Source of the DNA: a virus
Taxonomy: Duplodnaviria > Caudoviricetes
Strand: one strand, 5' to 3'
IMG/VR virus record: IMGVR_UViG_3300002220_000024
Location: 543 to 64,542 of that record
Length of the DNA stretch: 64,000 nt
The position numbers and the translations under genes are program-made. The notes beneath the pieces were generated by a model. The model did not search any database, was not told where the DNA came from, and saw nothing but the letters and a program-made list of their open reading frames with translations. Shown here in pieces: positions 1 through 64,000 of this stretch. Every line of letters starts with the position of its first letter. Positions within the stretch are counted from its first letter, which is position 1.

Positions 1-169
1 TTAGTTAGTTCACTACATTTATAACGAACAATTTCTTTGGGTTTTTCTCTACCAGTATAAAGTGGAACAGCAATAAAACACCATTCACCATCTTCTTCTA
101 CTTCATATCCATAATAGAAATAAATACCAAATAACGTACAACTACAATAATCACTTGACTCGCAATAAC

Positions 170-1211
170 TCATTTTTCATCCTTAAACAAATCATCACAA
201 TATTTATCCCAGTCATAACCTCTTTCCTTTATTACATGTCTTAAACCTTCATAAAGGCGAACAAGATCTTTATTGTCAATAATAATTTCAGTTAGAGTAT
301 TATCTTTAAAACTTGTTTGTTGATGGCCTGGCGAAAAACCAGTAACACCTTCTAGAAATACGATTCCGTTTTTAATTTTCATTTTCTTCCCTTAAAACAT
401 AACTCTCAGAACAAAGATCACATAGCAAACCGAATTTTGGATATTGCCACACTTCAATACTCTCAGGAATTCCCCAGTAAGTTTCCTCTAAAACATTAGC
501 TAACTTAACATCTTGTTCTTCTCTCATTTTTTCGTAATCATCTAATCTAGTAAATTCGGCAGATAAAACTTGTCTTAATGCTTCTGCTCTTGAAGCAGTA
601 ATTGTCATTTCTGGAGTGTTTTTTCTTGCTGGATGAAATGTCTCAATTAAATTCTTAAGATCATCCCAATGTTCATTTACTAGAGTCCACCATTCTTCTT
701 TTGTTTTTGGATATTCAATACTCATATCTTTTCCTTTTTAATCATGTAACAGTCATTAGGCACATTAACGAACATAGATCTTTCACCATTAAACAAATTA
801 TCTGTGTATATTAAAATAATTTTATTCTCTTGGTCAATATCTACGACTTTTAACTCAACATCTTTTTTAACTAGAACTAATTCTCTAGAACGAATTTTGG
901 TTGTACCATATCTAGTTTCTCTTTTAACAAGTATTACATAAACGTCGTATAAAAATTTAATTTTCATTTAACACTTCATAGAATTCATTAGGAATATTGA
1001 CTAACCATAAATGATATCCATCAGCAACACCATCAGTAAAAACATATATATCTGAAACTCTCTTTCCACAAGATTCTATTTTTATAATTTCAAATGGAGT
1101 TTCTTTTCTTAAAAGCGTGGCTTTATGAGTAGTATCACCACTAAAACCTTGAGACTCTTTTTTGACTACCCATTTATCTGATTTAAATTGTATTTTCATA
1201 CTGGACCCCAC
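170..1211 (-). other. Four small hypothetical CDS (170-382, 372-725, 722-967, 957-1211)
   Basis: Tightly abutting or overlapping co-oriented ORFs; no recognisable motif; the last two look paralogous. Confidence 0.7.
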
Positions 1212-1429
1212 TTTTCTCCTTTTCCATACAAAACATCTCTATATTCTTTACTAGATCCACTGTAAACTTGTTCCAATAAAGTTTTTCTTCTATTTTCTTC
1301 ATCTAAGGTTTTTTGAGATATTGATCCTTTACCATCACATAAATAACATGGAGTAAAACCCCATCCTTGTCCTATAAAAAATTCTCTTTTACCACGATTA
1401 CCATTGCAGGCTGTGCATTTATGTATCAT
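1196..1429 (-). CDS. Small DnaJ-type zinc-finger protein
   Basis: CTACNGNRG and CYLCDGKG fit the CxxCxGxG repeat. Confidence 0.6.
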   Translation of the reverse strand: MIHKCTACNGNRGKREFFIGQGWGFTPCYLCDGKGSISQKTLDEENRRKTLLEQVYSGSSKEYRDVLYGKGEKWGPV

Positions 1430-2847
1430 ACTGTAACACTCCCCATATCTAATTTAGGATGAGGATTGTAATTCAACAATTCAACTTCATCCCAAGTCCA
1501 ATCGAAGATACTAAAACTACCATCAGGCTTTCTTTTAATCTTTACTTGTGGTAATTCTTTTTCTTCTCTTTTTAGTAGTTCTTGAATAGCAGTTAATTGA
1601 TTTTCGTAAACATGGCAGTCCGCAAAAATACCAACCAATTCTCCTGGTTCTAATCCAGATTCTTCACAATATAATAAAAGTAATAAGGCATATGAAGCTA
1701 TATTTACAGGAATTCCTAAAGCCAAATCACAACTTCTTTGAAACCACGTTAAGTTTAATTTATTTTCATAAACAACAACATTATGTAAAACGTGACAAGG
1801 AGGCAAAGCCATCAATTCCATTTGATTAGGGTTCCAAGCAGAACAAACCATTCTTCTATCATAAGGATTTGTTTTAAGTTTATCCACAATAGATTGTAAT
1901 TGATCGGTATAGATTTCCTTTTCATAATCCTCTTGCCAAAATATCCATCCCTTATGATTAGATTGTCTACCTGACAAACAGTGAGATATTCCATATCTTT
2001 TTAAATTATGAGTTTCTGCGAATTCTTTTATTGAATCACAAGAAAAAATTAATCCATATGGATTTTTACCGAAAATCGTTTTAACTGATGTTTTATTATT
2101 AGCCTGTTCCTTTTTATTCGCCCATATACAAGAATTAGGACCATAACAATTAAAACCTAAAGAATCTTTATCTAATGTATATTCTAAAGGATTTAGAAGT
2201 TTATTATTCCAACCAACAATTTTTTGAACATCCTCTTTGAAATATTCGTACGTTAACCATCTATTAACAACGTATATTCCCCTTTCTCCATAATTAATAT
2301 AATCTTTATCTTTTTCATTATAACACCTATGAAGCATTGAATACCACGTTTTTTTAACTAAATTATCTACTTCATCTTCTGAATTATTTGATATAACTCC
2401 AACATTAGCAACAGTAGGATTTAAATTATCTAAATTTCTTGGGACTGGTTTATTTTTTAAATTAAATCCTCTCCACTGAGAGCCATATATACTCCCCAAA
2501 TCAGTATCTTTTAATTGATGTTTTTCTTTTTCTTCTTTAGTAAACCATAATGGACAACCTAAAGGATTACTCCACTCAGACCAAAACCCACACTTCCTAT
2601 CTTGATACCAACTTTTATCAGTAATACCCTTAATAAAACCTTCAAGTTCAACACTCATAGATTTAAAAGGCATTCTCCTAAGAGTTGTTAGAGGGAATCC
2701 ATCGCTCATATCATGACGAAATATTTCGCAAAATGTACCAATAGTTCCATTTTCTACAGGAATAGGATTATTGTTTGTATCAAAACGAACTGGTTGTTTT
2801 GGCTTTCCGTTTTTAATAATATTTTCTAAAATCTCTTTATAATTCAT
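1426..2847 (-). CDS. thyA: Thymidylate synthase with in-frame HNH/NUMOD insertion
   Basis: DLGSIYGSQWR, DRRMVCSAWNP, catalytic LPPCH, QRSCDLALGIPVNIASY, DCHVYENQ; 473 aa, about 180 aa longer than a typical ThyA. Confidence 0.95.
   Translation of the reverse strand: MNYKEILENIIKNGKPKQPVRFDTNNNPIPVENGTIGTFCEIFRHDMSDGFPLTTLRRMPFKSMSVELEGFIKGITDKSWYQDRKCGFWSEWSNPLGCPLWFTKEEKEKHQLKDTDLGSIYGSQWRGFNLKNKPVPRNLDNLNPTVANVGVISNNSEDEVDNLVKKTWYSMLHRCYNEKDKDYINYGERGIYVVNRWLTYEYFKEDVQKIVGWNNKLLNPLEYTLDKDSLGFNCYGPNSCIWANKKEQANNKTSVKTIFGKNPYGLIFSCDSIKEFAETHNLKRYGISHCLSGRQSNHKGWIFWQEDYEKEIYTDQLQSIVDKLKTNPYDRRMVCSAWNPNQMELMALPPCHVLHNVVVYENKLNLTWFQRSCDLALGIPVNIASYALLLLLYCEESGLEPGELVGIFADCHVYENQLTAIQELLKREEKELPQVKIKRKPDGSFSIFDWTWDEVELLNYNPHPKLDMGSVTV
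1918..2460 (-). mobile_element. HNH-type homing endonuclease plus NUMOD1-like domain inserted in frame in thyA
   Basis: WYSMLHRCYN..YINYGERGIYV..RW..F..D, LDKD..CYGPNSCIW..EQANNK, then SIKEFAETHNLKRYGISHCLSGRQSNHKGWIF. Confidence 0.8.
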
Positions 2848-2921
2848 ATTTTTCCTTTAATTTTTTCAACTGTTCAAGATCTCTTTGTTTTTGTTCTTCT
2901 TTAGATTTTTCTAATTCAATT

Positions 2922-3453
2922 CTACTTTTTTTCTTTTTCTCTTAATTCTTTCTCTTTAGAGATTTCTTTAGCTAAGTCTTCACCTTTATAACCTAATTGA
3001 CGAAGATATTCTCTTTGCTCTTCATGATCATACCAATCAAAGTTTTTAACAATATATATTTCGTAATCTCCACTTGGGGATTCTGATTTAAAATCTGCTA
3101 TTGCTTTAACTAAAGACTCTTCATCATCCAAGTTAAATATTTCAGATCTAAAATATGAAGGAGTATAATATCTACAATATCCACCATTTTCAAAATAAGT
3201 GTCATCTTCACAAAACATAGTTAAGAGATATTGATCTGGTATATTTTCTAAATTCATTTTTATCTTACCAATACATATGATATATTTCTTCTAATTCCAA
3301 ATCTTTATATTCTATTAATGCGGCATTACAAGCAGAATACTCGTCTTCAATAATTTCTCTAGCTAATTCTTCAGTTTCAGCTTTTACCTTAACTATTTTA
3401 ACAGAATATTCACTCTCTACACAAAATAAATAATCTTTCATTCTCTTACCCAC
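2922..3453 (-). other. Two hypothetical CDS (2922-3257, 3265-3453)
   Basis: ORF track; acidic proteins between thyA and DHFR. Confidence 0.65.
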
Positions 3454-3893
3454 CTTTGAATATTCAAGCCATCAAAAATCATAATAGAAACACGTTTAAA
3501 ATTAGTAGGAAAAGTAAAGTAAGTATCACAAGGTCCATCATCGTCGATAACAGACAAATAAATATTGTCGATTACATTAGCTTCTAAAGCAAGATTGTAA
3601 ATTTGAGCGCCGCCAATAACGAAACAATCTCGATCATTTAGTATTCGTGTAAGAAACTTGTCTTTATCAGTATAGCTCACCACACGCGAATCGTCAATCT
3701 TTGAAGAAGAAAGAACACAGTTTATCCTGTTTTTAAGAGGTTTTCCTAAACTTTCATAGGTTTTCCTGCCCATACAAACAGTTTTATCATAAGTCATTAT
3801 TTTAAAAAACTGCATGTCGTTATCATTTTTCCAGGGAATAGAATTATTTAATCCAATTCCACCTTGATTATTTGTTGCTACTATAATATTCAT
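3438..3893 (-). CDS. folA: Dihydrofolate reductase
   Basis: NIIVA..GGIG.NNSIPW, MGRKTYESLGKPLKNR.N.VLS, VIGGAQIY, CDTYF; ATG at 3893 preferred over GTG at 3902. Confidence 0.95.
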   Translation of the reverse strand: MNIIVATNNQGGIGLNNSIPWKNDNDMQFFKIMTYDKTVCMGRKTYESLGKPLKNRINCVLSSSKIDDSRVVSYTDKDKFLTRILNDRDCFVIGGAQIYNLALEANVIDNIYLSVIDDDGPCDTYFTFPTNFKRVSIMIFDGLNIQRWVRE

Positions 3894-3904
3894 CTTTCTC
3901 ACAA

Positions 3905-5163
3905 TTAAAGCATATATTCATTGTAATAATCTAAAGCATCTAATTCAAAAAGATAATCGAGATATTCTTCTGGCTCTTCTAAGAAATCATTTCTTCTACG
4001 CGTCAAACTATTTAAAATAAGTAATTCTTTTTTATTAGAATATCTATTATTAAACCATGCTCGATATTCGTTCTTATCTAAAAGATGGTAAATAGAAAGA
4101 AATGCTTTTCTAAAATCTAACCTAGCAAAGAAGTATTTAAACCAATATAACTGGTGGTGAGCTGATCCGTATTTATCTTTACAAATTTTACACATAATAT
4201 TTCTCTCTCAGTCTATTAAGTTCTTTTTCAATACCTTCAATAATTACATCTTGAGCAGTCCTAAGCCAAGACCTGCCTTTATATTCCAGTTTTCCTTCTA
4301 AGCATTGTTCAATAGCTATCATAGCAACACTTAAAGGAACAAAAGAACCATCCATATTTCCTTGTCCATCTAACACAGAGTGTTTTCTAAGATAATCTTC
4401 TACGTTTTCTTTTAATTCTGACATAACTTCATTACCTTCCTTTCCCAATTTTTATAACAATCTCTTTGTCTTGTCCCCTTTTCAATAACAGATAAAATAT
4501 TCTTTTTAAGATCAAGTTCTTTATCCCCAAGTTCTGAAACGAACTGATTAATAACTTTCTCTAGTTCTATTTCTTGTGGAGCAGTTAATTCTACTATTGC
4601 AGAGATTTTTCTCATTAACTTTTCTGTGTGCATTTATTCCTCAACTCAAACCTATATTCTTTTGTGTCAAAATCATAAAATTCTATAACCTCTATAACTT
4701 GTTTTGATTTAATATTATTAACATCTAATGTTTCTAGAAGTTTTTTAAGAGCAATCCATCTATCAAGATCATATTCTTTATCAATGCCGTAAACGGCAAT
4801 ATTCACAGCCTCAATATAATGATATATTTTTCCGTCTTTTATGCAAGGGAATAACCAGTCGTATGGCTCTTCTGATCCTTTAAAGTTTTTAGGTTCATCA
4901 TCATCATTAAAAAATTGAACCTCAAACTGATTAAACTGATCTAAAACAATTTCTTGTTTACAAACATCAATAGCTAGTCCGTTTTCTAAATCAAAGTCAT
5001 CATTAAAAAAACCAAGATGGTGTCTACATCTTTTACCTTTTGGGCTAACCCAAACAGCATTATCACGAACCCATCCATGATCTAATAGAAATTGTTCATC
5101 CTCTTTGTATACTTGTTCACATTCGTCTAAGAATTTTTCAAGTTGATCGCCAGTTAAATTCAT
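3905..5163 (-). other. Four hypothetical CDS (3905-4195, 4188-4448, 4412-4633, 4615-5163)
   Basis: Contiguous ORFs with short overlaps. Confidence 0.65.
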
Positions 5164-5576
5164 AATACTTTCCTACCATGTGTTAATATAATCTTGTTAC
5201 CATCTTTATCAATTTCACTCCATTGATCTGACCACGCTCCTCTCATAGTCCATGCCCAAGTAGTCTCTATTCCTTTAACCCTATGAATTTTATCTCTCTT
5301 AGTAATCTTAGGTCTAAAAGAGGGAATAAAGGTCTTTGTTTCACCTTGCCATGTTTCTTCTTCTACTTTTCCTTTTAACCAAAAAGTTATAGCATTGAAG
5401 GCATGAGAATGGAAGTTGCGTCTAGTTCCTTTACTAAACCTTAAAAAGCCAAAAGAACAAACGGGTTTCCATTCAAAAAACAATATTGAATAAACACCAG
5501 AATCTTTTCCACCATCTGATTTCTTAAGAAAGAATCTAGGAATCCACTTATTCATTATAATTTCTCCAAATAACAA
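5160..5576 (-). CDS. Cupin-fold protein
   Basis: FHSHAFNAITFWLKG.VEE and a later IHRV resemble the two cupin metal motifs. Confidence 0.55.
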   Translation of the reverse strand: MLFGEIIMNKWIPRFFLKKSDGGKDSGVYSILFFEWKPVCSFGFLRFSKGTRRNFHSHAFNAITFWLKGKVEEETWQGETKTFIPSFRPKITKRDKIHRVKGIETTWAWTMRGAWSDQWSEIDKDGNKIILTHGRKVL

Positions 5577-6016
5577 CCAGAAACAACTTTACCATTAAAT
5601 TTAACATACCAAGCATTTTTAATTTTGATAGGTTTTTTTGTTAAATTTTTACACACAAAACTATCATCTTCATAAGGGTTGTATGTAATTATTGCCGGTA
5701 AATTTTTATGTTGCCAATATTCAATTCCCATACCAGACTCAACTATCATACCATAAATAAAAGCATGTACATTTTTCTTCTTATCTTTTAAGACTCTCTG
5801 ACGACCATTTTCATTTACTTTAAACTTACAATCAGCAAGCATAAACTGATCTTTATATCCTACCACTTTCCATCTAGAATTAATTTTCTTTTGGATAGAG
5901 AACGTTTTTCTGTGTAGGTTATAATAAACGCGAACTAAATCACCCTTGTTTAGCTGATATAATTCTTGGGTATTTTTTATCAAAGTAATCATCAACATCT
6001 TCCTCAATTCTTTCAA
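5555..6016 (-). CDS. Conserved phage hypothetical protein
   Basis: VYYNLH.K.FS and V.ENGRQRVL..KKKNVHAF are recalled from other phage proteins; start uncertain. Confidence 0.55.
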   Translation of the reverse strand: MKELRKMLMITLIKNTQELYQLNKGDLVRVYYNLHRKTFSIQKKINSRWKVVGYKDQFMLADCKFKVNENGRQRVLKDKKKNVHAFIYGMIVESGMGIEYWQHKNLPAIITYNPYEDDSFVCKNLTKKPIKIKNAWYVKFNGKVVSGCYLEKL

Positions 6017-7932
6017 TCATCTCTTTGTTTTCTTGAATGTATGTTTTAATTTCTTCTATTTCTCTTTCTGAATAACAAAGATTACCAAAAAAAGAACCTA
6101 TCCTATAAAAACCTTTATCAAATTTCTTGTTGAACCCTTCCATTAATTCAACTAAAAGTCCAAGATCATCAATTCTACACTCAATATTTGCTAACTTAAC
6201 ATTAGTAAAAAATGAATCAATTAATCTAGCTCCACCACAATCATAATATGGAACACCTTCTATCTCTTTTACTTCAAGCTCAAATCCATATTTACCTTTG
6301 ATATAGTTGTAAACAAGATCACAAACTTCTTGACTATAACAATAATGAGTGTTGATTCTTCCGAACTCTTTTGAGTTAATTATAAACATCTAAAACCTCT
6401 TCTTTTCTAATCCACAAATTTGACAAACATAACAAGAATCATTATTTCCAGAAGCATCAGGATAGTATTTTACTTCTGAATGATCGCATAATTGTTGAGT
6501 AAGAGACATAATCCTGTTTAGTTTCTTAATAGATTCTCTAAAATTATTTTCTCTTCTTTCTTTTTCTAATTCGATTTCATATCGAAGTTCTTTAATTTGA
6601 TCTTTCATTTTTGCCTTATAATCCAATCTTTATTTTGAAGAAAGAATGCATAAGGATAATAAGGTTGATCTACATAAACAGCAGGAACGCCTGATTGTAA
6701 TAAAACTGGAATAACCTTTTCGTTTTTGAGATAATACTTAATACCATTATTATCAATTAATGGATATATTCTGTAATACTGATTAAATGTTAATCCAGTT
6801 TCTTTATGAATCATTTTCCATTTTAACCATTTACTTTCCACGTTTTTTATCCTTTTCTTGATGGTCTTTCCACCAATCTAATAATTCTTGAGAAGGCTCT
6901 TTTTCTCCTCGGAAAACTTTTCCAGCTTCACAAAGTAGTCTAGTTAATTTATCAGCAATATTTTTTATATCATGATAATCATCATAATGATCTGTTAAAT
7001 CACATAAACCAATCAAAAAAGAAAAAAATAATAATTCTAAAAGCATAATTCTTCCTTTACAAGTCTACAATTAATACCCTCTATTGGACATTCTGTAACC
7101 ATAATTTTATAACCTGTAGAGCTTGATGGTAAATAATAAATACATTCTGGCCACGCCTCAATCCATAATTTAGTAATTTCTATTTTTTCTTTTAAAGCAA
7201 AACCATCGTCTATTAATAATTGCTCTTTCCATTGAGTATGAATATTATTAGGAAATTCTTCCAAACCCTTTTTAAGGGCGAAAAAACCAGGTTCTACTTC
7301 AACAAACTCTTCTCCATCTGGTCTAATGTATGTTTTAATTAATCCCAACTCCAAATATCCTCATTATAAATTTTACCTTTAGGAAACTTATCAAACTCTT
7401 CATGTATAATTGCCTGATTTGTTTTTTGTCTATTTCTACGTTTATCAAAATGTTTCAAATTTTCTTTGATACTACATCTATTACCATAAGATGTATAACT
7501 TCTAGCCATCTTAATTAATTGTCTTGGAGTTAATATCTCGTTCTCTGTAATCAAATTCCAAGAATAGCTTCCATCTTGAAGTTTTTCAATTTTATATCCT
7601 TCTTCACGTAGGATCTTAAGTGCTGATTGTACATTCATAAAAAATTGTCTAAATATGTATTATTTGATCCAGGTTATTTAGAGTTTTCAAATACAACTTA
7701 TGGTTGTAAATTCTAGATTCTTTAAATAATTACATGCAGAATTTCTACTATCAATAAAAAACTCTTTAGTCCGCAAGTTATCAAAACGAACTGTTGGAAT
7801 ATAATTCATGTCTTTCTTCAACTCTTCTGTAATTAAAAGACTGTCTCCAGTTTCAATTTCATGCCAAAAAGAAAATTTTGATTGACCAGAATAAGGTCTG
7901 GTAATTTTAATTTGCGCTGTAAGACTTAACAT
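5940..7932 (-). other. Seven small hypothetical CDS (5940-6389, 6390-6626, 6605-6841, 6831-7046, 7037-7354, 7339-7638, 7687-7932)
   Basis: Dense co-oriented ORFs, no recognisable motif. Confidence 0.65.
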
Positions 7933-7934
7933 TA

Positions 7935-8696
7935 TTAAACCTCATAAAATTTGTTTACTTTTTCAACTAAAACATCATAATCTGTACCAGGATACAAACC
8001 AGCACAAGCAAAACTATTAATTTCTACAATCTTTCCAGAATCAATACATAAATCAACAGTGTAAATTAGGTTTGGTGGATTATTAATTACTAAACTATCA
8101 ACAATATATTTTATCCAAGGGTCGTTTTGTGTATTATATGACCCATAAGTAATAGATTCTTTCTCAATCATAACAACACGAACTTCATTCTTAATCTCCT
8201 TAAAAGAAGAGAAAACAATAAGATCATTATGTTTAATAATTCTTCTTGCGTCACCAAAAATAATATCTATTTCTTTTTCAAACCACCTTTTCTTTAGTGT
8301 GGTCCCGGCGAATAATTTACAACCGTCATTTGGTTTTATAAATAGTTCTTCTCCAGAGAAGATATCACAGATTAATTCTTTACTCTTTTTTACTGATCCT
8401 GCTGGAATAATAATATAATCTGAATTTAAAACATTTTCTTGTGGAGCGTAGTTTGACCAATTATACTGTAATAGATTTTCATAAACATTAGTACAAAAAT
8501 CTTGATTATCTAATTCTTTTTTCTTTTCTAAAGAACCGCGAAAAATATAATTTCCTGATATATAAAACTCTTTACTAAAAACATACGTATCTTTATTTAC
8601 ATAAAGACAATTAGATCCAGATTTTAAAATAGAAGAAATAAGTTTATCATCTTCTTCTTTATCAAAGACTCCAGTTTGTATAACCCAATCAATCAT
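7935..8696 (-). CDS. ATP-grasp domain protein (DUF4343/R2K-like)
   Basis: LFIKP...KLFAG, EVRVV, YTVDL..KIVEINSF..AGLY. Confidence 0.75.
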   Translation of the reverse strand: MIDWVIQTGVFDKEEDDKLISSILKSGSNCLYVNKDTYVFSKEFYISGNYIFRGSLEKKKELDNQDFCTNVYENLLQYNWSNYAPQENVLNSDYIIIPAGSVKKSKELICDIFSGEELFIKPNDGCKLFAGTTLKKRWFEKEIDIIFGDARRIIKHNDLIVFSSFKEIKNEVRVVMIEKESITYGSYNTQNDPWIKYIVDSLVINNPPNLIYTVDLCIDSGKIVEINSFACAGLYPGTDYDVLVEKVNKFYEV

Positions 8697-9028
8697 TATT
8701 TTTTTCTTTCTAAGAAATCAATACCAGCTTGATCTAAACCGTATAAAACTTCATCTCCAGAAAAGTCAACTTTAAGTAAACCTTTTTTAGTCATGCTCTC
8801 TAATAATTTTCCAACAAAGAGACTATTAATTTTTTCACAAATTTCTTCTTCTGTAAGATCTGCCTCTTCTCCCATTTTTTCTTTTTCTTTTGTTAATTCT
8901 ACAACAGCGTAGTGTGTTACTACTCTACCCGCAGGACCAGCAAAATATTCACCTTCTTCATTATCAAGTGTCACTAGAGTTAAGCAAATATCAAGTAACT
9001 CTTGTTCATTAATCGATTCTTTTATCAT
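8696..9028 (-). CDS. Hypothetical protein
   Basis: 110-aa ORF abutting neighbours; possible winged-helix C-terminus. Confidence 0.55.
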   Translation of the reverse strand: MIKESINEQELLDICLTLVTLDNEEGEYFAGPAGRVVTHYAVVELTKEKEKMGEEADLTEEEICEKINSLFVGKLLESMTKKGLLKVDFSGDEVLYGLDQAGIDFLERKK

Positions 9029-9275
9029 TATATCCTAATCTCCACAAAACTTTAGCAATGTCTTCGGCGGCTGTTTCAACGTATTCTTCGTCTAAATGCC
9101 AAAAAGCGGCATGTAACATCTCATGTATCAAAATTTCTAATCGTTCTTCATCTTTCAAATCTTCCCTAATTCTAATTTGTTTATTAGCAGAACAGGGGTG
9201 ATCGCATTCACCCCTGTTTTCTAAATTAGTACAAAAAACTAATTCCCAGATCTTATTAAGGATCTTTATTTTCAT
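9009..9275 (-). CDS. Minimal zincin-like metallopeptidase
   Basis: LIHEMLHA (HExxH) followed by EEYVE. Confidence 0.7.
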   Translation of the reverse strand: MKIKILNKIWELVFCTNLENRGECDHPCSANKQIRIREDLKDEERLEILIHEMLHAAFWHLDEEYVETAAEDIAKVLWRLGYNDKRID

Positions 9276-9659
9276 TTAGAAAGGTAAAACTGCATCAGTA
9301 TCATATTCGACAGAAGAAGTTGTCTGGACAATAGATTCAGTCTTTTGAGGAGCTTCCATAAAACTTACTTCTTCAACTACGACTCCAACACGACTACGTT
9401 TTTGTCCGTCAGTTTCCCAACTTTCATAACGTAAACGACCTTCAAGGATTAACTTTTTTCCTTTAGTTAAATATTGAGCAAGATTTGCAGCACGATCACC
9501 GAACATAGTGCAATCAAGAAAAGTGGTATCTTCCTTATCCTTAAACTTACGATTACTTGCGAAACCAAACTCTACAACAGTTGTTCCACTAGATAAATTC
9601 TTTACTTCGGCATCTCTAGTTAAACGACCACTAATAATAACTCTATTTACATCTGACAT
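9276..9659 (-). CDS. ssb: Single-stranded DNA-binding protein (bacterial type)
   Basis: VNRVIISGRLTRDAE, YLTKG..LILEGRL, W.TDGQKRS, acidic tail ending VLPF. Confidence 0.95.
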   Translation of the reverse strand: MSDVNRVIISGRLTRDAEVKNLSSGTTVVEFGFASNRKFKDKEDTTFLDCTMFGDRAANLAQYLTKGKKLILEGRLRYESWETDGQKRSRVGVVVEEVSFMEAPQKTESIVQTTSSVEYDTDAVLPF

Positions 9660-9708
9660 AAAACTCTCCAAAAAATAAAAAGTATCTGACTAACGCCTTG
9701 TTCCCTAT

Positions 9709-9737
9709 ATTATACCCTCACACCATTCAGTAGTCAA
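9709..9737 (-). promoter_or_regulatory. Promoter module P1
   Basis: TTGACT-ACTGAATGGTGTGAGGG(17)-TATAAT upstream of ssb. Confidence 0.85.
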
Positions 9738-9766
9738 GCATAATTTATAAAAAGGGCCAGAATTTT

Positions 9767-10321
9767 TCAAGGCAGTTGTTTCAAAACATAATCTACTAAA
9801 TCTTCTCTATCGGGCAATAAGTAATTAGGAAAATTATAAGGTTGTGGGAACAATATTCCATAGCCACCATTATCATCCCATTCTTTAATATTGCTTAATC
9901 TATCATCAATTAGAATTTTATTTTTTCCAGCAACCTCTTGTTTTAATTGAGAGGGAGCAAAAATATAGTTTCTAAAACCCCAACCAAAATGGTTATGAAT
10001 CCATTCTAATTTTCCTTTTACACAGTTCGGACATTTACTTGGCGAAGTCAAAAGACAAAAGTTTTTATCTACTTTCTTTACCTTTTCTATAATTTCATTA
10101 AACCATGGATAAGGTTCTAAGTTAGCCCAAAAAGAATAACCGGCTTCATCTATTTTTTTCCACATTTGACTTTGTGGGATACCTAACATTTTAGATATAT
10201 CATAAACGTCTGGCTCTTTATAATCAACACAGAAAAGGTCACAAACACCTTTTGTCCAATTACATAAAACGCCATCTAGATCAAGGAATAATTTCATTAT
10301 TTTTCTATTAAAGTTTACCAA
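9767..10321 (-). CDS. HAD-family 5'(3')-deoxyribonucleotidase-like protein
   Basis: LFLDLDGVL, LLTSP, K..W, ILIDDR..NI.EW. Confidence 0.85.
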   Translation of the reverse strand: MVNFNRKIMKLFLDLDGVLCNWTKGVCDLFCVDYKEPDVYDISKMLGIPQSQMWKKIDEAGYSFWANLEPYPWFNEIIEKVKKVDKNFCLLTSPSKCPNCVKGKLEWIHNHFGWGFRNYIFAPSQLKQEVAGKNKILIDDRLSNIKEWDDNGGYGILFPQPYNFPNYLLPDREDLVDYVLKQLP

Positions 10322-11184
10322 ATAAAATATTTAAAAATTCAAAAGACATAATCAAATATTTCTTTGGGTTTAAGTAAGGTGAAACTTTCGGAAAATATAC
10401 ATAGAAAAATTCGCAAACATAAAATAGTATAAATATAGCAGTATATAGTGGCCAAGCAAATGTCTGAATAAATAATGATGATGTGTCAATTTTTTTACTC
10501 TCATTATATTCTATTAAACATGATAAGTACCAACCAATAAACCAAATCAAACCAATTAATAGGAAAATATTCATTTCTTCCTCAATAAATTATCAAACAT
10601 TATATTCTTCCCAATCAGAATGCTCATCAAAATCCATATAACTAACTTCTACATAACCAATCCACACAGAATAGATCGTAGATGTTTTCATTTTTAACTT
10701 AGAACATTTTCCTTCACAATGCTTTTTAACAAGATCAAAGAATCTAGATCGTTGAAAAGTAATTAAACCAATAGAACAGTCGTATGGTCTAAATCCTAAA
10801 TCACATAAATAGGATAAAACATCTATAGTTTCTTTCATTTTCATGAAAGTGTTTACATGTTGTTTTTGAATATTGTTTCTAACAAGGGGTGATGAACTAA
10901 TTTTCATTTTACAATCCTTCCTGACCATCAAAAGCTTCTTTAACTCTTTCTTTCCATTCACTTTTAGGAAAATTTCTTGCATATAAAAATGCTATAAGTT
11001 CTCCTGTTGAAAATCCCCCTCTACAATTACCAGTAATAATAGCTTCTTGAGGATAATAAATATGAGAATAGACCTCATAAGCTAATAATGTAACTTTTGA
11101 GTCTATTATAGCTTTTCTATTTGATGTATTCTTTTGTACTGGGTGTAATATTTTTTCCATTTTTTCCTTTTCAATAACTAGCAT
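10308..11184 (-). other. Three hypothetical CDS (10308-10574 membrane-like, 10593-10982, 10909-11184)
   Basis: ORF track; true starts of the latter two are probably internal (about 10907 and 11160). Confidence 0.55.
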
Positions 11185-11246
11185 TGAGACTCGAACTCAA
11201 AACCTCCTGATACAATTCAGGACTCTACCAATTAAGCTATGCTAGT
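11176..11246 (-). tRNA. tRNA-Thr(TGT)-like gene with a 6-nt anticodon loop (atypical or degenerate)
   Basis: Acceptor ACTAGCA/TGCTAGT, D arm GCTT-AATTGGTA-GAGT, stem CCTGA/TCAGG around ATTGTA, T loop TTCGAGT; no CCA. Confidence 0.65.
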
Positions 11247-11272
11247 GTTTTTATTCTTTATCAAATTTTAAA

Positions 11273-11345
11273 TGAAGCTATCGGAAGTCGCGTCCGAATT
11301 TCTACAGTGAAAGTGTAGTGTTCTAACTATTTAAACTATAGCTCC
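11273..11345 (-). tRNA. tRNA-Glu(TTC)
   Basis: GGAGCTA/TAGCTTC, CTACA-CTTTCAC-TGTAG, T arm TCGGA-CGCGACT-TCCGA (non-canonical loop); no CCA. Confidence 0.8.
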
Positions 11346-11350
11346 TTATT

Positions 11351-11518
11351 TTAATTTTCTTGCGATTCAGTCCACCAACAATCTGTACATTGTAATTCTT
11401 TTATAGAACCAAATTGGTCATAATCAACAACTACCCATTGTAGTCCAGATTCACATTCTGGACAAGTAAAATTATTAATCTTTTCTTGACGTTCAAAATT
11501 GTTTGATATCTCATCCAT
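11351..11518 (-). CDS. 55-aa zinc-ribbon microprotein inside the tRNA cluster (not in ORF track)
   Basis: MDEISNNFERQEKINNFTCPECESGLQWVVVDYDQFGSIKELQCTDCWWTESQEN; CxxC..CxxC. Confidence 0.6.
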   Translation of the reverse strand: MDEISNNFERQEKINNFTCPECESGLQWVVVDYDQFGSIKELQCTDCWWTESQEN

Positions 11519-11537
11519 TATCTATTCCTATTTAAAG

Positions 11538-11623
11538 CTCCAAGGGTACGGATCGAACGTACGACGGGGATTTCTCCCGCAAGATTAACAATCTTGTGCA
11601 ATCAACCACTCTGCCACCTTGGA
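11538..11623 (-). tRNA. tRNA-Asn(GTT) with long variable arm
   Basis: TCCAAGG/CCTTGGA, G73, CAAGA-TTGTTAA-TCTTG, variable region with GGGA-GAAA-TCCC, T arm GTACG-TTCGATC-CGTAC. Confidence 0.85.
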
Positions 11624-11637
11624 TTAAATCATCTAAT

Positions 11638-11708
11638 TCACTCACCCACGATTTGAACGTGAACCAATTGATTCAAAGTCAACTATGCTACCATTACACC
11701 AGTGAGTA
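11638..11708 (-). tRNA. tRNA-Gln(TTG)
   Basis: TACTCAC/GTGAGTG, GTTGA-CTTTGAA-TCAAT, T loop TTCAAAT; no CCA. Confidence 0.9.
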
Positions 11709-11715
11709 TTTTAAG

Positions 11716-11790
11716 TCTAGATGGAGAAATTCGAATTCTCGATATCTTGCTCCCAAAGCAAGTGGGTATAGCCATCTGCCCGACATCTAG
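11716..11790 (-). tRNA. tRNA-Pro(TGG)
   Basis: CTAGATG/CATCTAG, CTTGC-TTTGGGA-GCAAG, GAGAA-TTCGAAT-TTCTC; no CCA. Confidence 0.9.
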
Positions 11791-11806
11791 TTATTTTATT
11801 CCTTTT

Positions 11807-12206
11807 TTAATTCTCATATTTAGAAATAACCACTTCAAAATGAGTCATTTCTGGAAAATCTTTTGGGTCAATACTTAATCCATGACCAATTAAACCACTA
11901 TACATACTATCTAATGGCTCCTTTCCTCTTCTATCATTCATTCTAATCTGATTAGAGCAGGCTATCATTATATCTTTATGATATCCATTTTTATCAAAAG
12001 CTCTAATAACAATTTTAGTATTGTCCACTATTTCTTTCCTCTATTTCTTTCCTTAAAACCTCTTTCCTAGTTCTCAACCTTTTAGGTCTTGAATCATGTA
12101 AACCTGAACCACTTCTATGCGGAACATGACATTTCTTTTTCGATTGTTTAATTTCGATTTTGATTTTCTTTGGCATGATCGTGTCAGTATTATAGTCGAG
12201 GTTCAT
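11807..12206 (-). other. Two small hypothetical CDS (11807-12028; 12015-12206, very basic)
   Basis: ORFs between tRNA-Pro and promoter P2. Confidence 0.55.
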
Positions 12207-12217
12207 TCAGTAGTCAA
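12189..12217 (-). promoter_or_regulatory. Promoter module P2
   Basis: TTGACT-ACTGAATGAACCTCGAC(17)-TATAAT. Confidence 0.85.
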
Positions 12218-12243
12218 CGTTATTTTGAAAACTTTTTCATTAA

Positions 12244-12314
12244 TTGCGGGAATAGGATTCGAACCTATAGCTTCGGCTTATGAGGCCGACGATTTACCAT
12301 TACTCGATCCCGCA
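12244..12314 (-). tRNA. tRNA-Met(CAT), initiator-like sequence
   Basis: TGCGGGA/TCCCGCA, TCGGC-CTCATAA-GCCGA, ATAGG-TTCGAAT-CCTAT; resembles bacterial fMet tRNA; no CCA. Confidence 0.9.
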
Positions 12315-12320
12315 GTATGT

Positions 12321-12349
12321 ATTATATACGCTGACCAATCAGTAGTCAA
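12321..12349 (-). promoter_or_regulatory. Promoter module P3
   Basis: TTGACT-ACTGATTGGTCAGCGTA(17)-TATAAT, 6 nt before tRNA-Met. Confidence 0.85.
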
Positions 12350-12422
12350 CCATCTTTTTATTATTTTTCCAAAATTCGTTTTTGCGTTGGAAAGTCGTTT
12401 CAAACTTCCTTTCCGCTTATAT

Positions 12423-12451
12423 ATTATACACTCAAACCACTCAGTAGTCAA
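12423..12451 (-). promoter_or_regulatory. Promoter module P4
   Basis: TTGACT-ACTGAGTGGTTTGAGTG(17)-TATAAT, tandem with P3. Confidence 0.85.
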
Positions 12452-12491
12452 CCATGTAACCAAAATTTTTTCAAAGTTTCTGGTTTGTTGC

Positions 12492-12508
12492 GGACTAATG
12501 ATTAGTCC
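12492..12508. promoter_or_regulatory. Perfect 8-1-8 palindrome, candidate operator
   Basis: GGACTAAT-G-ATTAGTCC between divergent transcription units. Confidence 0.45.
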
Positions 12509-12552
12509 TATTTTCGATAAATTGTGTAGTTATTAGTAGGAGAACAATAAAT

Positions 12553-12702
12553 ATGCGTAAATTAACAGACGAACAAAAAATAGAAATCGTAAAAAAGTAC
12601 AAGTCCGGTATTTCATCTAGACAATTAGCTAAAGAATATAATGTTTGTAAGACATCGATATTATCATTATTAAAAGTTAGAGGAATTAAGCGTGAAAACT
12701 GA
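12553..12702 (+). CDS. 49-aa helix-turn-helix protein (not in ORF track)
   Basis: MRKLTDEQKIEIVKKYKSGISSRQLAKEYNVCKTSILSLLKVRGIKREN; AGGAG RBS upstream; overlaps the next gene by 11 nt. Confidence 0.7.
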   Translation: MRKLTDEQKIEIVKKYKSGISSRQLAKEYNVCKTSILSLLKVRGIKREN

Positions 12703-13777
12703 TTATTATGGGGTTATTTACAAAATTACTAATTTAGTGAATGGTAAGATTTATATAGGACAAAGCAAGAATTATAAAACTAGATGGAATGAACATAAAA
12801 GACTTTCAAAGAAAGAAGCAAATGCTAATGATACTGTTTTTGTAAGAGCTTTAAGAAAATATAGTATTGAAAAATTTACTTTTGAAATTATTGATTATGC
12901 AGAATCGGCACAAAAACTAAATGAATTAGAAGAATTTTATATCAAAGATTACAATTCTGTTGTTCCTAATGGATATAATCTAACTTCTTATATTAATGGT
13001 GTTTCAATATTATCTGAAGAATCTAGATTAAAAATGTCAGAATCTCGAAGGAATACTAAAAAACAATATTCTAGTTCAAATTATTATGGGGTATCTTTTA
13101 ATAATAAAACAAAAACATGGGGCGCTTATATTCATTTTAATAAAAAAACTTCATATATAGGATTTTATAAAACAGAGATTGAAGCTGCTCAAGCTAGAGA
13201 TATTGAAAGTTTAAAAGATGAATATTGCGGATTATTTGAATTAAACTTTATAGAATTAAAAGATGATTATCTATCTGGTAAAATTACAGTAAATAAAATT
13301 GAAAAAAATTTACAAGGTAAGTTAAAAAATATAAATAAAACATCTATATATGTCGGCGTTGTTTTTGAACAAAAATATAATTTATGGAGCTGTTCTATAA
13401 CTTATAAAAAGCAACGTTACCATCTAGGTTTTTTTGATACAGAAATAGATGCAGCTAAACGCTATGATATTGAATCAATAAAACTTTATGGAGATAAATC
13501 TGTTTTAAACTTTGAAACATTAAGAGATAATTATATTCAAGGTACAATACAAATAAAAAAACGAGAAAGAAAATACTGTTTAAAACCAAAAAATAATTCA
13601 TCTAAATATATAGGAGTGTCTTATAATAAACAAGTTAAAAAATGGACATCAAGAATTACATATTTAAGCAAAAGGTATTATTTAGGAAGGTTTTCTTCAG
13701 AAGAAGATGCCGCTAAGGCTTATGATAAAAAAGCAATTGAATTTTTTGGAGATAAAGCTGTAACAAATTTTAAATAA
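12692..13777 (+). mobile_element. Free-standing GIY-YIG homing endonuclease with three AP2-like DNA-binding repeats
   Basis: GVIYKITNLVNGKIYIGQS..R...H, ELEEFYI; three repeats of Y.GV.....W...I......G.F.TE..AA..YD. Confidence 0.9.
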
Positions 13778-13800
13778 AGCGTCAGTCCAAAGCCGACGCT
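13778..13800. terminator. Hairpin between convergent genes, possible bidirectional terminator
   Basis: AGCGTC-N11-GACGCT flanked by A/T tracts. Confidence 0.5.
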
Positions 13801-13823
13801 TCATTTTAATTTATAACTTAATA

Positions 13824-14342
13824 TTAACCAGTCCAAGCCGAATAATTCTTGGTTTCAACACCAGAATCTTCTCTGTATACTAATTTAGCAGGAACAGCAT
13901 AAGTTGGATTTGCTGCAATGTCTGCACCAACACCAGTAGTACCATCTAATCCACTAGCACTAACTCTTAATCCATTAGCAGAGCCATAAACAATATCACC
14001 ACTAAGAATATCTACGCTAGTAATATCGTAACGGTTATATCCATTAAATCCATTAATACCTCTAGTTTTTTCCATACCAGCGCCACCAACTAAAGCTGTT
14101 AAAGTGTTTCCACCAACAGTAGTTGTATAACCCATAGCAATGTGACTATTTTCTTTATTAAAATCACCACCACTAATTGCTTTCTGAACTAAACCAGATA
14201 CTTGTGGTTGACGAACATATAACATATTCGCGTCACCATAATCAAGTGATCCAATTTCATTACGTGTTACATTACCAGCATGTAATAAACTTGAGCCATT
14301 ATTCTTTACATTGTTTCCACTAATCGCTTTTGCAACTGACAT
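13824..14342 (-). CDS. Gly/Ser/Asn-rich protein, possibly virion-associated
   Basis: Composition unlike neighbours (small residues, low charge); function is inference only. Confidence 0.45.
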   Translation of the reverse strand: MSVAKAISGNNVKNNGSSLLHAGNVTRNEIGSLDYGDANMLYVRQPQVSGLVQKAISGGDFNKENSHIAMGYTTTVGGNTLTALVGGAGMEKTRGINGFNGYNRYDITSVDILSGDIVYGSANGLRVSASGLDGTTGVGADIAANPTYAVPAKLVYREDSGVETKNYSAWTG

Positions 14343-14405
14343 TTTATTCTCTTTAATTAAAAATCGTAATCCTATCCTTTTGAGTTCCTTTGTCCTCTAT
14401 CTAAT

Positions 14406-15038
14406 TTATAATACACCAAAAATATCTTTAATTACGAACTTATCTGAAGATCTTACTCCAACTTTAAACTTTTTTAACTCATGATAATCTTCTTTAGTTC
14501 TAACAGAAGAAGAAACAATAATATTCATTGGTGTCATTTCACAAAGATAAGCTGCTATCAAACAATCGTCTTCGAAAATATTAGACATAGTACCAGTGGA
14601 AGTTATAACTGAATCAACTTTGTTTTTATACAACTCATCACAAAAATCAAGAATAAACTTAGAATCAAATAATCTATATTCAATAATACAACGTAAAGAT
14701 TTTCTTTTATCTTTGCATAGATCGTTAATAATTTTAATTTCATCTATTATTTTATCCTGAAAATTATTGGCCATTAAAAATGGGTTTATAGTAAGGTCAA
14801 TTAAATTAGCGCCAGAATCTGCCGCATAAATAACTTCTCTAATCCTTGTTTTCGTAGAAGATAGACCATAAGGGTAATCTATTTGTGCAGCAATAGAAAT
14901 TGTATCACACTTTACATATCCAAGAAAATAAGAGGGTAAACAGATATTATCTATTTGATAGCTATCAGCTAAATCTATAAAATGATTAAGGTCGTCTATA
15001 GATATAGACTTGTCTTTAATAAGTATTTCTTTTATCAT
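14406..15038 (-). CDS. Deoxyribose-phosphate aldolase (DeoC)-like protein, catalytic lysines apparently absent
   Basis: IDYPYG.S.TKTR..E...A..SGA..ID, LRCIIE, VITSTG. Confidence 0.75.
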   Translation of the reverse strand: MIKEILIKDKSISIDDLNHFIDLADSYQIDNICLPSYFLGYVKCDTISIAAQIDYPYGLSSTKTRIREVIYAADSGANLIDLTINPFLMANNFQDKIIDEIKIINDLCKDKRKSLRCIIEYRLFDSKFILDFCDELYKNKVDSVITSTGTMSNIFEDDCLIAAYLCEMTPMNIIVSSSVRTKEDYHELKKFKVGVRSSDKFVIKDIFGVL

Positions 15039-15493
15039 AGATTTAAGTAAATTTCTTTAAAAATGTTTTTCGCGGCCCGAAGTTGATAGCAATACATATC
15101 TCTAGTCAAACCCATAATATCCTTTATCTCTTTATGAGAATAACCATCTATATATTTATGAGTTAATATTTGTCTGTGTGTATCAGATAATAAACACAAA
15201 GTATCCCTAATCTTTTTTAGGTTTTCACTAGAACTAGGTTCATAAAAAATAGGGTAAAATGTCTTTGTTTGTGTTATTTGCCTAAACCTTTCTAAGAAGT
15301 AATATTTGCAGCACACTCCAAGCCATATATTAAATTCTGTTTTTTCTGGCTCAAATGTATTAATAGCTCTAAATAAAGCAGAATCTTTCTCTGATTCTAG
15401 ATCTTCCCTATCAACTAGATTCTTAATTTTTCTACAATGATAATTTAATATTTTTTGTACTTCTATATTTCTCTTTACTTCTTCATAAATCAT
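15035..15493 (-). CDS. Sigma-70 (ECF-like) factor
   Basis: DREDL..E...AL.RA..TF.P....F..W (region 2); LSD.HRQIL..KY.DGYSHKEI..IMG (region 4 HTH). Confidence 0.75.
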   Translation of the reverse strand: MIYEEVKRNIEVQKILNYHCRKIKNLVDREDLESEKDSALFRAINTFEPEKTEFNIWLGVCCKYYFLERFRQITQTKTFYPIFYEPSSSENLKKIRDTLCLLSDTHRQILTHKYIDGYSHKEIKDIMGLTRDMYCYQLRAAKNIFKEIYLNL

Positions 15494-16364
15494 GATGTTA
15501 AACTCGATAATAAAATTCCGCCATTTTGTGATAAATCTGTCATCTTGTTATATTTAGCTTCAAAATCTTCATCTGTAACAAAGCAGGAGATATAATTCTT
15601 AAGATCAGGATAAACATAAATATACCAATCTTTTTCCTCTTTAGAAAATTGCTCACGAAGATCAAGAATCTCTTTGGAGATTTGTAAAGACCCAACACTA
15701 AGTTCAATCACTGGTCTTACCTTAGTGAATTCAAAAAGTTTACCAATAGCTAAAAGAAAACGATACCTAGAAAACACTTTTAATCCTTCTACTCCAGGAA
15801 TTTTCTCTACAACATTTACAAAGTTTTGAGTAAGATCAAAATCTGTGTGACCAATCCAAAATTCAAAATGATTTAGTGGATTAAAAGCTTCGTCAACCTC
15901 AAACATACCAAAAGGAGTAGAAATAATATTACCAATAGGAATACCTAAATGACCGGCTAATGGATCTTCTTCATATTCCTCTTCAAAAGACTCTACCTCA
16001 TCGTCTTCTTCCATCCACTTGCTTTTACTTGTGTCAAATTTATATTGAACTTTTTCCCAAACAACTTTCATTTTGTACCTCTTTCAAATAATTTAGATGG
16101 ACTAATTAAAGGATCGTCTGATTTTTCAATCATAACATAATTACTAAGATGACCTAAAAATTCTTGAAAAGCAGTTTCATCTAGTGTTTGCTTAACACTT
16201 TCTACAAAATACTCTGTAACCTTACCAGAGATAACAGAATAATACAACAGAGCTAAATCCGCAGGATCAGTACAAACAATACTAATTTCTAAATCACCAT
16301 CATCTAAAAAAGATAAGGATAAGTTCTCTACTATAGTATCTTCTTTAATTATTTCCTCACTCAT
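15490..16364 (-). other. Two acidic hypothetical CDS (15490-16071, 16068-16364)
   Basis: ORFs with 4-nt overlaps between the two sigma-like genes. Confidence 0.65.
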
Positions 16365-16932
16365 TTTTTATTTTATCCTTCTTTATTTTACGAAAAGTAT
16401 TTTCTAATTTAAAGTATATCTGTCTCTTTGACAGACCATTGCTAATTCCTATATCTTTTATCTTTTGGTTAGTTGTTAAATAATCAATAAGACAATCTTT
16501 CTCTTTATCGTCTAAGTAATCAAGATCTTTTAATGATTCAATAAACTCTTTATTTGTAACAATATTAATTGGATTAATTTGTTTAGGACAAGGAAGATAA
16601 TTAATCAATGACTCACTTCTACCGTTTCCCATACCCTTTTTAGATAAAATATCAAATTCAAGAGAGTATTCAACCCCGTTTCGTTTATTTTTCTTAAATT
16701 TCTTGAAAATGTTTTTTTTTGCGTATGTAGCATACAGCCCACGAAACTGTTCTCTAGTTAAACCTACTTCTGGATTATATCTGCTGTCAGCCATAATCAT
16801 ATATTCATTAATATAAGCGATATTATCTTCAGATAAAGGCAATCTATTACTTCTTAAAATTTTAAGAGAAATCAAATCATATTCTTTTAAACTTAAATAT
16901 TGTTCTTTATTCTCATCGCTGTGTTTTTCCAT
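16357..16932 (-). CDS. Second, divergent sigma-70-like factor
   Basis: AD.RYNPE.G (region 2-like); YSL.F; LDDKEKDCL..Y......KDIG...GLSKRQI..KL (region 4 HTH). Confidence 0.6.
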   Translation of the reverse strand: MEKHSDENKEQYLSLKEYDLISLKILRSNRLPLSEDNIAYINEYMIMADSRYNPEVGLTREQFRGLYATYAKKNIFKKFKKNKRNGVEYSLEFDILSKKGMGNGRSESLINYLPCPKQINPINIVTNKEFIESLKDLDYLDDKEKDCLIDYLTTNQKIKDIGISNGLSKRQIYFKLENTFRKIKKDKIKNE

Positions 16933-17951
16933 GTATATTCTCCACTCGTAATTAATCCAAAGTTGTTAATCTGTTTCCCGTTCTTCTTAACCAATTCGTA
17001 TTCTGACCGTAAAGCCTCACAGAACGTTCTGTAGTACGTTTCACCAAGTTCTGCCCACAATCCCTCACCATTAAAGAAAACGTTGTCTACAGCGTATTCT
17101 AGACCACTAGGATCAATCAGTGTTGCATTCTCTTTATTTAGATACTCTGTAGGACCAGAATAGTTTGTTGCAATTATTCTTTTTCCACAAGCAAGTGTTT
17201 CAGTAATAGGCAATCCCCAACCTTCTGATCTAAAAGGATAAACTCCAATATCACTTTTATTAATAATATCAGCAATATGTTTTTGACTATCTAGTTGTCC
17301 AATAATCTTTACTTTATCTCCAAGATTACTCTTGTAATAATCAATCCATTTATTTTCAATATCATTATTAATAAAATGGTTTGTAGGCATCATCCATAAC
17401 TCAACATCATGAGTATCAAAAAATACTTCATAAAAAGCTTTGGCTAAAAGATCGTGACCCTTACGCTTTTCCCATTTACCAATATTTAAGAATACTACTT
17501 TTCCTCTATTAATATTATTTTTTTTGTAATGGAATATTTCTTTATTAACACCAAAAGGAATTACTTTACAAGGAACATTAATATTGTTATTTTCAATAAT
17601 ATCTTTTGCCCACCGAGAACAAACAAAAATCTCATCTTGAGAATTAAGGTTATGTTTCTCTATTTTAGTAAAGGTATCTAGTTCAAAAATAGGAAAAGCA
17701 ATTCTTTTTGAGGAAATTGGATGTTCAGCAAGTAAATTTTGGTGGAATATTTTCAAAGACGGTTTATACTTATTCCATAAGTTTGAATTCTGTAAAGTTG
17801 CAAGAACAAACTTCTCATCATCTTTCTCAAAATCAACCTTACCAATAGGAAAAAGAGAAATAGAACTATCTAGTTTGTATAATTCTCTTAAAATATTGGT
17901 TGAAACGCCGCCGTATGATAGCTTATTAATAGGACAGTTCAGACTCAGCAT
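16893..17951 (-). CDS. Glycosyltransferase family 4 (GT-B)
   Basis: FLNIGKWEKRKGHDLL..AF, PFRSEGWGLPITE.LACG..IIATNYSGPTEY. Confidence 0.9.
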   Translation of the reverse strand: MLSLNCPINKLSYGGVSTNILRELYKLDSSISLFPIGKVDFEKDDEKFVLATLQNSNLWNKYKPSLKIFHQNLLAEHPISSKRIAFPIFELDTFTKIEKHNLNSQDEIFVCSRWAKDIIENNNINVPCKVIPFGVNKEIFHYKKNNINRGKVVFLNIGKWEKRKGHDLLAKAFYEVFFDTHDVELWMMPTNHFINNDIENKWIDYYKSNLGDKVKIIGQLDSQKHIADIINKSDIGVYPFRSEGWGLPITETLACGKRIIATNYSGPTEYLNKENATLIDPSGLEYAVDNVFFNGEGLWAELGETYYRTFCEALRSEYELVKKNGKQINNFGLITSGEYTWKNTAMRIKNNI

Positions 17952-18613
17952 TATATTAGTTCCTTTAATTCATTATAGTTGATTACAATCTCTGAGTAAT
18001 CAACTTCTCTTTTCTTAAAATCAGTAGTAAATGTTTCTACTTTTTCATTATATCCAGCAAAATCTAATATTTTTCTACAGACATTGTTAAATTCATTAGG
18101 AATATCTTCATAATAAAAAGTTAATATATTATTTGGAGTATCTCTAATATAATTCATCATGTATTCTTTATATATTAAAGATTTTTCGTAACAAAACTTA
18201 AAAGTATCTGGTTGTATATAAACTTTAGGATAAATATATTCTTCTTCATCTTTTTTAATATGAAACGTGGTTTGATTGCCAACAAGAGCGGAAATAGTCT
18301 TTATAAATAAATCTCTTCTTGAAATATAAATTATACACGAATAATTATTCATAATTTCATCTAATAACTCTTTGTGAATTTGATAGAATTGTATCTTAGG
18401 AATATTTGAGTGTATTAGATATTTTTCTATTGTCTCTATAGACAAAGGAATATTTCCAACAACATCTTCAATTCTAAGTTTTTTTCCCCAATCATATTTT
18501 TTAACTAAGGGGATATTAAATATCTCATGACCACAAGAAGTAATTTTTCTTAAAGCCGAGAAAATATATTCTGTTCCGCAGCGTCCATGAGTAAGACACA
18601 CACATTTTTGCAT
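17951..18613 (-). CDS. Stf0-like sulfotransferase
   Basis: 5'-PSB-like HGRCGT, GHEIFN, 3'-PB-like IYISRRDLF...IS, YYEDI. Confidence 0.65.
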   Translation of the reverse strand: MQKCVCLTHGRCGTEYIFSALRKITSCGHEIFNIPLVKKYDWGKKLRIEDVVGNIPLSIETIEKYLIHSNIPKIQFYQIHKELLDEIMNNYSCIIYISRRDLFIKTISALVGNQTTFHIKKDEEEYIYPKVYIQPDTFKFCYEKSLIYKEYMMNYIRDTPNNILTFYYEDIPNEFNNVCRKILDFAGYNEKVETFTTDFKKREVDYSEIVINYNELKELI

Positions 18614-19539
18614 TTTTGTTTTCCTTCTAGTTTATGAATAAAACCTAAGTTATAAGCTGACTCTGTTAATATTTTATATCTAATCCACTGTCTTGTTATT
18701 TTTTCGTCTTGAATTTCATTTCTAATATCGTTAACCTCATTCCATGAATAAGAATTAGACATTTTCCATTGCATAAAGTTATGATATAAGTCAACAGGAT
18801 TATCTGTTTCTAACTTTAGGATGGCGTCAACATACCCTTGAGAATACTTTCTCTGAATAAAATATTCAATAACACACCTTTCTGGACCAATAATATGATC
18901 AATCTTTAATTTAGGATCATATAATACTCCATATTTTTTACCTCTTTCAATAAATCTTACTTCATCATTTGCAAATAAGTTATTTCCTTTATAACCATGC
19001 TCTTCTTCAAACGGTCCTATTTTATTAAACATATTTTTAGTAAAAACTAAATTAGCACTAACAAGATAGGCTCCATGTAACGCTTTTAAATCAGAAGGAA
19101 AATTAATATCAGGAGTCCAATTAATCTCAGATAAATTAGCAAGAAATCCTTTTGTAATCCATTTTGGCTTATCTACAATAAATTTACTTAATAAAGGTCC
19201 GCCAATTAGTTCATATCCTGTTTTCCTAATAGTAGAAAAAAGATTAGTTAAATATTGCGAAGAAACTATACAATCATCGTCTGTTAAAATAATTGTATCG
19301 TATTGAGCGTTTTTAATTCCACAATTTCTTGCCGGATTGGCTCCAATAGTAGGGCAGTAAATATGCTTGAAATTATCTGGTAGTCCAGACATAATACAAG
19401 AAACTCTATCTGTTTTTTCTGGGTTTTCTACAACAATAACTTCAAAAAAACTTCTATCAAACTCAAGACTTAATAAAGAGTCTATTGTAGATTGTAAATA
19501 TTTTGGTTTGTGTGTTGGAATAATAATACTAAACATCAT
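18550..19539 (-). CDS. Glycosyltransferase family 2 (GT-A)
   Basis: FSIIIPT, EVIVVEN, GANPARNCG, ILTDDD, GPFEE. Confidence 0.9.
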   Translation of the reverse strand: MMFSIIIPTHKPKYLQSTIDSLLSLEFDRSFFEVIVVENPEKTDRVSCIMSGLPDNFKHIYCPTIGANPARNCGIKNAQYDTIILTDDDCIVSSQYLTNLFSTIRKTGYELIGGPLLSKFIVDKPKWITKGFLANLSEINWTPDINFPSDLKALHGAYLVSANLVFTKNMFNKIGPFEEEHGYKGNNLFANDEVRFIERGKKYGVLYDPKLKIDHIIGPERCVIEYFIQRKYSQGYVDAILKLETDNPVDLYHNFMQWKMSNSYSWNEVNDIRNEIQDEKITRQWIRYKILTESAYNLGFIHKLEGKQKCKNVCVLLMDAAEQNIFSRL

Positions 19540-20335
19540 AAGTCCTATAATAATTTTCTGAATATAATGTGATTAAACTCGGATTTAAATATATTTTATA
19601 ACCTCTGTCTTTTAGTTGTTTATGTAATGTAACATGATCACAATCATAAGACTGATATTCAACATTCTCATTTAAAACAGAAATAGGATAAAAACACATT
19701 CCTCCAAAACAAGAATTAACCTCAACTAAATCCTCTCCTCTTTTAAAATCTAGATTGTTATTTATTTCGTCTCCTGCAAATTCCCAAGAATTAATATCTC
19801 TAAACGCCCAGCTATCATAGTATAACTTTCTATTATTTTCGTAGACTAAGCTGTTTGAACCGATAATAGTTTTTTTATTTTTTTTTAAAAGACCAAGAGT
19901 GTGTTGTATTCCTTCAATACTATAACCTCCAAGTAAGTCATAATCTAAAATACATAAATATTTAAAGTTTTCTTTCTCTTTCTCATCTTTTGCCAATTCC
20001 CAAACTTTGTTTCGATAAAGAGCCATCCTAGTTCTTCTTAAGAGACTTTTATCCTGCTTTAGTGGTTCATGATCTAATTCCTCATAAATATATTTTATAT
20101 TAGGGTATAACCAAGAGTCAACAACATTATTTTTTTCACTATCATTTTCATAAATTATGATTTTAGAATTAGGAAAAATTGTTCTTATATCAGATATATT
20201 ATTTAATAGATCTACTGCATGACCTCTAATTAAACCACAAAATAAAATCTTTCCAGGAAAGCACCTTCCTTCTAATAAATTTAAGATATATTTTTTTCTT
20301 TCTTTAATTGGTGGCCAAAATGATTCTGGAAACAT
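19529..20335 (-). CDS. GT-A-fold glycosyltransferase-like protein
   Basis: IIYENDS, RMA.YRN, ILDYD, YYDSWAFR, VNSCFGG...Y, CDHV.LH, IYLNP. Confidence 0.65.
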   Translation of the reverse strand: MFPESFWPPIKERKKYILNLLEGRCFPGKILFCGLIRGHAVDLLNNISDIRTIFPNSKIIIYENDSEKNNVVDSWLYPNIKYIYEELDHEPLKQDKSLLRRTRMALYRNKVWELAKDEKEKENFKYLCILDYDLLGGYSIEGIQHTLGLLKKNKKTIIGSNSLVYENNRKLYYDSWAFRDINSWEFAGDEINNNLDFKRGEDLVEVNSCFGGMCFYPISVLNENVEYQSYDCDHVTLHKQLKDRGYKIYLNPSLITLYSENYYRTYDV

Positions 20336-20931
20336 TATTCCCCTCTTTTTAAAATGTAATCGTTATTATCTATCCATCGTATTACAGGTTCTCCAACATG
20401 ATTTTTATTCCATACAAACCATCCGTAAACCATCATTCCTGTATTATATTTACCATCATTTCTTAAAGGCTCACCAAGCAAAGGGTATCGTGTAAAAACA
20501 TAAACTTTAGAAAGAGGAAAGATATTATCATTATATATCTTATCATATCTTTCTTTTCCATGTAAGTATGATAGCGGTAATAATAATACTAATTTATTAC
20601 ATAACTCCTTTGCTTTTAAAATAAATTCTAAAGCAAGAGAGAAAGGAGGATTAGTAATTATGGTATCATACTTTTCTTTTTCTTTTAGGAAATCATTACC
20701 AAGACTAAGATCTTTACCTACAACATTATAACCAATATCTCTTAATACTTTGAGTATTGCACCATCACCACAAGAAGGCTCTAATATTTTTTTAGTTTTA
20801 TCAAACGTTTCTCTTTCAAGTAACTGCCAAGTCATTGAATAAGGCGTTTCATAAAAATCAGATTTTTTTCTTTGCCCTAAATTATTTGCTGAGAAATTCT
20901 TTCCCATTAAAACTCCAACAAAGATAGCCAC
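20335..20931 (-). CDS. Small amino (N6-A/N4-C) DNA methyltransferase
   Basis: DFYETP, ILEPSCGDGAI, IITNPPFS. Confidence 0.85.
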   Translation of the reverse strand: MAIFVGVLMGKNFSANNLGQRKKSDFYETPYSMTWQLLERETFDKTKKILEPSCGDGAILKVLRDIGYNVVGKDLSLGNDFLKEKEKYDTIITNPPFSLALEFILKAKELCNKLVLLLPLSYLHGKERYDKIYNDNIFPLSKVYVFTRYPLLGEPLRNDGKYNTGMMVYGWFVWNKNHVGEPVIRWIDNNDYILKRGE

Positions 20932-20973
20932 CGATTTCTCGATGGCTATCGAATAAAAGCTATGTATTAAACA

Positions 20974-22035
20974 CTAGTAGTAAAGAACTTCTTCCATTTC
21001 ATCAATACTAAAAGTTCTATAAGCACGTTCACCATTGTAAGATGTATCACCTTTAGCAAGGTAACAAGTTATTGTAGTAAATCCTAATGATTCAACTACA
21101 CAAACTCGTCTTTCTCCCTTATAAACAAAGGTAATGATATCTCCAGGTTCTACATCTTCTGGACAAATAAATTCAACTTCATCTTCTTCATCCCAATCAT
21201 CATCTTCATAATCGTCATCACAATTACAACCAGAATTAGGGCATGTAGAATAATCTGGTAAATCAGATTTGTATTCTTCTACAACCTCATATCTACAAAC
21301 ACGAACCTTTTGTGCATTGTGATCTTTTGGAACACTTACAACATCAGCAGGATTAACTTTAACAATAACTACCTTGTCTCCATAGCTATGATACCATCCA
21401 TTAGGACCAGAGTATTGTAATCCTCCAACATGCAATCCTTTACTACATTCATGACCTCGTTCATCGTCTACTTCATTACGAACGCATTCAATAACCTGAC
21501 CAACAGCATTATTAATACGGTTCTGTATAACCTCTCCTTGAACCAAAGTTAAATTGCATCCTGGGTGTTTAGCAAGAAAATCTCTATTAACAGACTTATA
21601 TGCTAAAAAACAGCCATCTTCTGTAATTGGTAGATTCTTATTCATCAAGAAATCATAAAGTTCTTCAACAGCACGGTTTGAAGGATTTTTCAATAAGTTT
21701 TCCAAGAACACCATCATATATTCAATCTGATGCCCCTCTTGCTTCATTCCGGTAATACGACTTACCAATGTTGAGTGTAATTCTTTTCCATTGTAATAAA
21801 TCTTATCATCAACAAGTTCTAAACCTGTTTTATTTCCCGAACTATCTTTCTGGATATAAACCTTTACTCCATTAGCAACTTTTGTTAAGTCTACAAATGT
21901 TGAAAAATCATTTTCCTGAAATGAGTATAAAAGCTCTTTGTAATTTGGATGATCTTTATCAACAGAGAAACTTTCTCCATTATAAAGAACAGTCATTGAT
22001 CCGGTTGAGGGATTGTAAATCTTAGCCATGTGCAT
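20974..22035 (-). CDS. rIIB: rIIB-like protein with acidic linker and extra C-terminal WYL/SH3-like domain
   Basis: LPITEDGCFLAYK, CSKGLHVG, VKVNPADVVSVPKD..AQK.RVCRYEV. Confidence 0.85.
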   Translation of the reverse strand: MHMAKIYNPSTGSMTVLYNGESFSVDKDHPNYKELLYSFQENDFSTFVDLTKVANGVKVYIQKDSSGNKTGLELVDDKIYYNGKELHSTLVSRITGMKQEGHQIEYMMVFLENLLKNPSNRAVEELYDFLMNKNLPITEDGCFLAYKSVNRDFLAKHPGCNLTLVQGEVIQNRINNAVGQVIECVRNEVDDERGHECSKGLHVGGLQYSGPNGWYHSYGDKVVIVKVNPADVVSVPKDHNAQKVRVCRYEVVEEYKSDLPDYSTCPNSGCNCDDDYEDDDWDEEDEVEFICPEDVEPGDIITFVYKGERRVCVVESLGFTTITCYLAKGDTSYNGERAYRTFSIDEMEEVLYY

Positions 22036-24085
22036 CTACTCCTAAAATATAGTGATAAAAATCTAACGGGTCTACTGAAATATAATAAGTGCTACGATAT
22101 TGTTTTAATAATTTATATTTATCGACAATAGAACAGTCAAAATCAAGCTTCTGTTCTTTTGGTAAAATATTAAATATCTTTTTAATTAGATCAAAACCTA
22201 CTGGTTTAACTGGTTTTTTAGTATTCTTAAGGGTTTTATATCTATTATACCACTCTAAAAGTTTATGATTCTGATCTAATTTATTTTTTAATCCACTCAG
22301 ACAATTATAAACATAATCATAAGAGTTGTCAACATTAACTATTAAATAATAGTAGTCAAGATCATCAACGTATTTTTGCGATTCAACAATAGAGGCATTT
22401 AATTTTCCTCCAACTAAAGATGTAAACTCAACCCAATTATCAGGAAGGTCTTCAACGTCACGTTTTGCAACGCCATAAATTTGAACATTAGTTTTTTCTG
22501 TTTCGTTAAAATAATTAACAAGGTCTTGCAATTCTTTAGGATTATGATGTTCATCAGTATTTTTATTAATGTAATCATATGCGTGTCTAGCTACATAATA
22601 ATATACACCTGATGTAATATCAACATTTTCTAGTTGTGGATTAATCCACGAAGATGTCGGTCTCCGAGAATTATACCATAATGATATACTTGATAATTTT
22701 GTTCTATTATGAACTGTTTTTGGTGGATCTGGTAATGATGAGGATAAAATAATATGACTATCATTGCAAGAAAACTTGTCAACAATATACTTCTTAACAT
22801 CTACTATTGTCTTACCATCTTTTAATTGAAAAAGAATAGTTGTTTTTTTTGATGTATTCTGCGTCCAGTATTTTACCTTAGAAATAACTCCTTTAGTAAC
22901 ATCGCAGACAACAATATTAATATGTTCTCCTGTTACATAATGTCCTAATCTTCTGTTTCCATTTTCTCTTGGAGACTTTCTATAGCGGTCAAAATCAAAC
23001 GTTCTAATTTCGCACAGATCTTTAGTATCATCTGGATTAAGGAATATTTCCAGATTACGATTTTGATGCAGTTTAATACCGTTCCATTCAACGTTTGTTA
23101 AATCAATCAGTTTAATAATGTTGTTAGGAATGGTATTAATCATGTTAGATAAACATGTTCTTGCATCCCATAAAGTTTTTGCATTCTTAACATCAGTATC
23201 AAACTTTTCCAAAACTTCTCTTGAGATATTTAAAAATACCTTTCTAAGGTAGGAAATTGTTTTCTGAGTATATTGTAAACGCTCTCTTGATGGTTGAAAA
23301 TCTACAGAACCAATAGGAGCTTCAATAACAATCTTGCTATTGATATAGTCATTAAATTTTGCTAATGTAGTTTCGCCAGCTTCAACATCATATAAAACAC
23401 CGCCCATTAAAACAGAACAATTTTTAACATCGTGTGTTAAATACCATCCATCGCCAGAGAATGATTTTTCAATAGTATAGACATCAACATTTTTACCAAT
23501 TAAGTTTGGTTTAACGTCTTGCCATTTAAATACATTCTCAGCTTCTTCATCAAACTTCCAAATGTCATTACTATGAACCGGAAATTCAACCTTTACTCCG
23601 GTAGGTTCATTTGATTTTTCTTCTAACATTTTTGTATAACATGGAGCATCAGTTGCATCAAGATACATATGGTAAATGTATTTTGTTCCATTTTTCCATG
23701 ATGTTACAGTAAAAGATTTAGAATTATAACAGAAAGCACTCATTGCTCCAATACCTAAGTTTCCTGTTGTTAAAGCAGAATTTTCTTTGGTAGAAGCAAA
23801 AGCTACGGTAAAAACATTTACAATATCTTCTTCGTCAAGACCAACACCATAATCCCTAACATAAAAAGTTGGACTATTTCTCGTTGGTAAATGGCAGTCA
23901 TAAGATTTTGAATGTCCCGCCTGTAAATGTGAGTCAATACAGTTGGTTGTATATTCACGAATTACTGCACGAATTTTGTGTGAATAAATTCCGTTAACAA
24001 TAATACCAAATGACTTAGCATTAACAAGCATTCCAAACTGCTTTGTTTCGCCAACATCTTCAAGTACAACATCTTTCTTATTCAT
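22022..24085 (-). CDS. rIIA: rIIA-like protein (GHKL ATPase N-terminus)
   Basis: IYSHKIRAVIREY..N..DSH, VRDYG.GL, STK.....G.LGIG, FQPSRE.L; adjacent to rIIB. Confidence 0.85.
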   Translation of the reverse strand: MNKKDVVLEDVGETKQFGMLVNAKSFGIIVNGIYSHKIRAVIREYTTNCIDSHLQAGHSKSYDCHLPTRNSPTFYVRDYGVGLDEEDIVNVFTVAFASTKENSALTTGNLGIGAMSAFCYNSKSFTVTSWKNGTKYIYHMYLDATDAPCYTKMLEEKSNEPTGVKVEFPVHSNDIWKFDEEAENVFKWQDVKPNLIGKNVDVYTIEKSFSGDGWYLTHDVKNCSVLMGGVLYDVEAGETTLAKFNDYINSKIVIEAPIGSVDFQPSRERLQYTQKTISYLRKVFLNISREVLEKFDTDVKNAKTLWDARTCLSNMINTIPNNIIKLIDLTNVEWNGIKLHQNRNLEIFLNPDDTKDLCEIRTFDFDRYRKSPRENGNRRLGHYVTGEHINIVVCDVTKGVISKVKYWTQNTSKKTTILFQLKDGKTIVDVKKYIVDKFSCNDSHIILSSSLPDPPKTVHNRTKLSSISLWYNSRRPTSSWINPQLENVDITSGVYYYVARHAYDYINKNTDEHHNPKELQDLVNYFNETEKTNVQIYGVAKRDVEDLPDNWVEFTSLVGGKLNASIVESQKYVDDLDYYYLIVNVDNSYDYVYNCLSGLKNKLDQNHKLLEWYNRYKTLKNTKKPVKPVGFDLIKKIFNILPKEQKLDFDCSIVDKYKLLKQYRSTYYISVDPLDFYHYILGVDAHG

Positions 24086-24088
24086 ATT

Positions 24089-24670
24089 TTACCTTACGTT
24101 AGTGTTCTTATCGTGATGGTCCAAGAAAGCAATTTTCTTGGTACTCATAATATCTAAAACTTCTTCAATAGAAACAGGCTTACGAAATACGTCCCAGCCA
24201 ACATCTAGTAATTTTCCATTATTTGATTCTGGTCTTGATGGATAAAAACTACCATGACTATGAGAGCAAATATTTATAGAACCTTTGTGACTTCCATTCC
24301 ATACTGCAATAGGAAAATGGAAAAGACAAAATAAAGTCTTATTATAATAGAACTCATAATAATCTTTAATCCATACAAAACAATCTGAATATTTTTCTAT
24401 TCCGTGGTCATGATTTCCTTTAATAAAATAGATATTTTTACAATTAATTCTAGAAACATATTCAGGAATTCTTTTTCTATCACCGAAAGCAAAATCTCCA
24501 AGAAGATAAAAATCATCATCTTGTTTTACTGTAGAATTAATACTACTAAAAATAGCATTGTTCATTTCTTCTACAGAGTTAAAATCTCTATAACCAGATT
24601 CCCATTGACTTATAGATTCTCCAGTTATATTAATATGTCCTATGTGTGGGCATCCAAGGAAGTATATCAT
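24089..24670 (-). CDS. Calcineurin-like metallophosphoesterase
   Basis: GCPHIGH, LLGDF, IKGNHD, HFP, HSHG. Confidence 0.8.
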   Translation of the reverse strand: MIYFLGCPHIGHINITGESISQWESGYRDFNSVEEMNNAIFSSINSTVKQDDDFYLLGDFAFGDRKRIPEYVSRINCKNIYFIKGNHDHGIEKYSDCFVWIKDYYEFYYNKTLFCLFHFPIAVWNGSHKGSINICSHSHGSFYPSRPESNNGKLLDVGWDVFRKPVSIEEVLDIMSTKKIAFLDHHDKNTNVR

Positions 24671-24728
24671 TTTAATATTTTAGTGTATAATTATAGGGAC
24701 AGTTTAAAACTTTAATAAAGGAGAAAAT

Positions 24729-25649
24729 ATGACTATTTGGACTAAAGATGAAGATTTCATTCTTATTAATAATTATCAATTAAAAAGTAGCGAAATATCA
24801 AAATTACTTAGTAATAGAACTAAAGCCGCAATAAACATTAGGGCATCTAAACTTGGTTTGAAGAAAATTTGTAATGAATATAAACATTCTGATTTAAGTG
24901 TTTTATTAGAGGATTCTTTAGAGGCATATTATTGGATAGGTTTTATCTTAGCTGATGGTCATATTACCAAAAGTAATAGGTTACAAATTACTTTAAATAA
25001 ACGAGATTCTGAACATCTAAGAAAATTTAATAATTTCGTATCTGGCATTAATGATATTAAACTTCGTAAAAAAACTTGCGGGGTAGCTTACCAAGATAAA
25101 TATCATATACCACTATTAGTTGAAAAATTCGATATAAATAATAAAAAAACATATAACCCTCCTAATATTACTATTGATGATAACGATTTATTTTTAGCTT
25201 TATTTTGCGGTATAATAGATGGTGATGGATGTATTAAAAAAAGGAAAGATTTAAATCTTAGTGCCTTAACTATAAAATGTCATAGTTCATGGAATAATTT
25301 ACTTAATTCTTTTATTATTAAATTAAATAGTATTTTTGGATTTGATACACCTTTAGGTTTTATAAGAGATCATGGTTATTATTCTGTTGATATATGTCAC
25401 TTTGAATTATTAGTTAAGCTGAAACAATTTACTTTGAATAAAAAGTTACCTATCTTAGAAAGAAAATGGAATAATATTAATGAAAATCATATTACTAGAG
25501 ATATGTTATCTAAACACCGCAAAAATTTAATTCAACCCCTTTTATTACAAAATCTTTCTATTAAAGAAATTTCTAATATAACAAACCTTTCTTATAGTAC
25601 CGTGTACTATATATCCAAAAGACTTGAATCTAGTTCAAATCTGAACTAA
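24729..25649 (+). mobile_element. Free-standing double-motif LAGLIDADG homing endonuclease with HTH-like termini
   Basis: YWIGFILADGHI and FCGIIDGDGCI; opposite strand to neighbours; GGAG RBS. Confidence 0.85.
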
Positions 25650-25659
25650 AGTATATCAT

Positions 25660-26209
25660 TTACTCCTCATAATTATCTACCAATTCAACCATACGTTGTT
25701 TTCTTTCGTCAAGATCTTCTTCTGAGTCTAAATTATTATCCCAAAGATCTTGTAATCTGTCAAGCAACATAATTGGATAATTATCCTTATATTTTAAAAG
25801 TGTTGAACATTCAGCATAATTTAATAGATAATAAATACTATTTCCATTAAACTCTTTAAGTTCATTTTCTTGAGTTCCTTCAAGAGCAAATAATTGTCCA
25901 ATTACACAAGACGGTTTTCCATCGCTAAAGTATTGACATTGACCAGGATTTACCGCTAATTCAATAGCCTTAAAAAGATTTTCTTTATTCATATGAACCT
26001 TTCTTTAAAATACAACAACGAATAATACGAGGATTCTTTGGATAATTGTAATTTAAATCAATCTCAAAAGAATGATCGTTAATCTGAATCAATTTACCAA
26101 CAGGCATTTCAACCCAAAAACCCTTAATAAAACATAAACCAGTAACCAACTCACCAATTCGACGATACATTAAACTATTCCTTAAAAGGAGGATAAAACT
26201 TATGAGCAA
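25660..26209 (-). other. Two hypothetical CDS (25660-25992, 25985-26209)
   Basis: First carries CVIGQL, weakly like the CILGQL paralog family. Confidence 0.55.
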
Positions 26210-26228
26210 CGTGCCCTTGACAGTCTGT

Positions 26229-26257
26229 ATTATACAAGGCGACTAATCGGTAGTCAA
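26229..26257 (-). promoter_or_regulatory. Promoter module P5
   Basis: TTGACT-ACCGATTAGTCGCCTTG(17)-TATAAT. Confidence 0.85.
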
Positions 26258-26276
26258 CCTTCTTTTTAAAATCTTT

Positions 26277-26699
26277 TCAAGAATCAACCAACATCGTTTC
26301 CAAAACTTCTCTAACCGTTTTCGGTTCAACAGGCAAATTATTATCTTTGAAATAACGAATAGCAGCACCCATTGCTTTATTAAAAGGTGGTTCAAGCTTT
26401 ACGTTATGTAGATGTTGCTGAATTTCTTCTGGTGTTAAATATTTTGGTAAGTAAGAAGAAAGAATATTATTCTCAACATCAAGTAAACTAATTAAACTAT
26501 CTGCTTTAGTATCTTTACCCAATGCAATAGTATCGTTATTAGATTGAATAATCTTCTTAATAATGTTTTCTGCATTTGGTTTATTTCCGCGATTAACTTC
26601 TAATTCGTATTCAGAAACAACAAGGCGTAAAATAGAAATTTTTATTTTATCGTTTTCTTTTCTAGACGCTAGCAGTTCTTCTTTAATTTTTTCAATCAT
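26277..26699 (-). CDS. GatB/YqeY domain protein
   Basis: KIKEEL..SRK.NDKIK.SILRL, E..IL..YLPK.LT.EEI. Confidence 0.8.
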   Translation of the reverse strand: MIEKIKEELLASRKENDKIKISILRLVVSEYELEVNRGNKPNAENIIKKIIQSNNDTIALGKDTKADSLISLLDVENNILSSYLPKYLTPEEIQQHLHNVKLEPPFNKAMGAAIRYFKDNNLPVEPKTVREVLETMLVDS

Positions 26700-26700
26700 T

Positions 26701-27171
26701 TTAATCCTTTAACTTTTCAATTAGTGAATAAAACTTTTCTGTTGATTCCCACCTATTAATCATACGCTCAATAGCTTCTCTAGGTACTCCGTGAGTATTT
26801 CTTTGAGCACATAAATCAACATCAAACCTATCTGGATTATCTGGTTCAACAATTTCTATTTCATAATTATATTGAAGGGCCATTTTAACATAAGGTTCAA
26901 TCTCAAAAAATGAACAATTTGTGTTATCTACAATCACATATTTTTGGTTATTATACAAGGCTAATGCTACCATATTTTTATTTAACTCATGGGCCTTACC
27001 AAGAAGACTACCATTAAATTTGTATTGACCATCTACCATAAAATAATTATCAGTAGAATAAATAATACCATTATTTTCTCCTGCTAATTTCTTAGCTAGT
27101 GTACTTTTTCCGCTACCCGGCAAACCCTTCATCAAAACCAACTTCTTAATCATATTATTCCTCATATTCAC
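26701..27171 (-). CDS. P-loop polynucleotide kinase-like protein (N4BP2/AAA_33 type)
   Basis: MKGLPGSGKST, STDNYF, VDNTN, RNTHGVP.E.I.RM. Confidence 0.85.
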   Translation of the reverse strand: MNMRNNMIKKLVLMKGLPGSGKSTLAKKLAGENNGIIYSTDNYFMVDGQYKFNGSLLGKAHELNKNMVALALYNNQKYVIVDNTNCSFFEIEPYVKMALQYNYEIEIVEPDNPDRFDVDLCAQRNTHGVPREAIERMINRWESTEKFYSLIEKLKD

Positions 27172-27667
27172 AGATAGTAACGTCTAAATTTTCCCAATAT
27201 TTTTCAATCATTGGAACAATATCTTTATCCCAATTTGCACCTGCTCGTAAACTTCCAAATTTTGGTGCAACAATTTTATAATCACTATAAACAATAGCAA
27301 AATCAAAAACTCTCATTAAACATTCTTTTAATGCCCATAATCTAATTGGAGGAACTTGTTTACCATCAATAAGATCATAACCAAGTTTTTGAGCAATCAT
27401 ATTAATAACAACAGTATTATCGTCTACATCAACTATTTGAATTTCACCAAGATCAAATGCTATTGATTTTAAAGAAGATTTACAAGAATGAAATTTGTTT
27501 GCATACCAATACTCGTAATTTTGTTTTACTTTTGGCCACCTTTGATATAATCCATAAGCAACACCAGAACCCATTATTCCGTGAGAATTAACTATGTGTG
27601 GAATGATTTTCTTTTCATTTGGAAAAACTTTTGTTACGTCACCCCTAATATATTTAATCATTTTCAC
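27155..27667 (-). CDS. Macrodomain protein
   Basis: IRGDV, IPHIVN..G.MGSGVA, NMIAQ, PKFG...AGA.W. Confidence 0.8.
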   Translation of the reverse strand: MKMIKYIRGDVTKVFPNEKKIIPHIVNSHGIMGSGVAYGLYQRWPKVKQNYEYWYANKFHSCKSSLKSIAFDLGEIQIVDVDDNTVVINMIAQKLGYDLIDGKQVPPIRLWALKECLMRVFDFAIVYSDYKIVAPKFGSLRAGANWDKDIVPMIEKYWENLDVTICEYEE

Positions 27668-27861
27668 CCCGAACTATCTACTTCATAACGAATTTTACAA
27701 ATAGGACAACTATAATAGTTATAACATGACCATATACTACTACCTTGTCTAATAGGAGTATGTTTTTTATTACAACATTCTTTATATTCTTTAGGCTGTT
27801 CTTTCCAACCGTTCATAATGCCAAGATTTTTATACTCTTTAGTTTCTGTTTTAACGTTCAT
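27664..27861 (-). CDS. Small zinc-binding hypothetical protein
   Basis: CC..KH and CPIC. Confidence 0.45.
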   Translation of the reverse strand: MNVKTETKEYKNLGIMNGWKEQPKEYKECCNKKHTPIRQGSSIWSCYNYYSCPICKIRYEVDSSG

Positions 27862-28244
27862 ACAAACCTTTCTGTCTTAAAATTTCCAAACTCATCTGAA
27901 TAAGTAACAATATTAAATCCATAATGAACCAACAATCTTTGACATTTATCACACGGGCGAGAAATACCAATTTTTCCATTATAAAATCTTAGATTAAGAA
28001 ATTGATATTTATGGGCATTAATTAAGTCTCCAAAAGACAGAATAGAAGAAAGTTCAGAGTGTATAGCGTCAAACCTATACCCAAACTTAGATGCAATCGG
28101 ATGACTTTTTGTAGACAGATTCCATCCAATACTCACAATACTATTCTTCTTTACAATAAAGGAAAAATGTTTTGATCTACCTATTGGTAGGTGAATAAGA
28201 TTTTCTGCTACTGAAATTGCTTTTTGAATTACTTTTTGTCTCAT
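27858..28244 (-). CDS. Cytidine/dCMP deaminase-like protein
   Basis: IVSIGWN, IHSE, SRPCDKC (HxE..PCxxC). Confidence 0.8.
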   Translation of the reverse strand: MRQKVIQKAISVAENLIHLPIGRSKHFSFIVKKNSIVSIGWNLSTKSHPIASKFGYRFDAIHSELSSILSFGDLINAHKYQFLNLRFYNGKIGISRPCDKCQRLLVHYGFNIVTYSDEFGNFKTERFV

Positions 28245-28279
28245 AATTTTGTGGCCGTAAGAGTAACTTGTCAGGCCAC

Positions 28280-28308
28280 ATTATACACGGAGATCAATTA
28301 GTAGTCAA
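28280..28308 (-). promoter_or_regulatory. Promoter module P6
   Basis: TTGACT-ACTAATTGATCTCCGTG(17)-TATAAT. Confidence 0.85.
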
Positions 28309-28339
28309 CCGTGTTTTCAAAAACTTTTCAAAATTCTGA

Positions 28340-29239
28340 TCAAGCTGTAGAAGAATCAAGCTCTTTAATGTAATCAAAACCGTTCCTGGTTAAACTTCTA
28401 CCAGAACCACTAATTTCAACAAAACGGCTTTTAATCAAAAACGGTTCAATATCGTTCATAATAGTAGATTGATCAATATTTAAAAGACTGGATAGTTGAT
28501 TAATACCAATTGTTCCGCACTTTAACTCTCTTAAGTATTGGATATCTCTATTCTCTAATCCATCTTTGTTATAACCTTGTAAAGCAATGATTTTTAACAC
28601 CTCTCCAGAAGAAATTTTAGTTAAATTATTACTAATCATCCAATTATACAACCATTCTGTTCTTGCTTTAACTAATCTAGGTACGCCCCTACAAGTTCTT
28701 GCAATTAACATTGCTAAATCTTCGTCTAATTTAAAACCTTGTTCTTGACAAGTTAGGTGACATACTTTAGTAAGTTCTTCTTCTGTATATTCAACAAACT
28801 CTGCATTAAATTTAAAACGAGATTTCATTGGTCCAGATATTTTTCCTGCGTGTGTACTAGCCGCAGCTATAGTAAATTCTGGCAAATTAACAACCCTTCC
28901 TTTAGTATCATAGTAACAAAAATCTTCCATTACTGTATACATAAATTCGGAACATTTTTTAGGCATACTATGAATCTCATCTAAAAACATAATATCCATA
29001 AAATTTATTTGATTAATAATATTTCTAATATCTTTTATATCACGTAAAGTTGCACAATTAATAGAAAAAAGGTTTTTGCCTAATTCCTTGGCTATAATTT
29101 TACAACATTTGCTCTTACCGAATCCTGCGGGGCCACCAAGAAAAAAATGATCACAAGCTTTGTTTCTAATCTTAGCAGCATTAATTAATGTTTTAAGAAC
29201 CTCTTTAACTTTTTCTTGACCTATAAAATCTTCAAACAT
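28340..29239 (-). CDS. ruvB: Holliday junction branch migration ATPase RuvB
   Basis: FEDFIGQEKVK, GPAGFGKS, FLDEIH, GP..SRF, RGVPR, IEPFL. Confidence 0.9.
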   Translation of the reverse strand: MFEDFIGQEKVKEVLKTLINAAKIRNKACDHFFLGGPAGFGKSKCCKIIAKELGKNLFSINCATLRDIKDIRNIINQINFMDIMFLDEIHSMPKKCSEFMYTVMEDFCYYDTKGRVVNLPEFTIAAASTHAGKISGPMKSRFKFNAEFVEYTEEELTKVCHLTCQEQGFKLDEDLAMLIARTCRGVPRLVKARTEWLYNWMISNNLTKISSGEVLKIIALQGYNKDGLENRDIQYLRELKCGTIGINQLSSLLNIDQSTIMNDIEPFLIKSRFVEISGSGRSLTRNGFDYIKELDSSTA

Positions 29240-29275
29240 TTTATTTTCTTTCCCAGTTCCATTTAGGGATATTAT

Positions 29276-29710
29276 CTACAATAAACCCCCTTGTTTTAAA
29301 ACGTCTTTTTGTTTATTAACATCCCAATCTTTATCACAAATTAAACAAGATTCCATACAGTAAGAAAAACCTTCTGGTGCATTTGGTTCATAACCATATA
29401 AATCAATAAAATCATCTAATTCATCAGTAGTCATTCCTTCTGGAATTTCCCATTCCCAACCATCAGGACAAATACCATATTCTTCAAAATACTTTTTAGG
29501 TGAAACCCACCATAAATCTTCTCCTTCTAAATCTGTATTAGAATAAATAGCATACCAACCATCGCCCCAAATAATAGGATCTTGATCGTATTCATTTTTA
29601 TCTAATGTTAATTCGCCTGCTAAAAGTTTTTTTGCCGCTTCAACAGCAATAGCTATAGTAACACCAGTATCTTTTCTATTTTTATACAGAAATTCTAGCA
29701 AAGTAGTCAT
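29276..29710 (-). CDS. Acidic hypothetical protein
   Basis: ORF track. Confidence 0.55.
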   Translation of the reverse strand: MTTLLEFLYKNRKDTGVTIAIAVEAAKKLLAGELTLDKNEYDQDPIIWGDGWYAIYSNTDLEGEDLWWVSPKKYFEEYGICPDGWEWEIPEGMTTDELDDFIDLYGYEPNAPEGFSYCMESCLICDKDWDVNKQKDVLKQGGLL

Positions 29711-30276
29711 TCAATCATCCTCTTAATAAATTCATCGAGTTGACTATCATTTAAATACTGACCCCAAAAATCAGGAATCGGTCTCTTGGTATATTTTACC
29801 ATCCACTTACCAGCATTATTATATCGCTTATCCTCACAATAAAACTTTTGATAAGACTCAGTAGGATTGTTAAAATCTCTTAAATGAGGATAATTCTTAA
29901 ATGCTAAAGCTGGTGTAGTTAATCCAATATCTTTAATGTCTGGTGTGTTTTTTTGACACCATCGAATAAAATCAATACAAAAATGATCACCACCAAGCCT
30001 ATATATTTTTTCCTCATATAAATAGTTTGCGTGGTCTAATAACCAATTAAAATTAGAAAGTGATTCTCTACTCCAAATAGTGCAAGGATGATTTCTATAA
30101 CCATAAGTTCTAGGTTTACCCTTTTGATTTCTTGGACAATCTGGTTTAGCCAATCTTTCTAAAGAATAGGCATTTGCTAACATTTGAACAGATTCAACAA
30201 TCATTTTACTTTGGTGTGCATCAATCATCCATAATGCAGAAGTTTTAGGATTATGATCTAGGTAAAATATATTCAT
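29707..30276 (-). CDS. Pyrimidine-dimer DNA glycosylase (endonuclease V-related phage family)
   Basis: MNIFYLD.NP..SA....D.H..KM..ES.QML, NHPCTIW, Y..FY. Confidence 0.75.
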   Translation of the reverse strand: MNIFYLDHNPKTSALWMIDAHQSKMIVESVQMLANAYSLERLAKPDCPRNQKGKPRTYGYRNHPCTIWSRESLSNFNWLLDHANYLYEEKIYRLGGDHFCIDFIRWCQKNTPDIKDIGLTTPALAFKNYPHLRDFNNPTESYQKFYCEDKRYNNAGKWMVKYTKRPIPDFWGQYLNDSQLDEFIKRMIE

Positions 30277-30635
30277 CTGACAGAAAGATGGTTTTTATAT
30301 AAATTATATGATGCTTGACACATAGTATAACAATGTAAATTATACTCTCCTGATGAAACAACGTAATTCAATAACCTTTTACCAATACCACAGTTACGAT
30401 ATTTACTGTTAACAAAAACACCAATATTGTATCCAAACATGATATTTTCTTTAGTTATTATACATGATCCAACAGGCTTATGATTAACAAAAGCTAAACC
30501 GGCAACAAGTATTTGATCTTGCTGCCGGATAGCCTTAATCATTCCGCCATGAGCAAACCTAAGTTTATTGGCTTGCATAATATTACAGAATGTTTTTATC
30601 CTTTTAGGAGTTTTAGTGTAAGTTAGCCGTAGCAC
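30273..30635 (-). CDS. GNAT acetyltransferase-like protein
   Basis: VFVNSKYRNCGIGKRLL (acetyl-CoA motif A). Confidence 0.7.
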   Translation of the reverse strand: MLRLTYTKTPKRIKTFCNIMQANKLRFAHGGMIKAIRQQDQILVAGLAFVNHKPVGSCIITKENIMFGYNIGVFVNSKYRNCGIGKRLLNYVVSSGEYNLHCYTMCQASYNLYKNHLSVR

Positions 30636-31611
30636 GATTCTCCATCTTAGAAAGATAAAAGTTTACTTCATCAACAAGTGTTGTTTTTTGTCCACGAATA
30701 TTCAACATCTTACGATTAGGAACAGTTAATTCAGAACCAGTTGTAAGTCTACCAATAGCAATCTCTCTAGCTCTTTGTTTATGAAATGAATCATTCTTAT
30801 TACAGACAGAAATGCCAACATTACCATCTTCAAAAACTAAACAAGTAATAGGACGCTTATGTAATACTACAGAAATCTCAAAAGATTTTTGAATAATTTG
30901 TGGTACTACTTCATAAATATATCGGGTTTGCATAATCACTCCTCAATAAAAGAAAAATTGTAAGATTCAAGATCAACTTCAGGAACAGTAGGTGAAATAT
31001 TAACAGATAAAAAACTTTCATCTGGTTTTACATTAACACTATCAATATCAACAAAACCAAAAGGTGTTGTATAACCAATAGTAACTTCTAATCCTTGTGG
31101 CAATGGAAGGTTATCATCCATTTTATCAAGAATTGTCTTCAGTTCAGCAACAGTGTAAGCAACTTTCATTTAATCACCTTAAAGCAAGATAGTATCGTAA
31201 AAAGAATTAAAGACGCTATAGGAATAATAAAAGGAACATACCAAGGAATTAAAGACTCGATATATTCACGAAACTCAAAAACACTCATTTTAGTCCTTGT
31301 ATTTATTGTTCGTAAAAGTATGTATGATTAATTTTTTCTTCATGAATTACTTTATCATTTTCATCAGTAACAATTAATTTGGCCGTATAATCCTTAATAT
31401 TTGCTAATGAGGGAATAGTAAAACAATCAGAAATAACCTCAATTTGACATTCTTTGTCTGGTGCAAAATCAGAAACATCAAACCCAACTAAGTTAGCCAT
31501 TTCTAAAACAGCCTTTTGACCATCTTCACACATCTTTTCAAACATTCTATCATCAAGAAGTGATAAAGAATTCTTAATAACTCGTTCCAAATCTGCTTTT
31601 GTAGCCTTCAT
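30613..31611 (-). other. Three hypothetical CDS (30613-30939, 30936-31169, 31303-31611)
   Basis: First has the common phage motif G.S.C...D.F.K..AR.IA..R. Confidence 0.55.
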
Positions 31612-31664
31612 AATTAATCCTAAATAAACTGAGATAGAACAACGATTCTTACTTGACAGCCCTA

Positions 31665-31693
31665 ATTATACCAGACGACCAATCGGTAGTCAA
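31665..31693 (-). promoter_or_regulatory. Promoter module P7
   Basis: TTGACT-ACCGATTGGTCGTCTGG(17)-TATAAT. Confidence 0.85.
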
Positions 31694-31704
31694 CGTTCCG
31701 TTCA

Positions 31705-32447
31705 TTATTTTTTACGAAGTTTTTCAGAATGAAGTTTAGCCTGAAGGCTTCCAGCGGGACCATTATTATGAATTAGAAGACTACAACTCTTACCTAAAAC
31801 GCAGTGTGAGTCATCATCATCTAATGGTAAACCTAATTCTTTAGCTTCTTGCTCTGAATAAACAACCTGACTAAAAGGTAAATTAAACTTATCAATTAAA
31901 TTATAATTGCAACTAATGCAAAATTAGAAGGGAATAAGTCTAGGTGTTGTGTAACTAAACGAAGGCTCTTAGTATATCCATAAAATTTAGTATTCTTATT
32001 TTCCCTAGCTAAATTAAAATAAGCAAATAACTGCTCTTTATTAAACACATCACCAGAAACATGAAAACGAACAATACCAGTATTTTTTGGGAATACTCGC
32101 AACAATTCCTCAGTAATATCTGAGTTAGTCTTTAAAGACTTCATTAGATCAAAGTTTGCTTTTCGTAGATTATATACTCCGGTATAAACAACCTCTTGTG
32201 AAGCAGAAAAACACCTAAACTCCATATCCTTTCCGTCCACCAATTTACGTTTACCATTATCTTCTACTACTTTAGATAAACATTCATTTGCTCCTGGACA
32301 ACTATGACCAGAAAGAAGGTCAAAAGAAAAGATTTGCTTTCCTGTTTTTTTGTTGAATTTACGAAGTTTATAAACTTCATGTAATTTTTTAATCTTAGTA
32401 TTTGCCGGGCTAAATTTAAACATTATATCTCCAAAAAATAAGGACAA
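31705..32447 (-). pseudogene. Gp88-like (radical-SAM-related) phage gene broken by a frameshift near 31905
   Basis: CPGA..C..C, RFHVSGD, YTK; after ..FALVA the C-terminal part continues in another frame (YNLIDKF..VVYSEQEA..LGLPLDDDDSH..LLIH..PAGS) to TAA at 31705. Confidence 0.65.
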
Positions 32448-33098
32448 AATCCACCATTACTACAACCAGGAATAGGCAATAACATTTCCTGATGACCTTT
32501 AACATCAGGTCCAAGACTATCAATATCTCTGTACCAGGTCTTTGAATACTCTGATCTTATTTTATTTAGCGTTACAATCAGATGAAAACCACCTCTTGTT
32601 TTTAATACTTTAATAGCATCTAAATTAATATATTCAGCTATATCGTAGCTAATGTCCTCAAAATCAATATTATCAAAATCAAAATCTACAAACAACTTAC
32701 GTTTGAATTTCGGTCATTGCAAGTTGATAAGTATTATAAAATTCATACTTTTTAGTAATCTTGTCAGCTAAAGTTTTTAGTAATTGTTTTGCTGCAACTT
32801 CATGACAACGAGGATTAGGAGTTATATAAACCGCTAAACATTCGTTTGGTAACACTACTTCTCTATTCTTGTAATATCCTAAAGGAATCTCTAATTGTTT
32901 AAGTTTCTCTTTTATCCTATTCTTTTTACAAGCAAACCTATTCAATGATTGTTGTCCACTTTGGATCGTTCCTTGTCCAAGATATTTCTTTCTTCCAAAC
33001 ATTTGTACATAGAAAACCTCTGAATCTTCTAAGTCTGGCAACCACTCAATAAAATTATCAAGCTTTTCTTCATCAACAATTATTTTGTAGTTTGTCAT
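32423..33098 (-). pseudogene. Probable single gene split by a frameshift near 32700 (ORFs 32697-33098 and 32423-32695); primase-polymerase-like motifs
   Basis: ..MTEIQ then KRKLFVDFDFD in the +1 frame with no good start; DxD, TRGGFH and PIPG motifs in the second half. Confidence 0.55.
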
Positions 33099-33348
33099 TA
33101 ATCAACCTTTCAATATCATTATCATAATTTCTTTGAAGATTTAACCAAAACTCTCTGGTTCCACCATAAAGAGCTAATTTTCCAGCAATAAAATCATTAA
33201 TATAGATTCTACCTTCTAGAAGCTCATAAACATATTCAACAGGAATATTAATCATATCAGCAAAAATTCTTGCTGAACCATCACAACGATTATCAACGTG
33301 TTCTTGAATAATTCTGCAAGGATGCACTGCATAATCTGGTTTAAACAT
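33073..33348 (-). CDS. HigA-like HTH antitoxin (orphan)
   Basis: AVHP..II.E, HTH core, G.TREFWLNLQ.NYD. Confidence 0.7.
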   Translation of the reverse strand: MFKPDYAVHPCRIIQEHVDNRCDGSARIFADMINIPVEYVYELLEGRIYINDFIAGKLALYGGTREFWLNLQRNYDNDIERLINDKLQNNC

Positions 33349-33349
33349 T

Positions 33350-34669
33350 TTATTCTCCTAAACTTTCTTGTGATTCAATATCAACATCACCCTTGTCTAA
33401 GGATTTTGTTTCTCTTTCTAAAAAGGTAAAACTCTTTAATTTAAATGCTTTCTTACTTCTACTTTCATTCCTAAAACATATTCCTTCAGCAGGAACTTTA
33501 TTATTACAAATCTCACAATCTTTTTCAAGATATTTTTCTTTTAGTTGAGCTAATGTAAAATTAACTGGACCATAATAATATTCAGGAACATGATCTATTT
33601 CATGTGATTCACAATGATTCTTAATAGAAGCCCAATCCCATTCAAAAACATCACCAGAAGAATTTGTTGTTGTAATTCTGTAAACAAAAACCTTAAATTC
33701 TCCTTCCTTACATCCATAATCATAATCTTTTTGAATCATTCCACCAGAAGGTAAATAACCAACAATTTCACAATATAAACTCATTCCGTCTTTCAAAGCA
33801 TGTTTGATTCTATCATGAGCTAAGCCCCAAACATCTTCTTTATAGAAATGCTGTCCATCTTTCTTATTTTCTCCTACAGATTTAATAACCTTACGAGAAG
33901 AATAAATATAATCATATTCTGTTTCTTGAACTTTAACACCAAAGAATTTTGCAATCTTATCTTTTAGTGATAATTTCTTTTTAACAAGTAATTTTGACGA
34001 TACTAAACTTGTTCCGTGAACTTTATTTCCGATTACACAAATATCACCAGGACTTAAAATATATTCATTGGTAGCTAACTTTTCTGTGTCGTAATGAAGT
34101 CGAAACTGATTTTCAACTAAACCAAGATCAACTACAATCTTTTCTTTTTTCTGTCCATTATTTACTCTTAGTTCACGAATAATATACTTCTTACATATTT
34201 GAATATCTCCACAAGAATCAAACACATCACCAATTTGGTAATCAAGTTTTTCTCCTATTTTATCCATTAAGAATTCATTTAAAGAAGAAACTTTAATAAT
34301 AAAACCTTCTGATGGAACTGCTCGTAGTTTTAATGCTTTAATTCTGCAAGACTGCTCAAAAAATCCAGAATTATTCTTGTTCTTATTTAAGTCTTTTTCT
34401 CTATATAAAGACAGAAAACCAATAAGATCTTTATTAATTTGACTTTCAAGTGGAAAGAATACTACTTCATCACCTTCTGAATAATTTACATTATCGGTAA
34501 TAACATTACATCCTTGAATAGTCCAGATAATTAGACGATCCGCATTTGGATGTTTTACACTCTTTTTAAGAGTAACAATTTGTGCAGCATAATTTGGATT
34601 AAATTTCTTTGATTGTTGTGTCTTCATATTATACTTCTTCCACAATGCAGGTTTTTTCTTCTGTATCAA
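33350..34669 (-). CDS. RNA ligase (DRB0094-like, N-terminal OB-like plus nucleotidyltransferase domains)
   Basis: KHPNADRL, LR..PSEG, HYDT, KVHGTS (motif I variant), CEIVG, FVYRI, EGI.FR, FKLKS..FL; probable start about 34624. Confidence 0.8.
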   Translation of the reverse strand: MIQKKKPALWKKYNMKTQQSKKFNPNYAAQIVTLKKSVKHPNADRLIIWTIQGCNVITDNVNYSEGDEVVFFPLESQINKDLIGFLSLYREKDLNKNKNNSGFFEQSCRIKALKLRAVPSEGFIIKVSSLNEFLMDKIGEKLDYQIGDVFDSCGDIQICKKYIIRELRVNNGQKKEKIVVDLGLVENQFRLHYDTEKLATNEYILSPGDICVIGNKVHGTSLVSSKLLVKKKLSLKDKIAKFFGVKVQETEYDYIYSSRKVIKSVGENKKDGQHFYKEDVWGLAHDRIKHALKDGMSLYCEIVGYLPSGGMIQKDYDYGCKEGEFKVFVYRITTTNSSGDVFEWDWASIKNHCESHEIDHVPEYYYGPVNFTLAQLKEKYLEKDCEICNNKVPAEGICFRNESRSKKAFKLKSFTFLERETKSLDKGDVDIESQESLGE

Positions 34670-35787
34670 TAATTAATGTAACTACTTCACCGTATCTAAA
34701 CCATTTTTTAACTAATGATTCAATCTTTTTCTTTTCACTATAAAACAAATCATCAAGTTCTTCTGATTCTGAAGCACCACCAATTTCATCTTCTAATGCA
34801 TTTTCAATTGCAAAGTCAAGTGCATCAGGACACTTCATTACTACTCTTAGTTTCATTATGTTTTAACCTCAATAGCGGCTTCAACTAAAGATTGGAATTG
34901 ATAAAGAGGTAAAGAATCATACATCATTTTAAGATCAAAATAATTCATATCTGGATAAATCCTTTGTAAATCATCCATCGACATATTTTTTCGTGGAGTA
35001 TCAAACTTTACAATATAGATTGGCTTTTGTCTCCAATCTCTATCTATCAAATCCAGATTAGTAAAATCACTTTTACCACCCATTTGAAGAATGAATACTT
35101 CTGAGGTTGTCATACCTACAATAGTATAATCATTAATTCTTTCGTTAAGTTGATACATTTTCCTGTTTCCTTTTTTGTTTTTGTAGATCGTTTAAAATCT
35201 CACCATAATTCCACAAACTATCAACCATCCAATTATATCCACAAAAACCATTCTTTCTATATTTTTCTAGCTTTCTTGACTCACTAGAATCAATTTCTTT
35301 AACAGTGATTCCTGCACCCCAACCATCACCAAAATTATAGTAATGATACCCAATTAGAGATATAGCTTTCTTAATATCTTTTTCTGATCTAACACTCTTA
35401 CGAATAATATATCTTTTATCTTCGCCAGACCATCTACCATTCCATGACCCAACATTAGGCATAGATAATTCAAAACTAATAATCATTTTATTCCGCCAAC
35501 CAAGCAAAAAGTTCTTTTGATGTTTCAAATTCGTAGACAGTAAAAAGTGAAGAAGAAATAAGATTTTTAATAACGTCAACTAATTTTTCTGAATCATGTC
35601 CATCCCAAGCATTTCCTTTTGTAACACTTTGACAACAAAATGCTGAATATTGACCATTATAAAAATTCCTTCTAGTAAGGGATCCTTTTAATCCATTTTT
35701 ATTAGATACTCCATAATACCTATTAGTATTAACATTCAATAATTCAACAACAGCAACTTCTGGTTTTTCTAAAACAACTTTCTTCAT
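34629..35787 (-). other. Four hypothetical CDS (34629-34856, 34856-35158, 35145-about 35486, 35488-35787)
   Basis: Contiguous ORFs; third probably starts at MIISF. Confidence 0.6.
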
Positions 35788-35824
35788 TTTATGTTCCTTG
35801 TAAGAGGGTGACTTGACAGACTAC

Positions 35825-35853
35825 ATTTTACAGCACGACCATTCGCTAGTCAA
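35825..35853 (-). promoter_or_regulatory. Promoter module P8
   Basis: TTGACT-AGCGAATGGTCGTGCTG(17)-TAAAAT. Confidence 0.8.
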
Positions 35854-35872
35854 GTGTGATTTCATAATTTTT

Positions 35873-36115
35873 TCAGTTTAGTGACGGTTCAGTATTCACT
35901 TTTTGACGCATTAAAAGCGTGTAGGTGTGATTAACATAAAGATTTAGAATATACTCATATACATTGAAAAATCTTGGATCTAAAGCTAAAACAGTAAGAT
36001 ACCCAATCATATAAGTATAAACTTCAATATCTTTTTTCTTGATAAAATCAAGTTTGTCATCAATAGAGATATCTAGGTTTTCTAAGCATTGATTTCCAAA
36101 ACTATTGTTTTCCAT
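35873..36115 (-). CDS. Hypothetical protein
   Basis: ORF ending at the P8 upstream TGA. Confidence 0.55.
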   Translation of the reverse strand: MENNSFGNQCLENLDISIDDKLDFIKKKDIEVYTYMIGYLTVLALDPRFFNVYEYILNLYVNHTYTLLMRQKVNTEPSLN

Positions 36116-36776
36116 TTATAAATTCCTTAATAGTAATATTTGATGCCCCTCTTAAAGGCCAAGTATAAGAGCTGTTATTTTCTTTGATCCAAAACCATCC
36201 ACCAGACACTACTGACGTTAATTTGTTATTATAAAAAACTGGCCCGCCACTATCTCCTGGTACCAAATTTACATCCAAAAACATATTCCTGGTTTTAGGT
36301 CCAATTCGACTACCAATAAAAACCCGTAAATTATTTCTATTAGGAACTAAACCATATTTTCCACCTAAACCATAAACAACACCAGTTGGATTATCACCAT
36401 CATAAACTTCAACAGCATTAACATCCTTATGAATATAAGCTCCTAAAAGCATAAGATCAGCCTCTTTATCCGTTTTAAGAACAGCGGCTTTAGTTTTCTT
36501 TCCATTAAAAAACACTATTTCAATATCTTGTTTTGCAGCATGTTCACAAGTTAAAATTTTTCCAAGAACATAATCTGGATTAGTGCTTGATACTTTATCT
36601 GTTTTTTCAACAATAACACCAGTAACACCAGCTTTAGTTAATTTTCCATCTATAACTTCAGAACCAGTAATTGCTACAACAGACTTTACTAAATTATCAT
36701 CTGGTTCAACGAATGTCCAAGTCTCTGCATATAAATTAACAGGGAATAATATTAGTGCTAATAGTAGTAGTTTCAT
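36102..36776 (-). CDS. Secreted trypsin-like serine protease
   Basis: Signal peptide MKLLLLALILFP..YA; triad ILTCEH, ADLMLL, GDSGGP. Confidence 0.85.
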   Translation of the reverse strand: MKLLLLALILFPVNLYAETWTFVEPDDNLVKSVVAITGSEVIDGKLTKAGVTGVIVEKTDKVSSTNPDYVLGKILTCEHAAKQDIEIVFFNGKKTKAAVLKTDKEADLMLLGAYIHKDVNAVEVYDGDNPTGVVYGLGGKYGLVPNRNNLRVFIGSRIGPKTRNMFLDVNLVPGDSGGPVFYNNKLTSVVSGGWFWIKENNSSYTWPLRGASNITIKEFINGKQ

Positions 36777-36789
36777 TCTTTCTCCTTGT

Positions 36790-37938
36790 TTAATAACATA
36801 ATTCTTTCACATCAATTCCTAAAAACTTAATCATCTTTCTAACAGCATCTATTCCTAAACTATCCTTGTAAATAACATCAAATTCAAAAGCTCTTTGACC
36901 ACCAAAATCCTGATTATAATAGGGAATAGTAATCTCTTTAAGGTTAAAGACTTTTTTGTGGTTCAATAAAAATTCTCCTAACCTATTCCATTTCCAATTA
37001 TGATAACACTCACATTCTGAACTACTTTCTTGGAAACCTCCAATATATCCACAATTTCTTAGAATAGGAATTGGTTGATTTCTATAATCTCTTAAAGTAT
37101 GATCGTACCAACAAACATTGAATAGATTTTCCTTTTTGAATTCGTTATTCTCAAAGTAGGTTTTATAATCTTTTACTACATACTCTTCTGGAATATCATC
37201 TATATAGTGGAAATATTTAGTTTGGAATAATTCAAGAAACTTTTTCTTATTGTTTGTGTAAGTAAAATGAGTAGAGTTTTTAAAACTACAAGGAATAGAT
37301 TGACCTACAATTTTATCATTTGTATAATTTACTACCAGATTAATGTCGGTGAAAAGATTATATTCTTCTTTTTTAAATCGAGTAACGTACTCTGTTGTTT
37401 TAGTTAACTGCATTTTCTATTTCCTTAAATCTTTCTTTCCTTTTTAAAGCGATATTTCTTTCTAGTCTTTGTTGTGCAAATTCTAAATTAACAGCACATA
37501 GAAAAATACTTTCAAGTTCATTCATCTTGTAATTTTCAGAATATTTTTCAATCAATGGTCTTAAAGCATGAGTTACTTCACAATCAATCGCATTCGCATC
37601 TTCATTATAAGTTTCGTAAACTTCGTGGAACAAAGGTAGTTTCACTTTCTCACCCATTCAATAATAACCCTTTCTTCTGGTTTTACTTCATAAGAATCCC
37701 AAGGATCAATAGTTACTCCATCATAAGAGTAATAGTATCCATCACAACGATAGATTTCTTTTTGCATATCTTTTTCTACAGAGAAAACAACAAAATACGA
37801 AATACCCTGATCCTCCCCTCCATATTGTTCAAGACAAGTTAAAATATAACCACCAATTTCGTATGGTCTATTTTCATAAGGAAACTCTAAAAATTCCTTA
37901 ACTTCTGAAGAATTATCTTCTAACAATGCTTTAATCAT
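36790..37938 (-). other. Three hypothetical CDS (36790-37413, 37400-37657, 37642-37938)
   Basis: ORF track. Confidence 0.6.
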
Positions 37939-38804
37939 TTTACCCTCTCTAAATAATCTTTTTCTTGGTTAAACAAACTTAAAAAATCAACAGGATCATC
38001 CTTAATTTCAAAATAGTTATCAATAGCAAAATCTCTAAACCAATTGCTGGTTAAAGTCGTTGCAATTTTATCTAAGGCTTTGTAAAAAGCTAAATATTGT
38101 GGCATAGGTTTTTCTCCCCTAACTAAATAGGGAATAATAAACCTTTCTAACGCAATAACATAAGCTTCTTCTCTTACACACCTAATTTTATCTTCGTGAT
38201 GAAGCATGTTCCATAGAGTTCTTTCACATTTAGCTAGTGATCCATCTACTTTTAGTGTTTCATAAATAGGTTTGTCATAATAAGCTACAACCTTATGTAA
38301 ATCATCATGTACATAATACTTAGTCACAGTATCATCAAAAAATTCCTGATTCGTTTTATTTAATGAAGGAACTCTATCACCATATTTTTCTTTTGTTAGT
38401 TTTGTTCTTTCTTGTAAAAGAGAAAGATTAACTGGCCAACTACCAATATCCTTACATTCTTTCTTAATCAATTCTAGTTCGTGAATATGTTTTAAGAATT
38501 TTAATGGGCGATGAACATGACTACGCTTTTGAATGTATAATTCTTCAAGAGTACAAATAGTATAGTTAAACCACCACTCATTATTTTTTGTGTGATATAG
38601 TGTTTCAATACCACCAACAAACTTACTATTATTCAAACACTCTCTATTCAAGAATTCTACATTATCAACCTTAATAGCATCCTGACCACAAAAAGAAAGT
38701 TCTATCTTATTCAATTCCGCTTCAGAAGCAATAAAATCCCAATCAGAATTTTCGTTGTTTCTATTGAGATAAAAATCTAAAGCACGAGAGCCAGTTAAAA
38801 GCAT
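37935..38804 (-). CDS. Conserved phage protein with nucleotidyltransferase-like N-terminus
   Basis: TGSRA..DWDF (GS..DxD); FFDD.V...Y.HDDLH, EE..VIALER recalled from other large phages. Confidence 0.55.
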   Translation of the reverse strand: MLLTGSRALDFYLNRNNENSDWDFIASEAELNKIELSFCGQDAIKVDNVEFLNRECLNNSKFVGGIETLYHTKNNEWWFNYTICTLEELYIQKRSHVHRPLKFLKHIHELELIKKECKDIGSWPVNLSLLQERTKLTKEKYGDRVPSLNKTNQEFFDDTVTKYYVHDDLHKVVAYYDKPIYETLKVDGSLAKCERTLWNMLHHEDKIRCVREEAYVIALERFIIPYLVRGEKPMPQYLAFYKALDKIATTLTSNWFRDFAIDNYFEIKDDPVDFLSLFNQEKDYLERVK

Positions 38805-40124
38805 TTAATTTTCTCTGCAATTTCAAGAATTAAATCGTTTGGAATATTCTTACAATCTGTACTCTGACTAATTTTTGTTCCATCTTCTGAGATTACTACA
38901 TTAAATCCTTTAGAGGAAAAAGTAACATCTTTCTTAGGAAACTTTCCAGTCTTCAAAAATACTAGAAGTTCATGGAAAGAAACTTCTTTGTCATCATCTC
39001 GATTATCTCCATAACAAATATCTTTGTCTTCGTAAATAAATAGATAAGGAACTTCTGTGTAGTAAACATTCTTTCCTAGTCCATTCCAACACCAACCATA
39101 ACTAAACAAAACCTCTTGAACTAAAGGTGATGTTTCTGGTGTTACCTTAATACAACAAATTGCACTCATTTTATTTTTCCTTTTTATACCTTACTTAATT
39201 CTACAGTTTGATTACCTTGAAAAGAAAACTCTTCATCTTGCTTAATTGTTTCTACAGCCTGAATAAGAATAACTCTAAGAAAATCATCATCTGGAGTAAT
39301 TCTTGCTTCTTTAACACAATTTTCTAGCTCTTCAATTGAATGAAAATAAACACACCCGCTACTAGAAATAGAACTATCTTTAATATCAACAACGTAATCG
39401 TCATCAGTATAAATGTATAGTTCGTACTTAAAAGGAAAAAGAGTGGCAATAGTTTTACATATCTCTTTTTCTTTCTTTCTTAGTTCGGTCAATTCAATAA
39501 CTGCTTGTTTCATTCTTTCATCTTCATATTCTCTATCAACAGAAGGCAAAAGTCCGCGATTGAATATAAGGCTATAAACCGTTGCGTTTGAAATTTTATT
39601 CATGCTAATATAAAACCTCACCATCCAAATCAAAAATAGTAAATCCAGAACCTAAAAACACTTGATCTAGTTCTGTAATTTTATCAATCATATCTTGATT
39701 AAAAGTCGTAGTACAAGTCCAACCTCTTTTAACAAAGGAATCTTTCTCTAGCTCTGCACGAAAGATAATTTGATTCAGATACAGTTTCTTTTCGCCAAAA
39801 TCTGTATGAGCTAGAAGATGAACAACTCTACGTGAGCTAATATCTACTGTTAATTTTCCAATAGGAAGTTGTGTTGTTATTTTCATTTTAATAATCCAAT
39901 CCTACTTCATAACCAGCAATAAAAGAAGAAATCATATTCATGGCAAGATCATTAATCTCAAAACTACCATCTAAATTGTCAACACCTAAACCAATTTCGT
40001 TTCCATTAACGACAACTTGAATAATAGGTTTGGATAACCAGTGACTAAATATATTATCCTGCATAATAGGAATTAGTCTAGTTAATTCTTGTTCTGTTAG
40101 TTCAAAGTACATTAACATTTTCAA
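38795..40124 (-). other. Four hypothetical CDS (38795-39169, 39184-39633, 39605-39886, 39888-40124)
   Basis: ORF track. Confidence 0.6.
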
Positions 40125-40161
40125 ACCTTAAAAGAGTAACTTACCGTCCCGTCATGCTACC

Positions 40162-40190
40162 ATTTTACCACTGATTCATTCGTTAGTCAA
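40162..40190 (-). promoter_or_regulatory. Promoter module P9
   Basis: TTGACT-AACGAATGAATCAGTGG(17)-TAAAAT. Confidence 0.8.
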
Positions 40191-40207
40191 GTACAAACTC
40201 AGAATTT

Positions 40208-40834
40208 TTACAGATGCGGAACATTTCGCGATTCATTCCTTGGTCGCATCGACCAATTATAGTCAAGCAAATAATTGTGAGAGTTTCCTTCAAGATCAAA
40301 CCTCTTATCAGAGAATGTCAATTTAACAAAAGTTCTAACACCATCTTCAATTTCTCCTACTTTATGAATACAATATTGATCCAAACATAGAATAGAATTA
40401 AGAGGGAATGTAACATTATTCTCTGGTAATGCTTGTTCTTCCATTTCCTTTAGTGATAACTGGTCATCTTGACTAAGAATAAAAGGGGAAGTATTAAATA
40501 TGGTGGGTTGAGAATCACAAAATAAATAGTTTATATCATCTGACATATAAGAATCAGAATGAAGACCTTTACGATTAAATCCACATCCATTTCTCTGAAA
40601 CATCCTTTTTGCAGTTAAATAAACATACATAGAACGATATTTATCTACACCAAACCTATTATTATAGTGGTGAACTACATCATCAATTAAATTAGTAAAA
40701 GGCCACAACCTTTCTTCTATTCTGTAGTAACTATGACCAGGCATTTTAATTGGTAGGTATTGATAAGTAAAAAATTCTCTCCTACCTTCATCTTCGAAAA
40801 AATAACCAACTACTTCTGGTAATTTGCCGTACAT
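40208..40834 (-). CDS. 2OG-Fe(II) dioxygenase-like protein
   Basis: R.GLHSD (HxD), distal IH, RTFVKL. Confidence 0.65.
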   Translation of the reverse strand: MYGKLPEVVGYFFEDEGRREFFTYQYLPIKMPGHSYYRIEERLWPFTNLIDDVVHHYNNRFGVDKYRSMYVYLTAKRMFQRNGCGFNRKGLHSDSYMSDDINYLFCDSQPTIFNTSPFILSQDDQLSLKEMEEQALPENNVTFPLNSILCLDQYCIHKVGEIEDGVRTFVKLTFSDKRFDLEGNSHNYLLDYNWSMRPRNESRNVPHL

Positions 40835-42443
40835 GATTTGATATATTCTTCTAGGGTAAGTGGATAATTTGTTTCTTTAAGATAAGATTCTATACCATCA
40901 TTATAAGCATTTACCTGATCCCAATTTTTGTATTGGTTATCATAGATAAATTCTTCTGCATCACATCTACCTACATCAAAACAGGATTGATAATCATTCA
41001 TTTATAACCTCTTTAGAAACTACTTCCCAACCATGAATATCATATAGATGTTTTAATGTTTTATTAATACAATCTATAGATTCAGATCTACAAGTATAGA
41101 AAAATTCATCACCATATTCTGACCAAAAATATCCAAAATAAGAATACTGAATGACAAATTCTTCTTTTGTCTGATCTGTAAAGATATTATATTTGGTTTC
41201 TTTTACAATTCTAAGTTTCATCTATAAACCCTAAAGAAGTAAATAGCAATTTCTTGTTTAATAATCAAAGGAACAAAACCAAGATATTCTAAATTTTGTG
41301 GATGAATAGATATGTCTTGACCTGTCTTGTATCCACAAATCTTATATTTTGTATCTCCACCAAAAATACAATCCTTTTCTAGTGTAAGATATATTTTTCC
41401 TTCATTAATAGAAACAAAACCAGGTTCAGTATTCATTTCTGTTTCAATCACTTGTTCTTCTAAAACTCCTAATTGAATAACAAGAGGATCTTTTACCTCA
41501 TTAATTCTTTCTGCTTTTAGAAAGCGCTTTTCAAACTTAGGCTCTAAATCTGAATCAACAATAAGCCATGCAAAATAACCTAAATAGAACTGGTCATCAA
41601 CATAACTAATTCTAATACACTTTCCTTCTGGACACCAGGCATAAGGTTTTCCGTTTTCAACACCTACCGGATATTTTAGGATTCTAAACATTTAAAACCT
41701 CTCAATAATTTTGTCAGCCATATCATTTACTAACTTAGATAAAAGTTTACCACCAATATCTATCATATTAACTGGTGTTGGTTCTAAATTTTTCCAATCA
41801 ACATCTAGTATTGATATTAATTGTTCTTCATCAAGATTTGGTCTATACTTTTCCCAATTTTCAAGTATAGTACAAACAATATTTGTTTTGACTTCAATTC
41901 GTTGTTCTTCTGTCATATTAATTCCTTCAATAATTCATCTTGTTCCATTATTTCTACAAACGCTTTGTTCTTACATACTAATTTTTCACCTACTACATGA
42001 ATAATAATAGGAGAATTATAATATAAGGTTATTCTGTGGCTAGAACCTAAATGAGTATCTATTTCACTGATACAAATAAAGGTTTGGGCTAATTCTTTTA
42101 ACCTCAAAAAAATGTCTAAATGTGTGTGATTTGATCCCATTATTTAGGACGTTACACTCACACCAAAGAAAGTTGTTAACATTAGATTCAATTCTTCTAC
42201 AGTAGAATATAATTGTTTAATTGGCTTTTGAATTTTATTTCCTTGAGCAGTACGCTTTAGAATAATAAACTTGTCATAGATATTGGCATAAACAAGAACT
42301 GTACCAGGAATCTTACGTCCACTTCTAATCCATTTTTTAACACCATCTACTTCAATTTCTACAAGATGATGTTGATTGTTCTTTACTTCTACTACTTGAT
42401 TTCCAACGATTTGCATTTTCTTTTCCTTATTAATTACGAACAA
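40810..42443 (-). other. Six hypothetical CDS (40810-41001, 40994-41221, 41218-41691, 41692-41916, 41913-42140, 42144-42443)
   Basis: ORF track. Confidence 0.6.
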
Positions 42444-42453
42444 AAATAAACAG

Positions 42454-42524
42454 TAGCCCTACCAGAATTTGAATCTGGACCTAAATTTTAGAAGAATTTT
42501 GTGCATCCCTTACACCATAGAGCC
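42454..42524 (-). tRNA. tRNA-Arg(TCT), isolated
   Basis: GGCTCTA/TAGGGCT, AAATT-CTTCTAA-AATTT, CCAGA-TTCAAAT-TCTGG; no CCA. Confidence 0.85.
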
Positions 42525-42532
42525 ATATTAAA

Positions 42533-42913
42533 CTAACTTCTATAATCTATACTAACCAACTCTTTCCTATTATAAAAGAAATTTTTCTTAAAGAACAGAT
42601 AAGTTTCAGTTTCTTTCTCTCTATCTAAAGACATACCATATACTTGTTTTGGAAACCGTAATTGAATTTCTGTTTTTGGTTTAAATTCATCACCATCTTT
42701 CCAATTTTCCCAAGCATCAATATCACTAATTGTAATAGTTTTAAAAGATTCCCAAACACCATCATCATTTGGTATAGAACTAGAACCTTGATAAATCATA
42801 CCAAAACCATATCTAGGAGTGTATGATACAGTTAAGATATAAAAATCTTTCTTTTCTTCAAGTGTAATTGAATCAATTTCTGGGATTTTATCCACAACTT
42901 CAATCAAAGACAC
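42533..42913 (-). CDS. Hypothetical protein
   Basis: ORF track. Confidence 0.55.
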   Translation of the reverse strand: MSLIEVVDKIPEIDSITLEEKKDFYILTVSYTPRYGFGMIYQGSSSIPNDDGVWESFKTITISDIDAWENWKDGDEFKPKTEIQLRFPKQVYGMSLDREKETETYLFFKKNFFYNRKELVSIDYRS

Positions 42914-43062
42914 TACATTCTCCTAGTTCATCAATATCTAGTTCAGCTAAAATAATTTTAGCTTCTTTTAAGATAAGATCACTGTCACTTAAAGGTTTTT
43001 TAACATTTTCTAAAACAATCTTTTTTTCTATTACCAATTCAAGATTGTTTGTTCTTATTAAT

Positions 43063-43236
43063 TCAAGACTGCTCATAATACTTAACCGTTCTTTTAAATA
43101 TTGTTTTTGGGTCTCGAATATTCTTAGTTACAAGAACAGTTTTTCCATTCTTACTAAAAATTGGATGATTTCCATCTTTAACTAAGACAAAACCATTTTG
43201 TTCAAGCATTTCTTTAAGTTTCCGATAATTTTTCAT
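43063..43236 (-). CDS. HicA-like small protein (not in ORF track)
   Basis: MKNYRKLKEMLEQNGFVLVKDGNHPIFSKNGKTVLVTKNIRDPKTIFKRTVKYYEQS; ATGA overlap with the HNH gene. Confidence 0.55.
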   Translation of the reverse strand: MKNYRKLKEMLEQNGFVLVKDGNHPIFSKNGKTVLVTKNIRDPKTIFKRTVKYYEQS

Positions 43237-43970
43237 TTTATTCTTTCTTTGAAAGAACCTTTGTTTTGAAGGTTATCCGATATTTTTTTTATCCAGGTTT
43301 CAAATTCTTCTAAATCTAAAGCTCTTTTAGCCCTATTACAAAGTTCACAACAGGTTACACAGTTTTCCAAACTGTATCCTTTTGAATTATCAACTCTATC
43401 TAATCCATGTACTAAAATTACTAAAGGATTATTTTTAGATTTACCCTTAACTTCTCTATCTGGATAAGAATCACAATAATAACATTTTTTACTTATCAAT
43501 AAACAGAAATCTTCATTAGATATATTCCATTCATGATTTCTTTTTCTTGCGTTGTCTTGATATCTGCTATATTGTTGATTTTTTAAAATATTTTCATCAG
43601 CTTTTCTACTATACTCATAATATTTTTGTTTATAACAAGATTTACAACATATACAAGGTCCATCTAAATCATTTGTTCCTTTTTTAAAATCTTGACCACA
43701 AATACATTTTAAAACATATTTATGTTCAGATTTTATATAATCAATAATTTCACAGTCTTTTATTAAGTCTCCTATATTAAATTTCTTTTTAAATTCTCCT
43801 GCACAACTTCTACAACAGTTGTGAACACCCATATTACTGGGTTTTATTTTTGATAAATTACCACAATCACATTTACATAAGTAATAATTTCTTAATGGAT
43901 TTCTTACATAAACTCTTTCTAAGACGGTATAATTATTAACTTTTTCTCCGATAGAGAATTCTTTTTTCAT
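43233..43970 (-). mobile_element. Free-standing HNH-type homing endonuclease with Cys-rich repeats
   Basis: YLCKCDCGN and LKCICG repeats; CYYC..GLDRVDNSKGYSLENCVTCC..CNRAK. Confidence 0.85.
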
Positions 43971-44083
43971 TCTAATCTCCTATTCATTTATATTGTTGTA
44001 CTATCTCCCTAAGATATATACACCGAAAACAAATGAATAGGAAACAAAAGATTTCTTAACGGCTAACGTTCCGTCATGCCGGT

Positions 44084-44112
44084 ATTATACAGTCGGACTA
44101 TTCAGTAGTCAA
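44084..44112 (-). promoter_or_regulatory. Promoter module P10
   Basis: TTGACT-ACTGAATAGTCCGACTG(17)-TATAAT. Confidence 0.85.
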
Positions 44113-44131
44113 CCATCGAACTAAAAATCAT

Positions 44132-44611
44132 TCAGTCTTTTTTCAATGGAGTGACCAAAAGTGGACAGTTTGAGAATAACATATCTTGAATAATTACCAT
44201 ATTAATTACCTTTTCATTCTCGGCTGTATAAGGAGGAATAAATTCAATAACTTTAACAGTATCTCCAGATTCACAACCAGAACCCATTGAAGAGTATAAC
44301 TTCTTAAGAATAGTATATTCTCCTGGTTCAACTTTATCTTTAGAAAGATCAAACGTTTTTACCAACCTAGAAATCCATTCTTCTGTTAAATCTTTATAAC
44401 TATATGGGATATTATGATCGCAAACGAAACCATATTCTTTTGGATATAGAATTTTTACATCATAATAATAACCATATAGCTGTCCTAAAATACAAGTTGA
44501 TGGTAAAGACATATTAAATTTTTGTAAATCAATTTTACCTTGCCATCCAGGATAAATAGAATTTAATAAAGCAACACCACGATCAACTTCTTTTGAATAA
44601 TCAAATTTCAT
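44132..44611 (-). CDS. CILGQL-family paralog 1 (unknown function)
   Basis: RGV.LLN..YPGW..KIDL...NM.....CILGQLYG; similar to 49475 and 52255. Confidence 0.7.
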   Translation of the reverse strand: MKFDYSKEVDRGVALLNSIYPGWQGKIDLQKFNMSLPSTCILGQLYGYYYDVKILYPKEYGFVCDHNIPYSYKDLTEEWISRLVKTFDLSKDKVEPGEYTILKKLYSSMGSGCESGDTVKVIEFIPPYTAENEKVINMVIIQDMLFSNCPLLVTPLKKD

Positions 44612-44972
44612 TACAAACTCCTAAATAAGAACGGTAGCAACCACAACCAATAATATTATCAATAGGAACAACATGATTATACAAATAGGTATATGCTGGT
44701 CCAAAATCAGTATCAACCAACTCTCTAGAGTAGAGATTAGGATAACCTTCTAGTCTATCTAAATTTTCTAAAGTTTCAAAATCAACACTATAGACCTCTC
44801 CCCAAACACAACTATCACTATTAAAATTAAGCTTTACACAACCTGGAAAATAACCTAAATCAAATAGTAATAAGTTTTCTACTAAGGAATATCCTAAAAA
44901 CTCAGAATCTTTCAGAAGATAATTATTATACATATCTTTCATTAAGGTTCCGTAAACAAATACTTTAATCAT
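44601..44972 (-). CDS. Gamma-glutamylcyclotransferase (AIG2-like)
   Basis: VFVYGTL, GEVY.V, LDRLEGYP..Y.R. Confidence 0.9.
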   Translation of the reverse strand: MIKVFVYGTLMKDMYNNYLLKDSEFLGYSLVENLLLFDLGYFPGCVKLNFNSDSCVWGEVYSVDFETLENLDRLEGYPNLYSRELVDTDFGPAYTYLYNHVVPIDNIIGCGCYRSYLGVCNEI

Positions 44973-45607
44973 CTATAGTTCCATTTATCTTTATAATAAC
45001 TATCTGACGGATCATAACCATAATATTTTAACACTTCAACATCTTCTTCGTCATAAGCATAATTATCAAGATAAGCATAAGAGGAATAAAAATCCTTATC
45101 ATATAATTTATAGTCTAACCAACGAAGATTACTGAAATAATTACCTTCATATTCTTCAAATCTACCAACAAGTCTTGTACTTTTCTTATTCATAAATACT
45201 AACTTGTTATCACCAACAATTTTTGGAAGATGATCTAATAAATTATTAGTTACTTTTGCAGCTCTCATTAGTTGAGCAAAATGCCAAGTATCAGACATTT
45301 TCTTTTTGTAAATGTTAATGTCTAACGTACCATTGTGCATTAAATATGTACTACCCCCACAATAAAAAGGATGACAATTATCATTGTTAATATTGCCAAC
45401 AGTAGCAATTCTAAAATGGGCAACATACTCTCTATCGCGAAACTTATGCAAAAGATCAATAATATAATCAATCTCATACAATCCTTTGTGGGTTACAACC
45501 CTATTGTTTTCTTGATACATTAACCCAAAACCATCAGGGTTAGAAGTAAAACAATCAACAATAGTGTTTTCATCAAGTGTGTCAACTTTATGAATGATTA
45601 CGCACAT
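44969..45607 (-). CDS. Class II glutamine amidotransferase
   Basis: N-terminal MC, NPDGFG, HFRIAT.G, NCHPF, MHNG, SDT. Confidence 0.9.
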   Translation of the reverse strand: MCVIIHKVDTLDENTIVDCFTSNPDGFGLMYQENNRVVTHKGLYEIDYIIDLLHKFRDREYVAHFRIATVGNINNDNCHPFYCGGSTYLMHNGTLDINIYKKKMSDTWHFAQLMRAAKVTNNLLDHLPKIVGDNKLVFMNKKSTRLVGRFEEYEGNYFSNLRWLDYKLYDKDFYSSYAYLDNYAYDEEDVEVLKYYGYDPSDSYYKDKWNYR

Positions 45608-46761
45608 ACTTCTTCACCTTTCATGTTAAATTTTCGAGACTCTAAATAAGGTTTAATCCATATGGATTTTTCAGGAAGCCACTCCATAAACTTTTTCCAG
45701 GTTAAATCCTTAATCTTATCGCATTCTTTACAATACTCATGAGTAAAGTAAGACAATTCAATACATGCTAATAATCTTTCCTTTTTTGTAGTTCCACGAA
45801 AAGCACGAACTTCAACAGTTCTATGAGTAACATTTACAATATTGTATTTATCTTCGAAATCGTAGTACCAACCATAATCTTTATCATTAAAATTGGAGAT
45901 ACATTTTGAAGAATCTTTCTGTGCATAACTTGTGCAATTCCTTTTGGCAAACTCTAAAATAAAATCATCATTATCTGGATCGTTCCAGAAGCAAATCATT
46001 TTTGCTGTTGTGAAATTTGTATATTTACTTAAATGAACATGAAGTCCACAACAACTTGTATCATGACTAATTGCTTTTCCACTAACAGTATTACAAACTC
46101 TTTCTGCTAGTTTAAGAACAACATCTAAATCTCCATAATTAGAAATAATCTCAAAACCTTCATCATCTAAAGAACCATCTTCTTCACAATGAAGATTTTC
46201 AAGTTCTAAAACTTCTTCTGCTAATTCGTCACGGTCAACTTTAGGAATAATCTCTAGTTCAAACCCGACATAATTACCAGAATTAGAACCAGAAATTTTT
46301 TCTTTATCGCAAGAATGATATGAACAAATTCCGTTAGAACTTGGTGGATCAACATAATATTCTCCACCATAATAAGTTAAATCATCAAAATTATACCAAG
46401 CAGATGAATCATAAGGAATACAACCATCTTCTTGACAACTTTCACAAACATTATCATCATTACTGTCGTATAATGTGGATTCTCTTAAAACATAACTATT
46501 GCAATATTCACAGTTACAATAATCATAATCACATCCATCGCAAACATTATGTTCATTAACTTCTAATACAGTTTCTTCACAATGATGGCAATATGGAAGA
46601 TTATCATGACAACTTTCACAATATTCATTACCACAAACAGTAAATGAATCTTGTTCGTCAAGAATTTTCTCTCCGCACTCTTCACATTCAGAAAGATTAT
46701 CTAAACAAGGCTGACACAACTCTTGTTCAACAACTTCTTCATTATCACAATTATTGCACAT
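45598..46761 (-). CDS. Amidoligase (glutamine-synthetase-like fold) with N-terminal CxxC repeats
   Basis: GFELE, EDGSL, FEI.S, CGLHVH, Y..VN, TVEVR.FRGT; about 8 CxxC pairs in the first 110 aa. Confidence 0.8.
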   Translation of the reverse strand: MCNNCDNEEVVEQELCQPCLDNLSECEECGEKILDEQDSFTVCGNEYCESCHDNLPYCHHCEETVLEVNEHNVCDGCDYDYCNCEYCNSYVLRESTLYDSNDDNVCESCQEDGCIPYDSSAWYNFDDLTYYGGEYYVDPPSSNGICSYHSCDKEKISGSNSGNYVGFELEIIPKVDRDELAEEVLELENLHCEEDGSLDDEGFEIISNYGDLDVVLKLAERVCNTVSGKAISHDTSCCGLHVHLSKYTNFTTAKMICFWNDPDNDDFILEFAKRNCTSYAQKDSSKCISNFNDKDYGWYYDFEDKYNIVNVTHRTVEVRAFRGTTKKERLLACIELSYFTHEYCKECDKIKDLTWKKFMEWLPEKSIWIKPYLESRKFNMKGEEVCA

Positions 46762-46878
46762 AAATATCCTTTATCTTAAAACAACCACGACAAACAACAT
46801 CTTTACTTACGAAATTGCCACAAATTGAAAAAGAGGTAAAATAAACATTAAAGAGGTTGTAAACTTTACCTTTATGAA

Positions 46879-47253
46879 TTATTCTGAGGCACATTTTTTA
46901 CCTATACCCGATAAAATAGAATTTCTATCTGTAAGTGTGCGATTACATACTCTACATTTTCCTTCATGATGATATTCCATAAAAGGAAAAATAGTAGGGT
47001 CTTCAATTATCTTTGCAAGCATTTTATATTGCTTCGTTCTATACTTCTTCCATAAAGTAATTTTCTCACCATTCACAAAACCAAAAGGCAAATAATCAGA
47101 TTCATTATTCTGACCAATGAGTAAATAAATAATTCTTGCAGAAGGAGCAAATTTAGCATCCTTCTTTTGAGTTTTAATCATAAATGTTCTTTGATTTCCA
47201 GTTTTAGGATTGTAAACTGTAATCTTACCATTATGAGTTTTAATGGAAAACAT
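46879..47253 (-). CDS. DUF6011-like zinc-finger protein
   Basis: C-terminal CRVCNRTLTD..S...GIG..C. Confidence 0.65.
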   Translation of the reverse strand: MFSIKTHNGKITVYNPKTGNQRTFMIKTQKKDAKFAPSARIIYLLIGQNNESDYLPFGFVNGEKITLWKKYRTKQYKMLAKIIEDPTIFPFMEYHHEGKCRVCNRTLTDRNSILSGIGKKCASE

Positions 47254-47294
47254 TCTTTACTTTCATTCTGGTGGATATCGACTGGACAGCCTAC

Positions 47295-47323
47295 ATTTTA
47301 CACCGTATTCATTCGCTAGTCAA
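47295..47323 (-). promoter_or_regulatory. Promoter module P11
   Basis: TTGACT-AGCGAATGAATACGGTG(17)-TAAAAT. Confidence 0.8.
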
Positions 47324-47342
47324 GTGTGTTTTCAGAATTTTT

Positions 47343-47920
47343 TCAAAACGCCTGAATGTAATAGGGTCGATCTTCTTCAGGTAGAATCTTACAATCTTTT
47401 CTTTCCATATCATAAAAAGAGTTAATCTCTCTAAAAATCCTACTCTTAATTTTATAGGTTTTATTATTATGGGTTAGGTAGAAGTAGTAATATTCTCCTT
47501 CTCTTACTATATCATTTTTCTTTCTAAACCAGTTTACAGCCCTATATCCATTTTCTTCTGGTAGTTGCAACCATTTATAAAAAATATATTGAGATAAAAT
47601 AAGATTACCACTTTCCTTATTGTGGTAGTGATTTAAAACAATTTTCTCAACATAGATTTCTTCTATATTTGTGATCGGAATATAAGATAAAAGGAGAAAA
47701 AATAGTGTTTTCATTCCTTCTTTTCGCCTTCTACTAAAGAGAAAAATCCAATAGCACCAAAAATAACCCCACCAACAATATGAAGTCCTGCAATTTCTGA
47801 TAAATCAGGATCAGAAGCAGTTATTAAACCAACCAAAATACCAATTAAACCAATAATTAAATAAAGTACAGCGTAACCATTACTCATAAAACATTCCACA
47901 AAAAATAAAGAAATTACCAA
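47343..47920 (-). other. Hypothetical CDS 47343-47714 (signal-peptide-like start) and 47711-47920 (two TM segments)
   Basis: ORF track; hydrophobicity. Confidence 0.55.
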
Positions 47921-48019
47921 TCAAAAATAAATACAAAAAAGATGTTTGATATTCAAAGTCAGTTAGAGAAAGAAAAGAAGCAAAATAAAACAACAAACCA
48001 AAAATAAAAAAGATATATT

Positions 48020-48679
48020 TCATAGATCCAATAATAATCCTTGATAGAAAAGTTTATTCCTATGATTCAAACAAGCCGCATTAACATAAGTAGTAACACC
48101 ATTAGAATATATTCCTCTATTATATAGAGTATCTTCTGTATGAATATGACCAAAGAAATGATATTTAGGTTTAATTGCTTCGATCCTATTAGCTAGGCTT
48201 TGACAACCAACTTGAACAATATTACTTCTATCATTCTCATCATGAGCTAAATCTAATATCCCTTTACTAGGTCCATGAGTTATTATTATATCTACATTAT
48301 CTGGAATACTACTCCAAATAACTTCTCCCCTATTTCTCTTATACATAAAAGCCCAGTCTCCATATTTTGGAGTATATGGAGAACCAAATATATTTAATCC
48401 TTCAATATTAATTGACTCATGTTCAAGATAAGTAATACCTTTCCATTTTCGCGGATCAACCAATCTTTTATAAATTGCAGTAGAGTGATTTCCTGCAATC
48501 ATAATTTTGTATTTTGCTTTTTGTTGTGAGAACCAATCAAGAAAATCTATTTCTTCTTTTTCATTAATTGCTGGATCTCGACTATTTGTAGAATCACCAC
48601 AGAATATAATCATATCACATTCTGGAATATTTAAATTAGTGTGTAAATTATGACTGTCTGAAAATATATAGCACTTCAT
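48020..48679 (-). CDS. Metallophosphoesterase (MPPED-like)
   Basis: SDSH, CGD, AGNH, ITHGP, FGHIH. Confidence 0.9.
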   Translation of the reverse strand: MKCYIFSDSHNLHTNLNIPECDMIIFCGDSTNSRDPAINEKEEIDFLDWFSQQKAKYKIMIAGNHSTAIYKRLVDPRKWKGITYLEHESINIEGLNIFGSPYTPKYGDWAFMYKRNRGEVIWSSIPDNVDIIITHGPSKGILDLAHDENDRSNIVQVGCQSLANRIEAIKPKYHFFGHIHTEDTLYNRGIYSNGVTTYVNAACLNHRNKLFYQGLLLDL

Positions 48680-48681
48680 TT

Positions 48682-49304
48682 TTATTCTTTACCTGCAATA
48701 TAACCGCTAAACCAAATAATATGTTCTTGTGGATGTTGTTCTTTTGAATAGGGATTCGCAAGAATATCTATTCCTTTTTCTGCTGATTTCTTTCCATTAT
48801 CATAAATGGTTTGAATTTGTTGTTTTTGTTTTTCTACTTGTAGATTATGACCTTTTACAACAAAATAAAATACAACAATAAAAACAACAATACTAAGGAT
48901 ACATAAGAAATAAACTAAATACTCGTCTGAATCATATTCTTTTTTCATTGTTCTACTTTTGGTGCAATAACATTAAGATCAACACTCTCTGAATAATAAC
49001 CATTAGATTCTCCAATCCAACGACTAATAACAGTATCTTCATTTGTAATGAATTTGAAATTAGTACAAGTATAAGACTCATATGGTTCTTCTGGCATTTC
49101 AGAAATAAAATCATCATTATCGACTTCAACCATAAGAAGTTTCTTTCCTACTAATTGGTGTGGATCACCCTTCCAATCATAGATATAAACTTGCTCGCAG
49201 CAATCTTGATAATGATAAAAATGAAGCTTTGTTCCATCTTCAAGAGTAATCATTACTTCATTACTATCAAAATCAATATGAGTCACAACTTTATCAATTT
49301 GCAT
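48682..49304 (-). other. Membrane-anchored CDS 48682-48948 and conserved acidic phage protein 48945-49304
   Basis: One TM helix; second has H.QDCCE.V..W.G.SNGYYSE. Confidence 0.6.
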
Positions 49305-49474
49305 TTTGTTTTCCTTAAAATAATCCTATAGTAGCACACAAAAAATCATCAAAATCATCCTGATCCATTTTATCTTTCAATTCCAAGAATCTTGTATATT
49401 CTTCATCAGTTAATCCATATAATTCTGATGATTGAATTAATTCTTGAAATTCTCTTAGTTCCTCTTGAGAAAGA

Positions 49475-49780
49475 TTATACACTTCTTAATTCCTTAATTT
49501 TATTTTCCCATTCTTGTTGAAGAATTCCCCAAGCTAAAACATCTTTTTCTTCATCTTCATACGAAACACCAAAACCCATTTCTTCTGTTTCATTCCAAGA
49601 AAGGTTATATTCATGTTTAATTGAGTGAAAACCACAAATATCTTCTCCTGGTCTAACTTGACCTAAAATACAACATTTTCCATCTGTCATATTTAATTCT
49701 TCTAAATTTATTTTACCTAACCAATCAGAAAAGTTTTCATTAAGAAACGCAACACCAGATTCAATTTGTTTTTCAAACAT
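49475..49780 (-). CDS. CILGQL-family paralog 2
   Basis: GV.FLN....W..KINL..LNM....CCILGQV. Confidence 0.7.
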   Translation of the reverse strand: MFEKQIESGVAFLNENFSDWLGKINLEELNMTDGKCCILGQVRPGEDICGFHSIKHEYNLSWNETEEMGFGVSYEDEEKDVLAWGILQQEWENKIKELRSV

Positions 49781-49811
49781 TATTTTCTTTCAAAAGAGGA
49801 TAAATAAACAA

Positions 49812-49885
49812 TAGGGTTAGTGGGGCATGATCCCACAATCTTCACCTTATAAGGATGCTGCTTTAACCAATTAAGCTATAACCCA
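49812..49885 (-). tRNA. tRNA-Ile(TAT), isolated and atypical
   Basis: GGGTTA/TAACCC with T1.T72, D arm GCTT-AATTGGTTA-AAGC, loop CTTATAA, T arm GTGGG-ATCATGC-CCCAC. Confidence 0.7.
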
Positions 49886-49893
49886 ATAACAAT

Positions 49894-51432
49894 TTACTTT
49901 ACAAACTTACACCAATAACCACTATATTCTGCTACTGTTCCAAATTCACTTCTCAATTTTACTTCAATATCATCACCCATAACAGATAAAGACACTGTAT
50001 ATCCTTTTTCATTAAAGTAATCTGAAATATCTCTCGTATTATGAAAGATAATCTTTTGGTCAAGATTTGAGAATTCATCTTGATTTTCTAAAACAATAAC
50101 GTTCATACAAATACCTTAAATAAAGAAAGAATTGTGAATCCTACTACCCACCAACATAGTAGACAAAAAAGTAAACATACAGAAAAAACAGTAAGTCTAA
50201 GCCAATCAATCATAATTTATCCCAAAACAGAGTATTCGTTTCCTAGAATCTTAATTCTCTTAATAGAGGAAATATTATAATCCCTCAAAATAATATCTGT
50301 ATCCAATCCTTGATTAGCTTTTCTTTGCGGTAAAAAAGGTTTTACATCATCATTTTCAATTCTTTTTTCACCTAGAAAATAATCTGGCTTTTGAGTTGAC
50401 TGGACTTTAACCTCAATATAGTAATTATCTTTATGTTTTATTAATGGGGTTCCTTCAATTCTAATTCCCCAAACTCTAGGTTGAGCCACAAAATCAGATT
50501 CTTTTTCTTCTCTGATTCTTTGGTTATTAACCATATTGGTATAATTACCATTCAAAACACCAGCAATTTTACTTCTCTTAATCAATCCTTTTAGTGGATT
50601 ACTTTTACCTCCCAGCAATTTTTGTTCTGTTTCAGTTTCAATAGAAACAAATGTGGCACCTTTTTGTTTAGCCACAATGTTAAGTAATTCTTGTTTAGTA
50701 ATAGTTTTCATATAAATACTCTACAATGTAAAGAATGCCACGATCAACAATAGGGAAAAACCATTAAAACAAACTTCATTATTATGTGTAATGTAAGTTG
50801 ATTTAATTCCGTCTCTATAAAAACTTGGGGTTAATAGAGTATAAATCTTACCATTAGATAATAGGATTTGCATTATTAGTTCTTATGCAATAGATTTGCA
50901 ACAATAATAGATAATAATAGTGCTATAGAATTTTTATATTCTATTGTTGAATCAACATTCAATACTTGATATCCAAGTAGGCTAAAAATAACACCAATTA
51001 ATCCGCAAGCAATAAACAATCTCATTTTCAATACTCTTATTGTGTTAAACCCAAACATACCGGACCAAATTAAATTAATTTATCATGGTGTAAAAATAGA
51101 TTTTTCTATTACTCCTGTATTAATATTCCATTCACAAGTCATAAAAGCCATATTTGTGTAGAAAAAACCTATACAAACTACTTCTACTCTATCAAAAGCA
51201 TAATAAGGAAAGGATTGAAAATATTGAATCATTTTATTATTCCGTAGTACTGTAAATCTTCCAACTCAACATACATATCTAGTGTACGATCATAATACTT
51301 TCCTTCAATACGATCATAAAACAAAACATCATAATTATGATGAGAAGGAGAAAATACAGTTTCAAGACCATTGTTTCGGTCACAATACTGTTGAACTTCA
51401 TTCTTTGAAGTTGTTATAGTTTCAATAATCAT
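49894..51432 (-). other. Hypothetical CDS (49894-50106, 50217-50711, 50876-51058 membrane, 51229-51432)
   Basis: ORF track. Confidence 0.55.
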
Positions 51433-51860
51433 TTAATAATATCCCTAACCTGCATTAAGATTCTACCTAAATGGTTTTCACCAATATTAGGATTTGATTT
51501 TAAACAAACTCCCCACACTATATCTCCCCATACATTACCTTCAACAAGATTTTGATTTCCTGTTGCAATTAATTTTTCACCCAAATCTTTATTCTGTCTA
51601 AACTTAGACAAAACTGCAATTTTCATTGCATTGAATTTAACTTCTTCCCAATCATGAACCAAATCAATTTTTCTTCCTAATCTTTTAATTTGTCCACAAG
51701 TCAAATCTTTTCTTTGACATTCTTTTTGCCATTCATCAGAAGTATTCTTGAATGACATAAAAGCATGTTCAGAGCTTGGAAATTCTTTCAATCCAATAAC
51801 AACTTTACAAGGAAAGAAATTACTTAAAAATGAAAACTCATCTTTAAACTCTAGAATCAT
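51429..51860 (-). CDS. NADAR family protein
   Basis: FLSNF.P, SSEH.F..K, K.LGR, KF.QN..L...L.ATG...LVEGN.WGD..WG, G.N.LG.ILM.VR. Confidence 0.9.
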   Translation of the reverse strand: MILEFKDEFSFLSNFFPCKVVIGLKEFPSSEHAFMSFKNTSDEWQKECQRKDLTCGQIKRLGRKIDLVHDWEEVKFNAMKIAVLSKFRQNKDLGEKLIATGNQNLVEGNVWGDIVWGVCLKSNPNIGENHLGRILMQVRDIIK

Positions 51861-52162
51861 TTATTCACCTTCTCAACAAACTTTTCAAAAAATGCTTTTA
51901 CTTGTGGAATATTAATATCACGACACAATTCTTTATGAACAAGATTTGTACCACGCCCATAGTTTACATATGTTTGGTCATAATACATCTTCAGACAATG
52001 AAACTTACGTTCAGCTTCATCTTTCTTTCCATTCAACATAGAATAAAGAACATACTCTAATGGTTGAGTTTCAAAGTTATATTTCTTCTTCAGAATTTTT
52101 CCTTCTGGAGCAAGATTCATAACAGTTTTCTTCAACACGTTTTTCGCATTCTTTACTAACAT
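51857..52162 (-). CDS. Hypothetical protein
   Basis: ORF track. Confidence 0.55.
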   Translation of the reverse strand: MLVKNAKNVLKKTVMNLAPEGKILKKKYNFETQPLEYVLYSMLNGKKDEAERKFHCLKMYYDQTYVNYGRGTNLVHKELCRDINIPQVKAFFEKFVEKVNK

Positions 52163-52206
52163 TTTTACTCTCTCTTTTGTTGGATTATCGTTCCCGTCAA
52201 GCCCCC

Positions 52207-52235
52207 ATTATACATAAGGACTATTCAGTAGTCAA
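52207..52235 (-). promoter_or_regulatory. Promoter module P12
   Basis: TTGACT-ACTGAATAGTCCTTATG(17)-TATAAT. Confidence 0.85.
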
Positions 52236-52254
52236 CCATCGGTTCAAAAATCGT

Positions 52255-52716
52255 TCAAACCTTTTTTGGAACAACGATTATTGGAGGATCAAGATATAAA
52301 CGATTATTATGTACTATTACATTGCATACATTATTTTTGGTTTCTAACCCATCTATATATTCTTTCTCTAATACATCAATTACATCGCCCTCTATAAACC
52401 CTTGTTGATTTACACCAAAAACAATATATTTTCCTGGTTTTACATCATCAATATCTAGGTTAAATTTTTGTATAAAACGAGATTTCCATTCTTTTGTTAG
52501 TTTTAGCATATCACTATCACTAATTGTGCTGAATCCATATTCAAAACATTGATCATGAGTTAAAGGATTTAAACAATAATCTCCATATAGTTGGCCAAGA
52601 ATACATAGTTTTGGATCACCCATATTTAAATTATCAATATCGATTTTTTCTTTCCATCCTGGATTGAAGAAATTTAAAAACATAACACCACGATTAACAA
52701 CTTCTTTAATATTCAT
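52255..52716 (-). CDS. CILGQL-family paralog 3
   Basis: RGV.FLN..NPGW..KIDI..LNM....CILGQLYG..EYGF..LT.EW.SR; C-terminal module shared with 44132. Confidence 0.7.
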   Translation of the reverse strand: MNIKEVVNRGVMFLNFFNPGWKEKIDIDNLNMGDPKLCILGQLYGDYCLNPLTHDQCFEYGFSTISDSDMLKLTKEWKSRFIQKFNLDIDDVKPGKYIVFGVNQQGFIEGDVIDVLEKEYIDGLETKNNVCNVIVHNNRLYLDPPIIVVPKKV

Positions 52717-52911
52717 TTTATTTTATTTAAAACCAAAAAACATAACAAAGAATAAACACCAGACCCTATTAACATAATAGATTCTACAAAACCAAAACAG
52801 AAACATCCTATCATTTTATCCACAACACAAATAAAAGAGGAATCCAACTAATAAAAGCTATCAAACCACCTAATAAAAAACTTTTCATTTTACTATTCAT
52901 TTTTACCTTTC

Positions 52912-53154
52912 TTAATGTCCGTAATTAAAACCATACATCAAAACAGAACCATCAGACATTGTAAATTCAATATCTAATTCACCACAACAACCTCTTTCTC
53001 GAAGTTTTTCATATTCATTAACAGAGTCAATATCACCCTTAATAGCATAACGAAAATTATCACTATACTCAAATATAATTTCATTAGGATCGTTTTCAAT
53101 CCACCAAAGAACAACTGCTTTCTTTTGTTCTTGTCTTAAGTTTTCGTACTGCAT
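52912..53154 (-). CDS. Hypothetical protein
   Basis: ORF track. Confidence 0.55.
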   Translation of the reverse strand: MQYENLRQEQKKAVVLWWIENDPNEIIFEYSDNFRYAIKGDIDSVNEYEKLRERGCCGELDIEFTMSDGSVLMYGFNYGH

Positions 53155-53337
53155 AATTTTTTGTTTCGTCGCAATAAAGTCTTGTTTGTTTAGCTTTTAC
53201 CTAAAACCCATTCAAGTATTTTAATTCTTTCTTTCCAATAATCAATATTATCGTTTTGACAACCGCAAACACAATAAGAGTCAAAGAAAAACTGAAGTTG
53301 TTCTTTAGCAATATTTAGTTCTTTCTCAATTTCTTCT

Positions 53338-53808
53338 TCACTTCTCATAAGACAAGCATCCTTCATCTAAACATACAAAATTGTGATCTTTATCATATCC
53401 AAAATTACCACCATGAATATCATAAAGTGTATAATTCAAACCGCACAACTCTTTTTCATATTCTGAAATATTATCATAAAAATCGTGATTCTCAATCTTT
53501 TTTCTTAGATACTCAAAATATGGCCCATGTTGTTTATTTCCTTCCCATTTATGATCAAGACATAAAACTTTTTCAACAATCAAATAAAAATAAATATCAT
53601 GTTGAAAATTAGCAATCATCTTGGGTAATAGTTTTCTATCATCAAGATCATTGTGTTTTTTAACATCTGAATCAAACCTACGTTTATGAGATATAGTATC
53701 TTTATATCTTTTGATGACCATATCCCCAACAATGAATACATCATAATATCCATTACCAGAAGATTTTTCTTCTTCGTCAATCTTTGACAGAATTTCTTCA
53801 AAAACCAT
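53338..53808 (-). CDS. Minimal protein-kinase-like fold protein
   Basis: Gly loop SSGNGY, VIK, catalytic DIHGGN, metal-binding LDEG. Confidence 0.6.
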   Translation of the reverse strand: MVFEEILSKIDEEEKSSGNGYYDVFIVGDMVIKRYKDTISHKRRFDSDVKKHNDLDDRKLLPKMIANFQHDIYFYLIVEKVLCLDHKWEGNKQHGPYFEYLRKKIENHDFYDNISEYEKELCGLNYTLYDIHGGNFGYDKDHNFVCLDEGCLSYEK

Positions 53809-53955
53809 TAGATTTTACCTTTTTTAACTAACAATCCAAGAAATGTTTCATTCTGAACAATAAGACAAGAGAAAAAGAAAGATATTCCATAACTCTTGAT
53901 AATGAAGTGGCTATTAAATAGCACTTCCTTCTTTGTAATAAAACCAGACATAGAT

Positions 53956-54647
53956 TTAACCTAAAATCTTTCTTACTCTGGCGGATTGTTCTTTATTGAG
54001 AATACAAAGTTTTAGATAGTCACTTTCATAAAACTTTACAGAAACATCACTATCAAAAGTGATATCTGTATAATAATCATTAATTTTGTCGTGCATCACA
54101 GCACAACTATTAGAAAGACTATCTTTTAAGTGACTAACAAAAGAATTTTCTTCAATTGTTTCGCAGTCATTACAAATCTCAACAACATCTAAATACTGTT
54201 GAGTTTGAATAGGAAGATCATTACAAGTGAATTCAATCATTTTTACTTCAATGTAAGAGATAACATCAGAATCTGGATCAAATTTATAACACATTCTCTT
54301 TATTTCATAAGCTATTTCATCGTTATACGATTTAGCCTCTGAAATATTCTTTGTCCAAACCGGGATTACTCCAAGTTCAAACCTAACAAAATATTCATCA
54401 TTCTTTTTAAGATAAAACATTAAACAATCTCAATTTTATTGACAATCATAAATTCTGTATCAGGAACAGAATCAAGTTCAACTTCAATCCAGTGCATTTC
54501 TTTCAATTCATAAACCTTATCACCAAAGAAGTACATAGTTTCTTCTTCAATTTGATAATTATAAAGACCAACCCAAAGATTTTTACTATCCATTGGTAAT
54601 CCAATAGAACTAATCTTTTGACCAGAAGAAAGAATCAAAGTAATCAT
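53956..54647 (-). other. Two hypothetical CDS (53956-54420, 54420-54647)
   Basis: ORF track. Confidence 0.55.
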
Positions 54648-54691
54648 TTTTCTACTTTCAGGTTTGCGGGATAAACTAGCGGACAGCCTGC

Positions 54692-54720
54692 ATTTTAGCA
54701 GGCGTTTATTCAGTAGTCAA
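54692..54720 (-). promoter_or_regulatory. Promoter module P13
   Basis: TTGACT-ACTGAATAAACGCCTGC(17)-TAAAAT. Confidence 0.8.
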
Positions 54721-54739
54721 CCATCAGACTAAAAATCGT

Positions 54740-56101
54740 TCAAGATTTTTGATACTTGTGGTAAAGATAATGTTTCTTCATCATGTTTATACCAGATTCA
54801 ATATCATGAAACTTACATTCCAATTGCTTAGAATAAAGATAATTTAATATTATACCTAAATCTTTTCCTTCTGGGATGTATTGTAAAATATCTTTACCAG
54901 AAACAATTTTCTTAGGCTTCTCATTTTGAACACCAAGTTCAATAGCAATTTCAAGCATTTTTCTTGCTTTTTCCGGCATTTTCTTTTCTTTTGGCGGTCT
55001 TCCACTATGATCAGCTTCAATTAATAAAACAAGATCAAGAATACTTGCTTTACCAATTTTAACAGATAGTCTATTAACGCTTCTTTTAGAAGCATCATTA
55101 AGATGAACCATATGGTTTTCAACCAAAGGAACAACCTTTTCAATAATTTCATTAGGACATTTAATCCTATTTAAAAAACTTCTAGTTAATGGTCCACCTT
55201 CAACATCATGAGAAGGAGCAGAAATTCTACCTTTTCTATAAACAGTAGTAGTTGCTTTACCTAAATCATGACATAAAGCAGCAAGAATTAAGATTAACTT
55301 TCTTTCACCAGAAATATTCTCTCTTAAACAAATATCATTCATTGCATTTACAACATAACAAGTATGAGTATAAACACAACCTTCAGGATGGAATTCTAAT
55401 TCTTGTGGAACTCCAAGAATATCTCTTAACTCAGGAAAATTATCAATCCAATGAGTCATAACCAAAAAATCAAGACCAGCTTTATGATTTGTACTCTTTA
55501 AAGCCCATTTCTTGAATTCTTCCCAGAATCTTTCTTTAGATAGAGAAGAAAAACTATCCTTAATATTTTTACATAAACGAATAGTAGAAATATCTGCAAT
55601 CAAATCAAAACGACCACAGAATTGAAAACCTCTTAATACTCTAAGAGGATCATCAGAAAAATATTCTGAAGTATGTCTTAAAATCTTTTTATTAAGATCA
55701 TCAATACCATTGAAAGGGTCAACAACATTACCATCTTCGTCTTTACTAATAGAATTAAAAGTAAAATCTCTTCTTTTTGCTGCTTCTTCAATAGTCATAG
55801 TTGAATCAACAACAACTTCAAAGTCTTTGTGACCAACACCAATTTTACTATCTCTTCTTGGCAGAGAGAAGTCATAATCATTATCATTTGTAGTTAATTT
55901 AATAACACCAAAAGATTGACCAACAACATCTACCTTACCAAACTCAGAAAGAATTTTAATTAGTTTTTGAATATCAACATTGAATACTTCAATATCAATA
56001 TCTTTGTTTTCAATACAAAGAATTTCATCCCTTACACAACCACCAACAAAGTAAGATCTACCACCAACTTCATTGATTTTTTCAAGAATGTTTTTGATCA
56101 T
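54740..56101 (-). CDS. cca: CCA-adding tRNA nucleotidyltransferase with HD domain
   Basis: VGGCVRD..DIDIE, RRDFT.N, DDPLRVLRG, HPEG....H, LCHDLGK. Confidence 0.9.
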   Translation of the reverse strand: MIKNILEKINEVGGRSYFVGGCVRDEILCIENKDIDIEVFNVDIQKLIKILSEFGKVDVVGQSFGVIKLTTNDNDYDFSLPRRDSKIGVGHKDFEVVVDSTMTIEEAAKRRDFTFNSISKDEDGNVVDPFNGIDDLNKKILRHTSEYFSDDPLRVLRGFQFCGRFDLIADISTIRLCKNIKDSFSSLSKERFWEEFKKWALKSTNHKAGLDFLVMTHWIDNFPELRDILGVPQELEFHPEGCVYTHTCYVVNAMNDICLRENISGERKLILILAALCHDLGKATTTVYRKGRISAPSHDVEGGPLTRSFLNRIKCPNEIIEKVVPLVENHMVHLNDASKRSVNRLSVKIGKASILDLVLLIEADHSGRPPKEKKMPEKARKMLEIAIELGVQNEKPKKIVSGKDILQYIPEGKDLGIILNYLYSKQLECKFHDIESGINMMKKHYLYHKYQKS

Positions 56102-56140
56102 TTTATTCTTTTAGCAAGAGTTAACGAACGAACAACACAC

Positions 56141-56169
56141 AGTATAACGTGTGTTCATTCATTAGTCAA
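56141..56169 (-). promoter_or_regulatory. Promoter module P14
   Basis: TTGACT-AATGAATGAACACACGT(17)-TATACT upstream of cca. Confidence 0.75.
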
Positions 56170-56473
56170 CCACTCAACCAACAATCGAGCAACCTTTCTT
56201 TAACCACTACGGAAATACTTGTATTATATCCGTTTTAAAAACACTTTCAAGCAAAAAGAGGAGAAAATTATTTTTATTTCGAGGTTCTCTAAAACGCTCT
56301 CTAACGCATTGTAAAGCAAACTTGATTCATTACACCTAGAATCAGTTTAATCGCTTTACATTGGATTTTAGCAGCATTATCAGCTATCCCAAAAGATAGC
56401 TTTCAAGAAGTAGACAAAAGTAAACAAGAGCACCAATTCTACCATAATTATTTAACCCAAGACAAAATTTTTA

Positions 56474-57926
56474 TTAAACCAAAACACAATCAGTAATATC
56501 TTTAGCAAACTCTTTAATAAAACCAATTTGATTTTGGTCTCTTACACAATATTCATCAGGACAATCATAGACTTTTAACTCAAAACCACAAATATTAAAC
56601 ATATATCTAATATCATCACTAAACCACAATAATGTTTCTTCTTTTGATTCACAACCAAAGAAAAATCTTCCAAATCCACCAAACCCCATATATAAATTTC
56701 TTTTTGGAGTTGGATGAATAGAAAAATCAAGGTGATTACCTATCATTTCTATGAGTTCTTGTTGTTCGTCTGTTAATTCCGTAAGATAATTTTCAAAAGT
56801 AAAAGGACCAAAACCATTCTCATGTTCATAACGATAAATGATCATCTTCTTAATCTTTTCTTTGTGGCTTCAATCAAAAATCCTACCCATACAATTATGA
56901 GTAGGATAAAATATATTCTTACCTTAATGCCTATTTCGTGGCACCCAGATATAATACATTACTATTTCAAAATCACCATCTTTGATTGAAAATTCTTCAC
57001 GTTCCTTTTTTCCAATCAAACATTCGGGATTATCATACCCTAATTGAATTTTAACGTTATCACCATTCCAAATTTCAGTTACAATCTGTTTAATCATTTT
57101 CAATACTCAGTAGGGACACAAAAAACTTTTTTAACACTAAAATAATTACTAATTCTTAAAACGAGACTTTGACCAAATCATAGAATTGTCGCAGAATTTA
57201 ACTCCACGAAAACCCTGCTCACTATAAAATCCAATAATCTTTGCTTGACTATCAATCAATTCAAGCATCCTTAAGAAATCATCCATAATTAAGATTCTTT
57301 CATCAATTCCTTTATCAAAAGCATATGCTTCAATAGAATCTTCGTTTTGAACTAACAACAAATCATGTTCAGTTTCAAAGTTTTGATCAAAACCAATGAA
57401 AACACGACCATCAACCTTAAAACTTCTCATTATACATCCACATGATATGCGTGGAATTTTCCAGTAATTTCTTGAAGCTTTTTACATCTTTTAATAACTT
57501 GTTCTTCAGTCATATGAAAAACAATAGGCTTATCAAAATAAGCCGGAGTTTCAATACTATTGTCACAATCAAAATATTCTAGATCCATATGAATGTAATA
57601 CATATTTGTTTCTGGACAATATATTCTGAAGTAATCATAAGAACTAATCATTCTACAACCTTTTTAATATCAGAAATATCGCAATTACTTCTTACAGTAA
57701 GAATAACAGCAGGAATATATTCATTCCTAGCATAAGGTTCTAAAACTACTTCGCGAGTAAAAAACCCACGAATAGTATCAATCCATTGTTCATCATTATG
57801 ACAAACTAAGATCTTTTGGCCAATCTTCATTTTACTTTCCGGTCTTTTCTTTGATGAATTCTTCTGCAATCTCAAAACCAAATTCACCATATTTTGCCAA
57901 CAATTCTTTCCTTCCCAAATCTCCAT
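56474..57926 (-). other. Hypothetical CDS (56474-56845, 57149-57430, 57430-57651, 57648-57926)
   Basis: ORF track. Confidence 0.55.
56875..56907 (-). terminator. Rho-independent terminator
   Basis: Minus strand ATCCTAC-T-CATA-ATTG-TATG-G-GTAGGAT followed by a T tract. Confidence 0.6.
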
Positions 57927-58046
57927 GACCTTGAAGTAACATCAAAGCCATTTCCATAACAATCTTTTCTGCCAAACTCTTTACTGGATCAATTCCGTTA
58001 TTCATTATAAACTCATTTCGTGGTTGAAAACCGCAGCACGACCCGC

Positions 58047-58075
58047 ATTATAGTCTATGACCATTTAGTAGTCAA
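58047..58075 (-). promoter_or_regulatory. Promoter module P15
   Basis: TTGACT-ACTAAATGGTCATAGAC(17)-TATAAT. Confidence 0.85.
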
Positions 58076-58145
58076 CCACGTAACCAAAAATCGTTCAACA
58101 GTTTTCCAGAAGGCGTTTCAATCGCAAATCTGCGTTGTTTAAGTT

Positions 58146-60876
58146 TTACTTCTTTAATATCTTCCTAAGAGGATAAAACATAATCTTATTAAAGGTATCT
58201 ACATCAAAATATAATATTGACATAACAAAAAAACTAATAGGCCATAAAAATACCCCCCAAAGCCATTCCACTATATCAACATTAAAATAATCATTTACCC
58301 AGGCCCAAAAACAAACATTCAAATACCCAATAAAAAGGTAAATAAGAATATAAGTTATAATCATAGATTCTCCAAACAATTTTCTTTAATTAGTGTTACA
58401 AAAGCTGTAGATGATGTCTTTATATCTTGCACAAAATAAATCCGATCACAAGGACTCTTAACACAAAGAGCATTATTATTAACTAATTTAATATATTCAA
58501 ATGAATTGTGACCATCCTTAATGTCTATGTTAAAAACAAATTTATCTCCAACATTCAAATCATTAAATGTTTTTCGTGGCGCCGGATTACAAACCGACCA
58601 TTTGGTAATATAAAGTTTCTTTATTTCCACATCACAATTATATTCTTCTGCTAATTCTTTAGCAATTGATTCAACAACCCTTATTGATTCAATAGCTCCT
58701 ACATCAATCCAATCAATAACCCTTGGTGTAGAACTAAAATGTCTAATAGCATTAGTTCTGCCACAATAATAACCTTTATCCTGAATATAAATACAATACA
58801 TATCATTTTCCCTTTTTAAGTCTTTCGGACCACAAACAAACTTTAATAAAAATCTACATTTGAAACGGTTTTTGATTCAATACCTAACGCAGCCCAATTC
58901 TTTTTATTATTCCTTGTTCTTGCAGGATTATTTGAGTCTTTCATTTTAATTAACATAACTCTGCATTTAGTACTAAGATAAGTAGATACAATTCTATCAT
59001 CAGCTAGTTTAGTGCCTATAATCCAAAATTTGTTTTCATCTATAGATATGCTAACAACCTTTCCAGCAAAGAATTCATCATTATGATTAAGACCAATAAT
59101 ATCTCCATATTCAAGACTAGAAGCAAAACAACTTAACATAATATACAATCCTAATAAAAGAGTAAAAGCTAATTGAAAGCTAATTGAGTGAGAACAACCT
59201 TAAAACCACAAGAAAAAGTTTAGTAATTAAACGTAATATTTGTTTTTGTGGGCAGAATTACACATAATACTAGGAAAATGAATACTATTTTAGTGTGGAA
59301 AATCTATATCTAGTGAACAATCATCGTTTTTTACTACATATAGAAAGGAGAATAATACAGAGCAAAATAATCGTTTTATGTAATAATCCCTATAGAAGAA
59401 TAAATTAAACACTTAAATAAAAACAAAACAATAAGAGAGCAGATAGGAAAACAACTAATTTTTGGCCAATTTTGTGAAAGTCGTCCAAAATTAATAAGAT
59501 TTCAACCCTTTTTCATCATTTTTTAACAACTTTTCATCAATTTTTGATAAATATCTTCCAAATTTTACAAAACTAACCTTCAAAACAAGCAAAAATCATC
59601 CAAAAACAGACAAAAAATCACTATCTTTCATCTGTTTGAAAAAAGTTGATGTTTACCGGGATCAAAACCTATTCACTCTTATAAGAAAGTTGCTATATTT
59701 TTTACAAGCTCAAACCTATCAGACTAAATAGGGTAAAAACACTCCTAAAAGACCCAAAACAATAACAATACAAATTGCAATCACAAAATCATCTTTCATA
59801 GCTTACCTTTTTTTAAATTCTTTTTCGGGTCACAAAAATCAATCAATCAAAATACTGTTCAACAATATCAAAAACAGTTTCATCAATAAAAGAGTAAAAG
59901 GTAGAAAACCCACCAAACTCTATTTCTAATCCTTTTTGTTCAAGAGGATTATCAGTATAATAGCAAGACAAGAATACATATCTTACCAACGCAATAAGAG
60001 TTTCCTTATCATAAGCAGTTCCAATATTCATTCCATTACTTGTGATTTTATAACCGTTCATTTTTTTCTCTTCTTTTTGTGATTCTTCAAGAATATTACA
60101 TAATTCGTCCATTACCATAAAACTATAAATATTTCCAATACATTCCTTTGCTGTTTTTGGAGCCGTTAAGCATTTCACTTCTCTATTACCAACCTTTTCA
60201 TAAGACCAATAATAGTTTCCATCCTTAACACTCTCGTCAAAATTAAAAACAAACTTCTGACCAATAACAACTTCTGAAAACTTCATCTGTATTCTTTCTT
60301 TTAAGATTTTCTTTCGGGCCACAAAAACAACTAAAACACTATTCACAACAAGATTCATTCACATAAGAATGATTAAACATTAAACCACACTTTTTATATT
60401 CTTTCTCCCATTGTTCATCTGTTCCACTTTTCATTACAATAGAACAAAATGGTTCAACTTCATTCTTTTTTACTTCTTCAACAAAAGCATACATTCCTGT
60501 AGCAGCAGAATATTCTCTATAACTAGGATCATAAGAGAAATCACTTTCAATAGTGATATATTCATTTCCTTCTGCAACAACTAAGTAATTAAATCCATTG
60601 TATTTAACAACTTCAGAACCAATAACAAAACCATCTTTGTTTTCACTGTTGAACATTTTTATTCTCTTTCTTTTTGTGGGGTGATTAAAATTGACCAAAC
60701 ATTAAAACAATCTGTTTGTTAATTTCTTCTTCTAATTTTTCCTTTATTGGACACATTTTCTTAACCTTTACACCATTAAAATTAACAGTGTAAAACAATG
60801 TTCCCATCTTATTTTCTACAACATCAACAATGATGTCTTGATTCAACTTCTTATGATTAATAATAATTGTTGTCAT
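58146..60876 (-). other. Small hypothetical CDS (58146-58379 membrane, 58361-58801, 58843-59148, 59719-59799 26-aa TM peptide, 59843-60286, 60339-60698, 60685-60876)
   Basis: ORF track plus manual translation. Confidence 0.5.
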
Positions 60877-60918
60877 TATCGTTGTCCAAAACCGAGGTAA
60901 TTTTCCGCCGCGACCCCC

Positions 60919-60947
60919 AGTTTACACGATTTTCATTCAGTAGTCAA
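60919..60947 (-). promoter_or_regulatory. Promoter module P16
   Basis: TTGACT-ACTGAATGAAAATCGTG(17)-TAAACT. Confidence 0.8.
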
Positions 60948-61013
60948 CTATACAACCAAAATTCGTTCAAGAAAAAGGAAAGAAGATATACAACATTTAT
61001 TCAAAATAAAGAC

Positions 61014-61042
61014 TTGACTCCCACCAAAATGCCCGTTATAAT
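61014..61042 (+). promoter_or_regulatory. Lone plus-strand sigma-70 consensus promoter, divergent from P16
   Basis: TTGACT-CCCACCAAAATGCCCGT(17)-TATAAT with an A-rich upstream region. Confidence 0.7.
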
Positions 61043-61245
61043 GTGTCCGAGTCTATTTAATTTTACAAACAATAAAAGCCAAACTATTTCTAGTCTGGCT
61101 CTAAAGAATATAATAGGGAAAAAGATTAATATCCCATTAAAAACCTAATTAAGACAAGAAACAAACATAAAAAACCTACCACTACCACCAAAGCAAAAAT
61201 ATCAGAAGCTTTATTAACAATCATCATTCAATCCACAAAAAGAGT

Positions 61246-62488
61246 TTAGTAACCTAACCAAGCCAAAACAACATTTCTTTCCGGCTTCAATTCAACCCAT
61301 TCTTGAAAATGTTTTCCATCCTTAGAATAACATTCAACAGCCATCAATTTTCCATTCTCAATTTTACATTCAATATTATGTAAGAGGAGAAGGTTTATTA
61401 ATTTATTCATAATCAAAACCACAAAAGAAAAACAACTAACACCAAGGCCAGATAAAACAATTTCTACCTGGCCACAAAATTATCTTCAATCAATACTGTT
61501 CAGAAACATTCTTCTTGGATTTATCATCCATAGAATAAATAATAGCACCAAGATAACCTTTCAACAAATCAAATTTATCCCTGTAGAAATTATAATCATC
61601 CCAATTACCTTGTTCTACGGAACAATCAATACCATTTTTACAATGTTCAATTCTGCCACAAACATAATTAATCATTTTGTTGTGGTTTCGATCCTTCATC
61701 ATAAACTTTTCAGGATCAACCATTTGAGTAATCATTTCATCATTCACCAGAGTCTCAATCAACATCTTACCATTAGTAAGATAGGCTTTAATCCAACCAA
61801 AAAACATTCCATTGTTTCTATGTCGAACCTTTGTTCCAATTGCGGTTTCATTCACAACAACAGGAGCAAAACCAGACTTAACAGCGAAATTGAAATTAAT
61901 CATTCTTCTTCTCTTTTCTTAGGGTTTTAAAACAAACAACTGATCTAAATATTAATCCTCAATAACTTCTTTCAGAACAACATACTGTTCTTGAGTGATA
62001 TAATTATCACGAAGCAATTGAAGAAGATCAGAAACGCACTTCGTTTGCATTTTAACAAGCCTGGTTTTCATCTTCATAATGTCAGATACCTTATCAGACA
62101 ACTCTTTCATCAATTCTTTCTTGAGGAGTTCTTCTTGAAGTTCACACATATCATTCAAAAACAAATCAGCCATTGAATTACGGCTTGATTCAAGAGCCAT
62201 TTTAGTTTCAATGATCAAAGATCGAGTCAACATTTTAATAACTTTCAAAGAGGTGAACAAAACAACAACAGAGAGAACTATCTAGTTCTTATACACAGTG
62301 TGAGTAAAACAAATTCCTTTAACCCACACAAACCTAAAACCTAAACCAAACATTCTTCCAGCGACACCATATTCTCCATTCTTAAACAGAACAGCAATTC
62401 TTCCAAAGAAATTAACACCATGAGAGATTTTCTTGATCATTTTTCTAACTTTCAAAAGAGTGAAAACCACACCAACAAAAACCACCAA
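61246..62488 (-). other. Small hypothetical CDS (61246-61410 54 aa, 61490-61903, 61952-62260, 62282-62488)
   Basis: ORF track plus manual translation. Confidence 0.5.
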
Positions 62489-62496
62489 CAGCCCAC

Positions 62497-62525
62497 ATTA
62501 TACACTCTGACCATTTAGTAGTCAA
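62497..62525 (-). promoter_or_regulatory. Promoter module P17
   Basis: TTGACT-ACTAAATGGTCAGAGTG(17)-TATAAT. Confidence 0.85.
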
Positions 62526-62555
62526 CCATGCAATCATTATTTATTCATTATTGTG

Positions 62556-62624
62556 CGGCTCGGAGACACCCCCTGGTTATGGTGGAGCTTACCAACACAC
62601 CCGCCAGAGGGGGTCGCCGATCCG
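62556..62624. other. GC-rich long hairpin (structured RNA, terminator or DNA cruciform)
   Basis: CGG-C-TCGG-A-GAC-A-CCCCCTGG pairs with CCAG-A-GGGGGTC-G-CCGA-T-CCG; inner TGGT/ACCA stem. Confidence 0.6.
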
Positions 62625-62683
62625 ATTGTTTTTAATATTACAATAGTTTAATCATTTTTGGTGTAATTATATTTAGATCATCA

Positions 62684-63508
62684 GTGTTTCAATCAATAAA
62701 AGAGGATAAAATAAACATGGAAAATGAGTATTATGGATTTATATACAAGATTACTAATTTGATTAATAATAAAGTTTATGTGGGACAGACTAAAAACATA
62801 AAAGATAGATGGAGAGAACATAAGAAGAATGCTAGAAATAAAATAATTAAAGGCAACATGGCAATAACAAAAGCTATGATTAAATATGGATTGGATAACT
62901 TTACATTTGAAGTAATAGATCAAGCATATTCTGTGGATGAATTAAATCAACTTGAAGAACATTACATTAATAATCTAAACTCTTTAAGTCCACAAGGATA
63001 TAATATACAAGAGTATTCTAATGGTGTTCCTATATGGTCTGATGAAAGAAAACTTGAGGCCACGAAGAAAAACCTTAATAGAAAGAAGCCTAATGCAATT
63101 TCTAAATACTTTGGTGTGACATATAATAAAAGAGATAATAACTGGGTTGCCTCTGTTATATTTCAAAGAAAAGACTTTCGTATTGGTAAATATGATACAG
63201 AAATAGAAGCAGCACAAGCTAGAGATATCGAAGTATTAAAAGATAAGTATCTAGGTTTGTTCGAGTTAAACTTTCCAGAACTAAGAGATAATTATCTTAA
63301 TAATGAAATTGTAGTTTTAAGATCTATGGATAAAAGACTGTGTAAAAGTGATAATTTACCAGATATATTTCCTTCTGAATCCGGTGACTGTTGGTTTGTA
63401 TTGATTATGAGTAATGAAGGTATAAAATATTTTGATAGTTTTGAAACAGAACAAGAAGCAGTTCAAGTTCATAAAAATAAACTCATAGAATTTAATCTTA
63501 AACAATAA
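62684..63508 (+). mobile_element. Free-standing GIY-YIG homing endonuclease with AP2-like domain; paralog of 12692-13777
   Basis: GFIYKITNLINNKVYVGQT..R..EH; shares TEIEAAQARDIE.LKD.Y.GLFELNF.EL with the first copy; probable start 62717. Confidence 0.9.
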
Positions 63509-63902
63509 TCACCCTTAATAGAATAAACCATAGAAAACAATAAACAGAACAAACAAACCTTATTAAACCACAAGAAGAAAACTTATAGGGCCACATAATA
63601 TATTTTTCTCCTTTCTTTGTCTTATTAATATTTTTAAAAATGCCGATCTTACTTATTTGAATTGTACATTTTATCCAAAACCCATAATAAAAGAAATAGA
63701 GAGAGAGGAGAATTCTTTTTGTGGAAACTGTTTTTTGGGAAATTTTAAAATCCACACTATAAACTAATATTTCTCCTTTTATTAAAAGATAGCTGACTAT
63801 ACATCAATCGGAAATGTCTGATAATCTTTAATTTTACATTATTATAGCTGGCTATCAATTCAAATATAAAGTCCGATTTTATCGGGCGTGACAGATCGCC
63901 GC

Positions 63903-64000
63903 GTCGATATGTCGCGATGTTCCGATATGTCGATGTAGCGATGTCGATATGTCGCGATGTTCCGATATGTCGATGTAGCGATGTCGATATGCCCAGCGAT
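63903..64000. repeat. 40-bp tandem repeat made of CGAT sub-repeats, truncated by the window edge
   Basis: GTCGATATGTCGCGATGTTCCGATATGTCGATGTAGCGAT at 63903-63942 and 63943-63982, then a partial third copy. Confidence 0.9.

Follow-up and report, generated by a model that had tools for sequence, protein, structure and literature searches.

Seventeen promoter-like modules with a recurrent upstream TGA on one strand of an uncultured low-GC phage genome

In a 64,000-nucleotide stretch of viral DNA (the window), a promoter-like module recurs on the minus strand, and in several copies a TGA at its upstream edge is also the stop codon of the preceding gene. This raises the question of whether the module was built to end one gene unit and start the next, as a joint of exchangeable cassettes, or whether genes simply run into the upstream part of a promoter. 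The preliminary description of the locus preferred the former and named the latter, a protein-contact site that ORFs merely run into, as a simpler alternative.

Composition and extent of the modules

All 17 minus-strand elements listed in the preliminary description were recovered; each is named here by the plus-strand position of the first T of its TTGACT on the minus strand. Every copy (17/17) had, as claimed, the TTGACT hexamer and a spacer of exactly 17 nt. The -10 box was of the TAWAAT type throughout, with two copies departing from the proposed form by reading TATACT and TAAACT, and T-12, A-11, A-9 and T-7 were invariant. An extended -10 TGn (-15 to -13) was not conserved (T-15 in 4/17 copies, G-14 in 5/17) and was flagged by the scan in copy 54720 only. 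The pattern TTGACTANNRANTRN9TAWAAT had 15 matches on the minus strand, none on the plus strand and none in the reversed control. With a weight matrix covering -60 to +10, a check suggested earlier, the 17 copies scored 47–77 bits and nothing else on either strand exceeded 8 bits; the maximum in shuffled sequence was -13.5. Pairwise identity was 0.54–0.56 within the block and at background (0.29) past about -60 and +15, the module extending from about -65 to +10, roughly 75 bp. Together the copies take up about 2% of the sequence. All copies sit between minus-strand genes, on the same strand as those genes, and form direct repeats in a single orientation (n = 17) with exact cores of 14–17 bp. 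These features of the modules (presence, number, strand, limits and conservation by column) are directly observed. Contacts by sigma-70 account for neither the 14-bp block TTGACTAcTGAaTg nor the conserved region at the start.

The upstream part of the module is built of 11-bp units of the form A5-6 T4 G, repeated about 2.5 times. Column counts placed an A-tract at -65 to -61, TTTTG at -60 to -56, A6 at -55 to -50, TTTTG at -49 to -45 and A4 at -44 to -41, with the A-tracts centered near -63, -52 and -42. The T4-G-A6 junction of the repeat, which reads TGA, recurs at -46. Because the TGA at the upstream edge is a junction of this repeated unit, it arises from the promoter-upstream element itself.

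[quoted passage not shown] When scored against the E. coli UP consensus, NNAAAWWTWTTTTNNNAAANNN, the modules matched at a mean of 9.1 of 14 positions, compared with 7.55 at random positions on the AT-rich strand (resampled p < 5e-5). The best copies reached 11/14 of this consensus in a best register shifted by 2–3 nt, and the TGAACGATTTTT subfamily matched it poorly. Like the rrnB P1 UP element and the SP82/SPO1 curved DNA, the modules carry an A-tract, a T-tract and a second A-tract between -60 and -40 in helical phase. They differ in that shifted register, in a third A-tract (-65 to -61) that falls inside the upstream coding sequence, and in a TG at -57/-56 and at -46/-45 that is far more fixed than in the UP consensus; T-57, G-56, T-49 and T-46 were more invariant than a generic UP element needs. 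The modules probably act as promoters whose upstream repeat is contacted by alpha-CTD or works through curvature. A second, overlapping promoter using an upstream TTGAAA was rejected by eye. Consensus sequences for IHF, Fis, CRP, FNR, LexA and the Cheo box gave no fit by eye to the upstream and spacer motifs.

The TGA and the ends of upstream genes

A TGA was confirmed 22–20 nt upstream of the -35 hexamer (-57 to -55) in 12/17 copies, and the sequence TGAA(C/T)GA(T/A)TTTT in five of them (44112, 52235, 54720, 58075, and 60947). In six cases, all on the minus strand, this TGA also ends the upstream ORF, as reported. In module 26257 (26212–26287) the TGA at -57 ends a YqeY-like ORF (26277–26699), in module 35853 (35808–35883) ORF 35873–36115, and in module 47323 (47278–47353) ORF 47343–47714. 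Modules 44112 (44067–44142) and 52235 (52190–52265) take up the stops of two paralogues, ORFs 44132–44611 and 52255–52716, respectively. In module 54720 (54675–54750), where a hairpin (GCCTGC/GCAGGC) flanks the -10 box on both sides, the TGA is the stop of the gene for a CCA-adding enzyme (54740–56101). A seventh copy, module 40190 (40145–40220), reads TGTAA, and ORF 40208–40834 stops there on a TAA at -55, two bases on from the TGA position.

In the other minus-strand copies with a TGA, the triplet was not used as a stop. ORF 28340–29239 stops 12 nt before the TGA of module 28308 (28263–28338), in the same frame, and the ORF upstream of module 58075 (58030–58105) ends 51 nt earlier. Module 60947 (60902–60977) has a terminator-like hairpin upstream (61102–61075), and module 62525 (62480–62555) stands back-to-back with a plus-strand homing-endonuclease gene (62684–63508); homology between two endonuclease-to-module spacers was considered and rejected on comparison. 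Module 12451 (12406–12481) has no abutting ORF and heads a unit of about 60 nt with a hairpin, and this short unit matched no known RNA family. In module 12217 (12172–12247), the TGA at -57 lies 4 nt from the 3' end of a tRNA-Met gene located upstream of it.

The remaining four copies, likewise on the minus strand, lack the TGA. Module 9737 (9692–9767; 47.9 bits) has TGG at -57, and its upstream ORF (9767–10321) stops 10 nt before. Module 31693 (31648–31723) reads GTAA, a one-base shift, and has no abutting ORF of at least 30 aa. Module 56169 (56124–56199) has TGC at -57, lies upstream of the CCA-enzyme gene and contains a strong hairpin that brackets the -10 box. Module 12349 (12304–12379), with TGG at -57, lies upstream of the tRNA-Met gene (12244–12314), the first base of which is the seventh nucleotide after the -10 box, the expected start position. 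This single tRNA gene has a module on each side (12217 and 12349).

The TG at -57/-56 was kept in 16/17 copies, including the copy beside the tRNA (12217) and copies without an abutting ORF, and the A at -55 in only 6 of the 11 copies that do not use the TGA as a stop; these counts speak against a module built to supply a gene end. Among the ten abutting ORFs, six stopped on the TGA where one third would be expected from frame only (binomial p = 0.077), a modest excess, and the six cases are not all independent because two are paralogues. Eight of the ten shared the reading frame of the TGA (post hoc p = 0.003 against 1/3), which is more than predicted by simple running-in and counts against the explanation preferred below.

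The median intergenic gap on the minus strand was -1 nt, and genes are therefore pressed against the module; gaps that bear a module were nearly constant at 67–95 nt. Orthologues of the CCA enzyme have a tail of 1–12 residues after the last conserved Lys. Both the coincidence of stops with the module TGA and the compaction of the genome are plain from the sequence; that compaction causes the coincidence is what we infer.

Known systems and competing explanations

Early promoters of phage T4 are "uber" UP/-35/TGn/-10 promoters with extra consensus regions (Hinton, 2010; PMC2988021). The window resembles T4 in having many near-identical and seemingly very strong host-polymerase promoters throughout a large lytic phage's early region, A/T-rich UP-like upstream parts with consensus beyond the sigma-70 elements, and upstream genes that stop within the upstream part of the promoter or shortly before it. 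As the T4 GenBank record has no promoter features, this comparison rests on our own pattern scan, in which three candidate sites in the first 50 kb of T4 had an upstream ORF stopping 3–10 nt ahead of a -35-like hexamer. The -35 hexamer, however, is TTGACT here and GTTTAC in T4, TGn is absent, the A5-6 T4 G units upstream form a regular repeat, and stops fall on one fixed nucleotide, whereas those of T4 range from -3 to -120. T4-type phages are already known to have dense arrays of early promoters, UP-like sequence upstream of them and, within the AT-rich part, stop codons of upstream genes. The window carries rIIA, rIIB, td, RNA ligase and tRNAs, the best matches among cultured phages being 28–34% identical and from mixed groups. 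No T4 core gene was found in the 64.5-kb record, so that kinship with T4 is unproven.

A stop codon within a promoter unit is also known from the promoter-early stem-loops (PeSLs) of RB49/phi1, T4/PST and KVP40/nt-1 (Arbiol et al., 2010, PMC2839356; Comeau et al., 2014, PMC4122927), which open with the upstream gene's stop codon as their first motif (PMC2839356, Figure 2 legend). PeSLs occur in the hyperplastic regions of T4-type phages, where indels and replacements between close relatives coincide with them and mini-circles form. As in PeSLs, the upstream stop lies in an AT-rich stretch (at -57 in six modules and at -55 in one), followed by sigma-70-like -35 and -10 boxes, and the modules are direct repeats among small genes of unknown function. 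PeSLs have a Shine–Dalgarno sequence and a start codon at the 3' end; here, a purine-rich stretch and an ATG occurred within 10–100 nt after most modules, two modules would drive RNA units, and after module 12217 an ATG lies only about 6 nt beyond the expected start site. In contrast to PeSLs, the defining stem-loop is not consistently present, terminators are absent apart from the hairpin of module 60947, and the units are operons of 3–12 genes. Neither a terminator nor a stem-loop was accepted as a component of the module; 11/17 copies have a weak inverted repeat of 5 bp (GACTA..TAGTC or GGTC). Without a consistent stem-loop or terminator, the modules are not PeSLs in the strict sense.

Another array, on metagenome contig Ga0180438_10007666 (L099), has sixteen TTGACA-N17-TAtAaT promoters within 14 kb on one strand, with a repeated motif upstream of each promoter inside which upstream ORFs often end. 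Its motif, GAACCTTAAAG plus its inverse, differs from the present one in forming real stem-loops at a variable distance from the -35 hexamer, and the phage is unrelated, with 42% GC.

The simpler alternative raised in the preliminary description fits best. The 17 modules are probably strong early promoters carrying a UP-like repeat, the stops being a by-product of crowding. They would be read by host RNA polymerase with the housekeeping sigma-70/sigma-A factor, and each would head a 1.4–5 kb operon of small genes, early or accessory in kind, with one driving a tRNA. The A5-6 T4 G repeat would form a UP-element-like, intrinsically curved region, of which the fixed TGA is the T4-G-A6 junction. 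Where genes normally overlap or touch, an upstream gene would be pushed against the module and, if in the right frame, end on the TGA; six upstream genes may thus end at the upstream edge of the promoter because genes are packed without gaps. The proposal that the module doubles as a gene end therefore stands in part: its look of a host-type early promoter and the use of its TGA as a stop are borne out, and a purpose-built gene end is not.

That the stops coincide with the TGA by chance, or as an artefact of ORF calling, is extremely improbable. The excess over the frame-only null is weak (6/10, p = 0.077) and includes a paralogous pair, but the six ORFs are all 80–453 aa long, recognized families are among them (the CCA enzyme, the YqeY-like protein and a family that has orthologues in databases), and six stops on one position of dozens possible cannot occur without a conserved TGA. 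A different function of the conserved TGA, which we consider rather unlikely, is that a dedicated DNA-binding protein of phage or host uses the fixed positions as operators and switches all 17 early operons together, the TGA being part of that site and not an alpha-CTD contact. The site would comprise TTG at -58 to -56, TTTTG at -49 to -45 and, most of all, the 14-bp extended -35 block, whose imperfect palindrome GACTAC-N-GGTC is present in 11/17 copies. Consistent with such a site, the spacer, a region not read by sigma-70, has three invariant positions (A-29, A-25 and T-23) and four that hardly vary (C-28, T-27, G-26 and G-22); the extended -35 motif is absent outside the modules, and TG recurs with 11-nt phasing in the manner of half-sites in tandem. 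Nevertheless, none of the consensus sequences compared (IHF, Fis, CRP, FNR and LexA) fitted and no candidate factor emerged, GGTC is replaced by GAAn in six copies that keep the rest, and T4 early promoters likewise have an unexplained extra consensus with no known factor (PMC2988021).

It is also unlikely that the modules are PeSL-type mobile cassettes without stem-loops, in which direct repeats of about 70 bp recombine and so excise, insert and swap gene blocks, while the TGA ensures a stop for any gene that arrives upstream. The seventeen same-orientation repeats with exact cores of 14–17 bp would suit such exchange, as would the upstream stop codon in an AT-rich region with which the PeSL description starts (PMC2839356) and the tRNA gene flanked by two modules. 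There is hardly any coupling among the three sub-blocks (upstream, spacer and downstream; Mantel r 0.01–0.20), as expected of chimeric modules, and similarity of the downstream block tracks genome distance (r = 0.46, p = 2e-4). Furthermore, the paralogues 44132–44611 and 52255–52716 both end on the module TGA, with homology stopping after the module; here gene and module are inherited together, a pattern compatible with recombination at the modules. Against this, folding gave no consistent stem-loop (mean z -0.40 at -105 to -36 and -0.51 at -35 to +25, with z < -2 in only 3/17 copies), the units are 1.4–5 kb operons and not single ORFans, and the CCA orthologues have the short tails noted above. 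Only one module (60947) has a terminator-like hairpin within 400 nt upstream, and the units are hence not transcriptionally isolated. For recombination, a stop located shortly before the module would do just as well, and the TGA therefore contributes nothing to such a mechanism. The suggested array of exchangeable cassettes thus found no support in what could be tested. A narrower version is quite improbable: the unit that duplicates or recombines would be the gene end on the TGA together with the promoter, lacking terminator and stem-loop, so that the stop would be passed on as a component of a movable joint and not result from crowding, with the pair at 44.1 and 52.2 kb as its footprint.

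Significance and relatives of the lineage

Read as crowded early promoters, the modules reveal no new mechanism. They provide a clean 17-member set of very strong and regular putative promoters from an uncultured low-GC phage lineage, which could serve as a promoter model and as an aid to annotating relatives within the lineage. They also suggest that a stop codon can come free from the A/T-tract grammar of a promoter-upstream element under compaction pressure. If the modules were recombination joints, the PeSL idea would extend to units without a stem-loop in a lineage far from T4.

In searches for relatives, megablast of 12 kb against cultured phages gave no match. Promoter-pattern scans of IMG/VR returned one and then 119 single matches, at chance level, and a scan of GTDB genomes one chance match. 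Locus searches of IMG/VR had best identities of 28% (rIIA) and 51% (CCA enzyme), and a search of JGI metagenomes with the CCA enzyme reached 50% at best among the matches listed. An identical CCA enzyme is encoded on six contigs of up to 116,875 bp. Proteins 61–74% identical to the CCA enzyme are encoded on contigs of 92–164 kb.

Gene content of the region

The window covers nearly all of a 64.5-kb IMG/VR virus record with an estimated completeness of 47%, and has a GC content of 29.8%. Nearly all genes lie on the minus strand. The region encodes rIIA and rIIB, a thymidylate synthase with an endonuclease insert, an RNA ligase, a CCA-adding enzyme, glycosyltransferases and homing endonucleases, along with seven or eight tRNAs. 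Megablast against cultured phages gave no match to the window, and the best protein identities to cultured phages were 28–40%, distributed over a mixture of T4-like, Felix-O1-like, rV5-like and cyanophage records. Scans of IMG/VR, GTDB genomes and JGI metagenomes with the promoter pattern and protein loci returned no close relative among the matches listed. Based on its gene content and the lack of a close cultured phage, the window is read as part of a large uncultured phage genome, namely its early or accessory region.

The promoter modules

All 17 minus-strand modules claimed in the preliminary description were found where it had placed them (each named by the plus-strand position of the first T of its TTGACT), and every copy had the TTGACT hexamer, the exact 17-nt spacer and the TAWAAT-type -10 box ascribed to it. 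A degenerate promoter pattern matched 15 times on the minus strand, never on the plus strand and never in the reversed control. The weight-matrix scan which that description had proposed, spanning -60 to +10 and scored on both strands of the window, gave 47–77 bits for the 17 copies and ≤8 bits for all else, with a maximum of -13.5 in shuffled sequence. This separation indicates that the family has exactly 17 members here, without decayed copies.

Pairwise identity among copies was 0.54–0.56 across about -60 to -13 and lower (0.35) just past the -10 box. Upstream of -60 and downstream of about +15 it was at the background level, 0.29. Column counts over the copies gave, in order, an A-tract (-65 to -61), TTTTG (-60 to -56), A6 (-55 to -50), TTTTG (-49 to -45), A4 (-44 to -41) and A-T-G-G (-39 to -36), followed by TTGACT. 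The upstream part thus consists of an 11-bp unit, A5-6 T4 G, repeated two and a half times, with its A-tracts recurring about once per helical turn; A(n)T(n) tracts in such phase classically curve the DNA ahead of strong promoters. Scored against the E. coli UP-element consensus, this part matched at a mean of 9.1/14 versus 7.55 at random positions of the AT-rich strand (p < 5e-5), with the best register 2–3 nt off that consensus.

The -35 hexamer extends into the spacer as a conserved 14-bp block, TTGACTAcTGAaTg (-29 to -19 of every module; e.g., 62490-62519, minus strand), which together with GGTC or AGTC makes a GACTAC-N-GGTC imperfect palindrome in 11/17 copies. The motif was not found outside the modules. 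The extended block with its palindrome could be an operator, and the very fixed TG positions together with this block may mark a site for some further factor. T4 early promoters are UP/-35/TGn/-10 promoters that carry an additional unexplained consensus (PMC2988021, Hinton's review). Around the expected start site, GGCTG is conserved, followed by TCAAG or ACGG.

A tandem group of three modules fits into about 235 bp (12172-12481, minus strand). A tRNA-Met gene (12244-12349 region, minus strand) begins exactly at the 7th nt past the -10 box of module 12349, placing the predicted start site at tRNA position 1, without a 5′ leader. Its 3′ end lacks an encoded CCA and lies 4 nt from the TGA of module 12217. 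Behind that module, an ATG only about 6 nt past the expected start site opens an ORF of about 52 aa that is rich in Lys and Arg. Module 12451 heads no more than a roughly 60-nt unit bearing the hairpin GGAAAGGAAGTTTGAAACGACTTTCC, for which an Rfam search found no match. Two paralogous GIY-YIG/HNH-type homing endonuclease genes (12692-13777 and 62684-63508, plus strand; 43% identity) are back-to-back with modules 12451 and 62525, respectively, and the intervening spacers shared no homology outside the module. Three minus-strand hairpins of the form GCCA...GAAA...TGGC, with a GAAA loop (61446-61473, 61075-61102 and 20923-20950), may be terminators or RNA-processing signals; T-rich tails follow two of them.

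The stop codon at the upstream edge

A TGA occupies -57 to -55 in 12 copies, as had been claimed, and its double use as the stop codon of the upstream ORF was borne out in all six cases named. Copy 40190 is a seventh case, reading TGTAA, with the upstream ORF stopping on the TAA two bases later. A second TGA, at the equivalent place in the next unit (-46), occurs in 7/17 copies. The TG at -57/-56 is conserved in 16/17 copies, including 12217 behind the tRNA and copies without a neighboring ORF, while the A at -55 is retained in only six of the 11 copies that do not use TGA as a stop. The conserved feature is therefore a promoter-upstream TTG followed by an A-tract; the stop codon accompanies this feature and, where used, is under an additional constraint to stay.

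Minus-strand genes overlap or touch (median gap -1 nt) and module-bearing gaps are near-constant at 67–95 nt, so upstream genes appear pressed against the fixed upstream edge of the module. Of the 10 ORFs next to a module, six have the TGA as their stop and a seventh has the TAA at -55; the other three stop short of this point, two by 10–12 nt and one by 51 nt, and none enters the -35 hexamer. The excess of stops on TGA over a frame-only null was weak (p = 0.077; n = 10, with two of the six TGA cases paralogous), and eight of the 10 ORFs were in frame with the TGA (p = 0.003, in a test chosen post hoc). The two non-independent cases, 44132-44611 and 52255-52716 (minus strand; 36% identity, E = 4e-27), are paralogues that align to within one codon of their ends, and 49475-49780 (minus strand) holds a third paralogue, a partial one. 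Ends within this small family differ by 0–3 residues. CCA-adding-enzyme orthologues (61–74% identical) end 1, 3, 3, 12, 1, 1, 8, 3, 7 and 7 residues past the last conserved Lys, and P0002-P0010 share an ...HKYRK ending before tails of 1–12 residues (window gene end 54740-54760, minus strand); the C-terminus is thus loose in evolution. As these ends vary, the stop is not fixed relative to the protein, which would fit genes running into whatever comes next.

In the first 50 kb of T4, scanned for -35/-10 pairs, upstream ORFs stop 3 to 120 nt before -35-like hexamers. Gene ends overlapping the upstream part of a promoter are thus common, whereas a single fixed position, as in the modules here, is not.

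Promoter array or recombination cassettes

The best-supported reading, which we consider probable, is that the modules form an array of strong early promoters of the host type, in which the upstream element of phased A/T tracts happens to contain TGA and closely packed upstream genes end on it. That the modules are instead cassettes exchanged by recombination, like the promoter-early stem-loop (PeSL) elements of T4-type phages, seems unlikely. Double use of the upstream edge as promoter and stop codon is already on record for PeSL-class elements (PMC2839356), but their defining stem-loop is absent here: folding gave a mean z of -0.40 for the 70-nt stretch preceding the -35 and of -0.51 for the 60 nt that start with the hexamer, with significance in only three copies, and only one module has a terminator-like hairpin in the 400 nt ahead of it. 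Units between modules are moreover operons of 1.4–5 kb, and the TGA can be accounted for without cassette exchange.

Some observations are compatible with exchange inside modules, though suggestive only. Coupling among the three sub-blocks (upstream, spacer and downstream) is almost nil (Mantel r 0.01–0.20), and downstream-block similarity tracks genome distance (r = 0.46, p = 2e-4); however, independent selection on each sub-block would be expected to give an identical picture. The modules behind 44132-44611 and 52255-52716 are mutually nearest in spacer and the genes downstream of them are unrelated. In this pair homology spans gene plus module and then stops. The tRNA-Met forms a one-gene unit flanked by two modules.

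A genuinely PeSL-like array was found in an unrelated phage contig of 42% GC (L099, metagenome contig Ga0180438_10007666), with 16 TTGACA-N17-TAtAaT promoters in 14 kb (600-13100, plus strand). There, GAACCTTAAAG, its inverse or both stand ahead of each promoter and form stem-loops, and ORFs often end within this repeated motif.
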